Shown here piece after piece: positions 1 through 64,000 of a DNA stretch of 64,000 nt; position 1 is the stretch's first letter; each line of letters starts with the position of its first letter. Location of the stretch: contig CAXXFK010000030.1 in assembly GCA_963663965.2 (NCBI GenBank), positions 64,001 through 128,000 on the forward strand, read 5' to 3'. The position numbers and the translations under genes were made by a program. Under the pieces are notes generated by a model. That model was not told the origin of the DNA, made no database searches, and was given only the letters and a program-made list of their open reading frames with translations. Source of the DNA: Sedimentisphaerales bacterium (GTDB taxonomy: Bacteria > Planctomycetota > Phycisphaerae > Sedimentisphaerales > SM23-30).

Positions 1-270
1 ATCGGCTTTATCGGTTTTGACCGCTTCAAGAAAGATGATTTTGTTGCCCCAGACAACCGGGGTTGAGTTGGAGCCATCCCCTTTCAGGGCTACCTTCCAT
101 TTGATATTTTCTGATTCGCTCCATTTAACGGGAGGATTGCCATCGGGCGAAACACCCGACAGTCCTATGCCACGCCAGGTTGGCCAGTTGGCCTGGGCCA
201 GGACCGACGAGGTGAAAATTGCCAGTATCATTAGTGGCAGGTAAGGGGTGAGTTTGATGCGGACATTCAT
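1..270 (-). CDS. PQQ-like beta-propeller (BamB-like) secreted protein, N-terminal part (runs off window)
   Basis: Hand translation from ATG at 270 with AGGAG RBS: MNVRIKLTPYLPLMILAIFTSSVLAQANWPTWRG...PPVKWSESENIKWKVAL.G.G.STPVVWGNKI; signal peptide plus WPxWRG/NIKWK motifs of planctomycete PQQ-repeat proteins; absent from ORF track. Confidence 0.8.
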   Translation of the reverse strand, partial: MNVRIKLTPYLPLMILAIFTSSVLAQANWPTWRGIGLSGVSPDGNPPVKWSESENIKWKVALKGDGSNSTPVVWGNKIIFLEAVKTDKAD

Positions 271-774
271 AGAAGCTCCTGAAGTATGTGTATGTGGCCA
301 GACCTTTGCTGTCTCGGCCGGGGTTTAACTCTCATAATTATAACGGCCGATAACAGAAATGCCTGCGTTAAAATCCTCGGCAAACAGGGCAGCCCAGCAA
401 GAGGGTTCAATTCTCCAGCTGTGGCCAAATATCAATCATGGGTACCGGGTATCTTTATGTATCTATTAAATAAGGGATTATGGTTATTTTGATCTGTGTC
501 AACCCAATAATAAACACTGTGTATAGTAAAAGGTTGGGTTTGATGAAAGGGTGAAATTTTTAGAAATTTTGAAGAAAAGTGATAATGTTTTGATTTTAGC
601 GGTTATGAGGAAATATAATCTAGGATAAATGATCGCAGGAATATCATAAGGTCAATATGATGATTAATCCCGCGGTTTTCCTAATTTGATTTATATCATG
701 TAGAAACATCCCGGGATGCGGGTGTTATTTAATTGATGCACTTTTAATTTAATCAATAGTTATGGAGGCAAAAC

Positions 775-2454
775 ATGCGACAGTTGATGGGTGTGTTCAT
801 TGTGGTGATTATTGCATTGACGGCGGGACTGGGTCTGGGGGCGGAAGCGGCAGCATCCAAGGCGCTTACGGTTAGTGATCCAACCATTCCGGTAGAAGAT
901 CTGGAGTTATTGCTCAAGCCGTTACGGAAAGAGCAACTGGTCATTGAAGCGGAGGCCTGGTTTCAACTTCTGGAGGATAAGGTTCGTCAGATTGGTTTGA
1001 CAGAGATTGGAGTAAAGAACACGAACCGTGATATTTCCAAGACGAAGGATGAGGCCAAAGATAAGATCGAGCAAATTAAAAAAGAACCGTCCGCGCCTGA
1101 GCAAGGAGCGGAGGCGCCGTCGACAGAACCCAAGGTAGAAGCAGAGCTTCAGAAAAGTGTCGAAGCGCTGAAGACGAAATCGGAAGAAGTTGACCAGAAA
1201 GTTCGCGAAGTCACACAGGCAGTCGTTGAGAATGCGGCGAATGGCAAAGATCAGGAATTGCGCGCATCGGATAAAGAGGTGATGCAGAGCGCCGAAGAGG
1301 TGGAGGCGGTCAAAGCCAAACTGGACGAAGCTGCCGAGCAGTTGGAGCAGGCGGATGTCAAGCTGGAGGACAAGGTCAAGCAAATTGCAGATGTGCAGGT
1401 TGAGTTACATACCAAGATGAAAGAGCATCTGCTGGCCAGTCTGAACAAATTACGGGAAGAGCAGACGTCCCTGGTGGATCGATGTAATACGGTTATCCAG
1501 GCCTTGAAGAGCAAGGGCGGCGACATCGGAGAGTACGAAAAGTATATCGCCGCGGTCACCGGTATTAAAGTGGACGTGAAGGATGTGAGCGCGACGAAGT
1601 CGCTGGTGGTTGGCTGGCTGAAATCCCCGGAGGGCGGCATTCGTTGGGGCTGGAATATTGTTTCGTTTATTTTGATTATCATTGCGTTCAGGATTCTTTC
1701 GGTATTTCTGGGCGGCATGACGCGTCACGCGATGAAGATTCATAAAGGCAGTTCCGGACTGCTGAAGGAGTTTTTTGGCAATACCGTATCCAAGGTGACG
1801 ATGATCATTGGCTTTGTAGTGGCGATGTCGATGCTGGGCATCAATATCGGGCCGCTGGTGGCCGGTATTGGGGCGATTGGTTTTATTATTGGTTTTGCTT
1901 TGCAAGGCACCCTGAACAATTTTGCGGCGGGGATTATGATTTTAATGCACCGTCCGTATGATGTGGGCGATGTAGTAACCGCCGGCGGCGTAACGGGTAA
2001 AGTGGTATCGATGAATTTGAATACCACCACGATAACAACCTTTGATAATCAGATCGTGGTCGTACCCAATGGATCGATCTGGGGCGGCGTGATTACGAAT
2101 ATCACCGGCAGCAGTACCCGTCGAGTAGATATGAAGTTCGGCATCAGTTACAGTGACGATCTGGACAAGACCCAGGCGGTTCTGGAACAGATAGTCAAAT
2201 CGCATCCTCTGGTGCTGGCCGATCCCGAGCCGGTGATCCGTATGCATGAACTGGGTGATTCGTCGGTGAATTTCATCTGCCGACCGTGGAGCAAGACCGC
2301 GGATTACTGGACCGTTTACTGGGATATCACCAAAGCAGTAAAAGAACAGTTCGATCAGCAGGACATCTCGATTCCGTTTCCGCAGCGCGATGTTCATATT
2401 TATCATACTGGAACGGATGTTTCAGGCAAGGCGGCCCATGCCGGCCAGGACTGA
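775..2454 (+). CDS. MscS-family mechanosensitive channel with long N-terminal coiled-coil region
   Basis: Signal peptide, three TM helices, GFALQGTLNNFAAG, RPYDVGD, VPNG, RRVD, ISIPFPQRDVH motifs. Confidence 0.93.
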   Translation: MRQLMGVFIVVIIALTAGLGLGAEAAASKALTVSDPTIPVEDLELLLKPLRKEQLVIEAEAWFQLLEDKVRQIGLTEIGVKNTNRDISKTKDEAKDKIEQIKKEPSAPEQGAEAPSTEPKVEAELQKSVEALKTKSEEVDQKVREVTQAVVENAANGKDQELRASDKEVMQSAEEVEAVKAKLDEAAEQLEQADVKLEDKVKQIADVQVELHTKMKEHLLASLNKLREEQTSLVDRCNTVIQALKSKGGDIGEYEKYIAAVTGIKVDVKDVSATKSLVVGWLKSPEGGIRWGWNIVSFILIIIAFRILSVFLGGMTRHAMKIHKGSSGLLKEFFGNTVSKVTMIIGFVVAMSMLGINIGPLVAGIGAIGFIIGFALQGTLNNFAAGIMILMHRPYDVGDVVTAGGVTGKVVSMNLNTTTITTFDNQIVVVPNGSIWGGVITNITGSSTRRVDMKFGISYSDDLDKTQAVLEQIVKSHPLVLADPEPVIRMHELGDSSVNFICRPWSKTADYWTVYWDITKAVKEQFDQQDISIPFPQRDVHIYHTGTDVSGKAAHAGQD

Positions 2455-2523
2455 AGATCCGGTGTGATAAGGGGCGGTCTTTGTTTAAGGGCCGATAATT
2501 AATGAAATAGTTAAAGCCAACAC

Positions 2524-2554
2524 GGGCACCTTAAAATCTGTTTTTGAGGTGCCC
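2524..2554. terminator. hairpin downstream of mscS-like gene
   Basis: GGGCACCT...AGGTGCCC inverted repeat; no clear U-tract. Confidence 0.4.
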
Positions 2555-3146
2555 ATAATATTTAATACGAGGTTTAACCCTGGCGGATTTTAAAACGCGG
2601 GCAAAAGGATATTTGAGCGATAACTTGTTTTAAAGGCCATAGTAATAAGCCGGCCACAACGTTGAATCCAATAAAGAGAGAGAGTGAATTATTATTTATC
2701 TTATGGCAAGTCATGGTCAAGTCGAAACAAGTTACGTGCCACCGGATTTTCCGTGATGCGGTGTTGCCCGGGGATACGGGCATTGTATCCATTCACGGGA
2801 AACTCCTTTGTTGGAGATAAGATCTAAAACCGGCACATTAAAAATCTGGTGGATTGAGCCGTGTGATTTGAGCCAAGAGAGAGAAGAGATGAAAAGTGAA
2901 TCTGGAATAAGCGGGACCGGGAGAGAACGATGGCGGGCGGGTATTCATCGTTGCCGTTTGAGTTATGCGAGCAGACCGATCATTCTCGGGAACGGGTCCG
3001 GAATTCCAGCACGAATCAACAGGGTGACGTTAAACGATTTGAAATTCGGGGAGATGGTTTAGTACATTGAGGCTTACGGTGTTGATGGTTTCTGCGACCG
3101 GTGATCGCCGGATTACGGCAATCAATCAGGCCAGAAAGAGGTAACA

Positions 3147-3659
3147 ATGGCACAGAGAACGATATTTGCAAGCATTTCAGAGCGTGCCAGTATGGATGGA
3201 CAATATTTAACCTTTGCACTGGGCCGGGAAGAGTATGGCCTGGAGATCATGAAAGTTCGAGAGATTATCGGGTACATGGAGATTACCCAGATCCCCCAGG
3301 CGAGAGATTATGTTCGAGGGGTGATCAATCTGCGGGGCCAGGTCATTGGGGTGATTGATTTGCGAACCCGATTCGGCATGGCGGCAATCGATCCAACGGA
3401 ACAGACCTGTATTATTGTTGTTGAAATTCAATTCGGCGCGGGATGTCTGAGTATCGGGATTATCGTTGACCGGGTATTGGAAGTTCTGGATATTGGCGCG
3501 GATCAGATAGAGCCGGCGCCAGCGCTGGGCAAACACGGCGAGACCGATTTCATTCTGGGTATGGGCAAACTGGGCGACCGGGTGAAGCTATTGCTGGATA
3601 TTGACAAGGTGCTCACCGAGGGTGAGTTGACAGAAATTGCAGAACAGAAACAGGAGTAA
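3147..3659 (+). CDS. cheW: chemotaxis coupling protein CheW
   Basis: QYLTFALGREEYG, VRGVINLRGQVI.VIDLR..FG, GIIVDRV.EV, LLLDIDKVL. Confidence 0.95.
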   Translation: MAQRTIFASISERASMDGQYLTFALGREEYGLEIMKVREIIGYMEITQIPQARDYVRGVINLRGQVIGVIDLRTRFGMAAIDPTEQTCIIVVEIQFGAGCLSIGIIVDRVLEVLDIGADQIEPAPALGKHGETDFILGMGKLGDRVKLLLDIDKVLTEGELTEIAEQKQE

Positions 3660-3686
3660 TCGATCCAAATCTTGAAAGGGAATGGC

Positions 3687-5693
3687 ATGTTCAAAAAAAT
3701 GAAACTCAGCGTTAAGTTGATCTCATCCTTTTTGCTGGTATGTGTGATCACAACGATCATCGGCCTGGTAGGGGTATGGGGGTTGCGGGATGTCAGTCGG
3801 GATGTTGTCGAAATTGCTGATGGCAGTCTGCCCGCCATACAGAATCTGGAAATTATTAAGGAGAAACTGGAGCGGCTGAAGGCGTCACAGCGAACCCTGC
3901 TGAATCCCAACCTGACTCAGGATCAACGCCAGGAACAGTATGTCAATATTGACAAGGCCCGTGAAGACTATCAGAAGGCATGGGCGGTTTATGAGGCGTT
4001 GCCCAGAGCTGAGGAGGAAGATCGTCTCTGGCAAGAGTTTGTCACTCATGTCGGGACGTGGAAACAGGAAAATCTGAAATTTATGGACATGTGCCGTCTG
4101 CTGGATGAAAAAGACATTCTCAATCCAGACGCGCTGAAAGAGCGTATCGAGGGTTTTCGAGGAGACCATTATAAGGTAATGGCCGCGATTGGCCAGATGC
4201 TTCAGGACAAGCAAGTCTTTGAGGGGGGAGAAGACCATACGTTATGCAATTACGGTCAATGGGTGTCCACCTTCAGCAGCCGGAATCCGGCATTAACCAG
4301 TTCGATACAAAAAAGCCTGAGTTCGCATGAGGTGTTTCATGAACAGGTTAAGGAGATCAAGGCCCTGATTCGTCAGAATAATCTGGCGGAAGCCCAAAGC
4401 GTGTATCAGGAGATGACCAACGCGGCGAATGAGGTGTTTAATTGTTTTCGGGATATCCGCAATGAAATCTCTCAGGCCCAGGATTTATATCGTCAGATCA
4501 ATCAACAGACCATGGTCGTCTGTCGGGATATTCAAAAACAGGCTTTTGCCAAGCTGGACCGGATTATTGAGATAAGTGATTCGCAAGCGTATGAAGCCGG
4601 AGAATCCTCCAAACAGACGGCCTCGACCAGCACACTCACCATGATCATCTCGCTGGTAGTCGGCGTGGCGACTTCGATCCTGATGGGTGTCTTTCTGGCA
4701 TTGAGTATAACGCGGCCAATCAACGCCATTATCCGGGACATGACGGCAGGTGCGGAGCAGGTTGCCTCTGCTTCGGGGCAGGTGTCATCGGCATCGCAAT
4801 CGCTGGCGGAAGGGTCAACCGAGCAGGCGGCGGGCCTGGAAGAAACGTCCAGCAGCCTGGAAGAGATGGCTTCAATGACGCGACGGAACTCTGATAATGC
4901 CGAGCAGTGTAATACCATGATGCAAGATGAGGCGGCCGTAATCTCTAAAGAGGTCGCCGAAGCCAACCACCAGATGGCCGGGGCCATGGCGCGCTCGGTT
5001 GAATTTGGCCGGCAGACCGGTCATATTATCAAGACGATCGATGAGATCGCTTTTCAGACGAATTTACTGGCCTTGAATGCCGCGGTGGAAGCGGCGCGGG
5101 CCGGTGAAGCCGGCAAGGGATTCGCCGTGGTTGCCGAAGAAGTACGAAATCTGGCGATGCGCGCTGCCAGCGCCGCCAAGGAGACCGGTGACCTGATCGG
5201 ACAATCGAATTCTCAGATCGACCAGGCTTCCAATCTGCACAACAAAGTGCACGGCCTGCTTGAAAAGAATACTGAGATTGGCCAGAAAGTGGCGATTATG
5301 GTCAACGAGATCTACCAATCCAGCCGGGAACAGGCCCAGGGGATCGAGCAGATCAATACCGCGATGAGCCAGATGGACAAGGTGACACAACAGAACGCGG
5401 CCAACGCGGAAGAATCTGCCAGCGCTTCTGAAGAACTGAACGCCCAGGCGGCGCAGATGCACCAGATTGTCGAGGAACTGGCCGCCCTGGTGGGCGGAAA
5501 CCGAGCCGGATCAGGCAACCTGATACGCCCTGAAATCCGAACAAGCGCCGGGGCCGGCAATAAAGCTCGTATGGGACTGAGTGATCAGGCGTATCATCAA
5601 ATTGCCAAGGGGAAGAAACCGATGTCGTCGACAGTTAATCCGGAATCAGTGATTCCGATGGGCAAGGGATCATTTAATGAATTCAATGGATGA
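3687..5693 (+). CDS. methyl-accepting chemotaxis protein with four-helix-bundle sensor containing a CZB-like insert
   Basis: Two TM helices; [40 protein letters not shown] signalling hairpin; DH...[10 protein letters not shown]...HEVFH zinc-binding signature between the TMs. Confidence 0.93.
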
Positions 5694-5720
5694 TTTCGAT
5701 CGTTGAATGAGGTATCATCG

Positions 5721-5754
5721 AACCGGCGTATTTTTAAAATACGTCGGTTTTTTA
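5721..5754. terminator. intrinsic terminator between convergent genes
   Basis: AACCGGCGTATTT / AAATACGTCGGTT stem followed by T-tract. Confidence 0.75.
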
Positions 5755-8388
5755 TTGGGATTCATTGCCGGATGGTTTGGAATCTGATGGTTTAATGGAG
5801 TCGATAAATTCGCGGAACCAGGGTTTGTCTTTCATGGCGGCCAGGTCCGGGTCCTGTTCGATATAATCCGCATCGATGCTTCGCGTTTTTGTTGTGGAAT
5901 TTTTCAGATTGGCAAGGCATTTGGCCTCGTCGCCCAGCAAGGCATAAACACAAGCGAGATTGTAGGCGGCCCCCCCCAGTTTTTCGGTTAGCTGATCGAT
6001 GCGCAAGAAAAGTTGTTCGGCTTGTTGCAGGCAATAGCGGCGCTGGTCGCCATCCAGTTGATGAGCCTGGTTGATATAATCGCAGCCAACCACGGTAAGC
6101 AATATTTCGTCCTGGGGCGCGACATTTAAAGCGACCCGGCATATATCGGCGGCAAGCTTGCGTTCGGGGCTGTTCTGGTTGTATCGCGTATCCGTGAAAT
6201 ACGTATAGTAGAGCGCGTAGGCATAGCCGGTGGCGGCTCCAGGCAAGGTAGGACGGTATTCATAGGCTTTGCGATAGCTGGCGACGCTTTGTTCGAGCAG
6301 GGTTATTTTCTGGTCTCGTTGGGAATAGCTGAGCCGCAGGGCTGTTTGCCCCAAACCGATAAGCGCGTCCACACTCCAGGGCCCCAGTTCGACAGCCCGT
6401 TCAAAGGCCTTGTGGGCTTCCTGGTGCAGAGAGATATTCTGATTGGGATCGTTGGAATTGGCCAGCTGGATCGCCGACCAGGCCAGCATGTTATAGCCGT
6501 CGAACCCATCAGGATTGACTTCGACCGCCTGGCGGTAATAATCCAGCGCCTGGCGGAAATCTTTTTTTGCCAGGCAATCATCCCCCAGCGCCTGCCACTG
6601 GGTAGCGAGTTCTTCAGGATCGCCGGGTTCGATTTGAATTCCGCCAAGAGCATTGTTTTGTGCCTGATTGTTGTTTTCGAGAGTTGCTTCGGCCCCGGCC
6701 CAGGCGATAATGCCCCAGGCGCCGTTATCATTGGCGGAGTTATCGGTCAAGTTAGCGGAACTGCGAATACCACGCAGGCCGATACCGGCCCAGCGGTTGT
6801 TGTGGCACTGATTGTTATGTATAACAGCCACAGAACTTTTTTGTATTAATATCCCACTATAATTATTGTATTCACAAAAATTATTAACTAGTTGGATGTC
6901 TTTAGATTCTTCATTAACTAAAATACCATCCATTTGATTCTGCTGACATTGGTTCGATTTCACAATTATTTCCAATGAGTGGTGGACATTGATCCCATTT
7001 TCAGTATTGTTCGAGCAGGTATTATTGCTAATCTGAAAATTTGCACTATCAACACAATCGATACCTCGACATTTACTCTCACAATAATTCCCTGTGACAT
7101 CTCCCCCTTGTTTACACCTTTTGATATAGATTGATGGCTGATTGGAATTTTCTATATGGTTATTAGTGATGGAACAACTTGTGCAGCTTAAGTTCTCAAG
7201 AGCGATCCCACAACGATTTGGATTCATGCAAGTATTATGGCGGATTGCTAATGTCTTTGTGATTTCGACAATTTGCATGTCATCATAACCGTTGTTTTTA
7301 AGTTGATTATGATTTATCTCTAAATTTTTGATTCCTTTAATATAAATACCGTTTTCGCCGTTATTTTCAATGACATTATTCGCACAAAGCAGTTTTTCAA
7401 GGTTTGAGTTTTCAGCAACGGCCAGACCTATTTTTTTTGATCGAGCTATCTGACAATGTTCAATCTTACCTTCCAAAGCTTTCGCAATATAAATGCCATA
7501 ATCTTTGTTGTTGACACATTGGGTTTTGCTGATTTCGAATTGACCAACATTGTCACGAAAAAAAATACTGTATCCATCACAATTTTCTAGAATATTATCA
7601 GTGATAATATATCTTACCGGCGCATTGGGTTCGAATTTTTTGTAATTGGGATGGCTTGGCTCCCGGGAAATAAATAAACTTCCATGTTTGCATCCACTAA
7701 TTAGATTATTCGAGATTGTTATAGTCTGATTTGCATTGCACACGATCAAACCGGCAGTGCAATTAATAAACTTATTATTCGTTACAAATCCTTTGCAGAA
7801 TTCCAGATGAATGCCATTTGAGCTGATGTTTTGAAACGTACAATTTTCGACAATACATTCCGGAGTCCAATATGCGCTTCCCTCCATGATAGAATTTTCA
7901 AAAAGACAGTTTTTCAAGGTAAAATGTTTGCCATAACCATGAATACCTCGGTCTCCAATTTTGTTAAAATGACAATTTGAAATCTCCAGACTGCTGCCTG
8001 CGGCGTTGATAGCAGTGGTGTTTGAATTGGGATTATGATCATCATGGTTGCCAAGTCGCTGAAAGGTCAGATTGCTGAGCAGAACAACAGGACAGACATC
8101 AATCGTGAAGATATCCGGCTCGCTAATATCTTGCTGGATAATGACGCCGTCACGGCTCTCACCCTGGATATGGATTCGATCTTTTTTTGCAAGGGAGAGA
8201 AATTCAGTATAAGTTCCGTTTTTGATGTAAATCGTGTCGCCGTCAACTGCCCGATCAAGAGCTCCTTGAATAGTAGAAATGTCATCCGGAACGGTTATTA
8301 TATTGGTAGCAGATGTTTCAGACTGGACGGGTCTGGTTGCGAATATTGTTAATAAAACGGTTATCAGGGTCAGTTGGAAATGCTTCAT
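5752..8388 (-). CDS. secreted right-handed beta-helix (NosD/pectin-lyase-like) protein with C-terminal TPR repeats
   Basis: Signal peptide, VPDDISTIQGALD...GDTIYIKNGTY, many N.C..N...GI repeats, TPR-like helices and YNLACVYAL motif. Confidence 0.85.
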   Translation of the reverse strand: MKHFQLTLITVLLTIFATRPVQSETSATNIITVPDDISTIQGALDRAVDGDTIYIKNGTYTEFLSLAKKDRIHIQGESRDGVIIQQDISEPDIFTIDVCPVVLLSNLTFQRLGNHDDHNPNSNTTAINAAGSSLEISNCHFNKIGDRGIHGYGKHFTLKNCLFENSIMEGSAYWTPECIVENCTFQNISSNGIHLEFCKGFVTNNKFINCTAGLIVCNANQTITISNNLISGCKHGSLFISREPSHPNYKKFEPNAPVRYIITDNILENCDGYSIFFRDNVGQFEISKTQCVNNKDYGIYIAKALEGKIEHCQIARSKKIGLAVAENSNLEKLLCANNVIENNGENGIYIKGIKNLEINHNQLKNNGYDDMQIVEITKTLAIRHNTCMNPNRCGIALENLSCTSCSITNNHIENSNQPSIYIKRCKQGGDVTGNYCESKCRGIDCVDSANFQISNNTCSNNTENGINVHHSLEIIVKSNQCQQNQMDGILVNEESKDIQLVNNFCEYNNYSGILIQKSSVAVIHNNQCHNNRWAGIGLRGIRSSANLTDNSANDNGAWGIIAWAGAEATLENNNQAQNNALGGIQIEPGDPEELATQWQALGDDCLAKKDFRQALDYYRQAVEVNPDGFDGYNMLAWSAIQLANSNDPNQNISLHQEAHKAFERAVELGPWSVDALIGLGQTALRLSYSQRDQKITLLEQSVASYRKAYEYRPTLPGAATGYAYALYYTYFTDTRYNQNSPERKLAADICRVALNVAPQDEILLTVVGCDYINQAHQLDGDQRRYCLQQAEQLFLRIDQLTEKLGGAAYNLACVYALLGDEAKCLANLKNSTTKTRSIDADYIEQDPDLAAMKDKPWFREFIDSIKPSDSKPSGNESQ

Positions 8389-8421
8389 GATCATCACCTC
8401 TAAACAACAGATATTATCAAA

Positions 8422-9210
8422 TTAAAAGTAGTTCTGAGAAGGATCTGGTGGGAGTTCGATATCCGTACTTAATTTCATATCCCAGGGGAGTCGATTCCAA
8501 GGGCTGCCAGGTGCTTCGATCAGGCGACGATAGGCATCTCGCATACGTTCGCCGGACTTGCGGGTTTGAGTGGCGGACCAGTATTCCCGTCCGATGAGAT
8601 AATTACGACCGAGTTCTTCCCAGGAATGGTAATTGGCCTGCAGGGCCCGGGCGTAGGCCATGATGCGGGTCCAGGCTTCCTCTTCGGTGAGCCAGCCAAG
8701 CGCATAGCCCTCACGACAGAGCATAATCAGCCGGCTCAGATCCCAGGCCAGAATGCCTGCTTCGGGTACCTGATCTTTGTATTTCAAGACGACACGAAAA
8801 TCACGCAGGCTTTCGGATGTCAGGCAGTTGCGGGCCATATAGTCATTGATTTGTTCAGGCGGCAGACTTTTGACTACATTTAATATTTTTTGAAATCCGG
8901 CACGGTGTCCGCGGATTTCCATGCTGCGCAAAGAGGCCAGAAGTTCTTTGCGGCTGGTAATACCCCACCATTCATCCAGGAGTTTCTTGGTTTCCGCCAG
9001 CCCATTCTCATCGGTAATTTGTTCTTCCAATAAATCATGGCGATGGCCATTGTATTCGGCCAGGACTGCTGCGCAAGCCAGGGCCCAGGCCTGGGGGCCT
9101 TCAGTATAGGTTCTGGGCTGTTGAGATGGCCCTTGACCGGCAGTCAGGTTATTGAGAAATAAGATACCCGCAATTAGCAGGCCCGCGGCCAGAATCCACC
9201 ACTTTTTCAT
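8422..9210 (-). CDS. DUF1266-like protein
   Basis: L.EWWGI.S, AWDLSR, GYALGWLTEEEAW, SWEE...NYLIGR.YW motifs; N-terminal TM/signal. Confidence 0.8.
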   Translation of the reverse strand: MKKWWILAAGLLIAGILFLNNLTAGQGPSQQPRTYTEGPQAWALACAAVLAEYNGHRHDLLEEQITDENGLAETKKLLDEWWGITSRKELLASLRSMEIRGHRAGFQKILNVVKSLPPEQINDYMARNCLTSESLRDFRVVLKYKDQVPEAGILAWDLSRLIMLCREGYALGWLTEEEAWTRIMAYARALQANYHSWEELGRNYLIGREYWSATQTRKSGERMRDAYRRLIEAPGSPWNRLPWDMKLSTDIELPPDPSQNYF

Positions 9211-9465
9211 CCGATTGTCTCCGAAAACTGCTCGCAATTATAACATGTATACCGGACTGCCCCTTGACACCTGGAGCAGGTAAGACACTTATATAATAAA
9301 CCTGGTCTATTCGATCATCAAATTAATTTCAAAACTTTTGGGATGAATATTGGAATTTTCGGTTAATCAGTTTTTTAATCAGGATGTTCTAGTCGAATGA
9401 GAGGTTATATCTGGCAAGCGGCTGGTTTTACCTCGGGTCTGCTGGTACGGATGGTTTCTAACGGA

Positions 9466-11667
9466 TTATTTTACCTCAAGTTCCGTTGAGACTGGTTTTG
9501 CTGCGCCAAGGGCGAGGCTGCGGGGGGAGGGGCAGCTGGATGCAATGGTGACCTGGAAGCGGCCGGGTTCGAGGATGCGCTGGCCGTCGTTGTCGACGAT
9601 CTGGAGCAATTTGGGGGTGATTTCAAAGGAGACCTGACTTTTCTGGCCGGGTTTGAGCGCGAGGCGCTGCATGCCTTTGAGGGCATATTGCGGGACGGGG
9701 ACAGAGGCTTGCAGGTCGGTAATATAGAGCTGGGCGACTTCTTCGCCGGCGGTCTGGCCGGTATTGGTGATGGTAGCGGTGATGGTGACGGATTGGCCGG
9801 ATGAAATGGATTGCCGGCTCAGCTTGATGTTGCTGTAGGCGAATTGGGTGTAACTTAAGCCGAAACCGAATGGGTACATGGGTTCTTTGGTCATATAGCG
9901 ATAGGTGCGGCCGGCCATGGCGTAGTCTTCATAAAGGGGCAGATCGGCCAGCGATCTGGGGAAGGTAATGGGCAGGCGTCCGGAAGGAACTGCGTCACCA
10001 AAGAGGACATCGGCGACCGCCTGGCCGCCTTGCTGGCCGGGATACCAGACCAGCAGAAGCGCGTCGGCCAGGTCGTATAATTCGGGACAGACCACCGGGC
10101 TGCCGGTAGTGAGGATGACGACCAGCTTTTTCGCGTTGCGGCGAATTTTCTTGAGGAAGTCGATCTGGTTTTGAGGCAGGTCGATATTGAACCGGTCGCC
10201 TTTGTCGGGCGAAGCAATCGATTCGCCTTCTTCACCTTCGAGCAGGCTGTTGATGCCCAGGCAGGCGATGGTGATATCGGATTCTGCCGCGACGCCGCTG
10301 AACCAGTCGATGGGATTGATGTTGGGGCGATCGAGCAGGGCGCCCTGACGATATTGTACCGAGGTGTGTGGGCTGACTTTGCCGACGATCCCTTCGAGAA
10401 TCGTGACCATGTTTTCGTTCTGGCCGTAATAATTGGCCAGTAGAGAGTCGAGATCGGTAGCCAATGGTCCGCAGACATAGACCTGGCGGAGGTCTTTGGC
10501 GATGGGCAGGGTGTTTTGGGTGTTTTTGAGCAGGACCAGCGATTTGACGGCGGCTTCATGGGCAAGCCGGACATGGGCTTCGCAACCGATTTTATCCGGG
10601 CCGATCTGATTAAACGGCACCCTGTCCGGCGGATCGAACAGGCCCAACCGGAACCGGATCGGCAGCAGATCGGCCAGGTTCATATCGACATCTTTTTCGG
10701 TAATCAGGCCATCTTTAAGAGCCTGGGGCAGGGCGCGATAGGCATCGCCGCAGTTTAGATTACAGCCGGCAAGCAGGGCTGTGGCGGCCGATTCCGCGGC
10801 GGTTTTGACGATCTTGTGGCCCTGGAAGAAGTCGTTGATGGCCCAGCAATCGGAGGTGAAGTAGCCATCAAAACCCCATTGGACACGAAGCACTTCATGC
10901 ATCAGATAGGGATGGGCACAACAGGGATGGCCGTTGGTACGGTTGTAAGCCCCCATGACACCCTGGACCCGTGCTTCGGTGACGAGTGTTTCAAACGCGG
11001 GCAGGTAGGTATCCCAGAGGTCGCGGGGTGAGACGACCGCGTCAAATTCGTGGCGCAGGCCTTCGGGGCCGCTATGGACGGCATAATGTTTGGCGCAGCC
11101 GGCGGCCTGGAGGTAGCGGGGATTGTCACCTTGCAGGCCACGGACAAACGCGCCGGCCATCTGACCGGTGAGGAAAGGGTCTTCGCCGTAGGTTTCCTGG
11201 CCACGGCCCCAGCGCGGATCGCGAAAGATATTGATATTAGGAGTCCAGAAGGTGAGGCCCTGATACTGGCCGCGATAACCCTGGGCGGAGCAGGCATTGA
11301 ACTTGGCGCGGCCTTCGACACCGATGGCCGAACCGATCTGTTGCATCAGGTCGGTATCGAAAGTGGCGGCCATGCCGATGGCCTGGGGGAAGATGGTGGC
11401 CCGACCATTACGCGCGACTCCATGCAGGCATTCGTTCCACCAGTTGTAAGCCGGGATGCCCAGCCGTTCAATGGCGGGGGCGTTCCACATCAACTGGCCC
11501 ATTTTTTCTTCAGGGGTCATGCGACCGATCAGATCGGCAACCCGCTGGGCTTCGGGAAGGCTGGGATTCTGAAAGGGATATTGATATTCTGCTGACCAAC
11601 CCAAAGCGCTTAAGAGGCCCACAATTAATAAAACCGATTTCCAATTGAAGACAAAATGCTTTTTCAT
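9466..11667 (-). CDS. glycoside hydrolase family 3 (beta-xylosidase/beta-glucosidase) with Fn3-like domain
   Basis: WWNECLHG, WTPNINIFRDPRWGRGQETYGEDP, KHYAVH, SDCWA nucleophile region, YPFGFGLSYT. Confidence 0.95.
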   Translation of the reverse strand: MKKHFVFNWKSVLLIVGLLSALGWSAEYQYPFQNPSLPEAQRVADLIGRMTPEEKMGQLMWNAPAIERLGIPAYNWWNECLHGVARNGRATIFPQAIGMAATFDTDLMQQIGSAIGVEGRAKFNACSAQGYRGQYQGLTFWTPNINIFRDPRWGRGQETYGEDPFLTGQMAGAFVRGLQGDNPRYLQAAGCAKHYAVHSGPEGLRHEFDAVVSPRDLWDTYLPAFETLVTEARVQGVMGAYNRTNGHPCCAHPYLMHEVLRVQWGFDGYFTSDCWAINDFFQGHKIVKTAAESAATALLAGCNLNCGDAYRALPQALKDGLITEKDVDMNLADLLPIRFRLGLFDPPDRVPFNQIGPDKIGCEAHVRLAHEAAVKSLVLLKNTQNTLPIAKDLRQVYVCGPLATDLDSLLANYYGQNENMVTILEGIVGKVSPHTSVQYRQGALLDRPNINPIDWFSGVAAESDITIACLGINSLLEGEEGESIASPDKGDRFNIDLPQNQIDFLKKIRRNAKKLVVILTTGSPVVCPELYDLADALLLVWYPGQQGGQAVADVLFGDAVPSGRLPITFPRSLADLPLYEDYAMAGRTYRYMTKEPMYPFGFGLSYTQFAYSNIKLSRQSISSGQSVTITATITNTGQTAGEEVAQLYITDLQASVPVPQYALKGMQRLALKPGQKSQVSFEITPKLLQIVDNDGQRILEPGRFQVTIASSCPSPRSLALGAAKPVSTELEVK

Positions 11668-12097
11668 AATAAGAGCTCCCGTAAATAAAATAATACAATT
11701 TGGTCAATTTATAATGGATTTATCTGAACATGGCAATTCAATAACGAACAGTAAGATATTTTGAACAAACGACAGTTGTTCCAGGTGGCGAGTCATCGCA
11801 GATAAAAAAAGCGGATTTTTATTTTGCAATATGATTCATATAACTATATGATTTGAAAAGAATTAGAAAAATATTAGTTACAGGCGGGTCATGACGCAAA
11901 GTCATGCTTGCCAGAGTTGGTGGATTGCGATAGAATTTCTGACAATAGTTTTAATCAGACAAACGCAAGGAGCCGGGGGGAGGGGCCATAGTTGTAACTA
12001 TACCCTTATAATGCAGTTACGGTTCGAAAATCAAGTATAAGCTTTATTGAATAATTCCTCCTGAGCAGTTGGCTAACCGAACAAAAGGAACCCGATT

Positions 12098-13150
12098 GTG
12101 ATCATTGATTCTATATTAGGTTTATTTTCAGTGGATATGGGCATTGACCTGGGTACCTGTAATACGCTGGTTTGTGTCCGGGGCGAGGGTATCGTCCTAA
12201 ACGAACCTTCGGTGGTCGCTGTCAGGAAAGGAACCAACCAGGTCTTGCAGGGCGGAAACGCAGTGGGTCTGGTGGCGAAAGAAATGCTGGGTAAGACACC
12301 GGGTTCGATTTCTGCAATCCGGCCTTTGAAAGATGGGGTTATCAGTGATTTTGAAATAACCGAAGCGATGCTGAGTTATTTTATCCGTAAAGTACATGGC
12401 CGACGAGGATTGATCCGTCCGCGCGTGGTGATTGCAGTGCCATCCGGCATAACGGCGGTTGAAAAACGCGCAGTACTGGATTCTGCGGAGCGAGCCAATG
12501 CGCGAAAGGTATACCTGGTGCAAGAACCGATGGCGGCCGGACTGGGCGCCGGGCTGCCGATTACAGAGCCGACCGCATCCATGATTGTCGATATCGGAGG
12601 CGGAACCACGGAAGTGGCGATCATGTCACTGGCGGATGTCAGTGTGCGGGAATCGGTGCGGGTGGCCGGCGATGATATGGATGACGCCATCATCAATCAT
12701 TTAAAACGCACTTATAACCTGCTGATCGGTGCGCCCCGTGCGGAGAAAATCAAGATTGAAATCGGATCAGCCTCGTCTTTAGACAAAGAGCTGACGATGG
12801 AAGTTGCCGGCCGTGATACTATATCTGGTTTACCCCGAAAGATTGTCATTACCAGTGAAGAGATTCGGGAAGCGCTGAAAGAGCCGGTGTCGGCTATTAT
12901 TGACGCGGTAACGCGAACTCTTGAACGGGCCGAGCCGGAACTGGCCGCGGATTTGATCGATAACGGCATCTGTCTGGCCGGTGGTGGCGCCCTGTTGCGG
13001 CGGCTGGATGTGGTACTGTGTAACGCCACTGGTCTGGCCGTGCGTATCGCAGATGATCCATTGTCATGTGTGGCGCGGGGCACCAGCGTTTATCTGGAAA
13101 ATCTCGAGCTTTGGAAAGACACGCTCGAATCAGACGATATCAATGTCTAG
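12098..13150 (+). CDS. mreB: rod shape-determining actin-like protein MreB
   Basis: DMGIDLGT, NEPSVVA, IRPLKDGVISDF, EPMAA, DIGGGTTEVA, LAGGGALL. Confidence 0.97.
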   Translation: MIIDSILGLFSVDMGIDLGTCNTLVCVRGEGIVLNEPSVVAVRKGTNQVLQGGNAVGLVAKEMLGKTPGSISAIRPLKDGVISDFEITEAMLSYFIRKVHGRRGLIRPRVVIAVPSGITAVEKRAVLDSAERANARKVYLVQEPMAAGLGAGLPITEPTASMIVDIGGGTTEVAIMSLADVSVRESVRVAGDDMDDAIINHLKRTYNLLIGAPRAEKIKIEIGSASSLDKELTMEVAGRDTISGLPRKIVITSEEIREALKEPVSAIIDAVTRTLERAEPELAADLIDNGICLAGGGALLRRLDVVLCNATGLAVRIADDPLSCVARGTSVYLENLELWKDTLESDDINV

Positions 13151-13168
13151 TTATTTTGAGTTGTTGCC

Positions 13169-14125
13169 ATGGGTTTCAAAACTCCCGGTTATCTAGGTTA
13201 CAGGGAAGCGTTCATTTACCTGATGGTTGTGTCGCTGATCGCCGTTTGTCTGCCTGCCCGGGTGACCGAGAGATTTGACCATGCCATGGCAAAAATATTG
13301 GGACCATTTTATCTCCGGTCGCGTCAAAGCGGACTGGCGATTTCGGAACAGTTAAGAACGAATGATTCCGATCAGATATCTCCCCGCGAATGGCGTATGT
13401 TGATAGAGGAAACAAAACGCTATCAGATGGAAAACTCCAACTTGCGTCAGGAACTGATCAACCAGAAACAACTCGTCGAGCGACTGGCCGGATTGCGTCA
13501 ATCGCTCCGGATGGAACGAATGAGTTTTGTCGCGGCGTCGGTAATGGGATCGACAGGAAATGCCGCCAGCCGGATTTATCTGCTGGATCATGGTACTGCC
13601 AGCCAGGTGCGCCCTGGATTGTATGCAGTCGGAGGCTCAGATTGGGAAAAAGATGGGGAGCAGACGTCCGATAAGCCCGATATTGGGGTGTCGGATGAAT
13701 CCGTGGCCGGTTATTACGATCATGCTGTGGTAGGCCGGATCGTATCGTCCGGCGCTCAAACAAGCAATTTGCAGTTGATTACTGATCCTGCGTTTCGAGT
13801 GCCGGTGATTATTGAGCCAAGTCCGGAGCGGGGCGAGAACTGGCAAGCGGAAGGAATGCTTATTGGTCAGGGGATGCAGCCGATCATTATTACAATGGTT
13901 TCTTCGAATTATCCGGTTCAGCCCAATGACCCGGTTTTTATCCGTAGCGCGCCGGATACTTTGCCAATCCCGGTTGTAACCGGGAAGGTTCAGTCTGCCC
14001 AGCGTGATGAGAAAAATCCCGTCATGCTGAATATTACCGTCCGGCCAATGATTGAACTGGAACGCCTTAATGAGGTGGTGGTCGTGACCCCTGTGCATGA
14101 AGCGCATACCGAGGAGATTCGCTAA
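13169..14125 (+). CDS. mreC: rod shape-determining protein MreC
   Basis: Follows mreB; TM, coiled coil, then LDHGT..QVRPG, VVGRI, LITDP, V.PMI....LNEVVV pattern. Confidence 0.8.
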   Translation: MGFKTPGYLGYREAFIYLMVVSLIAVCLPARVTERFDHAMAKILGPFYLRSRQSGLAISEQLRTNDSDQISPREWRMLIEETKRYQMENSNLRQELINQKQLVERLAGLRQSLRMERMSFVAASVMGSTGNAASRIYLLDHGTASQVRPGLYAVGGSDWEKDGEQTSDKPDIGVSDESVAGYYDHAVVGRIVSSGAQTSNLQLITDPAFRVPVIIEPSPERGENWQAEGMLIGQGMQPIIITMVSSNYPVQPNDPVFIRSAPDTLPIPVVTGKVQSAQRDEKNPVMLNITVRPMIELERLNEVVVVTPVHEAHTEEIR

Positions 14126-14128
14126 GTT

Positions 14129-14638
14129 ATGCGCTGGATTCCTTTTTTGATATTAACAGTGGTTATCCTGATTTTTCAGGTTGGCATTGTCCCTCCCCTG
14201 GGACTGGGCCCCCAGCGGATAGTGCCCGATTTAATGCTCATGTTAACGGTGGTTCTGGCATTGCGAGGCGAAAAAAACCGCGTATTGCTGGCTTGCTGGA
14301 TCATTGGCACATTTAAAGATCTGGCCAGTGAAGCTCCACTGGGATGTCATGCCCTGACCTATGGCCTGGCGGCAATCTTTATTGTTTCGATTCGTGATTA
14401 TCTTTATGGCAACCGACCGGTCATCCTGATGCTGCTGACTCTGGTTCTGGCTTTTCTGACGCAATTGTTTGAATTATGGCTTTATCTAGTCAGGCAGGGC
14501 GCTTTGATGGAGTCTTTTCGCCCGGCGCTTTTGAATGTGCTGTTTTCCGCCCTGTTTACGGCGGCACTGGCGCCTTATATGAGCTGGTTGATCGCATCGA
14601 TGCATCATCAACTCGGATTACCCGGGCGCCGTAATTGA
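14129..14638 (+). CDS. mreD: rod shape-determining protein MreD
   Basis: Hydrophobic 169 aa, PDLML, G..KDL.S..PLG..AL.Y; follows mreC. Confidence 0.85.
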   Translation: MRWIPFLILTVVILIFQVGIVPPLGLGPQRIVPDLMLMLTVVLALRGEKNRVLLACWIIGTFKDLASEAPLGCHALTYGLAAIFIVSIRDYLYGNRPVILMLLTLVLAFLTQLFELWLYLVRQGALMESFRPALLNVLFSALFTAALAPYMSWLIASMHHQLGLPGRRN

Positions 14639-14811
14639 CAGTGATAAGAAACGGAAATGAATACGATCCGATGTAAAAGAAAAAGCGGTGTTTTTCAGGT
14701 ACAGGGCAAATTTACAGGCAAAAAATTACCTTTAATACACAAAGGAAAAGTTTACTGCTCATCCTTTATCTATTAAAGGTATATGATTAAGGAGTGCTGT
14801 AGTGTCGGCAA

Positions 14812-14982
14812 TTAATGGAACGGAACTACGATGGGCGTGCAGGCAGTCAGGTCGTTAATCTCGACTTTCATCAGGTGATCCAGATATTCCTGCAATTCTT
14901 CTTCACTGAACTGCGAAAGAAACTCCACAGAAGCGGTGAAATTCAAGCTGCGTATCTCTTCGATCAATTCAAATTTAGTCAT
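14812..14982 (-). CDS. small acidic hypothetical protein (56 aa)
   Basis: Hand translation MTKFELIEEIRSLNFTASVEFLSQFSEEELQEYLDHLMKVEINDLTACTPIVVPFH with GGAG RBS; below ORF-track cutoff. Confidence 0.65.
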   Translation of the reverse strand: MTKFELIEEIRSLNFTASVEFLSQFSEEELQEYLDHLMKVEINDLTACTPIVVPFH

Positions 14983-15364
14983 TTGATTCTGCTCCGTGCC
15001 CGGGGTTATTTATTCTGCTCAAACAAAAGAGCCGGGATTAACCGAGGCTTTCAATCCTGGCGGTAAAATGTATCGACAGCAAGTGTTGCATTTCTTTAAC
15101 GCTTTTCCACCAAGTAATAACGACTTTTTTTTGTCCGATAAAAACTGTCTGGTCAGGCTGAATTTGGCCACTTTATCGGTCCGCCCTTTCGGGCTCAGAA
15201 TTTTACCAGGATACCCAATCGTCTTTCCGGGATTTTCATTCTGGTTGGGGGGGATAATAAAGAGAATTGACCTGTTCTAACGTATAGTTTATTGTCTGGA
15301 TGAATTCATAAAACGCATCAGGATTTTCTGTTACTTCGGACGATGAAAGGATAACATATTAATA

Positions 15365-16450
15365 GTGACCATGTTAGAAACCGATCTCAACGAGAATTGT
15401 TATAACCGGCGTACTCCCAGAAGTCAGCCGAGATTTAAGCTTTGGCATTCAGTGGGTCTGATGCTCACCTACTGGTGTTCAAGCCGGTGTGCCTGCTGTT
15501 ACGTCTATTGCGGTCCCGACGCGGATGTGCAGTCAGAGCCAATGAGTACTGAACTGGCCATCTCCTGCTGGCGGAGTATATTGAGATTGGCCGGTACGCG
15601 CGGCAAGGTCCATATAACTGGCGGAGAGCCTTTTAAACATTATGCCAGAATTAAAGATATATTGCATCGGGCTGGAGAGCTGGCATTATCCGGTTTGGAG
15701 AAGGTTGAGACCAACGCATATTGGTGTATGGATGAATTAACTGCCCGTGAACGACTGACCGAACTGGATCGATTGGGTCTGACACTACTGCAGATCAGTA
15801 CTGATATCTATCATCAGGAATATATCCCAATAGAGCGTGTCCAGTTGTGTTATCGTATTGCCTGTGAGATCCTTGGACACGATCGGGTACGTTTGCGCTG
15901 GCATGAATTTTATGAAAATCCAGTCTTATTGAAAGATCTTGAACCTGACATCCGTGAAGAGCTGCTGCGAGATGAGCTGACGAAGCGTCCCGAACGAATG
16001 GTGGGACGAGCCGGGGATTGTCTGGCCCGCCTGGCTCGGGCCGATGATGAGATACCGGCGATTAAGTTAATTTCTTACCAAGATTTAACCGATTTTAGTT
16101 GTACGGCGATACTAGGAGCAGGCCATGTCCATATTGATGCGGCCGGCCGAGTTTTTTCTGGTACCTGTGCCGGCATCATACTTTGCACCGTTGACAGCAC
16201 CGATGATAATAACCTCTTTGAACAATGGAAGCGATTTGATCCAGAGCGCCATCCAATATGGTCGGTCCTGTTGCATGAAGGTCCTGCGGGCCTTGCCCGG
16301 ATTGCCAGTGAATATGGTTTCGAGCCAGAAACACAATATGCAGGAAAATGCCATTTGTGCTTTGAGGTTCGTAAATACTTGTATAACAAGGGTTTGTTTT
16401 TGGAGTGGCTGGGGCCGGCTTTATGTTATGGCAGTAAAGCGGAAAGTTAA
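15365..16450 (+). CDS. radical SAM protein
   Basis: CSSRCACC (CxxxCxxC), ITGGEPF, VETNA, C-terminal CHLC. Confidence 0.9.
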   Translation: MTMLETDLNENCYNRRTPRSQPRFKLWHSVGLMLTYWCSSRCACCYVYCGPDADVQSEPMSTELAISCWRSILRLAGTRGKVHITGGEPFKHYARIKDILHRAGELALSGLEKVETNAYWCMDELTARERLTELDRLGLTLLQISTDIYHQEYIPIERVQLCYRIACEILGHDRVRLRWHEFYENPVLLKDLEPDIREELLRDELTKRPERMVGRAGDCLARLARADDEIPAIKLISYQDLTDFSCTAILGAGHVHIDAAGRVFSGTCAGIILCTVDSTDDNNLFEQWKRFDPERHPIWSVLLHEGPAGLARIASEYGFEPETQYAGKCHLCFEVRKYLYNKGLFLEWLGPALCYGSKAES

Positions 16451-16558
16451 ATTTAAAGATTTTATAACTTGACGCACTGTTTGGCAGTGCTAAAATTAAC
16501 GTTTCTAATAAGGTGGTCCTTTGCAAACCTTTGCCGTACCCTTAAGTAATGTGTAACT

Positions 16559-17794
16559 ATGGCTGAAACGAATATAGATTCTATTCTAGGCAAACTCGTG
16601 GTTGAGAACAACCTCTGCACGCCTGAAGAAGTCAAAAGATGCATCGAAACGATAAAGAAGACTTCAGGCGAAAATCCCAAGAGTTTGCAGGAATCTTTGC
16701 TCGATAACGGGTTTTTGACCCGGACCCAGCTGGCCCGGATCCGCCGGAGTATAGAGGAGTCGAGGCCGGCCCAGCGGATACCCGGATTTCAGATACTGGA
16801 GAAGCTGGGCGCCGGGGCGATGGCGACCGTGTTTAAAGCGCGTCAGATTTCACTGGATCGGCTGGTGGCGATCAAGGTATTGCCCAAGCGCCTCAGTGAG
16901 AATCCTGAATATGTCGAACGGTTTTACAAAGAAGGCAAAGCGGCGGCCAAGCTTAATCATCGAAATATCGTGCAGGCGATCGATGTCGGCGAGGCCGGGG
17001 GATATCACTATTTTGTGATGGAGTATGTCAAGGGCAAGACAGTCTATGATGATCTGGCGGCAGGTAAGGTTTACAGCGAGAAAGAGGCGCTCGATATCGT
17101 TTGTCAGATCGCTGACGCGTTGGAACACGCTCATAGCTGTGGTCTGATCCACCGTGATGTCAAGCCTAAAAATGTGATGCTAACCGAGGATGGAGTGGCT
17201 AAGCTGGCTGATATGGGTCTGGCGCGTGAGGCGGCGGATGAGGAGGCCGCGCAGATGGAGGCTGGTCGGGCTTATGGTACGCCCTATTATATCGCGCCTG
17301 AGCAGATCCGTGGTGAAATCGACATTGATTTCCGGGCGGACATCTATTCACTGGGCGCCATGTTTTATCATATGGTTACCGGTAAGGTTCCATTTGAAGC
17401 GCCTACGCCTTCGGCGGTTATGCACAAGCACCTCAAGGAACAACTGGTGCCTCCGGACCATCTTAACAAATCACTGAGTGTCGGAGTGGCTGAGGTTATC
17501 GAGGTGATGATGGCCAAAGATCGTAATACGCGATACAGCAGTGTGAAACTGTTAAAAGAAGATCTGGAAAGCATCCGACAAGGCGAGCCGCCACTGCATG
17601 CCCATAAAAGTATCGATCCGATGGTACTGGAGAATCTGGAAAAAGGCAGCAGTCAGGCCGATATTGAGTTGGAAGATGTGCTGGCGGAACGCGATAAGAA
17701 TATCGGCTTGAAGATGGCTGTGATCGTTTTAGCGGGTATGCTGGCAATCTCGGTGTTGACGATTATTGTTCTGGTTATGTCAAAAAATGGTTAA
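16559..17794 (+). CDS. Hanks-type serine/threonine protein kinase with C-terminal TM helix
   Basis: LGAGAMATV, VAIK, HRDVKPKN, KLADMG, GTPYYIAPEQ, DIYSLG. Confidence 0.95.
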   Translation: MAETNIDSILGKLVVENNLCTPEEVKRCIETIKKTSGENPKSLQESLLDNGFLTRTQLARIRRSIEESRPAQRIPGFQILEKLGAGAMATVFKARQISLDRLVAIKVLPKRLSENPEYVERFYKEGKAAAKLNHRNIVQAIDVGEAGGYHYFVMEYVKGKTVYDDLAAGKVYSEKEALDIVCQIADALEHAHSCGLIHRDVKPKNVMLTEDGVAKLADMGLAREAADEEAAQMEAGRAYGTPYYIAPEQIRGEIDIDFRADIYSLGAMFYHMVTGKVPFEAPTPSAVMHKHLKEQLVPPDHLNKSLSVGVAEVIEVMMAKDRNTRYSSVKLLKEDLESIRQGEPPLHAHKSIDPMVLENLEKGSSQADIELEDVLAERDKNIGLKMAVIVLAGMLAISVLTIIVLVMSKNG

Positions 17795-17939
17795 AGGCTC
17801 GTGATTTTCCGGGTTACCAACATCTCCTGAAGCTCATTTCCCTGTTCGGCCGATAGATAAGATATGAATTTGGAATTTCTCTCAGGCCTTTGAGTAATAT
17901 ATACCCCTTAAGCCGGTTTTGCTGGTTTGAGTTTGTTTT

Positions 17940-18965
17940 ATGTCCGCTTTGCTGAAAATCAAACAACGGAAGCCGATCAGTAAGCTCACAATCATTTTGT
18001 GTCTGCTTTTTCTGGTTATTGGCGTGGGGATTGTGGGTTTCAGCCTGGCGGGGCATCGGTCGTTACTGGATTCCTTTTATCTGACCCTGGTAACCATCAG
18101 TACGTTGGGGATGCTCAGTGGCGAGTATCATTTTAATGACGGCGAGAAGTTGGTGGTGATGTTTATGATCGTGGTGGGTATCGCCGTGGCGACGACGGCG
18201 CTGAGTACACTGGTGGCTGTAGTGGTTGAAGGCCAGGTTCGCGGTATTTTCGGGAGACGCAAAGTGGATAAGATTATTGCCTCACTGAATCGTCATATTG
18301 TTGTATGCGGCTATGGCCGGACCGGCGCTTCGGTTTGTGAAACCCTTCAACGGCGCGATGTGCCGATTGTAGTGGTCGAGCGTGATGAGCAGGCCTGTGC
18401 CCGCGCTGAGGAAGATGGTTTGTTGTATATCCGTGGCGACGCCAGCGAAGAGTCAGTCTTGATCGACGCCGGTATCAAGAACGCACGCGGATTGATCAGC
18501 GTGCTGGATTCGGACGCGGCCAATGTATTTGTAACATTGATCGCGCGGGATTTGAATCCGAAAATTGTGATTGCGGCGCGTAGTGAAAAGCCGGAAAGCC
18601 AATCGCGCTTAAAACGGGCCGGCGCCAACGAGGTGGTTTGTTCTCAGATTATTGGCGCGACCCGGCTGGCGAATATCCTGACCCGGCCGGGAGTGGTTAA
18701 TTTTCTGGACTTTGCCGCCCAGGGGGTGGATCTGGAGGCGGAACAATATCGTATCGGCGAAGGCAATAAACTGATTGGACAATCGCTGCGCCAGGCCAAT
18801 CTGCCGCGTCAGGTGGGGGTTTTGATCATTGCCCTGAAACGGCACGATGGCATCACACTATTTAATCCGGATCCGGATACGGTGATTCAGCTAAACGATC
18901 AACTGCTGGTCACTGGCAAGGTGGGTTCGCTGGCCCGTCTGGAACATGGGTTCGCGCCGGAATGA
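17940..18965 (+). CDS. potassium channel protein with TrkA-N and TrkA-C (RCK) domains
   Basis: Two TMs around pore-like TISTLG, VCGYGRTG Rossmann motif, C-terminal RCK-C (IIALKR...FNPDPD). Confidence 0.9.
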   Translation: MSALLKIKQRKPISKLTIILCLLFLVIGVGIVGFSLAGHRSLLDSFYLTLVTISTLGMLSGEYHFNDGEKLVVMFMIVVGIAVATTALSTLVAVVVEGQVRGIFGRRKVDKIIASLNRHIVVCGYGRTGASVCETLQRRDVPIVVVERDEQACARAEEDGLLYIRGDASEESVLIDAGIKNARGLISVLDSDAANVFVTLIARDLNPKIVIAARSEKPESQSRLKRAGANEVVCSQIIGATRLANILTRPGVVNFLDFAAQGVDLEAEQYRIGEGNKLIGQSLRQANLPRQVGVLIIALKRHDGITLFNPDPDTVIQLNDQLLVTGKVGSLARLEHGFAPE

Positions 18966-19231
18966 GAAAGGAACTTTGGGAAATATTTTTTAGAGGATAT
19001 TTCCGGAAATAATGGCAGAACGGATTATGGCGCCTGCTTTACTCTTCTGTTACATGTGACTGGGATAACATTATGATGATATAGCTATGGTCGCCAAAGT
19101 CGAGTTCGAGATAATCAAGTTTCTTATCAGGGTCGATAATTTTTCATTTTTTTGAACTTTTTCCAGGGGGCTGTACGCCTATATAGTAGTGCAAGAACTT
19201 ATGGCGTAAATAAAGATTCAGGATTATTCGT

Positions 19232-19813
19232 ATGACTGACAAGTCCAGGCAACTAACTACCCATCATCGCAAGGCGTTGCGGCGGCTGTGGTTTCAGACC
19301 CTGGTTATACGCTTTCAAGCCGGGGATGACAGGGCACTGGGCGAGATCGTCGCAGAAATGCACCCGCCTTTACAGCAATTTCTGATTCACTCGTTTCGTC
19401 TGCCAAAGGATCAAACCGAGGACCTGCTTCAGGATGTCTGGCTTGAAGTGTGCCGTACACTGGGCCGGCTGCGCGAACCTGCGGCCTTGCGAACCTGGCT
19501 TTATCGTATCGCTCGCAGTCATGCTCTTTCTTTTGTTCGCACACAAACCCGCGGTCTCATTTCACTCGATATGGATACCGCCAGTCAGATTCCCGCGTTG
19601 CCTGACGTTCGATCTGGACCTGCAGGATTGCTCGAACTGATCGCGCCGCTGACGTTCCCGTTGCGCCAGGTTCTGGTTCTGCGTTTTTATGCCGGATTCT
19701 CCTATGACGAGATTGCCCGGACGCTGGATTGTCCCGTGGGGACGGTCCGTTCACGAATACATCACGCGAAAAATCAGTTACGAACACTTTTATCAAAGGA
19801 AAACCAATCATGA
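19232..19813 (+). CDS. ECF sigma-70 factor
   Basis: EDLLQDVW, TWLYRIARS, LRFYAGFSYDEIA..LDCPVGTVRSRIHHA. Confidence 0.93.
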   Translation: MTDKSRQLTTHHRKALRRLWFQTLVIRFQAGDDRALGEIVAEMHPPLQQFLIHSFRLPKDQTEDLLQDVWLEVCRTLGRLREPAALRTWLYRIARSHALSFVRTQTRGLISLDMDTASQIPALPDVRSGPAGLLELIAPLTFPLRQVLVLRFYAGFSYDEIARTLDCPVGTVRSRIHHAKNQLRTLLSKENQS

Positions 19814-20244
19814 CTACTCAAAAAACCATTCAAAGTGAATTAATGGATACGAATGAAGTGACCCAGATGGTTTTAAATCGTTCGCGTCGCCGGTTACGCC
19901 TGTGGGCGGGCACTGCGATTTTGTTGTGGATTCTGATCGCCATATTAATGGTTAGCGCCACTTACTTTTACTTTATCTGGATATTTCCTATTCAGAACGA
20001 AGTGGTTTATCAGATGATCAATGGCGCCCAACCGGCCTCTGCGATGGCTGATCGTTATCGGGAAATGATGCCGATTACTGCCAATTTATTTTCCTGGAGC
20101 GCTTTGATGGGAGCTGTCTTTCTGATTGCAGCTGCCATTGTGACCCTTCTTTACATCCGCGCCAGCAATCGGGCGAACCTGACTCTTATACGAAGTGAAC
20201 TGGCGGCAATTTCTGAGCAACTTCGACAGTTGACCTGTTCCTGA
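19810..20244 (+). CDS. two-TM membrane protein, candidate anti-sigma factor
   Basis: ATGA overlap with ECF stop; two hydrophobic helices. Confidence 0.6.
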   Translation: MTTQKTIQSELMDTNEVTQMVLNRSRRRLRLWAGTAILLWILIAILMVSATYFYFIWIFPIQNEVVYQMINGAQPASAMADRYREMMPITANLFSWSALMGAVFLIAAAIVTLLYIRASNRANLTLIRSELAAISEQLRQLTCS

Positions 20245-20295
20245 ACAACATTTATGGAAAAGTATCCGGGCATCCAGAAGCCTAGAGAGCTGATA

Positions 20296-21558
20296 TCAGA
20301 TAATTTTGTCGAGCAGGTGGTTCCAGAAGAGGGTGGATTTTTGTTTGCTTTCCACGGAAACTCTCTGGCGGCGGCTGGATGGGGTATTATGCCTGGGCAA
20401 AATACGATAGGGGCCGGTGCAGGCCCAGTGTGTTAAATCGGGCGGGAATTTGAGGATGCATAGTAAGGCCAGGAAAAAGCATATCGGGACCACACACAAT
20501 GTGTTAATAAGAAAGAGTTTGTCAGGCAATAAAGTTGAATATTTTATAATCAGCTGGGCTGCTTTGAATGGGATCAATGTCAGTAGGATGGCCAGAATGG
20601 GAGCAACGAAAATGATGTCATAAGATGGGATGATCCATTGACCTGACCGTAATCGCCCCCAGAATGAAATGGGTGACAATCCGCAGCTAAAGATATACTT
20701 GAATCTGGAAATAATACTGACGTAAAGAATAATATTAACATTAGTGAATATGATAAAAAATGATGATATTGAAAATATTTCTTCCGTGCTTGTGAACAGC
20801 TTAATAATAGCCGGCACTTCAATCCACCAGGTAATAATGCCGCAGATAAGCAACGCTTTTTTCATACTGATGGTGCGAATCGTATCAGCGGGAGACAGAA
20901 TGCCAATTTCTGAATTAGTTAAGGTAGCCAGAAATAATTTGTTTTTTTGCGAGACAGGCACGTCTTTTTCAAAGCTGGTGTTCCAGGGATAATTCTTGAG
21001 CCAATCGTTTATCAAGGAGGCGCAGAGAATATAGAGTATGAGAACGGCAAAAGTAGTCAGCCAGGGAATACGATAAGACCAGATGCAGACCGGCATGATC
21101 AAGAAAATGAAAATGGACCGGATCGGGTAGTCTTTCCAGCGCAGCAGTATAAAATGAGTTACACTGTAGCTGAACAGAATCAGATTGAGAATAAAAGTTG
21201 GAGCAAAAACCGGGATGGAGACTGTCAGATAACGGGTTCCAGAAAAATAATACAACGCCGTGAAGGCGCTGATCATGAAGAGGTCGATACTGTTGAGATG
21301 GATGGGGCCCAGTAATAAGCGATTGTTGCTGGGGTATGGGCTTAAGGCTGTGAGTTGATGATAGGACGGTCTGAAAAGGGGGTGATAATATAATACGCGC
21401 CAAACCGCATAAGTCGGTGCAACGATCGAAGTCAGGACCACGCAGGGATTGTGAATTTCGCTATTATTATTTTCCAGATGGCCGATCAGGTAGAATAATC
21501 CGATAGTAGTGAGATTACCTAAAAGAAAGGGCAGGGTAAAACGCCATTGTTTTTTCAT
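20296..21558 (-). CDS. multi-pass membrane protein, probable ABC permease partner
   Basis: Many TM segments; overlaps stop of ABC ATPase gene. Confidence 0.65.
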   Translation of the reverse strand: MKKQWRFTLPFLLGNLTTIGLFYLIGHLENNNSEIHNPCVVLTSIVAPTYAVWRVLYYHPLFRPSYHQLTALSPYPSNNRLLLGPIHLNSIDLFMISAFTALYYFSGTRYLTVSIPVFAPTFILNLILFSYSVTHFILLRWKDYPIRSIFIFLIMPVCIWSYRIPWLTTFAVLILYILCASLINDWLKNYPWNTSFEKDVPVSQKNKLFLATLTNSEIGILSPADTIRTISMKKALLICGIITWWIEVPAIIKLFTSTEEIFSISSFFIIFTNVNIILYVSIISRFKYIFSCGLSPISFWGRLRSGQWIIPSYDIIFVAPILAILLTLIPFKAAQLIIKYSTLLPDKLFLINTLCVVPICFFLALLCILKFPPDLTHWACTGPYRILPRHNTPSSRRQRVSVESKQKSTLFWNHLLDKII

Positions 21559-22334
21559 GACAGGCGCTCCTTGAGGTAAGTTTCTACTTTGTCAAGCGCC
21601 TGGGGATTGCCAATTTTTTCCAGAATTTCCGCCAGCGAGCCATTGCACTGGCTTTGCTCGCGCAATTCCTGAAGAGTGCCACAGGTCAGCATCTTGCCGG
21701 ACTGGATGACGGCAATGCGGCCGGACAGTTCTTCAACGAGTTCGGGGACGGGCACGGCGATGACAACGGTGCTTTCTTTACGCTCGGCCAGGCGCCGCAG
21801 GATGCGAGTGACGGCAACCAGCGCCGATGAGTCCAGACCGCCGGAAAGGGGTTCATCCAGGACCATGACCGGGGTTTCGGTGATGAAGGCGGCGCAAAGA
21901 CCGATTTTTTTGCGTTGACCGGTTGAATAGGAATGAATGAGCGAATCGCCCTGATCTTTCAAATCGAAAATGTCCAGCAGGGATTCCATGTGCGGTATCA
22001 TTGCCATATCATCCCGTCCCCACAGGCGGCCGATCCCGAGGATATATTCACGCCCGGTCAACCCCAGGGGTAAATATGGATCGGCCGGCAGGTAAAATAC
22101 GATTTTTCGAATTTCTTTTTCGGCGGCAATAGCGCTGCGGCGGACTTTGGCATCGATAATAATCTGGCCGCGGGTGGGTTTCATCATGCCGCCAATCAAG
22201 GCCAGTAGGGTGCTCTTACCCATTCCGTTAGGACCCATGACGGTGACTAACTCACCCGCTTTGATATGCAGATTGATTCCTTTTAAGACCGGTTTGACGC
22301 TATAGGTATGCCAGACATTGTCCACTTTAATCAT
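21555..22334 (-). CDS. ABC transporter ATP-binding protein
   Basis: GPNGMGKST Walker A, YSTGQ signature, VLDEP Walker B. Confidence 0.93.
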   Translation of the reverse strand: MIKVDNVWHTYSVKPVLKGINLHIKAGELVTVMGPNGMGKSTLLALIGGMMKPTRGQIIIDAKVRRSAIAAEKEIRKIVFYLPADPYLPLGLTGREYILGIGRLWGRDDMAMIPHMESLLDIFDLKDQGDSLIHSYSTGQRKKIGLCAAFITETPVMVLDEPLSGGLDSSALVAVTRILRRLAERKESTVVIAVPVPELVEELSGRIAVIQSGKMLTCGTLQELREQSQCNGSLAEILEKIGNPQALDKVETYLKERLS

Positions 22335-22430
22335 AAACAGGCCTCTTATATTGTTTTTGGTCGGTTACTATATAGACGCAAGAACAACCCAAGTATTTCA
22401 TGGAAGTGTAATCTGTTGTATCAGATAGAG

Positions 22431-24374
22431 TTAGCGACGACTCTTTTTTTGGGGGGGGCTTTTCTTTGTTTTTTTATGAGGGGTTGGGTTGGGGGAGGTG
22501 TGTTGACTGGCCCGAATCTGGTTCAGCAGTTTTTGTTTTTCGGCCGGATTCATTGGATAATCACGGAGAAATTCACTGATCAGCTTCCAGGATTGGGGTT
22601 CATAGTAACGCAACAGGGCCATCTGGAGCCGTTTTTCTTTGCGGCCGGAGGGAATATGAATCGGCCGGCCGTCGGGCGCCCGGCCAGAGGCGTACATGGC
22701 GCATGACAAGGTAAGGGGTATGGGGGTAAAATCCTGAACCTGGCGAACACGCCAGTTGCGTTTGATCAGGTAACGGCATAATTCCATGGCGTGTTCCACG
22801 GTGCTGCCGGGATGGCCGCTGATGAGGTAGGGAACCAGATACTGTTCTTTATTGGCCCGGCGTGATGCTTCGGCAAAGAGGTGTTCAAATCGTTCGAATT
22901 GTTCAAAAGATGGCTTGCCCATAAGCGCCAGGATATCCGGACAGATATGCTCGGGCGCGACTTTGAGGTGGCCTCCGACATAATCCCGGCAGAGCAATTC
23001 AATATAGTTGGTTTGTCTGGGATTTTGCGTAGCCATGGCCAGGTCGTAACGGACTCCTGACGCCACAAAAATGCGAACGGGGGGTTTCTGGTTTCTGGCC
23101 CATTGTCCCAGGGTTCGCATCAGGTCCATTAAGGCGTGGGTGTCTTTATCCAGATTGGCGCAGACGCCTTTGCTTAAGCAGCTTGGTTTATTACAGGTGC
23201 GTTCACAACTGCAGTTCATACCGTACATATTGGCCGTTGGTCCCCCAACATCAGAGATAGTGCCGCGAAAATCGGGATGTTTCAAATAGCTATGGGCTTC
23301 GTTGAGGATGGATGTTTGTGAACGGCGACTGATAACCTTGCCTTGATGGTAGTAGAGTGAGCAGAACGAACAGCCGCCAAAGCAGCCGCGATGGGTGGTT
23401 ATGGAAAATTGCACGGTCTCCAGTGCAGGTATTCCTCCAACTGCGGCGTAACGTGGATGGGCACATCGGGTAAAAGGCAGATCGTAGAGTGTATCCATTT
23501 CTTCCAGGGTCAAAGGCCGAGCCGGGGGTAAAACTGCAATTGAAATCGGGCACTGGTCCTGGATAACCGGTTTGCCGTTATGGTCAGCCTGGGGATGGTA
23601 GGCCTGATGGGCAGACATAATCTGTCCGGGATCCTGCTGTTGAGTTTCCAATGAAGGCAGGGTAACGGATGGTTCGGGAGCTATTCTTCCTTTGGTGACT
23701 GGCCAGGCGGTACCGGGAATGTCGGTCAGGGTTTCAATGGATTCGCCGGCCTGAAGGCGACGGGCGATTTCGGTCAGGGCCAATTCTCCCATACCGTGTA
23801 CCAGTAGGTCCGCTTTGGCATCGATAAGCACCGAGCGTTTGAGTTTGTCTTCGATATAATCGTAGTGAACCAGCCGGCGTAATGAGGCTTCCAGGCCGCC
23901 CAGAATAATCGGGACCTCTTTGAATGCTTCGCGGGCTCGTGCGGCATAGGTCAGCAACGGCTTATCGGGTCGTAATCCGGCCTGTCCGCCGGGACTGTAG
24001 CTGTCCTCTTTTCGTTTGTTGCCGAAAGAACTATACTGATTAAGCCGGGTATCGACACAACCGGATGTGATACCCCAGAACAGGCGGGGCGGACCGAACT
24101 GACGAAAATCGTCAGCGCTTTTCCAATCGGGCTGGGCCAGGATCGCCACGCGATAGCCCTGATGTTCCAGCCAGCGTCCGATGAGGGCCACTCCAAATGA
24201 GGGATGATCGACGTAAGCGTCCGCGGTAACCAGAATCGCATCGACATAGTCCCAGCCCCGCAGTTGCATTTCTTGGGCGCCGGCCGGCAGGAGTTGCCTT
24301 ATGTCTGGATAGTTGTTTGATGATCGACTGGGCGTACGACTCTTGCCAGGTTTGTTGTTTAATGCTTTAGTCAT
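22431..24374 (-). CDS. YgiQ (UPF0313) family radical SAM protein
   Basis: DAYVDHPSFG, GGLEASLRR, HRGCFGGCSFC, DVGGPTANMY, LKVAPEH, QVQDFTP. Confidence 0.93.
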   Translation of the reverse strand: MTKALNNKPGKSRTPSRSSNNYPDIRQLLPAGAQEMQLRGWDYVDAILVTADAYVDHPSFGVALIGRWLEHQGYRVAILAQPDWKSADDFRQFGPPRLFWGITSGCVDTRLNQYSSFGNKRKEDSYSPGGQAGLRPDKPLLTYAARAREAFKEVPIILGGLEASLRRLVHYDYIEDKLKRSVLIDAKADLLVHGMGELALTEIARRLQAGESIETLTDIPGTAWPVTKGRIAPEPSVTLPSLETQQQDPGQIMSAHQAYHPQADHNGKPVIQDQCPISIAVLPPARPLTLEEMDTLYDLPFTRCAHPRYAAVGGIPALETVQFSITTHRGCFGGCSFCSLYYHQGKVISRRSQTSILNEAHSYLKHPDFRGTISDVGGPTANMYGMNCSCERTCNKPSCLSKGVCANLDKDTHALMDLMRTLGQWARNQKPPVRIFVASGVRYDLAMATQNPRQTNYIELLCRDYVGGHLKVAPEHICPDILALMGKPSFEQFERFEHLFAEASRRANKEQYLVPYLISGHPGSTVEHAMELCRYLIKRNWRVRQVQDFTPIPLTLSCAMYASGRAPDGRPIHIPSGRKEKRLQMALLRYYEPQSWKLISEFLRDYPMNPAEKQKLLNQIRASQHTSPNPTPHKKTKKSPPQKKSRR

Positions 24375-24400
24375 ATTTTGCCGAATCGCATATCGGGGTG

Positions 24401-27127
24401 TTATTTTATAGGGACCTGATAATTGACCCGGCGAGTTCCTTCGGGATCGTATAATCCTACCCGGATAAACATGCCATACCATTTCAGCACATCGGGAATC
24501 AGGTACATTTTGGTTGTTGTCTGACCGGGCGGCAATTCAGTAATGGGCAGTTCCTGATGTTCAAGATTGGGCAGATCCATGAAGCTGCGCAGGGATATTG
24601 ACTGGTCCGATTCGTTGGTAATAATCTGTTGAATACGCATGCTGCTATCACCCAGCCGCTGGGCAAAGGTGCTGACGTCGATCCCGTTTAATTGTATCTC
24701 GAACGGCAGGTGCAAGTCGATCGCATAATTTCTGTCCGCGTTGATCACCATGTGCGTTCGCAGGCTTTTCCAGCCGCCCAATTCGGACGAGGGGAATTTC
24801 ACACTGATTGTTCGGCGAAATTCCTGATCATTACGCAGAACAAAATTGATGGTCTGGGGGGATATTTCCCAGCCACGTCTGCCATTACTCATTTCGGAGG
24901 TAATAAAACGAATCGAACCGGCAATCGTGTCTGGCCAGGGATTTTTAAAGACCAGTTCCATTTCCTGTCGTGAAATATCGGCTTCGACATAATCGGGTTC
25001 GAGATGGGTACTGGCCCGCAATTTGGCCAGGGGGATATTAATATCCCGCAGGATGACCGGCCATTGATTCAGAGTCAGCTTCGATCGGCCTCCGCCGTTG
25101 ATGATGGATTGAGGGTTGCCAAATATGTCTATCATGGTTGGTTCTTCACCCAGATACATATCCAGTTCAGCAGGAACATTGTCACCGTAGGGATCATAGT
25201 TATTGTTCCATACGACAAGATAGCCGATACCATGATTATCGAAAATCATTGCGTGGACCTGATGAGCCAGTTCCAATTCGTTGCAATATTTACTGCCACC
25301 CAGCAGGTCGGCGATGGTACGGAAAACCAGGAACGCTTCGGTCGGTTCCATTTGAGTGCGGGCGCTGTCGGTGCGCAGTTGCCAGGGATGACGAATAAAA
25401 ACAGAATCCGCAGCGCTGCGCTGTGAGAAAACCAGCCGCTTGGCCAGATCGATCAGGGAGTAATCCCGTTCCCGTTCGAGATTATCATACCAGTCAACGG
25501 TCAGCCAGATGGATTTGAATCCCTGATTGATGAAGTCGTCGACATAGGAAGGGATCTGATCCGGCGGTATAGAGCGGGGGAGAAAGATGGAGAGTTCTTC
25601 AGATTTCATCTGGTCGGTCTGCACCAATTGGGTGGCGGAGACCGGGGCGATCAGGATGGTATCGCCCACTAGTTTTTTGAATTCCGGCCGAATGGTTTCG
25701 ATAGTTCGTCCAATCCGGCTGTCGAGACGATAGCGGTTATAATCGTTGCTGATCTGCCAGTAAACGATCTGGCGGGCATACTGGGCTAGTAACAGCGATA
25801 AATCACTTTGCCATAACTGGGCATCCTGTTGAAACAGATCGAGGATGGTTCCGTCCGGCGTAATCATTTTATTTGCCATTTCGTCGAGAACTTCGTCGAA
25901 AACAGCGATAATTTTGATCCGTTCGCGCAGGAGTTGGAGTAATTTGCTGTCAAAATCGGGCTCCATGGCGATTGCGCCGCTGGAAAGCCCTTTTCGTCGC
26001 CAGACCGGAAGTTTGACCAGGCGGGCACGCAATGCCCGAATCATGTCAATATTGGTGTCAAGCGGGCCGGACTGGGGATCCAGAGCCAGCACGCCGAATC
26101 CCTGGCCACTCTGGTCGGCATCACCGTAGAGGGGCGCCAGTACGCCAAAGGTTATGCGGCGGCTGGCGATTTGTTCTTCATTGGAATAAATATGCAGATA
26201 TGCAGAATAAATTCCGGCCGGCAGACTGGGGAATTCAAATGGTCGGATTTTGATTTCGCCTTCCAGTCCGGTCAGGACCCAGCGTTCGTTGTGTAAAATG
26301 CGATGCCAGCTGTCCTGTAATTCCAATCGTGCCTGATAATCGAGAGTGCCCACACCCTGAACTTCGACATCAATGCGGGGCGTCTGATCCCAGGCAAACA
26401 GATTATTATCATGAGATGATTTGAGCACCACGCGGGGGAGTTGATAGATGGATATGTCGTCGAACCAGGCTTCGGCCCAGACATTTTTTTGATAGATATG
26501 CGAGATTCCGCCACTTTGCGCCCATTGCTCTTCCTGCATGAACCAGATGCTGACCGAAATATAGCGCGCTTCATTAAAGTTTCCGGGGACATAGACTTCC
26601 ATTTGCGCCCAACCATTATCGTCGACGTCGACAGGACCAACCAGTTTAGATTTCCGTTCACTTTCGGGGATCGGTTGTCCCATACGATCAGTCAGGATAC
26701 AACGGAGTTGCGCCCGGCAGCGGTCGGCTTTGTTGAAAAAGACATAACCAGTGACCTGAGAGTCGCCACCGGGTTTAACCAGGATTCTACGATGGTCAAA
26801 TTCATAGGCGACACTGCCGCCGTTGGGGGCCATTTTGAAGCTGTATTGTCCACTGCGGGCGTGGGCGTTATCCAGCATGCCTTCGGAATAATGGGGGTAT
26901 CCATCGCCGGCGTCCAGTTTATTCCAGTACATGGGCAATTCCTGGAAGTTAACGGTGCGTTCTTCGAAATCGAAGGTTTGGGTGACCTGCTGGCCGGAGA
27001 GTTGTTCATGAATTGGCCGATTGGGGGGGATGGGATTGTTCTGCGCGTAAGCGGAGGTGTTCCATGCTGCCAGACAGATGGTCGTAACTATTTGTATTAT
27101 AATGAGATATCGCTGTTTGCGGGTCAT
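24401..27127 (-). CDS. large secreted hypothetical protein (carbohydrate-binding-like N-terminus, Ig-like C-terminus)
   Basis: 908-aa ORF with signal peptide; domain guesses from beta-rich pattern only. Confidence 0.6.
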   Translation of the reverse strand: MTRKQRYLIIIQIVTTICLAAWNTSAYAQNNPIPPNRPIHEQLSGQQVTQTFDFEERTVNFQELPMYWNKLDAGDGYPHYSEGMLDNAHARSGQYSFKMAPNGGSVAYEFDHRRILVKPGGDSQVTGYVFFNKADRCRAQLRCILTDRMGQPIPESERKSKLVGPVDVDDNGWAQMEVYVPGNFNEARYISVSIWFMQEEQWAQSGGISHIYQKNVWAEAWFDDISIYQLPRVVLKSSHDNNLFAWDQTPRIDVEVQGVGTLDYQARLELQDSWHRILHNERWVLTGLEGEIKIRPFEFPSLPAGIYSAYLHIYSNEEQIASRRITFGVLAPLYGDADQSGQGFGVLALDPQSGPLDTNIDMIRALRARLVKLPVWRRKGLSSGAIAMEPDFDSKLLQLLRERIKIIAVFDEVLDEMANKMITPDGTILDLFQQDAQLWQSDLSLLLAQYARQIVYWQISNDYNRYRLDSRIGRTIETIRPEFKKLVGDTILIAPVSATQLVQTDQMKSEELSIFLPRSIPPDQIPSYVDDFINQGFKSIWLTVDWYDNLERERDYSLIDLAKRLVFSQRSAADSVFIRHPWQLRTDSARTQMEPTEAFLVFRTIADLLGGSKYCNELELAHQVHAMIFDNHGIGYLVVWNNNYDPYGDNVPAELDMYLGEEPTMIDIFGNPQSIINGGGRSKLTLNQWPVILRDINIPLAKLRASTHLEPDYVEADISRQEMELVFKNPWPDTIAGSIRFITSEMSNGRRGWEISPQTINFVLRNDQEFRRTISVKFPSSELGGWKSLRTHMVINADRNYAIDLHLPFEIQLNGIDVSTFAQRLGDSSMRIQQIITNESDQSISLRSFMDLPNLEHQELPITELPPGQTTTKMYLIPDVLKWYGMFIRVGLYDPEGTRRVNYQVPIK

Positions 27128-27266
27128 GAATCCTCTTGTCGATCAGCTGGTTATCGGAACAGGATATACGTACAGTAACTATATCGGCAAAATTCCGATA
27201 ATACCAGATTAAGTGAGAAAAAAACCCGTTAAGTCGTTTATCTGATGCAGCTGATCACCAGGAAAT

Positions 27267-28298
27267 TCAGCGGAGTTCATCGCATCCGATATCAATTTGA
27301 TCCCCGACGATACGGTCTTCCTGATCGATATCGGTTTCTGTCTGCAATTTTGTGATAATACCGGCGTCCACACAGACGGAACTGGAAGAGGAAATATGAC
27401 CCTCGCTGTTCAGTTGTGGGTCGGTTTCGATGTTGCCTTTGCCGCCGAAGAATTCCTGCAGGACGCAATAGCTGACCTGGAGTTCGTTCCAGGCGTGGCC
27501 GCCGCCCAGGCCGGGATACTGGTTGTTCCAGATAATGGTATTGACAATAGCGGCAGAGGTGCCCAGGTCGCCGATGCCGTAAATGCCGCCGGCGAATTCG
27601 GCTTTATTTTCGATAATGGTGCAATTAATCACATAGATCGAGCGGTTATCGCGACAGTAGATTCCACCGCCTTTGCTTTCGGCGGTGTTATCCTGCAGCA
27701 GGCAGTTGATAATTTTCAGGTGTTTATTATCGTTGCAGCAGATCGCGCCACCGGTATGGGACGAAAGATTTTCGCGGAAAATGCAATTGGAAATAAGAAC
27801 ATTATCCGTATAGAAACAGGCAATCGCGCCGCCATTGCTGTTGTGGGCGGTATTGTTTTTGAAAAGGCAATTGCGAATGGCGGGGCTGCCGCCCTGGCAT
27901 AAAATTGCGCCGCCTTCGAAGGCGACACCGTTGGTGATGGTCAGCCCATCGACCACTGCATTGGGATCTTCGCCGTTTCGAAAGATAAATGCACGGTGTA
28001 AGTCAGAATCTGTACCCTGACAATCGATTACTGTCGATTCAACGATGTTCCAGTCGTCGGGCATTTCGGAGCGAACGGTAATCAGTTTGCCTTTAAAATC
28101 GATATCGCAGTTGCCCGGGCCGGTATATTGGCCTGGTTTTAAAATAATGTTATCGCCGTTGGAAGCGGCATCGACGGCTGCCTGAATGGTGTTATAATCA
28201 TCGGGAACGCGCAGATCTGCTGCCCACAGCGTCGCGGCGCTGAATAAAGATAATATCATCACAGATGAAATCAGCAGGGTTGTTTTGCGAATTCCCAT
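27267..28298 (-). CDS. secreted parallel beta-helix repeat protein
   Basis: VPDDYNTIQAAVD, repeated F..N.A..GGAI.C, terminal DIGCDE. Confidence 0.85.
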   Translation of the reverse strand: MGIRKTTLLISSVMILSLFSAATLWAADLRVPDDYNTIQAAVDAASNGDNIILKPGQYTGPGNCDIDFKGKLITVRSEMPDDWNIVESTVIDCQGTDSDLHRAFIFRNGEDPNAVVDGLTITNGVAFEGGAILCQGGSPAIRNCLFKNNTAHNSNGGAIACFYTDNVLISNCIFRENLSSHTGGAICCNDNKHLKIINCLLQDNTAESKGGGIYCRDNRSIYVINCTIIENKAEFAGGIYGIGDLGTSAAIVNTIIWNNQYPGLGGGHAWNELQVSYCVLQEFFGGKGNIETDPQLNSEGHISSSSSVCVDAGIITKLQTETDIDQEDRIVGDQIDIGCDELR

Positions 28299-28748
28299 AA
28301 TAATTCAATCGTTCCTAACTCACCATTATTGCAGAAATTATTCTCGATTTCCAGCTTTATTCACAATCATTAATCACGTTTTGACTAAGTAATTATTAGA
28401 TCGTCTATTATAGCAGTAATCTTGAGGTCGCTTCTATTTAATTATTGGGGTTTCAGGACAATAAAAGTAGTTTTTATTAAAAAAAGTTATAAATTGTTAT
28501 AATTCAGGTGTTTGTAAAGATTTCGGGATATCGGGAATGGGTGAATATTTCTTAAAATATACCAAATATTGTACTTATGATGATTATTGGTCTGTATTTT
28601 GTATTCGGTCCAGATGCTATAATCCAGATAGCCGCTGTTGTGGGCGGCAGTAATGTAAATTTATGTTCTTTTGTATAAGACGGTTATGAAATGGCCGAAA
28701 GAGTAAATGATATGTAAAAGGTGATCAAGAGGTTAAGTTTGGTAAGAT

Positions 28749-29327
28749 ATGATTGAGCGACAGAGCCAGTTTAAGGATCGCAAACAATCTCCAACCCGGC
28801 AATGCCGGTGGAATGGCGGGGGCGGTTTCAGCCTGGTTGAGCTGGTGATTGTCATTGTTATTCTGGCGGTGATCGCGGCGATTGCGGTACCGCGGATTAA
28901 TACGGCGGGTGAAAAGGCCGAGCGGGTGGCATTGCGGGCGCGGCTGCGGACGGTGCGGGACGCGATTGACCGGTATTATGTTGATCATCGAAATATCTAT
29001 CCGGGGGTGCGGACCGATGGGGTTAATCCGGCGGGTTCGAAGGAGGCGTTCAAGAACCAGCTGCTGCTGTACAGCAATATCAAGGGGGTAGTATCGGAAA
29101 AGCTGGATCCGGCGTATCCATTCGGGCCTTATATCCGGGGCGAGTTTCCGGCGTTGCCAACTGGGGATAATGAGGGGAGTGACGATGTGTCGATAGTGAG
29201 CAGCGCTGATGCGATCGAAGCGGATACCAGCGAGGATACGGGTTGGGTATATAATGCCGGGACAGGGGAGTTTATCGCCAATTCGGATGAGACGACTGAG
29301 GATGGTGTTCGGCTGGATAAGTTTTAG
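28749..29327 (+). CDS. prepilin-type N-terminal cleavage protein (GspG-like pseudopilin)
   Basis: GFSLVELVIVIVILAVIAAIAVP type III signal; L..VR.AI..Y..DH...YP. Confidence 0.9.
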   Translation: MIERQSQFKDRKQSPTRQCRWNGGGGFSLVELVIVIVILAVIAAIAVPRINTAGEKAERVALRARLRTVRDAIDRYYVDHRNIYPGVRTDGVNPAGSKEAFKNQLLLYSNIKGVVSEKLDPAYPFGPYIRGEFPALPTGDNEGSDDVSIVSSADAIEADTSEDTGWVYNAGTGEFIANSDETTEDGVRLDKF

Positions 29328-29791
29328 CGGGCGGTTGTAAGTGTTGCTTTAGTAGTGGGTTAATGCCGGTTTTGTGTGGATTGGGTTCGTTTTGTTTTGG
29401 GTTGGCGGCAGTATGAGAAGGGGGCTATTTAAGAAAGTACGGCCATATTCCGTGGGGAAGTGGAGATAGTGGAGAGAACGGGCTGGTCGGGTGTATCGGG
29501 ACAAGTCTTTAGCGACGGTGGGAAAGCAGGGAGATGAAGAGAACGAGACCAGATAAAACGAGGATGTAATTTTAATGTGTTTTAATATAAGAAGTTATAA
29601 CCACGAAGCGCCTTCGGCTGCACGAAGAGCGCCCTCCTGAGGCGGATCTACGACCTGCGGCGCTACACGAAGGGCCAGTGGCCTGGTTTAGGTATTGATT
29701 TAAATGGTTTCTTTTTTGATTAAAATGCGATAATCCATTAATTTACAGTGAGATAGAGATCGTTTTTTTATTATTGGGTTCGTTTGGGAAC

Positions 29792-29919
29792 AAGGTGAAT
29801 AGTCAAGAAGGCAAGAAGTCGGGAAGGTGAGAAGGCGAAAAGGCGAATAGTCGAAAAGGCAAAAAGGTAAGTAGGTAAGAAGGCAAGAAGGTGAGGAGGC
29901 AAAGAGTCGAAAAGGTGAA
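29792..29919 (+). repeat. 16 tandem degenerate octamers (consensus about AAGGYRAR)
   Basis: aaggtgaa tagtcaag aaggcaag aagtcggg aaggtgag aaggcgaa aaggcgaa tagtcgaa ... aaggtgaa, counted directly. Confidence 0.9.
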
Positions 29920-30034
29920 GAATTAAAACCCTGTTCATCTGGGCCTACCTTATGTTGGCGGTATTTGGTTTTCAAAGAGCGCATGGTTTAATGGCTTTTT
30001 TGTTTCGGATGGCGGGAGGATTAACCTTTGGGTT

Positions 30035-30063
30035 ATTATAGGGCATTGTTTTGTGTAAGTCAA
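30035..30063 (-). promoter_or_regulatory. sigma70-type promoter
   Basis: TTGACT-17 bp-TATAAT on minus strand. Confidence 0.8.
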
Positions 30064-30819
30064 ATATATTGTTATGTATTTTTATTAGTTAATTTGTGGC
30101 TGTTTGATAGGGGGTGATTCTGGATTATGGCGTGGCCGGGGCGTGTTGGGCGGGCCAGAAGGGTGGCTGGTTTAGAATTGGATTGATTCTTGATATTGAG
30201 ATCGTATAATAAAGGGGTATTCAGGTTGATTTTACAAAACTGGTTTGAGTGGCTGACCATGGAAAGAGTAATGGACAAGGATATTGTGTTTGGCCGGGCC
30301 GGCTGTGGGGTTGGGTGGCGATGCGCATTGGGAGTGTTTATGGTGAAGCGGGTACTTTTTAACTGATGGGAAATTTATGCATGCTGATTTTCAGTTGATG
30401 ATTTTGGGATTGATCGAGATAGTGTTGGCGTGTGACCGGCCGGTTTTGCAGGAAGTCTCAGGGGGGTCAAGCCGCAAGCAAAGAAAAATCGTTCACGCAA
30501 GGCCGCGAAGCCACGAAGAGTAACAGCCATTTAGACAGGATCACAGGATTGATAGGATGGATCAGAAGGAATGTAAAATGCAGAATGCAAAATGGGGAAG
30601 GGTGGCGTTGCTTGTGACATTTTGTTTTTTAATAGAGATGGTTACATGATGGCAATTGACGCGTCAGGCACCCACAAGCTCGCTTTGCTGCGCTTGAAGA
30701 TGGTACTCGAGATGGGGTGTCGAGGCTGGCCGGCTATTAGCAGGAAATATAATGTATCCTTAGATGAGGGAGGCTCATTGTCAAATGATAAGATCCTGTC
30801 ATCTCGATTTATTTAAAGA

Positions 30820-31092
30820 GTGCAATTAATGGATATAATTTTCAAAATATTACTTAATGACGAGGTTACAACTATACCATTAGGTTTAATATGTTTATTT
30901 TTAGCACATCATACGCATAAAAAAGTGAAGGCTAAAAACTTAGAGTTGCTAAAGAAAGGGGATATCACTGAGACAGAATGGTTAGAAAAAGAAAAGTCTT
31001 CAAAAGTTCTCCCTATAATTATTTCCATATGTGCCATCATTGGAATCATTTTTGAGATACTGGCTTGGTTATCGCCAGGAAATAATCAATGA
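30820..31092 (+). CDS. small two-TM hypothetical protein
   Basis: AT-rich 90-aa ORF with two hydrophobic segments. Confidence 0.6.
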   Translation: MQLMDIIFKILLNDEVTTIPLGLICLFLAHHTHKKVKAKNLELLKKGDITETEWLEKEKSSKVLPIIISICAIIGIIFEILAWLSPGNNQ

Positions 31093-31268
31093 AGAAAAAA
31101 GCAAAATATGTAATGTTGTATATGGCGCTTGTTTTAGGCTGGTCGCTTTCTGTATATAAAAATATTTCAGAGAACATTGCCATGGATAAGGTAATTATCA
31201 TCGGTGTGATTAGTTTTATCATGTTATCGGCAATGTTTGTATTTATGGTAAAGAAATGGGGGCGCTAA
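31089..31268 (+). CDS. small two-TM hypothetical protein (59 aa)
   Basis: Hand translation MKKKAKYVMLYMALVLGWSLSVYKNISENIAMDKVIIIGVISFIMLSAMFVFMVKKWGR; ATGA overlap with previous gene. Confidence 0.55.
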   Translation: MKKKAKYVMLYMALVLGWSLSVYKNISENIAMDKVIIIGVISFIMLSAMFVFMVKKWGR

Positions 31269-31554
31269 TATTTAAAATTTCAGACAGGATCACAGGATTG
31301 ACAGGATGGATCAGAATGAAATTAGAACTGTATGCCAATCAGCCGGAGTACAAGTGCAGCACTAGGGCGATTAGCACTTATGTGAGCATTGAGTAGGGAT
31401 GTTGAGACTGGATAGAGTTCTGAACCGTTGGTATTGAACCCCAATCAATATTATTCTCAATTGCCCCATAGCTGATTTTGTGTGAGATGGGTAAAAGAGA
31501 TTAATGGCAGAATATTTCTTTCACCACCTCAAAAAAACAATTCTGAAATATCAC

Positions 31555-32304
31555 TCAATCACAGGGATAAGTCAACCATTTTGAGGATAAGATGGAAAAG
31601 TCGATCATATTCACTGAATCATCATGATTCAAGTCTGCCGTCAGTAATAGTTGATCAGGTGTTTTAAGCCACTGCTGAACCATTTCATTTAAATCGAGTA
31701 AATCGATATGACAATCGCCATTGATATCAGCCGGTTCAGGGACGAACTCCATGCCGATCTGCATAAAAATCCCATCTTCACTATAATCGAAATAATTGGC
31801 AGTGAAGGAAATCGTCTCAAATGATCCCTCCAGTTGTATTGTTCCATTTGTGTCATATCCTTTCGGATTGTCTCTTAATATCCCAGATACTATATTGTCC
31901 GCAACTAAAAAATCCGGATCACCACTCAGGCGAATAATATTGGAAGTTGAAAAAGTCAAGCCTGAAGCGAGAGAGTAGAAATGGAACACAGGATTTTTTA
32001 CCGGGGCAGAAAATGTCAGGACATAGTTATAGGTATATGGTGCCCCGCGAAAACTCACTAAATCTGTGTTCGCTATTGGAGGGGTAAATAATGACATACT
32101 GAATCCAGTAAAACTATCATCTGTCACGCCATAGTCAATATTATATCCAGAGAAGCTGACTGCAATACCACCCAGATTGCCAGAGGCCATGTCATTTACC
32201 GTATCAACCACAGTCCAGTCAGTAAAGGTAATCGTTGATGCCTGCGCCAGCAAACATATTGTCCCTAGAAGGGCAATGCACAGATAAATGGTTATGTTTT
32301 TCAT
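31555..32304 (-). CDS. secreted protein with C-terminal dockerin-like (EF-hand pair) domain
   Basis: Signal peptide; ADINGDCHIDLLDL...W / ADLNHDDSVNMIDF...W duplicated Ca-binding loops. Confidence 0.8.
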   Translation of the reverse strand: MKNITIYLCIALLGTICLLAQASTITFTDWTVVDTVNDMASGNLGGIAVSFSGYNIDYGVTDDSFTGFSMSLFTPPIANTDLVSFRGAPYTYNYVLTFSAPVKNPVFHFYSLASGLTFSTSNIIRLSGDPDFLVADNIVSGILRDNPKGYDTNGTIQLEGSFETISFTANYFDYSEDGIFMQIGMEFVPEPADINGDCHIDLLDLNEMVQQWLKTPDQLLLTADLNHDDSVNMIDFSILSSKWLTYPCD

Positions 32305-32449
32305 ATCTTATTCCTTTGTCAGTAATCGGTTATCGATAAACTCAGGGCATTTTACTACAACAATATTGTCCGATTCATCTACCACTTCAATTAAGAATGA
32401 TAACATATTATTGGGAAAACTTCTAAAAGAATCTAGTATCTTATCAGGC

Positions 32450-32554
32450 ACCATCACCTTGCCATACGATATTAATTATATCAATGAGGTCAAGGTAGTT
32501 AAGCGGGAGGAGGATGGAATGTCTGGAGCGGAAAAGAATAAAGATTTACCATAA
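32450..32554 (+). pseudogene. 3-prime remnant of YceK/YidQ-like lipoprotein gene
   Basis: Encodes TITLPYDINYINEVK...MSGAEKNKDLP, collinear with 33951-34055 (TITLPYDLYHIKDVK...MPGAEKNEKSP). Confidence 0.75.
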
Positions 32555-32559
32555 AGGGG

Positions 32560-33669
32560 GTGAAGAAATGGGTTGAACCACCGAGAATACCGAGGGCGCC
32601 GAGGGAAGGGCCGAAGGGTTTTAAGCGGCTTTTGGGCAGGATGGATGGATGCGAGGCAAGGGCAATGCGAACTGAAAATATAACAGCCGAATTTAACCAC
32701 GAAGCGCCTGCGGCTACACGAAGAGCGCCTGCGGCGCTACACGAAGGGCCAGTGGCCTGGTGGATGGATGAAATTTTTTGGCGAGAGTCTTGGGAAAAGC
32801 CGGCGGCGTTGGTGGATGGCGGCAGTGCCGCAGCCAGATTTGGCGATATTGTCGAGCGGTACGAATATAATGCGTATGGCAAGACGGCGATCTATACGGG
32901 GGCCGGGGTGGATGGGGACTGGTTTACCGGGGATGATGTGGCGGCGGAGGAGTCGGCGGTGGGCAATGCGGTTGGTTTTACGGGGCGGACATTAGACAGG
33001 CACCACCTGGCTGATTCGCTGGATGATGGGGCGTTGGCGATGATGGATTACCGGCATCGGATGTATGGGCCGGGGATTGGGCGGTTTGGGCAGCGGGATC
33101 CGTTGGAATATATCTCAACAAATACTTATTTTTTATTTGCCGCAAGATCAATTTATAGTGATACACATGATGACATTCTTTTAAATATATTAGATGATTA
33201 TTCTATTTTATTATTGAAATTTTCTATATTTGGATATTATAGCGATGGGTTGAATCCTTATGAATATGTCAAAGGGAAATCTACGACACAGATGGATCCC
33301 AGTGGATTAGTTTGTGGAGATGCCGCTACAGATTGGATCGTCCCAGATAAGCCTTTATGGGTAGTAGATTTTTCAAAAGCATGTGAAGAACATGATTCAT
33401 GCTATTGGGGATTTCCTCTTTACGCAAATACAAGATTCAATAATTATTGTCATTTGACAAAGGAAGATTGTGATTTAAATTTCTTAGATGATATGAGAGA
33501 AAATTGTCATGATCAGATTAGTGGCTTTCTTCAGGATTTTAGAATGTGGCTTTGTCATAAATTGGCAGGGATTTATTATGGAGCTGTAGATAAAGCAAAA
33601 CGTGCTAAAACAGGTTTTGCAAATTCGAGGATAAACAATTGTGGAGAATGTGAGTTCAAGTGGGAGTAG
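32560..33669 (+). CDS. orphan Rhs core fragment with C-terminal phospholipase A2-like toxin domain (true Rhs sequence starts near 32800)
   Basis: VERYEYNAYG, GN..GFTGR, YRHRMY.P.IGRF.QRDP, NPYEYV, DPSGL; C-terminus DFSKACEEHDSCY...CD..F...M...C...C...A..YYGAV. Confidence 0.85.
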   Translation: MKKWVEPPRIPRAPREGPKGFKRLLGRMDGCEARAMRTENITAEFNHEAPAATRRAPAALHEGPVAWWMDEIFWRESWEKPAALVDGGSAAARFGDIVERYEYNAYGKTAIYTGAGVDGDWFTGDDVAAEESAVGNAVGFTGRTLDRHHLADSLDDGALAMMDYRHRMYGPGIGRFGQRDPLEYISTNTYFLFAARSIYSDTHDDILLNILDDYSILLLKFSIFGYYSDGLNPYEYVKGKSTTQMDPSGLVCGDAATDWIVPDKPLWVVDFSKACEEHDSCYWGFPLYANTRFNNYCHLTKEDCDLNFLDDMRENCHDQISGFLQDFRMWLCHKLAGIYYGAVDKAKRAKTGFANSRINNCGECEFKWE

Positions 33670-33713
33670 CATATCGATTAGACTAGGATTGCATGATTAT
33701 AGAAAGGAACAAT

Positions 33714-34055
33714 ATGAAAAATGTGGTGATATTATTTTGGCTATTGTTAATAGCCGGTTGTGCCGCAAATGCCAAATATGATAGCGGGTATCGGTATCCA
33801 TATGCTGCGACCGGGACCGATTTTCACATGATTGGCTTATCAATCTCGGGAAAGCCTGATGACGCGGAACCGGACGCGTTTGATTTTTTGTATGACCCGG
33901 TTTATATTCCTTTGTATATTCTGGATGTTCCGGTTTCTCTGGTATTTGATACCATTACTTTGCCATATGATCTTTATCATATTAAAGATGTTAAGAAGGG
34001 TGAGAGGGTGGCGGATGAAATGCCTGGAGCGGAAAAGAATGAAAAATCACCTTGA
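33714..34055 (+). CDS. YceK/YidQ-family lipoprotein, candidate immunity protein
   Basis: Lipobox IAGC; Y.AT..D and LDVPVSLVFDTITLPYD motifs; directly after toxin. Confidence 0.75.
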   Translation: MKNVVILFWLLLIAGCAANAKYDSGYRYPYAATGTDFHMIGLSISGKPDDAEPDAFDFLYDPVYIPLYILDVPVSLVFDTITLPYDLYHIKDVKKGERVADEMPGAEKNEKSP

Positions 34056-34648
34056 GTTCATGAAGGGCCCAAGATACCGTGGACAGTTACCGTATAATTG
34101 ATGCGAAGGCATGGGTGAGGCCCGACGGGCCGCGAGTTTTTAGTCGTGGCCGTGAGGCCTCGGGAAAGATGGGCGAATGGTAACAGAGCCCCGATGGGGT
34201 GAAAAGGAAATTGTTAAAGATGGATGACTTGATTAAAATATTCTGTCGGCCCCGCCATAGGCGGATCTGCGACCTTTGGGCCTTGGGAGTACCATCGACC
34301 CGCATTCCGGAACCTGACGGTCCCGGCTAGACACTGGCGGCCCGTTGGGCCTCAGGTGTGCGATGTGAGATTATCAGAAGCGATGTGTTATTTTCCTATG
34401 TCTGGTCATAAGAGCTTTAAAATAGGATATTGCCGAATAAAAACACGCTGAAGCGTGAACTCCGTACGGTTGCTGGTGATTTTTGTTTTTAATGGAGATT
34501 GTGTCATGATGGGGAATGATACGTCAGGCACCCACAAGCTTCGCTTTGCTGCGCTTGAAGGTACCCGGGATGGGATGTCGAGGGCACCCGGCGGGATTGG
34601 ATGTAGTGGAAATCCCGGATGCCAATTCCGGTTATGGAGATAAAAGCG

Positions 34649-35329
34649 ATGCGTTATTTAATGTTTGTATTTATGGCTTTGGGTATGAGTGGTTGTTGTC
34701 TGCCGGGTTTATATTACACCGATACGCTCCATGGCGCGGCCCGTTGTAATAATGTCAAGGCGATTGCCAAATTGTTGAGCGAAGGGCATGCGGTCGATGA
34801 GAGTCTTTCCAGATATAAGACGAGTCCGTTGTTTCATGCGGTGTCTTATGGCAGCTATGACGCTGCCGTTTATTTGATCGAGCAGGGCGCGGATGTGAAT
34901 TATCTAAACGATCATGGACAAACCCCGGCTTTCGATTTACATTATAGTTGGAATGGGATCAAGCTGGCACGGGCGTTGAAGGATGGCGGGGCCGATTTTA
35001 GTATCGTTGATCAATATGGCCGTACAGCCTTGAGAAACAATGTGGCTTTCGAATGGAAAAGCGGGCCCCGATCTTATCGCGCGGCGGAAGGTTTATTGAA
35101 GGCCGGGGCCGATCCCAATGCTAAAACCTGGGACAAGGAATGGCCCGAATTGATGTACGCGGCGAGTGATGGGGATACCCGGCTGGTGAAGTTGTTGCTG
35201 AAATATGGAGCGGATCCGTGTTGGCGGGATCTGAATGATCGAACTGCCCTGGATCTGGCCCGGGAGGAGAAGGCTTGGAGGGTGGTAAACCTATTGGAAA
35301 AATATGATTGTGAAAATGGATCGAAGTGA
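34649..35329 (+). CDS. ankyrin-repeat lipoprotein
   Basis: Lipobox MSGC; LH.AA, LIEQGADVN, LLKAGADPN, LLKYGADP, TALDLA repeats. Confidence 0.88.
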   Translation: MRYLMFVFMALGMSGCCLPGLYYTDTLHGAARCNNVKAIAKLLSEGHAVDESLSRYKTSPLFHAVSYGSYDAAVYLIEQGADVNYLNDHGQTPAFDLHYSWNGIKLARALKDGGADFSIVDQYGRTALRNNVAFEWKSGPRSYRAAEGLLKAGADPNAKTWDKEWPELMYAASDGDTRLVKLLLKYGADPCWRDLNDRTALDLAREEKAWRVVNLLEKYDCENGSK

Positions 35330-35572
35330 GATTGTGACAGGATGGACAGGCTATAAGATCAAGGAGATACGATTTGAGATTTGATAAGAGATCACTGGAG
35401 GGGTATGGGCGGTTTACGAACCGGCCGTACGTTTAGATGGGATCTGGCGGGTGGTTAGATGGTCTTAGGGATCAGGAAGAACAAATTGTGTCGTGAAGGG
35501 CATCACGAAGCCAGAGGGTTGTGTGTGTTCCGGGTTGTAAAGAGTGTCCTGCCTGGGCCAGCGGGATCTGGA

Positions 35573-36127
35573 TCAGTAGAGATGGCCGCTGTTCCGGGCG
35601 TAGTCGTTGAGGACCTGGCGGGCCTGGGGGCGGAGGATGTCACGGATGACCTCGATCTGGCGGGTTTGATATTTTTCGACCCAGTTGTCGGGCTTGTCGC
35701 CTTCGTCGAATCCGATGGCGCGGGCGTCGGAATCGCGGGCGCAGCAGACCAGGGAATCGATATGGCACCAGGGGATGGCGCCCATGCACATGGCGCAGGG
35801 TTCGCAGGAGCTGACCAGCTGGTAAGGGGAGTGGCCGGAGAGCCGGTAGGTTTCGAGCGTTTGGTGGGCTAGCATGATAGCGACGATTTCGGCGTGGGCG
35901 ATACTGCAATTGAGGGGGACGACCAGGTTGGCGCCGGCGGTGAGCAGGGCGCCGGTATCGCGATTGAAGATGGCGGCGGCAAAGGGGCCGCCAGTGTTGT
36001 ATTCAACGTTGAGCCGGGAGAGCTGGATAACCAGTTCGGCGCGGCTTTCGACGGTTTGGTAAGCCGGTTGGGGTGGCTGGGAGTTGATTTGGGCCAGCCA
36101 GTTGGGGAGTTCAAGTTCGATTTTCAT
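35573..36127 (-). CDS. nucleoside/guanine deaminase (CDA-like zinc deaminase)
   Basis: GGPFAA, AHAE, SCEPCAMC, IGFDEG; upstream TCGACT-17-TATAAT promoter-like sequence. Confidence 0.9.
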   Translation of the reverse strand: MKIELELPNWLAQINSQPPQPAYQTVESRAELVIQLSRLNVEYNTGGPFAAAIFNRDTGALLTAGANLVVPLNCSIAHAEIVAIMLAHQTLETYRLSGHSPYQLVSSCEPCAMCMGAIPWCHIDSLVCCARDSDARAIGFDEGDKPDNWVEKYQTRQIEVIRDILRPQARQVLNDYARNSGHLY

Positions 36128-36306
36128 AGTAATATCCTTGAGTATGGCTGGATTATAGTGGATGATAGGAGAGGAGTCGATGGCTTTTTATTGGGGATTG
36201 GATTTATAGGGTGTTGCAGGCCTGTTGTAAAGAGAGGTTAGTCAGTATCGCATTTTATTGGCGCAATGGTAATGGCATTATCTTATGGAAGGAGCTGTAT
36301 GGCGAT

Positions 36307-36912
36307 ATGAAAAGAAAAGCAGACATGAAGGAAATGGCGGATGGTCAATCGGCGGAGGTGTGGGGTGAGGTGCTGGCTATTGAGGGAAGCTGGGAGGATC
36401 TGGCGATGGTTGAGTTGGAACGGAAGAAGTTGCGCCTGATCGCGCGGAGTCGTGGCGGGACGGTGTTGTTTGTGGGGCCGGAGGTTGCGGCTAAAACGCT
36501 GGCGGCGGGGCTGCTGGCGAAGAGACAGAGCCGAATCCTTTTGCGGGTGGATCTGGGCCGAGTGGTCAGACAGTATATTGGAGAGACAGAAAAGCAGATC
36601 GATCAACTTTTCAGTCAGGCTGAGAAGGCGGGCTGGGTTTTGCTGTTTGATGAGGCGGATGCTTTGTTTGGGAAACGGACGGATGTGAATGATGGGCATG
36701 ATCGTTATGCCAACCAGGAGGTGGGTTATCTGCTGGGCAGGCTGGAGCCATATCGTGGGCTGGCTATTATGACTTCGAATTGCCGGCATGAGAGTGAGGT
36801 GGACTGGCCGGTTCATTTTAATTATGTGGTTCGATTTGAGGGTAAGGCGGAGGAGAAGACAATCAGCCGCCGGGGGCTCAGGGCGGTCAAGCCGCAGGCA
36901 AAGAAGAAATAA
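36307..36912 (+). CDS. single-domain AAA ATPase fragment with degenerate Walker A
   Basis: YIGETEK, LLFDEADALFGKR, DRYANQEVGYLL; Walker A reads GPEVAAKT. Confidence 0.75.
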   Translation: MKRKADMKEMADGQSAEVWGEVLAIEGSWEDLAMVELERKKLRLIARSRGGTVLFVGPEVAAKTLAAGLLAKRQSRILLRVDLGRVVRQYIGETEKQIDQLFSQAEKAGWVLLFDEADALFGKRTDVNDGHDRYANQEVGYLLGRLEPYRGLAIMTSNCRHESEVDWPVHFNYVVRFEGKAEEKTISRRGLRAVKPQAKKK

Positions 36913-36989
36913 ATCACAGATGGGCGCGAAGCCAGGAAGGGGGAACAGTCGAAACACGAATTTATGTGAAGAGGCACTCATAATCGATT

Positions 36990-37758
36990 TAACCCGTTAT
37001 TTTAAAAGTTGTTATGGTTATAATTTTGCTGGTTGGGTTTGTTTAGTTTTGGGGATTTTTAAACGCCCTGTGCGGTTGTGAGGCAAACAAATAAAACGGC
37101 CTTGATTACCATGGAGTTCATAGAAGTTCATGGAGAGAACAGCCTTAAAAATTTAAAGGATTAAATGGTTAAACGGCCGGGTTTCACACTAAGGCGCAAA
37201 GATACCAAGAAAAACAGCTGAACTATGAATTCATAGTAAAACTGGTAAATTATACTGATGGAAAACCGGGAATATGATCTTAATATATTATAAAAAAAGA
37301 AGTTAGAACCACGAAGCGCCTTCGGCTACACGAAGCGCGCCTGCGGCGCTACACGAAGGGGGGGACGGTCGAACTACGAATCCCGATGAATCGGGACGAA
37401 TGGGCACTTAAAATTATCATATAATTCATTATTATGAATGTGTTTATGGCTGTAATTTTTTTAATTGGGTTCGTTTGGGATTGGGGTGCGGTTGGGGGGC
37501 TGGTATGGGGTTAAATTCAGGAATTGGGCGGCCCTGATGGCTTCATATTGTAGTGAGAAAAAGATTAGGAATCGAAAAGGCGAATAGACGAAAAGAAACA
37601 GCCGGGGAGTATGTCGTTGTTCCGGTGCGTTTTGATATTTTGTTGTCAAAGAGCGATTTCAGGCTGGGTAAGCATATAAATACGTCGGTTAAGCAGGATT
37701 CCGTACTGGGGGTGGTTACCGATTGTGATATTATAGCATGATGTTGTATGAACGTCAA
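36990..37758 (-). other. non-coding composite element B, homolog of element A
   Basis: Promoter, boxA-like GCTCTTTGACAA, GAAAAGGCGAATAG, two bipartite motifs and AACCACGAAGCGCCTTCGGC repeat, in same order as A. Confidence 0.7.
37730..37758 (-). promoter_or_regulatory. sigma70-type promoter
   Basis: TTGACG-17 bp-TATAAT with extended TG on minus strand. Confidence 0.8.
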
Positions 37759-38462
37759 ATATATTATCTGTTTTTGTATAATAAAAACTATGGAAAGGTT
37801 CAATAAATTGGTCAGCCGCTGATACGGGGATACCGGGGGGAAAAATTGTCCGCAGATGGCGCAGATTTGCGCAGATGGGCTGCGATCTTGGGCGCGACAG
37901 GATGGAGGGGAATAAGAAATTGATTTCACCACAGAGAGGGCTCAGAGGACGCAGAGAAAAGGCAGAAGGAATTTAAGCGGGGGCCAGGCTATTGGAAAAG
38001 GGGATGGTTTGCGGTTGCAATTGGGGGTGGGGGGCGGTAGAGTGATAGGGTGTTCCATGAGAACTGTTTTGAGGATACCCATCGGGTATGAAAATATCCG
38101 GGCGCTCGCATGAATAAAGACGCGAAGCATCGCGTCTCTACCAGAGGGCGTTATTAATTATTGATGGTATAACTATGGAAAGAGTTTTGTCTGGTGATAG
38201 TTTGGGACGGAATGGTCTGGTAGGACGGGATTGCCTGTTGACTCATGAGAAATATTGTTCGGAATTGATTTGCGGGTCAATTTGATTGAAATAGAAGGGA
38301 GACATAGAACTGATGGAGGTTTATACGCTATGATTCACCCCGATACTGTGCTTGAAGGTAGTATCTTGCTTGATGAAAATGAATGACGATATGGAAGGGA
38401 CATTGATTTGATCGGCATGGGTAACGGGGGTTATGCTAAACGACTAACAAAGGAAGCATTCC

Positions 38463-39581
38463 ATGGAAGCTATTCATTACTTTATCGGCATCGCGATTCT
38501 TTCAACCGTATGGGCTATCATTTATAAGCGACTGGTTCAGAGTAAGCCGGTGAAGAAGGATAAAACTTTTGACGGGCCGTCCAGCGCACTGGGGCAAACG
38601 GTGGTGGCGCCGAGTCTGGCGAGTGAACTGCCAGCCGGGAAAAATGTGGTGTGGTGTTCTTCTTTTCAACTGGCCTGGAACGCTTTAAAAGATGACATAC
38701 TCAAGGAACCGGTGGAGTTGATTAAGCATCGGGAACTGGCCGAGTTGTTGAGCCGGTCCGGCCCTTCGGAAAAGGATATTGCCCCGGGCGATTATTACGC
38801 CAATGCCGGCCTAGTGATGGATGACATTGTCCAGACCATCCAGGACGATATGCGGAAAAAGTTTCCCGAGGAGCCGGTTCCGAAATTTGGCGATATTGGC
38901 CCTGAGACGGCACTGGTTTTGTATTCGTTTTTATCCGCCAATGTGCCCTTCGAGATACCCTATTTTGAAAACGACCAGAAGCTGGTTTTTGTGGATAGCT
39001 CCGGCCGGGAAACGCCCGTTCATTCCTTTGGCATTCGGCAAAAGGACCAATACGCTTATCATGAATTACGAGAGCAATTGGAAATCTTGTTCAGAGAATA
39101 TGATAAGAGACATAATCTGAAAGAGTGTGCGATTGACCTTTGTAAACAAGCGAGCCCCAACCAGATTATCATTGCCATGGTGGAGCCCAAGGCGACTTTG
39201 GCCGAGACGGTTACTTATGTTGACGAAAAAGCCAGTCAAAAAGTTGAAGATGAGTATGCGAGCCGTTTCAGAACTAATGATACCCTGCTGGTTCCCAATC
39301 TGTCCTGGAGAATCGTTCATGATTATGCTGAACTGGAAGGCGATAGCTTGGCAAACGACGCATTCAAAGGATACCCTATCGAAAAAGTCCAACAGGCCAT
39401 CCAGTTTCGCCTGGACCGCAGCGGAGCGGAATTGAAATCGGAAACGAAAATATGCTGTGGATCAATGTACACTGATTTTGTCTTTGACCGGCCGTTTATG
39501 ATCTATATGAAAAAGCGGGGCGCGGAGTATCCTTATTTTGTGATGTGGATCGATAACGCTGAATTGTTGGAACAATACTAA
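38463..39581 (+). CDS. serpin-like hypothetical protein, paralog 1 (N-terminal TM)
   Basis: C-terminal QFRLDRSGAE...FVFDRPFMIYM resembles the serpin hinge and F..DRPF signature. Confidence 0.55.
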   Translation: MEAIHYFIGIAILSTVWAIIYKRLVQSKPVKKDKTFDGPSSALGQTVVAPSLASELPAGKNVVWCSSFQLAWNALKDDILKEPVELIKHRELAELLSRSGPSEKDIAPGDYYANAGLVMDDIVQTIQDDMRKKFPEEPVPKFGDIGPETALVLYSFLSANVPFEIPYFENDQKLVFVDSSGRETPVHSFGIRQKDQYAYHELREQLEILFREYDKRHNLKECAIDLCKQASPNQIIIAMVEPKATLAETVTYVDEKASQKVEDEYASRFRTNDTLLVPNLSWRIVHDYAELEGDSLANDAFKGYPIEKVQQAIQFRLDRSGAELKSETKICCGSMYTDFVFDRPFMIYMKKRGAEYPYFVMWIDNAELLEQY

Positions 39582-39867
39582 GGCGGGCGAGCCGCGTTAA
39601 GAAATCAATAACTCACACAAGCCACTAAGACACGAAGATAAACAGCCATTTAGACAGGATCACAGGATCAACAGGATGGATCATGAAGAAGTGATGGTGG
39701 TTAATGATGCAGTGATACACCGGCAAACTTTGATTGTTCGGCGCCACCTGGATCCATCCTAGCTATGTCCGGGTTATGGAGCTGGAGTAAAGGCCTATTT
39801 TGAACCGCAGATCCCGATCAATCGGGACAGATGAACGCAGATAAAGCAAAGGGATAAGAGGAAAACG
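38546..39867 (+). repeat. about 1.3-kb segmental duplication (copy 2 at 45588-46913)
   Basis: Collinear coding sequence plus about 290 bp of downstream non-coding DNA. Confidence 0.92.
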
Positions 39868-40011
39868 CAGTAATAAAACAAGAAGGCAGGAAGTTATGAT
39901 TTTAAGAAGATAATATGATGGTTCAGACAAAAGCACGAAGGCGTACAGAAAGGCAGAATTTTGACAGGATGAAAGACGACATGGGTAATGTGACTGGCCG
40001 AAAGGATTCCT

Positions 40012-40347
40012 ATGCAATTTCGGAAGAAAGATAATTTTTATGTCGTAACATATATTACAGGCCCTACTCATAACTATCTTGCATTAGAATTTTCAAAGGA
40101 TATTTATAATGACAAGGTATCAGTGGTAAAACTTGGAGAGAAAGACTCTTTAATTATCGAAACAAAACTTTTAGATACTGTGAAATCGGGCGTAAATGAG
40201 GCTAATAAAGATTTTAATGCAGATTTTAGAATACAAACCATACAGTATGTAAGCGATGATACACCTAAGTATGATATATATAAACAATTAGCATATTCAA
40301 TAATTGAAAGAATTATTACACAAGATGAGTATGATGCCATTATCTAA
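40012..40347 (+). CDS. AT-rich hypothetical protein
   Basis: 111-aa ORF, AAGGA RBS, low GC. Confidence 0.65.
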   Translation: MQFRKKDNFYVVTYITGPTHNYLALEFSKDIYNDKVSVVKLGEKDSLIIETKLLDTVKSGVNEANKDFNADFRIQTIQYVSDDTPKYDIYKQLAYSIIERIITQDEYDAII

Positions 40348-40473
40348 TCGATTATATTGTCCTTTGTGGGTGTTAAAATGTGGTGAGGTTCAGGTTGGCA
40401 ATCACGGGCAGGATGCCCGTGCTACGTGATTACGTGATTTGCTTACAAAACCCAAATGGCACAATGAATTTTT

Positions 40474-40704
40474 ATGCAGAACAATAATAGTAAACACACG
40501 CGGGTCTATGCAATCGTTCGATGGGATTTTTATCGGGACGATCTAAGCCATCTGACATTTGACATACTAAAAACGCGGGTAACAATAAAAAAGATTGTCT
40601 TGACACAAGAAAAAGCAGAAAATGAAACTCAAAGACTGAACGAGATTAATGCTGATAAGGGGTGTATTTATTATTATCTGATTACCAGAATGGATGATAA
40701 ATAA
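40474..40704 (+). CDS. AT-rich hypothetical protein
   Basis: 76-aa ORF, low GC. Confidence 0.55.
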   Translation: MQNNNSKHTRVYAIVRWDFYRDDLSHLTFDILKTRVTIKKIVLTQEKAENETQRLNEINADKGCIYYYLITRMDDK

Positions 40705-40849
40705 TTATGGGGCTGTTCTTTCGGCCCTTCGGGCCTTATGGTGATATCGTGTCGGAGTCCGGGCCCTGACGGGCCCGGCTAGTGACTGGCAGCCCTTCGG
40801 GCTTCAGAGGGGGGATGAGGGGGATTGATTTGGGACGGAGAGGTGGCTT

Positions 40850-41237
40850 GCGATGGGGGATTAAAAAAGAATGGAATGGCGGGGAAAGGATGGGTACGGA
40901 CCTGTATGGACGGGCACGGACCTGCACGAAAGGGGGAGCGAATAGCCTTGTGATTGAGGGGAAATAAGAAATTGATTGCACCACCGAGGGCACCGAGGAC
41001 GCAGAGGAAAGGCAGGAGGATTTTATGTGGGGATGACAGGATGTGGAGAATGAGATTTGTTGTAAAATGATTGAGGGGGAAATGGTCCGCGGATGGCGTG
41101 GATCTTTGTAGATAAAGATGAAAAAGGAAGGCTCCGAATTTTGCTGGAGGGAGAGGGATGACGATGTGGAAGGGAAATTTGAGCGATTGGCCCGCCTGGG
41201 GCGGACCTGCGGCATGGGCAAACAAGTTTGCTTATGC
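40850..41237 (+). repeat. composite intergenic linker repeat (other copies about 37905-37985, 44020-44270, 47680-47944)
   Basis: Shared GAAATAAGAAATTGATT.CACCAC.GAGGGCAC.GAGGACGCAGAG.AAAGGCAG core and flanks. Confidence 0.88.
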
Positions 41238-41315
41238 TGATGCGTAACTTATATCACGGCCCAGTGGGCATTTTTAGTTGTAAGCAGTAGATTATTAATT
41301 GTTAATGGAATAGAA

Positions 41316-42221
41316 ATGAACAACCTGGATTATCTTAGGCTGATCTCATTTGGGATCGGCACGGTTTTCTTCAAGAAGAAGAAATCCATACTGGCAACAA
41401 TTATATTGACCGACCAATGCAATTTATCGTGCAAGCATTGTGCGGTCAATAATATGACATGCTTTATGGATAGTTACGAAGTGGTTAGAAAAGAGATGGC
41501 CGCGCTCTATAACGAGGGCAATCGAATTCTATTTTTTTGCGGCGGCGAGACCTATCTCTGGCGGGATGGCGACAAAGGCCTGGGGGATCTGGTCCGGGAA
41601 GCAAAACGGATCGGGTTTTATCTGGTGAATATTGTCACCAATGGCATATTGCTTGAAGACATTCCTGAAGCGGATGTGATTTTTTTAAGCCTGGACGGGC
41701 TTCGGGAAAGTCATGACGCCATCCGCGGCGAAACATTTGAACGGATTATGGCGAAGGTAAGAAAAACCCGGACTTCTAATATCTGCGTGTATATGGCGAT
41801 CAATGCCATAAACTATCTGGATGTCGAGCCGCTCACCCGATTGGTTCAGTCAGAAGCCAGATTGAGGTCGATATCGTTCAATTTTCATACGCCTTATCCC
41901 GGTACCGAGTCGCTTTCACTCACCCAGGAACAAAAACAGCTGACGGTAGCGAATATTCTGTCGCTGATCGACCGGGGTTATCCTGTTTTTAATCTTAAGT
42001 CAGGCCTGCGGCGCTATCTCAGCAATCGATGGCGACGGCCCAGTTACCAGTGCCTGGTATCGGAGCAGGGAACGCGGTATCCCTGCGGCCGGTGTGTTGA
42101 GATAGCGGGACTCTGTCAGGAATGCGGGTATATCTTTGCCGTGGAGTTTTCCTTGATATTCAACGGCCACCTGCCCACGCTCTATGAAATGTTTAAAACT
42201 TATAAAAGGTTTGTGTCATGA
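41316..42221 (+). CDS. radical SAM protein
   Basis: CNLSCKHC, GGE, VTNG, LSLDG, C-terminal CGRC...CQEC. Confidence 0.9.
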   Translation: MNNLDYLRLISFGIGTVFFKKKKSILATIILTDQCNLSCKHCAVNNMTCFMDSYEVVRKEMAALYNEGNRILFFCGGETYLWRDGDKGLGDLVREAKRIGFYLVNIVTNGILLEDIPEADVIFLSLDGLRESHDAIRGETFERIMAKVRKTRTSNICVYMAINAINYLDVEPLTRLVQSEARLRSISFNFHTPYPGTESLSLTQEQKQLTVANILSLIDRGYPVFNLKSGLRRYLSNRWRRPSYQCLVSEQGTRYPCGRCVEIAGLCQECGYIFAVEFSLIFNGHLPTLYEMFKTYKRFVS

Positions 42222-43474
42222 TTACCCGGATATTTAAATTCGGTTTGGCGGGCAAACTGAGTCCGTTTGTGTTTCGGGCCGCACGGGATTTTTTGCCGGA
42301 CTATACCATGGATAATTATGGCATTTATTTACATATTCCATTTTGCAAACAACTATGCGCATTTTGTCCCTATTACAAGGTTGTGTATAATGAATCCCTG
42401 GCGGGTCAATTTGCCAAGGCGCTCGAAAAAGAGATTGTCATGGCCGCAAGCCGGCTTGGAGAAAATAAAAGAATAAGCAGTGTTTATCTGGGCGGCGGCA
42501 GCTCCGCCTTGTTGATTTCGGATCTGCCTTCGATTTTTGACCGGATCAGGGAACATTTTCATCTTTCAGGAGGGACCGGTATTGAGCTGCATCCCCGGGA
42601 TGTGAATCGGGATACCCTGACCTCTTTACAAAAGGCGGGCGTGACGATGCTGAGTTTGGGGGTCCAATCGTTTCGACGGCAGCAGTTGTCCTGCCTGGGG
42701 AGGCTGGATATCGATCCCCTGCAAGCTTTGAAGCTGGCCGCTCAATATGACTTTAGCGCTTTGGATGTCGATCTGATATTCGGGATACCCGGCCAGGGCA
42801 TCGATGACCTCGAATCGGATTTCAGTACGGCGGTCCGACACGGCGCCACACAAATATCGACCTATCCATTTATCGCGTTTTCGTATTCCGGCCAATCCCC
42901 CAGACCGGCCGGTCACCGTCTTAAGAAAAAGATGCTGGGCCGACTGATTGAGACCGCCGACCGGATGGGTTTTGAGAGGACCTCGGTCTGGACCTTCGGC
43001 AAGAAAAACCGACCGTGCTATTCTTCGATTACGCGCGAAAACTTTTTGGGGTTTGGGCCCAGTGCGACGTCATTAAGCATGGGTGATTTTAAAATCAACA
43101 CCTTTTCCGTCGAGGCCTATATCGAATCGGTTGAACAGGGCGTGCTGCCGTCGGCTTTGCGTTTAGAATTTGACCGGAAGACCCGCGCCATGTACTGGTT
43201 GTTTTGGAGCTGCTATAACGGCACGATATCCAGCGCCGACTATGAAAGAATGTTCCAACGCGATTTTGGAAAAGATTATGGCAGGTTTCTTTCCGTCGGC
43301 CGACTATTGGGATGTTTGAAACGGCATGAATCTCAATCGAAAGACTGGCTGATAACCCGTCGCGGGAGCCACTGGTTTCATCGCATTGAACAGGCGTATA
43401 CCCATCAATATATTGACAAGGCCTGGTGTCAGGCGCAATTGAGGCCCTGGCCCGAAAAGATCGAACTGAATTGA
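42218..43474 (+). CDS. HemN/HemW-like (class C) radical SAM protein
   Basis: IYLHIPFCKQLCAFCPY, YLGGGS, SLGVQSF, DLIFGIPGQ, FLGFGPSA. Confidence 0.9.
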   Translation: MITRIFKFGLAGKLSPFVFRAARDFLPDYTMDNYGIYLHIPFCKQLCAFCPYYKVVYNESLAGQFAKALEKEIVMAASRLGENKRISSVYLGGGSSALLISDLPSIFDRIREHFHLSGGTGIELHPRDVNRDTLTSLQKAGVTMLSLGVQSFRRQQLSCLGRLDIDPLQALKLAAQYDFSALDVDLIFGIPGQGIDDLESDFSTAVRHGATQISTYPFIAFSYSGQSPRPAGHRLKKKMLGRLIETADRMGFERTSVWTFGKKNRPCYSSITRENFLGFGPSATSLSMGDFKINTFSVEAYIESVEQGVLPSALRLEFDRKTRAMYWLFWSCYNGTISSADYERMFQRDFGKDYGRFLSVGRLLGCLKRHESQSKDWLITRRGSHWFHRIEQAYTHQYIDKAWCQAQLRPWPEKIELN

Positions 43475-43572
43475 ATATGACAGGAGAGCTTGCGGGGAGG
43501 AAACTAATCCATTAAAAAGACAACTATAAGAAGAAAAACGACGGTTAATTGACCTGTTCGAAAGATTTATCG

Positions 43573-44022
43573 ATGAAACTCAAACTGCTACAAATCTTGC
43601 TGGTTTCTGCTGCCTTTGGCTGGGCAATCAGTATCTACGGCGTTTTTTGTTCGTGGGATTCGGCATTGGTTCAACTGAAAGGCTTAGGCGCTGATGCGAT
43701 TCCAGATGATCCCATGCTTGACTATTGGTTACGGATGGCAGCCGGGGCATTTACGGGGATTGGGGTGTTTTGTATGGTATTAGCAATCAATCCCAAGAAA
43801 TATTCAGCCGTTATTCCCTTTGCAGGTCTATTTCTCATTATTGAAGGCATCATCCTGCTGGTTCATGGGATTCGGTTAGGGCTTGAGCCGATCCCCTTCT
43901 ATTTTGATGTTACCTTTTGCCTGGCAACCGGGACAGGCATCTGGCTGTTGAGGCATGAAGCGGCGGCTTTGAAACAAGGAAAACAAGGTGACACTGCCGG
44001 GGATCGTGAGGCGTGTTTGTGA
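43573..44022 (+). CDS. four-TM membrane protein
   Basis: Hydrophobic ORF, LDYWLRM motif. Confidence 0.7.
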   Translation: MKLKLLQILLVSAAFGWAISIYGVFCSWDSALVQLKGLGADAIPDDPMLDYWLRMAAGAFTGIGVFCMVLAINPKKYSAVIPFAGLFLIIEGIILLVHGIRLGLEPIPFYFDVTFCLATGTGIWLLRHEAAALKQGKQGDTAGDREACL

Positions 44023-44378
44023 TGGGGGCAGGAATAGAATGGCGGGGAAAGGACGAGCACGGACCTGAACGGACGGACACGGACAGGCACGAAAGGGGGG
44101 GCGAATAGCCTTGTGATTGAGGAAAAATAAGAAATTGATTGCACCACCGAGGGCACTGAGGACGCAGAGGAAAGGCAGGAGGCGATTAAGTGGGGATGCC
44201 AGGGTGTGGAGAATGAGATTCGATCAGAGATGATTGGGGGGGAATGGTCCGCGGATGGCGCGGATCTTCGACCTCTGGGCTTTAATGAAGCGATGAAAAT
44301 TTATATTGCTGTTTTGTCCTGCAGAGCTGACAGCAAACCGCATATACAAAAATACTTGAATAGGAAAGGCACAGACAA

Positions 44379-44900
44379 ATGATAAGCAGTGGCGATAAAA
44401 TCCGCTTTAAGCTCAAGCCCGGGGATATTATGACAGCCGAATATTTTATGATAAAAAACTGGCTCACCGGACGTGGGCGTATGATGGCAATGGGTTTTGG
44501 GTGCATTATTTTGATAACCTTAGTTTTGATGCCCTTATGGTTTGTTTTCACCCAAAAAGCGTCTATTCATGATGTCATACGCTGGGATAATCCATTGCTG
44601 TTCATTGTGCTATTTCCATTTATATTCATGATCTATCGATATATAGGGATTAAGCGGGATGACAAACGCTTGGAAGAAATAGTCGTTTCGCTGCAACTCG
44701 AAGGCCTCTGGCAACAGAGCAGCACCTTCAATGGAATCATCAAATGGGAACAGATAGCGGATATTCATGACTTCAGGGGGAATATCATCTTTCAAATCAA
44801 AGAGGGCGTACTTCTCTATATCCCCAAACATGCCTTTGACGATATTCAAGCTGCCGACAGCTTCAAAGCGGCCGCAATTGAATTGTGGCAAAAGAAATGA
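44379..44900 (+). CDS. YcxB-like membrane protein
   Basis: Two TMs then KWEQI...YIPKHAF. Confidence 0.75.
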   Translation: MISSGDKIRFKLKPGDIMTAEYFMIKNWLTGRGRMMAMGFGCIILITLVLMPLWFVFTQKASIHDVIRWDNPLLFIVLFPFIFMIYRYIGIKRDDKRLEEIVVSLQLEGLWQQSSTFNGIIKWEQIADIHDFRGNIIFQIKEGVLLYIPKHAFDDIQAADSFKAAAIELWQKK

Positions 44901-44915
44901 TCACAGGATAATGAC

Positions 44916-45425
44916 ATGAGCGACATTATTACATATACCCTCAGCAACCAGGATGTCCAAATCCTGATGAAGCATGCCTATCGTTATGGGATCGGACAGC
45001 AATTTCGATTTCTGATCACGATTGGACCTTTGATTATCATTACCATTATGGGATATTATCTCTATCGTTCAGAAAACTGGCGGGCGGATCTGCCTGCTAT
45101 TATTATTGCCATTTTGGTAGTTTCCGTCTTCTTCGGACTCATGTTTTTAAATTGGCGTCGCAATTTTATTAAATCCATATCTACCAAGGAGCCGCACAGT
45201 GTGCAGCTTTGTGACGATGGGATCTGTATCAATAACCACACTATTGATGGCAAGGTAAACTGGTCGGTCATATCAAAAGTTCAGTTGTTCGATAATCTTA
45301 TGCTATTCCTGACAGGTAATGATCTCCATACGGCCGTACTGCTGGCGCTTCCCCGTCATGCCTTTTCCAGTGATGAAGAGTTCGAAAACTTTTTCCAGCA
45401 GGCAAACAATCAATGTACGGCTTGA
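44916..45425 (+). CDS. YcxB-like membrane protein
   Basis: Two TMs then DDGI...VNWS.I...LPRHAFSS.EE...F. Confidence 0.75.
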   Translation: MSDIITYTLSNQDVQILMKHAYRYGIGQQFRFLITIGPLIIITIMGYYLYRSENWRADLPAIIIAILVVSVFFGLMFLNWRRNFIKSISTKEPHSVQLCDDGICINNHTIDGKVNWSVISKVQLFDNLMLFLTGNDLHTAVLLALPRHAFSSDEEFENFFQQANNQCTA

Positions 45426-45477
45426 ACTGAAAAAGTGACAATTACCATTAGAGTCGCTGTCTATTACGGAGCAGTCG

Positions 45478-46623
45478 ATGATGTCGAAAAACCAAACAAT
45501 AACATCCCACACAAACCTTATTCATAATATCATCGCTATCATTACGGTCGTATGTGCTATCTCCTGTAAGCCGCCGGGCCAGAGCGGGCCGGTGAAGAAG
45601 GATAAAACCTTTGACGGGCCGTCCACTGAGCTGGGGCAAACGGTGGTGGTGCCGAGTCTGGCGAGCGAACTGCCGGGTGGAAAAAATGTGGTGTGGTGTT
45701 CTTCTTTTCAACTGGCCTGGAACGGTTTGAAGGATGACATAATCAAGGAACCGGTTGAGTTGGCGGAGCATCGGGAATTGGCTGAGTTGTTGAACCGGCC
45801 CGGCCCATCGAAAAAGGATATTGGCCCGGACGATTATTACGCCAACGCCGGCCTGGTGGCCGACGGTATTATCGAGACTATCCAGAACGATATGCGGAAA
45901 AAGTTTCCCGAGGAGCCGGTTCCGGATTTTGGCGATATCGGTCCCGCGACGGCCGTGGTCTCGTATTCGTTTTTATCGGCTAATGTGCGCTTTAAGATGC
46001 CCTATTTTGAAAATGACCAGAAGCTGGTTTTTGTGGATAGCTCCGGCCGGGAAACGCCTGTTCGTTCCTTTGGGATTCGGGAAAAGGATGATTACGCTTA
46101 TTATAAATTGCGAGAGCAATTAGAGATCTTGTTCAGAGACTATGAACCGGATTTTAAACTCAAAGAGTGCGCGATTGACCTGTGTGCAAAATCGAGGCCT
46201 AACCAGATTGTTATTGCCATGGTGGAGCCCAGGGCGACCCTGGCCGATACGGTGGCGTACATTGATCAAAAAGCCGGTCCCAAAGCTGAACGAGGGTATA
46301 TGAGCCGTTTCGGTCCCAATGATGTCCTGCTGGTTCCCAATCTGTTCTGGAAAATTGTCCATGATTATGCCGAATTGGAAGGCAACCACCTGGAAAACGA
46401 CAAATTTAAGGGATACCCCATTGAAAAGGCCCGGCAGGTTATCCAGTTTCGCTTGGATCGCAGCGGGGCTGAATTGAAATCGGAATCGAAAATGTACTGC
46501 TTGCCGATGCCCACCTATTTTGTCTTTGACCGGCCGTTTCTGATCTATATGAAAAAGCGGGGGGCGGAGTATCCCTATTTTGTGATGTGGATCGATAATG
46601 CTGAATTGTTGGAACAATACTAA
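45478..46623 (+). CDS. serpin-like hypothetical protein, paralog 2 (lipobox-like N-terminus)
   Basis: Paralog of 38463-39581; AISC lipobox-like motif; start codon uncertain. Confidence 0.55.
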   Translation: MMSKNQTITSHTNLIHNIIAIITVVCAISCKPPGQSGPVKKDKTFDGPSTELGQTVVVPSLASELPGGKNVVWCSSFQLAWNGLKDDIIKEPVELAEHRELAELLNRPGPSKKDIGPDDYYANAGLVADGIIETIQNDMRKKFPEEPVPDFGDIGPATAVVSYSFLSANVRFKMPYFENDQKLVFVDSSGRETPVRSFGIREKDDYAYYKLREQLEILFRDYEPDFKLKECAIDLCAKSRPNQIVIAMVEPRATLADTVAYIDQKAGPKAERGYMSRFGPNDVLLVPNLFWKIVHDYAELEGNHLENDKFKGYPIEKARQVIQFRLDRSGAELKSESKMYCLPMPTYFVFDRPFLIYMKKRGAEYPYFVMWIDNAELLEQY

Positions 46624-47292
46624 GAATCAATAGCTCACACAAAGTCACTAAGACACAAAGATAAACAGTCATTTAGACAGGATCACAGGATGAACAGGAT
46701 GGATCATGAAGAAGTGATGATGGTTAATGATGCGGTGATACCCCGGCAAGCTTTGATTGTCCGGCGCCACCCGGATCAGTTTGTCGAGGCTATCCGGCCG
46801 CATCCTAGCTATGTCCGGGTTACGGAACTGGAGTAAAGGCCTATTTTGAACCGCAGATCCTGATCAATCGGGACAGATGAACACAGATAAAGCAAAGGGA
46901 TAAGAGGAAAACGGGGAATTAACAGGTACGCTGAAGCGTGTGTTGCTCGAAGATAGATCAAGCAGAATTGCTTAACCTGCCTGACTAGCCCAAGTATTTC
47001 TGTCGTCCCTGCGGGACTTGTTCTGAGTGGGTTTGGTCTGAATCCCCCCAATGAATTGTGGGGCTACGCACTGACAGCCCGCCTGAGGAGGATCTTCGAC
47101 CCTGTCGGGCTTCAGGGGTATCCGCCGTACGGCAGATGGTATTATTCGTGATGCTCAACCTGCATTTGGGCAACAGGCCCTGAGGCGTGGACTCCGTACG
47201 GGGGGAGGGGCGAGCCGATATGACTATTGCGAAGCCGGGCGCTTCGGATTATAATAGCGGGATGATGTTTGTAACCTTGCTGAAAGGGCGCG

Positions 47293-47562
47293 ATGATGGA
47301 AATTGACTATGATAAAATTGATGAGATGGTGCTGGCGCTGTTGTATCTGACGAGTTTTCAGAAAAGAAAAGGGTTTCCATTGCAAGCCTGGAAGGGTATG
47401 GACTGGGAGGCCTTGAACCGGCTGCATGAGAAGGATTATATCTGTGATCCTGTCAATAAAAACAAGTCGATCACCTTCACTGAAGAAGGATTTGACCTCA
47501 GCGAAAAGTTATTTCAAAAACATTTTGGTATAAAAGAGAAAAAGGGCGGAAAGGAGAAATAG
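47293..47562 (+). CDS. DUF6429-like small protein
   Basis: KIDE.VLALLYL, AWKG.DWEALNRLHEK.YI.DP..K.KS..FTEEG. Confidence 0.75.
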   Translation: MMEIDYDKIDEMVLALLYLTSFQKRKGFPLQAWKGMDWEALNRLHEKDYICDPVNKNKSITFTEEGFDLSEKLFQKHFGIKEKKGGKEK

Positions 47563-48049
47563 GTTAGCGGATTTTTGCAGGAAAAAACAGGAGAAAGATT
47601 TCGCAGTTGGAGAAGAAAAAAAAGATATTAACAGGCACGCTAAAGCGTGGACTCCGTACGGGGGATCGATTGGGGGCTGGAGGGGGAATAAGAAAATGAT
47701 TTCACCACAGAGGGCACAGAGGACGCAGAGAAAAGGCAGGAGGAATTTAAGTGGAGATGACAGGATATGGAGATTGAGATTTGTTGTAAAAAGATTGGGG
47801 GGAAATGGTTCGCGGATGACGCGGATTCTGAATATTGCTGGAGGGATATGAATGAAGATGTGGAAGAAAAACTGTTTTGATCAGCCCCGAAGGATCGGGA
47901 CTTTGCTATACTCAGCATGGGCAAAACAAGTTTGCCCATCCTACGGGACTTCGATCCTTCAGGATTCAGGAGCGCGAATGGAACTGGATTTGACCTTGTG
48001 AATTGGATGACTATGGAATTTTAGAATTATTAATAAACAGGTATCGACT

Positions 48050-48436
48050 ATGAATAAATATATTATATACTTGATAGTCATTTTATTTTCAATATGTGGG
48101 CATGGCTGTAAAAAAAAGACCAAGAACTATTGGTATTCAGTTTGTGTAAGTATTCAGTCAGAAGGAATAAATGATCTTGAGATAACGGGTGTAAATTGCG
48201 AATTTTATAATTGGGTAGGGCGTGGCCGCAGATTGGTTGGAAGCTATTTGGTTAGTGGTGCGCCGTATCATTATCCTATTCCAGAAAAAGTAGCGTTTAC
48301 ATGGAAAGACGATGAAGGCCAGGATCATCGTGTGGAGGTAGAAGTAAAAAACAAACTGCCGGACCCGTTTGAAGGTGATCTCATATTTACTATTTTAGAA
48401 AATGATCAGGTTAATGTCAGCTACAAGAAGAAATAA
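48050..48436 (+). CDS. AT-rich putative lipoprotein
   Basis: Signal peptide with Cys (GHGC), low GC. Confidence 0.65.
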   Translation: MNKYIIYLIVILFSICGHGCKKKTKNYWYSVCVSIQSEGINDLEITGVNCEFYNWVGRGRRLVGSYLVSGAPYHYPIPEKVAFTWKDDEGQDHRVEVEVKNKLPDPFEGDLIFTILENDQVNVSYKKK

Positions 48437-48537
48437 TTGACATGGGGCTTTGACAGGTTATAACTATTGTAAAATGATCAATCAACCGGTGGTAAAACCA
48501 ATTTTAAAAGACGATTAAAAAAAGGTATTGATATCCT

Positions 48538-49137
48538 GTGAAAATCGAATCCGTTACATCACACCGATCCCTGTTTCAACGCATTCTGGCATGTGTCGGA
48601 CTGACGGGGATCGCTGCTATTTTCTTGCCTATCGATCAGCATGATTTTGTGCTTTGGAAGATGATATGGTCACTTGATATTCCCTCTCTTTGTTTTTTTC
48701 AACCCTTATTGCTGACAATTCCTATAACAGGCGCCACTATTCGTTGGTTAAAAGCCGGTAAACTGACGCGCCTGGAACATGTGTTGAGTTATGTTATTGC
48801 AGCAGGCTCAGCCAGTCTGATGTTTTGGCCATTTCGAGATATTGGCTTGTTTACCTATTGGACGGCATGGATCTTTTTGGCTTGTATTATAGTGATATTG
48901 ATGATTGGTGGCGTTATCGTGGTATTTAATATTCGGTTTGGCGTTTATAAGTCCTGGAGTCCGATTATGGCTATGCAAACCGTATATCTGAATATGGCGA
49001 TTCCGGTTCTATGTTACGATTGGGGAAATTATCGGCTGGGGGAATATTGCATGTTACTGACAGCAGTCGCTTATATCGAACAAATGGTTTTTGCCTGTAT
49101 AACGAATACCTACGAAGGCTACAACAAATACAGGTAA
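48538..49137 (+). CDS. multi-pass membrane hypothetical protein
   Basis: Several hydrophobic segments. Confidence 0.6.
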   Translation: MKIESVTSHRSLFQRILACVGLTGIAAIFLPIDQHDFVLWKMIWSLDIPSLCFFQPLLLTIPITGATIRWLKAGKLTRLEHVLSYVIAAGSASLMFWPFRDIGLFTYWTAWIFLACIIVILMIGGVIVVFNIRFGVYKSWSPIMAMQTVYLNMAIPVLCYDWGNYRLGEYCMLLTAVAYIEQMVFACITNTYEGYNKYR

Positions 49138-49205
49138 TGTGCCTCGTTGCATTGGCAATATGAAACATTTAATCTCATTCATTACTACTTTTCAGGAGTG
49201 ATATC

Positions 49206-49424
49206 ATGACCAGGAAATGTCCATTGTGTGGTTCGGAAAATTTGGAGGCGGGAGGGATTCAGTCGACGGGTAAGGTTTATTTGAGGTTGAGTAAGACTAA
49301 GATCATGACTCTGAAGACCTCGGATGTGGAGCTGGAGGCCGGTCTCTGTATGGATTGCGGGTATGTGCTGTTGTTTGGCGATCTGGAGAAGGCCAGGGGA
49401 TTGATTAAGACCAAGGCGGAGTGA
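49206..49424 (+). CDS. small zinc-ribbon protein
   Basis: CPLCGS and CMDCG pairs; AGGAG RBS. Confidence 0.75.
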   Translation: MTRKCPLCGSENLEAGGIQSTGKVYLRLSKTKIMTLKTSDVELEAGLCMDCGYVLLFGDLEKARGLIKTKAE

Positions 49425-49467
49425 TTGGGGGGGATGGATATGTGAGTTGATACCCAGCGGGTATGGA

Positions 49468-49494
49468 TAGAGACGCAAAGCATTGCGTCTCTAC
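49468..49494. repeat. REP-like palindrome TAGAGACGCA...TGCGTCTCTAC (also 38118-38141, 63847-63873)
   Basis: Three copies seen directly. Confidence 0.8.
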
Positions 49495-49551
49495 CTGCGG
49501 GTGGTTGCAATCGTTATTGGTAGAAAATAACTGTTATTATGGAGGCTGAGT

Positions 49552-49740
49552 GTGAAGTTGATAGCCGTTATTCTGGTGTGCGTGGGGGTGGCGATGGTGG
49601 TTTTGTCGTTGAAAGGGGTGGCCGTAGTCTATAATATGGAAGAGCCCACGGAGTTTGCGGTTCCGACGGCCCGGATTGGGACGGGGATTTTGATTGCTTC
49701 GATTGGGGCGGTGTTGTTTCGGATTCGGCGGCGGCGGTGA
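49552..49740 (+). CDS. small two-TM protein
   Basis: GGAGG RBS, GTG start, two hydrophobic helices. Confidence 0.5.
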   Translation: MKLIAVILVCVGVAMVVLSLKGVAVVYNMEEPTEFAVPTARIGTGILIASIGAVLFRIRRRR

Positions 49741-49831
49741 AGAAGTGGGCTGGATATTGACGGCTGGGGAATGCAGTGCATCTGGTATGATGGATATGAA
49801 AATAAAAACGAAAAAAATATTGGAGTTGATC

Positions 49832-51995
49832 ATGATGTGTACGCGCGTTTTATTCGTGATGGGATTGGTGTTGGGGCCGGTTGGTGGTTTGTGGGGCGGG
49901 GTTGCCTCGGTTGAGTGTCAAGAGGACCGAACGTTTGTGATACAAAACGACGCGCTGAGCCGGACGCTGGCGATTGGGGACGGGGGGCTGGGTACGATTG
50001 AGATTGTCAATAAGGAGGCGAGCCGGGTGATTCATCCGACGGAGTGCCGGGAGTTTGGTCTGCGGATTTCGCAGGGGACCGACCGGGAGGGGACCGATAT
50101 TGAGTTGACCGCGGCGGATTTCAAGTATGTCTCGCACCGGGTGTATGAGGTGGCCGGGCCGGACCGGGGACAGGGGTTGGCGGTTATGCTGGCCGATCTA
50201 ACGCATAAAATAAGCGTTGAGGCGCATTATGAGCTGGCGGATGGGGATTTTTATTTACGGAAGTATCTGGTGATCCGTTCGGAAAGGCTGGTTACGCTGG
50301 AACGGATCGATGTGGAATTGATCGGGATCGCGGATGGGTATCAGCCGTATCAGAAGCGGGAGATTTATGCCCAGGGGCCGGGTCAATGGCGGCCGGGACT
50401 GGGGCAGCCGCTGTTTACCAGGGAAAGCGCGACGTTCTGGGGTGTGGAGTTTCCGGCCGCGGATAATGGGATTAAGAGACGGGTGATGGCCTGTGGGTAT
50501 TTATGGGGGCGGCAGATCGAGGCGGACAGGCCCTACCAGACCTATCGGGCGGTGATGGGGGTTGGGGATGATCCGGCCTATATTACGGATGCGTTTCTGG
50601 AATATATTGATCGGATCCGGATCCGGCCCTTGCGGTTGCAGACCCAATATAACAGCTGGTTCGATACCGGGCGCGGGGTCAGCCGGGAATCGTTTGCCAA
50701 AAGTGTGGCGAAGATCCATCAGGAGCTGGTTGAGAAGCGGGGGGGGCTGCCGCTGAAGGCGTATGTGATCGATGATGGCTGGCAGGACAGCGGGACGCGG
50801 GCGAACTGGACGGATAAGGTGTGGAAGGTGAACGAGAAATTCGATCCGGATTTTGCCCGGAGCAGGCAAGCGGTGCAGAGCGCCGGGGCCAGTCTGGGGT
50901 TGTGGCTGAGTCCGGGCTGTAATTTCGGGGCGCGAAGTATGGTGCCGAAGTTGAAGGCGGCCGGTTTTGAGGCGCTGGATAACTGGATGTCGCTGGCGGG
51001 TGAGAAGTATATGCAGGCCCTGGAAGACCGGATGGTGGAACTGGCGCGGCAGGGTGTGACTTATTTCAAGCTGGATGGATTGTTCGGGCATTTGAATGTC
51101 CGGGATTTTGACTTACAGGGCGCCGCGCATGGGCTGCCCGGGATGCCGCAGTTGGATCTGGAAGGGTTCCGGTCGGATGATGCCCGGCTGAATCACGCGA
51201 AATATGATGAACTCAAGATTTACTATTTAACGGCGGGGACCGAGCGATTGATCCGGCTGTTTGACAAGGTGGCGGAGGCCCGGCCGGATATTTATATGGT
51301 GATTTCCAATGGGGCTTGGCTGAGTCCCTGGTGGCTGATGCATATCGATTCGGTCTGGATGATCAACGCGGGTGACGCCGCCGGCGGCAGCAGCCGGACC
51401 GAAGAGCTGGTTTATCGGGATGGGGTTTATTATGAGATCTGGTCGAGAGAGCATACGCAGTATCCGATGAATTCGATTTTTAATCATGAGCCGAAGAAGA
51501 CCCGTACCGGGGAAGCGGCGGATGTCTTCAGGAAATATCTGTATATGCATCTGTCGCGGGGGACCGGGTTTATCGAGTTTGTATATCAAGCCGTTTGTGC
51601 TGTCGGAGGGTGACTGGGGATATTCTGGCGGAGGGACTGGATTGGGGCGCATGAGTATTTTGCCCACCTTTAAGCGTTCGCGGATGCATGGGGGCGATCC
51701 CAGGAAGCAGGCGGTGTATGGGTTATACCGGGTGGGACGGAACGGCAGGGGTATATCAGTATTCATAATCCGGCTGAAAAAAGAACAGGATTATGCCTTG
51801 ACGCTGGAATCGCGGGTTTGGGACTGGTGGTTGGCAGTGGGGCCGTTTCGAGGTGAGTTCGCCGCTGGCCGATTCGCTGGAGGGGTTGGAAACCGGTTTA
51901 TCAATTTGGCGATACGCTGGCTGTGAAGCTAGGGCCGGGGGAGATCCGGATTTTTGAATTTTAATGCTGAAGGTGCAGGAGTGGACAGACCGTGA
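49832..51995 (+). pseudogene. GH36-like alpha-galactosidase/alpha-GalNAcase, multiply frameshifted after about 51580
   Basis: YNSWFD, IDDGWQD, GLWLSP, YFKLDG; continuation LYIKP...MHGGDP in other frames; likely sequencing indels. Confidence 0.75.
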
Positions 51996-52190
51996 ATAGA
52001 GTAAACGGCCGGTTTTTTACACAAAGCCACCAAGCCACAAATAAATCAGTCAAGTAGATGAAACCACGAATTCACTCGAATAAACCGCTGACAAAAAAGC
52101 GGATTGATTTGCTTAGTTTTGAGGTGGTAAATATATAAGGATGTTTTTGTTGTTAATGTATTACCGGTAGTTAAAAAGGTGAGGTTTGTG

Positions 52191-52555
52191 ATGTCGAACG
52201 CGTTGAATGTGATTTATCCTTATAAACATGATGGGATGTGGGGTTTTTTGACGATGCGCGGGTGGGGTTGGATAAGGAGCCTTTTGTGGAGGGCGCCGAT
52301 ACGATGATCGATCAGGTGGTGGCGTTCAAGGGGCTGACTAATCCGGAGAAGGGGTTTCCGGCTGATTTTTCAGTGCAGGCGAGTTTCCGCGCTATGATAT
52401 CAAGTTTGACTGGATTTCGGGCCGGGGACGGCGGGAACTGGTATTGGGTCGGATGAATTACTGATGGAAGGCTGGCTGTGTCCCGGCTCTGTTCAAGTAT
52501 TTTTGATAAGGCGCCGAAAACGATTTATGCCCGGTTTGAAGATAAATCGGAGTGA
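52191..52555 (+). pseudogene. DUF6717-like protein, frameshifted
   Basis: MSNALNVIYPYK..GMW/FDD..GL.KEPFV.GAD.MID/GGNWY/MEGWLCPA/FKYF..APK.IY pieces across frames. Confidence 0.7.
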
Positions 52556-52612
52556 CTGAAGTGTTGTTAAGGTTATTTTGAATATGATGTTGTAATTTGA
52601 TAGAGGTTTATT

Positions 52613-53393
52613 ATGAATACGAAGCGATGGCGGCTGGTGGCGATGGTGGTTTTTTTTTGGTTTTGTGCGGACAGGGCGGCTGGTATGTGATATCGGCGGA
52701 TGAGCCGGCGGGGGCGCCGGTGATTTTTATGATTGGGGATTCGACGATGGCGAATAAGCCGCTGTTTCCGGCGCAGCCGGAGCGGGGCTGGGGGCAGTTG
52801 CTGCCGCTGTATTTTAAGGATGAGGTTCGGATCAGGAACCTAGCGCTGAACGGGCGCAGCTCCAAGAGTTTTCGTGATGAAGGGCGCTGGAAGCCGGTAA
52901 TGGAAGGCCTGCGGCCGGGCGATTATGTGATTATTCAGTTTGGGCATAATGATCAGAAGTCGTACGATCCGAAGCGGTATACGGAGGCTTTTAGTTCGTT
53001 TAAAGAGAGCCTGGGGCGTTATGTCAGTGAGGCGCGCGCCAAAGGGGGGATTGCCGGTGCTGGCGACGCAGGTGGTGCGCCGGAAGTTTTCGGAAGAGGG
53101 GGAGCTGGTGGATACGCATGGCGATTACGCGGTGGCGGTGCGGCAGCTGGCGGCGGAGCTGGATGTGCCGCTGCTGGATATTGAGAAGTTGAGCGGCGAA
53201 CTGGTGCGGCAGCTGGGGCCGGAGCGCTCCAAGAAGCTGTATATGTGGGTGGAGCCGGGTGAGTTCGATGCGGTTAAGAGTGAGAAGAAAGATGAAACGC
53301 ACCTGAACGCGTTTGGGGCGTGCCGGATCTGTGATCTGGCGGCGCTGGAGATTCGGGCGAAGGTTGGGGGACCTGGGACGGTGGCTGCGGTGA
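52613..53393 (+). pseudogene. rhamnogalacturonan acetylesterase (SGNH, CE12-like), frameshifted
   Basis: GDST, GWG, NGRSSKSF, QFGHND, DETHLN..GA; shifts at poly-T (about 52650) and poly-G (about 53045). Confidence 0.82.
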
Positions 53394-53445
53394 TTTTGGC
53401 GCTGGCGGGAAATAAGATAATCACTGAAGTGAAAGGGCCTTTATA

Positions 53446-55525
53446 ATGTGTGGAATGGATTTTATTAAGATATGGCGGTTGGGGTCTTTGTTTATCATGG
53501 GGTGTTTGGTCTTGGGATTGGCCGGGGGGTACGCGGTGGGTGCGGCGGATGAGGCGGCGGGGAATCTGCTGGGTAACTCTTCGTTTGATGAAATGAGGCC
53601 GATTCCGGCGGGTTGGGAGTTCAGGGACTGGAATGAGACGGGTCGAAACGCATGGTGGGGATGGGAGGATGGCGGGCGGACGGGTCCGTGTGTGATGATT
53701 CGTTCGAAAAATGACCAGGGGGTGGACGCGGCCTGGACGGCGAGGGTGACGGTGGAGCCGAACCGGTTCTATCGGCTGGCCGGCTGGATCAAGACACGGG
53801 GATGTGCGGGGGGCCAGAGGGGCGCTGCTGAATATCCAGAATATGCAGTCGGTGAGGACCGAGGCTATTACCGGGACGCGGGACTGGACTGAGGTGTCGA
53901 CAATTTTTCGAACGGGTGATTCGCCGACGGAACTGGAAATCAACTGTTTACTGGGTGGCTGGGGGGAATCGACCGGGCAGGCCTGGTTTGATGATATTTC
54001 GCTACAGCTGATAGACGACATAGACGAGTTGGCCGGGGCGGTAGTGACGGTGGATGAGGGGGCTAAGGCGTGGGCTTACAGTCCGATGATCTTTGGGGGA
54101 TTTATCGAGCACTTTCATCGGCAGATCTATGGTGGGATTTATGATCCGGGTTCGGAATGGTCCGATGGACAGGGATTTCGTCGGGATGTGATTGAGGCCT
54201 TGAAGGAATTGAAAGTATCGGTGGTGCGCTGGCCGGGCGGGTGCTTTGCCAGCGGGTATCACTGGCGGGATGGTGTGGGCCCGGTTCGGCGGCCGGTGCC
54301 TGATCCGGTGTGGGGAGTGGTGGATTCGAACGCGTTTGGTACGGATGAGTTCTGGTTGTGGTGCGCGCGGGTGGGGGCCAGGCCTTATATCTGTACCAAC
54401 GCGGGGAACGGCACACCGGAGGAGATGCGGGATTGGGTATTGTATTGTAATGGGCGGGAAGGCGCGATGGCCCGGCTGCGGCAGAAGAACGGGCACGAAC
54501 AGCCACTGAATGTCCGGTATTGGAGTATCGGTAATGAAAACTGGGGCGGGCATGAGATCGGGGCCCGGACACCGGCGGAGTGGGGACCGCTGGTGCGGCG
54601 GTGCGCGGAATTGATGCTGGAGGCGGATCCGGAGCTTGTTCTGCTGGCGGCGGCGACGCCGGATCGGAACTGGACGCTGCCTTTGTTGAAAGAGGCGGGG
54701 GCGTATCTGGATTATGTGTGTATTCACGGGTACTGGCTGGGCAACTGGGAGGTGAACGCAACGCCGGATTACCTGTCCTGTATCATGCAGTCGGAGAAAC
54801 CGGAGCAGACGATTGTCGGGGTGGCGCGGATTGTGGATGAGGCGGGGTTTGGAGACAAGATCAAGATCGCGTTTGATGAATGGAATCTGCGCGGCTGGCA
54901 TCATCCGGGTTTTCCGCGGAAGGTGGTGGGTGACAGGGATGATATTGAGGCGAATAAGCTGATTGCGGCGAGGGATAAAAACGCGATCGCGTCACAGTAT
55001 AGCATGGCGGACGCATTGTTTTCGGCGTCGTTTCTGAACGCGTGCCTTCGGCATGCCGAGGTGGTGGGTATGGCGAACATCGCCCCGATTGTAAATACGC
55101 GGGGGCCGCTGTATGTGCATTCCAAAGGGGTATTGAAGCGGACCACGTTTCATGTGCTGTCGATGTATGCTAATCTGCTGGAGAGTGAGGTAGTGGCGGC
55201 GCAGGTACGATCGGGGATGCTGACGCATGCCAGTGAGTATGTCGCAATGGTGGATGGGGTGGTGACGCGGGATGCCAGTGGCAGGCGGTGGGCGCTGGCG
55301 CTGGTGAATCGTCATCCGGAACAGGCAGTGGAGTGCCGGATTCAATTGGAAGACCGGGTATTGGATGGTGTTGTGGATGCGACGGTTCTGAGCGGGGATT
55401 CACCGGATGCTTATAATGACCTGGATCATCCGGAGCGGGTGATAGCGGAGAAGAAACAGTTGCCGGTGCGGGATAATGTGATGACGCTGGGGCCGCACTC
55501 GTTGACGATTGTGAAGGTTGAATAG
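53446..55525 (+). CDS. GH51 alpha-L-arabinofuranosidase with N-terminal CBM-like domain (one frameshift near 53810)
   Basis: FIEH...IYGG, RWPGGCF, FGTDEF, WSIGNE, AFDEWN, ANIAPIVN. Confidence 0.88.
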
Positions 55526-55631
55526 CCGGGGGTGTTGGTAAGGAGTTGGTGATTGAATAAATAGGGGACCCCGGGGGTTTTGGGGACGCCCGGGGTGTGT
55601 TAATCTTAACCGACAGGATTGAGGTTGAGGA

Positions 55632-56645
55632 TTATTTGGTTGTGAGTGGCCGGAAGACTTCTTCGGGGGGGAGTTTCATGGTGGTCCAGACGTTGGGATC
55701 GGTGGCTTTGACGCGTTGGGCGACCTGTTGGGCGAGGTCGTTGTTGCCGGCTTTGTGTTCGAGGGTGGCCAGGTAGTGCAGGGCGAAGGCTTTGATAGCG
55801 GCGGGCCGGTCGGGCTGGGTTTTGAGGAAGGTTTCGATCTGGGTACGGGCGGCGTCGTAGTCTTTGTCCTGGGCGAGTTTGAAGGCGATAGTGAGGCGGA
55901 TGGGGTTTTTACTGAAGTCGAGTTTAATGGCCTGATCGGTGTGCTGTCGGGCGTTGTCGATCTGGTTGGCTTCGACGCATTTAACGGCCATGAGCAGGTG
56001 CAGGCCGGCGTTGTCGGGATATTTTTTGAGCAGGGGCTCGATCAGACGGATGGCTTTTTCGGGGCTGGGACGGTCGACGATGGTGCGGGCCCAGACGCCG
56101 TAATAGGGGTCACGGGCTTCGAGGATTTTGAGGTGTTTTTTCGCCAGGGATTTGTTGCCGCCGTCTTTGGATGCATTGTTGTTGTACATATTGATGAGAT
56201 CGAAGCGGGCCTCGTGGTGGTCGGGCTGGAGTTCGAGGGTTTTTTCGAAGGCGGCGATGGCGGCGCGGACGTGGTCGCCGAAGCGTTCGGGCTTACCGAG
56301 TTTGTACTGGTTGATGGCGTTGTAGACGCAGGTTTCGCCCAGCCAGAATTGATAGCGTGGGTTGGCGGGTTCGGCTTGGACGACTTTTTGCGCGGCGGTC
56401 TGGGCCGGTTCGAACTCGAAGAGATAGAAGAGCAGGCGGGAGTATTCGAAGCGGGCTAGGGCATCATCGGGATGGCCGGCCAGGTGGGTTTCGAGCAGGT
56501 CGCGGGCATCCTGATTGTGGCCATCCATGCGCAGGTCGTAGGCCTGCTGAGCGATGGAAGGCTTGGGGTCTTCGGCGAAGATCGGGCCTGTTAGGAGGGT
56601 GGTTAACAGGATGGTTAAGATGATGAAGGGCTGGGTGGTTTTCAT
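55632..56645 (-). CDS. secreted TPR-repeat protein
   Basis: Signal peptide, repeated A..FEK.LEL.P/KYPDNA helices. Confidence 0.8.
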   Translation of the reverse strand: MKTTQPFIILTILLTTLLTGPIFAEDPKPSIAQQAYDLRMDGHNQDARDLLETHLAGHPDDALARFEYSRLLFYLFEFEPAQTAAQKVVQAEPANPRYQFWLGETCVYNAINQYKLGKPERFGDHVRAAIAAFEKTLELQPDHHEARFDLINMYNNNASKDGGNKSLAKKHLKILEARDPYYGVWARTIVDRPSPEKAIRLIEPLLKKYPDNAGLHLLMAVKCVEANQIDNARQHTDQAIKLDFSKNPIRLTIAFKLAQDKDYDAARTQIETFLKTQPDRPAAIKAFALHYLATLEHKAGNNDLAQQVAQRVKATDPNVWTTMKLPPEEVFRPLTTK

Positions 56646-56751
56646 GATGGGATCCTTGGGTTGGGGGTATTGGTTGACTTGTTCCATGTGATCGGGATGG
56701 GGACGGCCGGCCATAAGCTGCGCTTGAAGGTGGTGCGCGGCATGGTCCGGG

Positions 56752-56982
56752 TCAGGAGGATTGGTATCGCCGGGTCTGGTTGGGGGTGGTGGCGCGGAGT
56801 TCGTTGAGGTTGATCTGGAGGGCGTCGCGCATGGATTCGTTGGCGGTTTGATAGTGCTGGTTGAGGGTTTGCTCGATGGCGTGGCGGGAGGCGAGGTAGG
56901 CGCCGGGGAAGAGGATGATCAGGGTCAGGATGGCGGTCAGCAGGCCGAGGACGATTAAGATGGCTATGGGTTTACGTTTCAT
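56752..56982 (-). CDS. small single-TM protein
   Basis: 76 aa; upstream TTGTCT-17-TATATT promoter-like sequence. Confidence 0.5.
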   Translation of the reverse strand: MKRKPIAILIVLGLLTAILTLIILFPGAYLASRHAIEQTLNQHYQTANESMRDALQINLNELRATTPNQTRRYQSS

Positions 56983-57319
56983 GATTGTGAGCCCCTAAAC
57001 AGGATTGTTTGTATATCTATATACAATATATCACACAACAGAGATAGAGACAAGTATTCTGGCCGGGATTTTTGGGCAGCGATGGGGGGGAAGGGATGTA
57101 ACTCGTTGTATATAGTTAAGATATATACATGTGTGGCCGGCGAAAAAATTTTTGTTTTTTCCCGGGCCGGTGGCAGTAGGGTTTTATCGGACCGGTTTAT
57201 TGCATATAAACCCTACAATCGTAATAAACGCACCGGGGAACCGGGTGAAATCGAGTTTCGGCCGGGTTGCCGGGCGGTTTTTTTTATCATTCCGGGCTGT
57301 CTATTTTGTAGAATGAAGG

Positions 57320-57401
57320 TACGAAGCGTTTTTATCTCCTTTCGCGGCGCTTCCGCCGACAGTTGCCTCCAATGCCCTGTGCAGCTGCCGGCTCTTTTTT
57401 T
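57320..57401 (+). ncRNA. candidate small RNA with two hairpins and U-tail
   Basis: TAGAAT at 57309; stems GAAGCG/CGCTTC and GCCGACAGTTGC/GCAGCTGCCGGC; both loops contain CTCC; T7 tract. Confidence 0.45.
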
Positions 57402-57409
57402 ATTGGGTT

Positions 57410-57470
57410 GGGACCCGCAAACCCGAAGTTGAAACTGCGGGCTATTTACGGTTGTCCCTGCCGGGACATA
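57410..57470. repeat. REP-like element (copy at about 58060-58110 flanking the DUF2007 gene; related at 47005)
   Basis: AGTTGAAAC.GCGGG.TATTTACGGTTGTCCCTG.CGGGACATA shared. Confidence 0.8.
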
Positions 57471-57487
57471 AGGTTTGGTACCTATTT

Positions 57488-57709
57488 CTATTTTTTATTG
57501 TAGTATTCGTCGAGAATTTTCTGGGCCTGGGTGAGGTCTTGCTGGTGGACGAGGATACGGACTTCGCCGGGGGCTTCGGCGCGGAGGCCGCTGGTGAGTT
57601 CGCCGATCATTTCGGCGTAGATGTCGTGTTCCTGGAGCATATTGATGATGAGGATGGCTTCGGTTTCGCGGGGAACGCGGGTGAGTTCGACGGGGGTAGG
57701 GGTGGTCAT
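57488..57709 (-). CDS. DUF2007 (putative signal transducing) protein
   Basis: EA.LI..ML.EH.I, VRILV...D...A..IL; AGGAG RBS. Confidence 0.8.
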   Translation of the reverse strand: MTTPTPVELTRVPRETEAILIINMLQEHDIYAEMIGELTSGLRAEAPGEVRILVHQQDLTQAQKILDEYYNKK

Positions 57710-58237
57710 GCGGAGCTCCTTTCCTGCCTGGGCGGTTAAGCCGCGGACGATATCAGAAGGTATTTCACACAAAGGTAAACAGCCAAAAGCGAGACCTATG
57801 AACACGGATAATTACAGTTTGATTCCGGATCTTAGGACCTTTTATTTTGTTGGGTATCTGCTATCGTTTTGGCCGAAACGTCTGGAGTATGATAGCAGGA
57901 TTGTTGGGGGAATCCAAGGATAAAGGGCGGGGGTGGGCGGGACCTGTTGGGGTGAAGTTGGGCGGGAAGTGGCTGTTGGGTTCGTTTGGAGTTGGAGGTA
58001 AGTTGTTGGGGTGTCGGGAATAATCCTGGATAAGGATGGCCGGGGTATGTGTTGGGTTTGGACCCGCAGTTGAAACGGCGGGGTATTTACGGTTGTCCCT
58101 GACGGGACATAGAAAGGGGTATCCCGCGGGGCGGGATGCTGTTTAATGGTTGTTGGTTGCATAGTTTTGTCCTTGTTTGGGGTTGTTGATTTAATTGGGA
58201 CGTTATTAAAAATATTGGGCAGGATGCCCGAGGTACG

Positions 58238-59675
58238 TTAGTAGTGGGTGGTGGTGATTTTGGAGGCGGGGGCGAGGTGGTTGACGAAGAAGTAGCGGAA
58301 GTGCGTCGATGATGTGGTCGTGGGTACCGTCTTTGTGGGGGAGTTCGGAGAGTGAGCCGGAGTTGAGGCGGGCGTATTTGAGGCTGGTGAGGGCCTGGAT
58401 GAGGTGATGGCATTGTGGGTTGATGATGAGCTGGGGTTGGCCGGTGGCGGGCCGGAGGGCGCGGCGGATGAGTTCGACGCCTTCGATAATGCGGGTGGGC
58501 CGGTAGCGGAGCGAGTAGCCCTGGGCGGCGAGTTCGTCGATGGGGCCGGTGCCGGTGATGTCGTTGCGGTGGCGGCCGGCGGGATCGCAGCTGATGGTGA
58601 GGGGGGCGGGCCAGAGATCGCGCAGGGCGCGGAGATGCTCGCCGAGGATCATGCGGGATTGGAGGTATTCGTTGAGGACGCGGACCTGGCCGCTGACGAT
58701 CTGGATGAGCAGGGCGGCGAGCGGGTTGCTGTAGCCGAAGTCGAGGGACCAGTAGACGGGTGAGCCGGGGTCGAGCCGGATGGGGGCGAGGTGAGCGGCG
58801 GGGTCGAATTCGTCGAAGACGACATCCTGGCGGGAGGGCTCGAGGCAGAGCATTTCGGAACGCCAGGCGGCGCGGCTGCTGCGCTGTTTGATGGCGATGG
58901 CGTCGTCGATGGCGAAGTAGCCGGCGGCGTTTTGGGCGCGGGACTGGCAGTCTTCGAGGAGCGGGCAGCGGCTGCAGTTGTGGTCGGAGCAGGGCTGGAT
59001 GACTTCCCAGAGGCACCAGCGGAAGAGGCGCATGTGGGTATCGGCGGATTGCCGGACGATATCGTGCATGAGGCCGAAGGGCTGGTGCATGGTACTGAGG
59101 ATTTCGAGCCGGGCGGGGATCTGGTCGCGGGTCTGGGTGGTGAACTGGGCGGCCTGCCAGACTTCGGGGTCGAAGAGTTCGATTTCGTCGCAGCGGAGGC
59201 GCTGAACGTGTTTGCCGCGAACGCTTTTCTGGGATTGGGTGAGGATGTCGACGCGGGCGCCGTTGGTGAAGCGGCAGTGGTCGGCGCGGGCGGGTTCGGC
59301 GAGATAGGGGCTGAAGCCGGCGTCGAGGTAGTGGCGGAGGTAGTTGTACATGAGGCGGGACTGGTCGTGGGAGCCGCCGAGGATGCAGGTCTGGATGTGG
59401 GGCAGGGAGAGGCATTCGATGAGGGTGGCGACGGCGCCGAGCTGGGTTTTGCCGCCGCCGCGGTTGGCCCAGACGATCAGGTCGCGGGGATGGGCGCGGT
59501 TGAGGATGCTTTCGCAGAGGTAATCGAAGGGGGAGTCGTGGTTAGGGCAGATGGATTGGGAGGGGATTTTGAGGTTGAGGGTGGTGAGGAATTGGGTTAG
59601 TTCTGCGGGGGTTTGGGGTGGGGTGATTGGGTTGGTTTGGGACGTTGAGTTGTTGTTTTCAAATCGAGAATACAT
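58238..59675 (-). CDS. phage terminase large subunit-like protein (1-nt insertion near 58298; corrected end DHIIDALRYFFVNH...THY)
   Basis: Walker A ANRGGGKT, Walker B LRCDEIE, ILST coupling-like motif, RNase H-like SLDFGYSNP, CDPAG, DHIIDAL; AGGAGG RBS. Confidence 0.88.
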
Positions 59676-59851
59676 AGCATGACCTCCTTTTTAAAAAAGT
59701 ATCTTTTGATTTTTTGAGTTTGTATACCGACTTCGTAATTAATTATTTATTGGTACCTTAGAGTACGATTAAAAGTTATTTTTGGCCGCATGTGGGCCGG
59801 CCTCATGCGGATAATTTAAGGTATTCGCTGCGCTCATGGATGTTCATATCA

Positions 59852-59885
59852 GCATGGGCAAATTTTTCAAATTTGCCCATCCTAC
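59852..59885. repeat. REP-like palindrome GCATGGGCAAA...TTTGCCCAT (also 41212-41237, 47915-47944)
   Basis: Three copies seen directly. Confidence 0.8.
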
Positions 59886-59911
59886 ATAAAATCGCACGGG
59901 TTGTGTTTATC

Positions 59912-60448
59912 CTATGTGATCATTAATTCATTGTTATAAATGGTGTTACGATCATTTTTTTCTACATTGGGTTCGTTTGGTATTGGGGGGTGTTTGGCTT
60001 CGTTTGTGGTAGGAGTGGCGTTGGGATTGCACTGGATGATGGGGGTGATCTGGTAGCCGGCGTCAAAGAGGATGTTTATGCAATTGTCGATGACCTGTTG
60101 ATATTCCCGGTCAGTGGGCGGGGTAAGAATGTTGAGGTCGTCATTTGATTTGGAAATGGCGAGAAATTGCTGGATGAGTTGGGCGGTGGCGCGGCGGGCG
60201 GTGATGTTATTTTCTGAGCGGGACTGGACGACGAGGCGTCGGAGGGCCTGGTGGCCGGCCCGGGTGGCGGTGAGTTTGTAGTCGCGGCGTTCGTAGGCGA
60301 TCAGGCCGGCCAGTTCGCAATGGTAGGTGTGGGTGTCGATGATGTACTGGCGCTGACGGTGGGTGGTGTTGATGATGGCGAGGAACAGGTCGTTGACGGG
60401 ATGGTGGTAGTATTGGGCCCGGGCGAGAATTTGCATGGCTCGATTCAT
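59912..60448 (-). CDS. hypothetical helical protein upstream of terminase, possible small subunit
   Basis: GAGGTG RBS, own consensus promoter, ALRRLV...SE...ARRA...LI helix pair; ends across the bipartite motif (PNEPN). Confidence 0.6.
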   Translation of the reverse strand: MNRAMQILARAQYYHHPVNDLFLAIINTTHRQRQYIIDTHTYHCELAGLIAYERRDYKLTATRAGHQALRRLVVQSRSENNITARRATAQLIQQFLAISKSNDDLNILTPPTDREYQQVIDNCINILFDAGYQITPIIQCNPNATPTTNEAKHPPIPNEPNVEKNDRNTIYNNELMIT

Positions 60449-60520
60449 GGTTTCACCTCTTTTTCTTTGTCTGCGATTTAATAAATCTGCCGAGTTTGAC
60501 CAATATTGGCCGACTGTGGG

Positions 60521-60549
60521 ATTATAGGGGAAGTTTTGTAATAAGTCAA
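60521..60549 (-). promoter_or_regulatory. sigma70-type promoter of the terminase locus
   Basis: TTGACT-17 bp-TATAAT on minus strand. Confidence 0.8.
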
Positions 60550-61056
60550 TATATAATATTATTATTTTGTAAAATAACACAAAATATATATTAGTTTTTG
60601 TTTTGAAAGCAATAGGTCTTATAGGTCCGATAGGGCTTATAGGTCTTTAAGATGTTTGTTTTTAGTTGGTTATGGTTATTTTTGGGTTTTGTCAACTAAA
60701 TAATTATCACTGTGTTTAATAGATTTTGGGCGTTTAACGATGGCTAGAGGTGTGGTTGGGTGATCAGGGGAGGTCGGAATGTTGACTGGGGTATTCATCA
60801 GTTTATGAGGTATGGAAATTTAAGGGTGTTTAATCTGGGATTCATATAAAGTCGTGATACCATTAAAGCAAATTGCTGAGCTTTACTGGTTAAGTTTGGA
60901 GTTAATAAAGGTTGATATTGGAGTTGGTTGGGGGTAGAATCCGGTGAAAATTTGGTCAAATAGAGAGATTAAGATAAAAACGGCTTGTTGATTCTGGTCA
61001 TTGGCAAGCGGTAGAAGTAAACGAATCATGACTAATGAAGGTTCAGAGGATCTGAC

Positions 61057-62184
61057 ATGAATGAGTTTCGATTAGCGAGAAACGGTTTGCTAAGCCTGTT
61101 ACTGCTGGGCGGGTTTGCTTACGCGACGAGCCAGCACCCTTTGCCGGTGGATAACCGGGCGCTTTATACGATGTCGTGCGCGGCGTGTCATGGTCATCAG
61201 GGTCGGGGCGCGCCGGCGGGGATGGTGGGGTTCGATGTGCCGTTGCCGGATTTCACCGATTGCAATTTTGTGACACGCGAACCTACCGCGGACTGGATTA
61301 TCGTGGTGCAGGAGGGCGGCCCGGCGCGGGGTTTTTCCGAGATCATGCCGGCGTTTGGCGATGCCCTGACCGTCGAGCAGATCACGTCGATCCTGGCGTA
61401 TATCAAAACGTTTTCCGATTGCGACGAATGGCCGCGGGGCGAAATGAATCTGCCGCGCGCGCTTTATACCAGCAAGGCGTTTCCGGAAGATGAACTGGTT
61501 TTGAGCAGCGATATTTCCACGGACGGTCTGAATAAGTTGAGCAATAAAATGATTTATGGCAAGCGGATCGGCGCGCGCAGCCAGATTGAAGTGACCCTGC
61601 CGTTTGGCTGGCAGCAGATCGAAAAGGGTGATCCGGGCGGCGAGCGGGAATGGACCTCGGAGCTTGGCGATCTGGCGCTGGGTGTCAAGCATGTGTTATT
61701 TCATAATTTCGATACCAAATCGATTATTACGGTCGCCGGCGAGATTGTGCTGCCAACGGGGGATGAAGACGCCGGTTTTGGCGACGGCACCACCGTTTTT
61801 GAGCCCTACCTGGCATATGGCCAGCTATTTCCGGCCGATTTCTTTTTTCAGTGCCAGGGCGGATTCAAATTGCCGTTTGAGGACCAGGACTTTAATAAGG
61901 AAGCGTTTTTTAAAATGGCGGCCGGTAAAACGATTTCGGTGGGGCGGTATGGCAGAGGCCTGTCGCCCATGGTGGAAATCCTGGGCGCCCAGGACCTGGA
62001 AACGGGTGATACGCCCAGCTGGGATATTGTGCCCCAGATCCAAATTCCTTTGAATACGCGCCAGCATGTGCGGCTGGGGGTTGGGGCACGCATTCCGTTA
62101 AACGACCGGGATTTTCGCAGCCCGGTCTATGGTATTTATTTATTGTGGGACACCTTCGACGGCGGTTTTTTTGACGGTTGGTAA
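61057..62184 (+). CDS. monoheme cytochrome c fused to probable outer-membrane beta-barrel
   Basis: Signal peptide, CAACH, MPAFG; C-terminal alternating beta strands (LGDLALGVKH, LPTGD..GFG.G) ending FFDGW. Confidence 0.78.
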   Translation: MNEFRLARNGLLSLLLLGGFAYATSQHPLPVDNRALYTMSCAACHGHQGRGAPAGMVGFDVPLPDFTDCNFVTREPTADWIIVVQEGGPARGFSEIMPAFGDALTVEQITSILAYIKTFSDCDEWPRGEMNLPRALYTSKAFPEDELVLSSDISTDGLNKLSNKMIYGKRIGARSQIEVTLPFGWQQIEKGDPGGEREWTSELGDLALGVKHVLFHNFDTKSIITVAGEIVLPTGDEDAGFGDGTTVFEPYLAYGQLFPADFFFQCQGGFKLPFEDQDFNKEAFFKMAAGKTISVGRYGRGLSPMVEILGAQDLETGDTPSWDIVPQIQIPLNTRQHVRLGVGARIPLNDRDFRSPVYGIYLLWDTFDGGFFDGW

Positions 62185-62200
62185 GCTAAGGAGCAAACTT

Positions 62201-63823
62201 GTGAAACATCATTTTAATCACATTGACTATATCGGTATCTGGATTGTTGTATGCGCGCTGGGCGGCTTTTTGTATGGCAAGCAGGCGCCTCAGCCGTTAT
62301 TCATTACCTCGGACCGCTGCATGGCCTGTCATAACGGTCTGACCGACGACGCCGGCAAGGATGTCTCGATCGGGGCTAACTGGCGCGGGTCCATGATGGC
62401 CCATTCGGCTCTCGATCCATATTGGCAGGCCGGGGTTCGGCGCGAGATTATGGAACATCCGGAGGCAAAGGAGGCCATCGAAGACAAGTGTTCATCATGC
62501 CATATGCCCATGGCGCGATTTATGGCGAAAGCCGGTCAGCAAAAGGGCCAGGTATTCGCGCATCTGCCTTTTACCCGGATGATGGGTGCGAACGCTCCGC
62601 TGGCGTTTGACGGGGTGTCCTGTACGATGTGTCATCAGATCAGCGCGGAGAAGCTGGGTACGAAGGAGAGTTTTACCGCCGGGTTCGTGGTCGATACGGT
62701 TAAACCCCTGGGCGCACGCACGGTCTATGGCCCGTTTGAAATCGATCCCGGTCGGCAGCGGGTCATGCGGTCTTCGGCGCTGTTAGAACCTGCCGAAAGC
62801 AAACATATCCAGGACTCATCTTTTTGCGCTTCGTGTCATACGCTTTATACCCATTCGCTGGGGGCGGACGGTGAAGTTGTGGGCGAACTGCCGGAACAGG
62901 TGCCTTATCTGGAATGGTATCACAGCAGCTATAAAGATATCCGGAGCTGTCAATCCTGTCATATGCCTGAGTTGAAGAACCCGACGCCGGTTACTTCGGT
63001 GTTGGGAATCGCGCGGGAGGCCTTTTCGCGGCATGTCTTTCGCGGCGGTAATTTCTTTATGCCGAAAATCTTCAATCTCAATCGCGTCGAACTGAGTGTG
63101 CAGGCGTTGCCAAACGATCTCGATCGAATGGCCGAGGAAACGGCCCAGCATCTGAAGGATAAAGCGGCCGGCCTGACTATCGAGAGCGCCAAACTGGGCG
63201 ATGGTGAGATACAGCTGGACGTCCGGGTTCGCAACTTAACCGGGCATAAACTGCCGACGGCTTATCCGTCGCGGCGGGTGTGGCTGGCGCTGGATGTGAC
63301 CGATGAGAAGGGCCGGACGGTCTTTTCATCGGGGAAACTGAATAAGGACGGTTCGATTGCGGGCAACGATAACGACGCGAACGCGGCCAAATACGAACCG
63401 CACTATGACCTGATTACCCGTTCGGACCAGGTGCAGATTTATGAATCGGTTATGGCCGACTATGAAAACAAGGTTACCACCAGTCTGCTGGCCGGATTGC
63501 GGTTTGTTAAAGACAACCGCGTTCTGCCCCGTGGATTCGATAAAAAAACCGCTGACGACGATATTGCGGTCCAGGGAGCGGCGGCGCGGGATAGTAATTT
63601 CGATGGCTTCGGCGATATCGTTAAGTATGCGATCAAAGCCGATAACGCCGCCGGGCCGTATCGCGTCAGCGCGACTTTGTACTATCAGCCTATCGGATTC
63701 CGCTGGGCCCGGAACCTTAACGAGTTTAAGGCGATGGAAACGGAGCGGTTTGTGAAATACTATGATGAGTTGGCCCATTTATCCGCGATTGCGCTGGCGC
63801 AAGAGGCGGTTGTGGTGGAGTAG
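62201..63823 (+). CDS. pentaheme c-type cytochrome
   Basis: CMACH, CSSCH, CTMCH, CASCH, CQSCH; H.FRGGN, GHKLPT; AAGGAG RBS before GTG. Confidence 0.9.
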   Translation: MKHHFNHIDYIGIWIVVCALGGFLYGKQAPQPLFITSDRCMACHNGLTDDAGKDVSIGANWRGSMMAHSALDPYWQAGVRREIMEHPEAKEAIEDKCSSCHMPMARFMAKAGQQKGQVFAHLPFTRMMGANAPLAFDGVSCTMCHQISAEKLGTKESFTAGFVVDTVKPLGARTVYGPFEIDPGRQRVMRSSALLEPAESKHIQDSSFCASCHTLYTHSLGADGEVVGELPEQVPYLEWYHSSYKDIRSCQSCHMPELKNPTPVTSVLGIAREAFSRHVFRGGNFFMPKIFNLNRVELSVQALPNDLDRMAEETAQHLKDKAAGLTIESAKLGDGEIQLDVRVRNLTGHKLPTAYPSRRVWLALDVTDEKGRTVFSSGKLNKDGSIAGNDNDANAAKYEPHYDLITRSDQVQIYESVMADYENKVTTSLLAGLRFVKDNRVLPRGFDKKTADDDIAVQGAAARDSNFDGFGDIVKYAIKADNAAGPYRVSATLYYQPIGFRWARNLNEFKAMETERFVKYYDELAHLSAIALAQEAVVVE

Positions 63824-63932
63824 TTGTGTGTCATTTGTGAGCCTGATAGAGACGCAAGGCCTTGCGTCTCTACTGTTGGGCTTTAGTGATGGGATGGAGA
63901 GGTTGAATTTTAAAGGCGATGAGGTGTGAGTT

Positions 63933-64000
63933 ATGCGTGAGAAGAAGATCATTGGGCGGATTATATGGATTGGCGTTGTTTTGGTTGTTGCGGCGGGAGT
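63933..64000 (+). CDS. start of secreted/membrane protein (runs off window)
   Basis: GAGGTG RBS, MREKKIIGRIIWIGVVLVVAAG. Confidence 0.5.
   Translation, partial: MREKKIIGRIIWIGVVLVVAAG

Follow-up and report, generated by a model that had tools for sequence, protein, structure and literature searches.

Introduction

Rolling-circle elements of the IS91/ISCR type start beyond the 3′ end of their gene and proceed through the gene into 5′-side DNA with a ragged far end, and IHF is present at oriT. Phage att sites typically combine IHF sites with boxes at fixed distances, and pac sites act directionally and on the scale of a headful. In the available text of PMC3184786 and PMC2817692, BIME/REP repeats with their partner gene RAYT are short mosaic sequences scattered in hundreds of copies; they contain an IHF site, vary in presence between relatives and are accompanied by a low-copy partner gene; the text of PMC3184786 examined describes no long-range footprint of BIMEs. 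In prophage run-off (escape) replication of Bartonella and Salmonella, an extra chromosomal origin acts on flanking host DNA, and the part of PMC2697382 used here describes one phage-derived locus with a helicase, bidirectional over hundreds of kb. Phage pac/cos sites with TerS and IHF, and the small terminase of gene-transfer agents, have the site in or beside a small helical gene (PMC6854486, available part).

The units described here, from the genome of a Sedimentisphaerales bacterium, are built from a 25-bp dyad and a 12-bp box and are associated with the protein family STGP. They resemble BIME/REP and RAYT in all the likenesses of repeat number, mosaic structure, IHF-type site, patchiness and low-copy partner. 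They differ in that the source-genome box is non-palindromic and forms no hairpin, that boxes share one orientation in 79 of 80 multi-box clusters instead of alternating, and that STGP, modelled as a helical hairpin, shows no similarity to HUH transposases among its Pfam and NCBIfam comparisons. As in prophage run-off, the units would represent an extra chromosomal origin affecting flanking host DNA, but here dozens of one-sided units reach over 30-60 kb and carry no phage replication gene. A start past the 3′ end of a gene, passage through that gene towards its 5′ side, a ragged far end and an IHF site would be shared with IS91/ISCR and oriT, whereas no HUH/Y2 or relaxase similarity was found in STGP and the flanking DNA is not duplicated among copies. 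The position in or beside a small helical gene, the directional effect and the headful scale recall pac/cos, but the units are chromosomal and multicopy, no head genes were found in the source genome with four queries, and STGP shows no significant TerS homology. Among the open-access full-text matches listed, no earlier description of the box, STGP or the skew step was found.

Boxes and Dyads in the Window

The window is the whole 64,000-nucleotide stretch of DNA that was analysed. Its features are listed below.

29338 to 29362, no strand: 25-bp dyad of unit 1, predicted IHF-type site
29381 to 29392, plus strand: 12-bp box TTGGGTTCGTTT of unit 1
29731 to 29755, no strand: 25-bp dyad of unit 1, predicted IHF-type site
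29774 to 29785, plus strand: 12-bp box of unit 1
30035 to 30063, minus strand: sigma70-type promoter match TTGACT-N17-TATAAT, aimed at the unit 1 boxes
36990 to 37014, no strand: 25-bp dyad of unit 2
37033 to 37044, plus strand: 12-bp box TTGGGTTTGTTT of unit 2
37422 to 37446, no strand: 25-bp dyad of unit 2
37465 to 37476, plus strand: 12-bp box of unit 2
37730 to 37758, minus strand: sigma70-type promoter match TTGACG-N17-TATAAT, aimed at the unit 2 boxes
57976 to 57987, plus strand: lone box without a dyad
58206 to 59675, minus strand: terminase large subunit-like gene, a neighbour probably outside the unit
59924 to 59948, no strand: 25-bp dyad of unit 3, inside the 3′ end of the family-B ORF
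59967 to 60005, plus strand: box (59967-59978) and variant box TTGGCTTCGTTT (59994-60005) of unit 3
59912 to 60448, minus strand: family-B ORF, 178 aa
60521 to 60549, minus strand: sigma70-type promoter match TTGACT-N17-TATAAT of unit 3
60691 to 60714, minus strand: CACAGTG..TTGAC motif near the promoter-side end, common to family A and B units
29400 to 60000, plus strand: region in which the excess of G over C is raised, downstream of units 1 and 2

The first-pass annotation had recognized five plus-strand boxes (29381, 29774, 37033, 37465 and 59967) with TAA exactly 43 bp upstream, a lone box at 57976 and a variant at 59627, also on the plus strand; all are present, and a sixth box, TTGGCTTCGTTT, lies at 59994. 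The dyads are loose, with TG instead of TT at 29338, a GATA end at 29731 and a TTTA end at 37422. The intervening sequence is unconserved, as had been claimed; outside the motifs the window copies are only 30-50% identical, and thus they are not recent duplicates. Elsewhere in the genome, other copies are members of young multicopy families. The boxes of unit 3 coincide with NEPN and NEAK codons in the minus-strand family-B ORF. Contigs from the source sequencing run, at a depth of about 4, cover the first two window sites without a misjoin. The window terminase large subunit-like gene has an apparent frameshift near its 3′ end.

The box TTGG(G/C)TT(C/T)GTTT has 258 copies genome-wide, 130 on the plus and 128 on the minus strand. 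TTGGGTTCGTTT was found 136 times against 1.1 expected, and TTGGGTTTGTTT 56 times against 1.9 (fourth-order Markov model, genome-wide), an abundance that is not due to chance. A TAA-N20-TA dyad lies exactly at -43 in 130 of the 258 boxes, while every other offset from 25 to 89 has at most 4, and TAA is at -43 in 93 of 192 boxes. The enrichment at offset 43 proposed from the window thus extends genome-wide. The invariance of this offset holds in the source genome, where the gap between dyad and box is 18, and fails across the order, where the gap is mostly 22-24. Inverted boxes were found in some relatives only, and no dyads were found beside boxes outside Phycisphaerae-type loci. The boxes form 116 clusters; leaving out mixed-orientation and single dyad-less clusters gave 88 units.

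At 53 of the 116 clusters, a sigma70 promoter match on the strand opposite to the box faces the box (about 2 expected). The family-B ORF has 17 tblastn matches in the source genome, and no homolog outside it among proteins of 97-312 aa. The flank common to family A copies ends by about 1.7 kb. Copies are mosaic with ragged ends, and the upstream modules of family A are shuffled; in 11 family A copies the end is marked by a fixed motif, roughly 333 bp beyond the final box, and others stop earlier. No terminal inverted repeats or target duplications were apparent on reading the unit ends. A G-quadruplex was also considered and mostly reflects composition (56 of 88 units, against 47 in shuffles, range 40-55).

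The Dyad as a Candidate IHF Site

The 25-bp dyad is probably a general host site, and as judged from its sequence it is likely to be bound by IHF, a DNA-bending protein. The IHF consensus is WATCAANNNNTTR in the part of PMC8942017 used here, and two inverted copies of it with a shared central W make exactly 25 bp with TAA...TTA ends; Table 2 of PMC6907758 was left aside, as the IHF and H-NS motifs appear swapped there. In this register dereplicated dyads fit 6.5 of 9 positions, compared with 3.2-4.8 when the register is shifted; the dyads had been selected on 3 of these 9 positions. TTR, the central W and one A are kept, while ATC is weak (A 0.44, T 0.26, C 0.16); the source-genome dyad differs from an IHF site in being symmetric and in keeping the ATC part poorly.

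Most strong dyads (447 of 534) are far from any box, and column-permuted controls yielded 27-55 in total. Dyads follow 13 of 51 tRNA 3′ ends; the corresponding count is 4 for 5′ ends and 1 for position +200. A dyad-like site scoring at least 6 is found 41-62 bp upstream of 7 of 18 canonical sigma54-type promoter matches, at 41-43, 52-53 or 62 bp. Both placements are like those of IHF sites. The sole HU/IHF gene (PF00216) of the source genome is of the IHF-beta type, its best PDB matches being IHF, and the triad Arg42/Glu44/Arg46 is present (RLEFRDFG aligns to RIEIRGFG). Because the host has this single gene, a homodimer may be the bound form. Homodimerisation and specificity of a lone IHF-beta are posed as an open question in the consulted part of bioRxiv 10.1101/2024.06.24.600358, and the dyad is offered as a candidate recognition site for such a protein.

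The STGP Family and Its Association with the Box

STGP is an unnamed helical-hairpin family found across phyla, with 35,493 clusters at 50% identity and 26 intact copies in the source genome; its modelled layout is a basic N-terminus and a helical hairpin. A box is at the 3′ end of the STGP gene at 57 of 82 loci, a 55-fold enrichment over the flanks. Within the order, STGP is carried by 46 of 50 box-rich genomes versus 12 of 101 box-poor genomes, and many genomes have 1-3 STGP genes with 100-300 boxes. The copies have evolved under purifying selection, as seen from 187 synonymous versus 70 non-synonymous variants, and show recombination, with all four gametes present in 72-82% of the informative pairs.

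No family match was found in Pfam, NCBIfam, PHROG or PDB, the HGGxSTG model being below the cut-off (E = 0.43). Fold searches returned generic coiled coils only, with no catalytic fold and no known DNA-binding domain. Apart from a single orthologous site represented by 7 loci, no gene recurs beside STGP; in particular, there is no recurring helicase, relaxase or Rep gene. Host enzymes must therefore be assumed for any catalytic step.

One-Sided GC Skew at the Units

GC skew at 4-fold sites rises from 0.067 upstream to 0.243 downstream of the units (46 of 58 units, p = 2.6e-6). Genes in either orientation show the rise, and the downstream G-enrichment fades over 30-60 kb. Skew was scored for 56-65 of the 88 units, those that had enough codons and lay far enough from the ends of their contigs. 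The statistics draw on crude ORFs as gene calls and on units, paralogue pairs and genomes that are non-independent. The circular-shift null was 0.015 ± 0.027 against 0.184 observed (0 of 1000 shifts), and control skew peaks were symmetric, unlike the units. Isolated units show the step in 21 of 27 cases. Units with a promoter match show it in 28 of 35 cases. Among units without such a match it is seen in 13 of 21, which is not significant (p = 0.10), and among lone boxes in 13 of 20, also not significant. There was no step at 81 look-alike promoters without boxes.

Upstream windows equal the far background (|skew| 0.183 vs. 0.173; GC4 0.615 vs. 0.618), while downstream windows depart from it (|skew| 0.282, p = 6e-8; GC4 0.704, p = 3e-12). 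The G-enrichment affects native genes; those conserved in relatives shift as well (GC4 0.739 vs. 0.653; 60 vs. 34 genes). Between paralogues inside and outside the footprints, the TTGGG strand shows G for A at 736:566, G for C at 348:251 and T for C at 579:462. An additive model of units explains roughly one quarter of the variance of skew within contigs, its upstream term being above zero (0.12 vs. 0.30 downstream). In the window, skew per 4 kb is 0.16-0.37 in 29400..60000 versus 0.06-0.21 before 28 kb. The strongest skew of the window (48-60 kb) lies upstream of unit 3.

A dimer-binding site plus a phased directional site, as the first-pass annotation described the unit, is supported, and the one-sided footprint means that polarity matters more than could be seen from the window. 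The likeness to Chi/KOPS polarity is partial: flanks are G-skewed upstream of 46 of 65 units and downstream of 58, 19 of the 65 are not co-oriented with the upstream flank, and the units differ from Chi/KOPS in being clustered, bipartite and spaced about one per 80 kb. Skew changes from negative to positive at 8 of 65 units and never in reverse.

Sets for replication were picked before skew was computed: 10 paired-box units from the 50 boxes of the complete genome G078, 10 of 17 STGP matches in the Acidobacteriota genome G154, and 10 of 21 in the Terriglobia genome G152. The step was seen at 8 of 9 units in G078 and 9 of 10 in G154. In G152 it was seen at 8 of 10 loci and is weak (0.037 to 0.105, p = 0.055); there the box is reversed relative to the gene, the step tracks the gene and not the box, and 4 of the 10 loci have no exact box. 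One contig of the box-rich G109 gave no clear skew pattern. In 400 kb of the STGP-free G004, a single genome of much lower GC, skew is smooth without sign change, while that of G078 flips at units. At 4-fold sites of the source genome, G increases (+0.108) at the expense of A, C and T alike, which is not what simple single-strand deamination predicts; in G078 and G154, C is down and G and T are up.

Interpretation and Alternative Explanations

The sites are read, with a probability of roughly 0.5, as one-way start sites of DNA unwinding or replication within a dispersed, promoter-driven selfish chromosomal element. From evidence that is compositional throughout, we infer the following mechanism of the one-way start. 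The dyad would likely be bent by the single IHF-like protein of the host, perhaps as a homodimer, and the box would be bound by an element protein, most likely of the STGP family. Unwinding or synthesis would proceed in the 5′ to 3′ direction of the TTGGG strand over roughly 30-50 kb, and the footprint would be left by a fork or a displaced strand that originates at the unit, by run-off replication or in a rolling-circle/oriT-like manner. Such a process would traverse the element first, which would help explain the dispersed, ragged-ended and heavily recombined copies. Promoter-plus-box units without the gene would be non-autonomous.

It is unlikely that causation is reversed, with the units being REP/BIME-like or MITE-like repeats at one edge of segments G-skewed for other reasons, inserting at or travelling with that edge, and the skew coming from one-sided rearrangement breakpoints or island ends. 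The box-IHF-box layout resembles BIMEs with IHF sites (PMC3184786, available text), the copies are mosaic and ragged-ended, and a few STGP genes accompany hundreds of boxes in many genomes. However, the anomaly is downstream and above background while upstream equals background, conserved genes are affected, the flank shared by family A copies extends no further than about 1.7 kb, and no such patches occur in the 400 kb of the STGP-free relative (one genome of much lower GC).

The box could instead serve as an operator or, together with the IHF site upstream of it, as an antisense promoter of an atypical, sigma54-like kind, the skew being a by-product. This is quite improbable, even though dyad-like sites precede sigma54-type promoter matches at distances close to the box offset and nearly half of the clusters face a sigma70 match. 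The sigma54 consensus has the spacing GG-N10-GC with a conserved GC; the box is one base short of it and GC follows in 56 of 258 copies. A local regulator would also leave unexplained a footprint of 30-60 kb that is indifferent to gene direction, and box-free promoters have no skew step.

Comparably doubtful is a packaging function, in which STGP is a dispersed protein akin to a small terminase, its pac consists of the box plus the IHF site, and about one headful of downstream DNA is moved by a host-domesticated terminase or gene-transfer-agent head. The basic N-terminus and helical hairpin of STGP resemble the TerS layout (PMC6854486, available part), weak matches to TerS PHROGs (E about 0.006-0.01) exist for 2 of 112 STGP members, the footprint has the length of a headful, one TerL is retained in the order, and three STGP-bearing Acidobacteria share a TerL-portal-capsid-tail cluster. 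Against this, no portal or capsid was found in the source genome (94.6% complete; PF04860, PF05065 and two protein queries), the TerL of the order is preceded by an HTH gene of its own and is found in box-free genomes too, STGP is nearly absent from phages, and packaging alone would not change base skew. The association of boxes with the terminase gene noted at first looks incidental: of 151 genomes in the order, 136 have this gene as a single copy, and a box is found at 1 of 19 terminase loci in relatives.

The suggestion of a tyrosine-recombinase core site with an arm-type box, which the att-like arrangement, the dyads after tRNA 3′ ends and the shuffled family A modules would suit, is largely refuted and very improbable, since 130 dyads have 73 different centre 7-mers, linkage at the centre shows no dip (0.51-0.54 vs. 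0.34 in the spacer; 55 family A modules), most strong dyads are far from boxes, and 15 of 16 integrase (PF00589) genes are more than 10 kb from any unit.

Implications

Under the reading as one-way start sites, dozens of places on the chromosome bear one-sided, origin-like skew steps left by a dispersed element, and skew-based origin calling can fail in genomes with such units. A very large unnamed protein family would receive its first testable role, together with a candidate DNA site. The prevailing view is that a bacterial chromosome is replicated from a single origin. A more tentative extension, itself rather doubtful, is that a selfish family installs dozens of DnaA-independent one-way origins in many uncultured Phycisphaerae and Acidobacteria, with STGP as initiator, the box, the IHF bend and an activating promoter as their parts. 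If such origins fire often enough to rewrite base composition, much of the genome would be replicated from many of them.

Box and dyad geometry

The polar 12-bp box occurs in the source genome (42 contigs, 7.24 Mb, window included) as 192 copies of TTGGGTTYGTTT and 66 of TTGGCTTYGTTT, about 7 being expected. Named loci that share this layout suggest that the genome belongs to Sedimentisphaerales. The five boxes of the window, the TAA 43 bp upstream of each, which opens a 25-bp loose palindrome (the dyad), and the two lone boxes, as recorded in the first-pass annotation, were all recovered in the window sequence.

29381, 29774: boxes of unit 1
37033, 37465: boxes of unit 2
57976, 59627 (variant): lone boxes
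58206-59675: terminase large subunit-like gene (PHROG 2, E=3e-12), apparent frameshift near the 3' end
59912-60448: family B ORF, one of 17 matches in the source genome
59967: box of unit 3
32560-33669, 34619-35329, 35573-36127: phospholipase A2-domain, ankyrin-repeat and deaminase genes, between units 1 and 2
61057-63823: cytochrome c/porin-like fusion, then multiheme cytochrome c

The proposed offset enrichment was borne out genome-wide: TAA-N20-TA lies at offset 43 in 130 of 258 boxes, and at every other offset in at most 4. The consensus of a logo built from 51 dereplicated copies is TAA N4 TT N7 A N4 GTTA N18 box N G. The boxes form 116 clusters (with their dyads, units), and the shared orientation claimed for the window extends to 79 of the 80 multi-box clusters. 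The window copies share just 30-50% outside the motifs, which argues against recent duplication. The claimed fixed spacing holds in the source genome, where the dyad-box gap is 18, but relatives mostly have 22-24 (also +11, +22), and their boxes repeat every 10-11 bp. The boxes of the non-Phycisphaerae loci showed no dyad next to them.

A third box family of six clusters (C6:4862, C10:150326, C11:67070, C29:151448, C32:56373, C38:7995) mostly lacks the 18-bp-spaced dyad and a promoter match. Tandem or hairpin repeats of 8-10 bp, of the CCACGAAG, CGCAGAT and CACAGAG types, lie at 29600-29680, 37310-37370 and 37850-37970 of the window and recur many times in the sample.

Box clusters and the STGP family

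The multicopy ORFs that box clusters border in the source genome are encoded on the C-rich strand, opposite to the boxes. One of the two families, A (STGP), is a 279-aa protein with 26 full-length copies, which show 92.6% identity, purifying selection, heavy recombination, mosaic leaders and ragged ends. The fixed-spacing motif GGATTG-N11-CAATCC-N12-TGCGC terminates 11 copies (e.g., C41:30388, C10:302881) and is absent elsewhere in this genome. The predicted structure has a basic N-terminus followed by a helical hairpin (pLDDT 73); no named protein family was matched, and the fold search with this model returned no specific match. The family comprises 35,493 clusters (E<=1e-10) and has hardly any members in phages or plasmids.

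Among homologues from Phycisphaerae, Acidobacteria and Alphaproteobacteria, 57 of 82 loci have a box at the STGP 3' end, a 55-fold enrichment relative to the flanks; box orientation is reversed in many Terriglobia loci. Within the order (151 genomes, kin not being independent), STGP is present in 46/50 genomes with at least 15 boxes versus 12/101 with fewer, and many genomes have 1-3 STGP genes yet more than 100 boxes. Across the phylum, 9 of 121 sampled genomes have STGP, and boxes elsewhere are near control levels. One Terriglobia genome (G151, 7.8 Mb) contains 88 STGP matches. In one planctomycete family, all six genomes have a single homologue without the N-terminal motif and without boxes (e.g., L208:6162-6854, L210:5783-6412, L211:6145-6858, L213:2086-2691), mostly upstream of an ACP-FabZ-FabF-FabF-desaturase-like cluster, which we take to be ladderane-type.

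One-sided GC-skew footprint

Skew was read along the TTGGG strand, and the 4-fold-site analysis was balanced for gene strand. Total GC skew at 3-15 kb is higher downstream than upstream at 53 of 65 units of the source genome. At 4-fold sites, skew stays at 0.05-0.09 on the upstream side beyond 4 kb, reaches 0.19-0.32 between 1.5 and 40 kb downstream, and drops to about 0.09-0.10 past 60 kb. The anomalous side is downstream. The paired step has this direction at 46/58 units and was reproduced in 0/1000 sets of shifted unit positions. Conserved genes also carry the downstream shift. The step is present at isolated units, clearest with a promoter, and missing at box-free promoters. It recurs in the complete genome G078 (8/9 units), where negative skew gives way to positive skew at several units, and in G154 of Acidobacteriota (9/10). 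In G152 of Terriglobia it is weak (8/10) and follows gene orientation, the box being reversed, and one contig of the box-rich G109 has no clear pattern.

A G-rich strand leading away from a site is the trace left when a fork displaces that strand or uses it as lagging template. Therefore, a one-way start of DNA unwinding or replication was chosen as the reading of the units, with a probability of about 0.5. Against a simple reading, the shift in the source genome consists of G rising and A, C and T falling, the upstream term differs from zero, and the strongest skew of the window is found 11-22 kb past unit 2, on the upstream side of unit 3. Insertion of units at the edges of pre-existing skew is an unlikely alternative; in the STGP-free relative G004, skew is smooth over 400 kb.

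The terminase gene

A single copy of the terminase large subunit-like gene is present in 136 of the 151 genomes from the order (114/118 high-quality ones). ABC-ATPase-like, acetyltransferase-like, ParB-like and HTH genes, labeled partly from translations, usually lie 5' of it (L107-L125, L219-L223). The boxes noted at its two ends are correctly placed, but a box occurs in just 1 of 19 terminase loci of relatives. The gene is probably separate and domesticated, and a family B unit landed beside it. No head genes were seen near the terminase in the loci examined, and four queries found neither portal nor capsid in the source genome; pac-like packaging is improbable. Three Acidobacteria have a syntenic terminase-portal-capsid-tail cluster amid host genes (L271:9261-16365, L272:3651-10873, L273:9115-16966), a candidate gene transfer agent.

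Promoters and the dyad as a probable host site

Of the 116 clusters, 53 have a TTGAC-like-N17-TATAAT promoter match directed at their boxes, where chance would give about 2; all three window units are among them. No family gene accompanies the promoter match and sites of units 1 and 2. Some canonical sigma54-type promoter matches also have a dyad upstream. A regulatory role of the site is about as improbable as packaging.

With a symmetric matrix, 534 strong dyads were detected in the source genome, 447 of them far from all boxes, versus 27-55 with column-permuted matrices. Of 51 tRNA 3' ends, 13 are followed by a dyad no more than 30 bases away (e.g., C3:11392, C10:44328, C22:92862); three of the 13 adjoin integrase genes. 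The tyrosine-recombinase core suggested earlier is contradicted by centre diversity, linkage and gene linkage, and hardly survives.

The IHF consensus is WATCAANNNNTTR (PMC8942017). Two inverted WATCAANNNNTTR sites with a common central W span 25 bp and have the ends of the dyad. In the IHF register the dyad agrees at 6.5 of 9 positions versus 3.2-4.8 in other registers, the ATC part being weak and three positions pre-selected. The sole HU/IHF gene encodes the IHF-beta Arg-Glu-Arg triad. This triad reads TTR, and IHF makes two kinks, 9 bp apart, around W; thus, a homodimer would read TTR at either side. The dyad is probably a host site of an ordinary kind.

Proposed mechanism and known systems

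For the one-way start, all of whose protein steps we infer, an IHF-like protein would bend the DNA, STGP would dock on the box, and box-directed transcription would assist. Driven by host enzymes, the fork would cross the element and enter its 5' flank, covering 30-50 kb. The element is partly like IS91/oriT and pac sites, and their defining tests do not place it with either. It also shares some of its working with BIMEs that carry IHF sites (PMC3184786) and with Bartonella run-off replication (PMC2697382); the tests defining each again leave it outside. Searches of open-access full text turned up no account of the box, the STGP family or the skew footprint. The observation is real, and the element with its skew footprint appears to be new.
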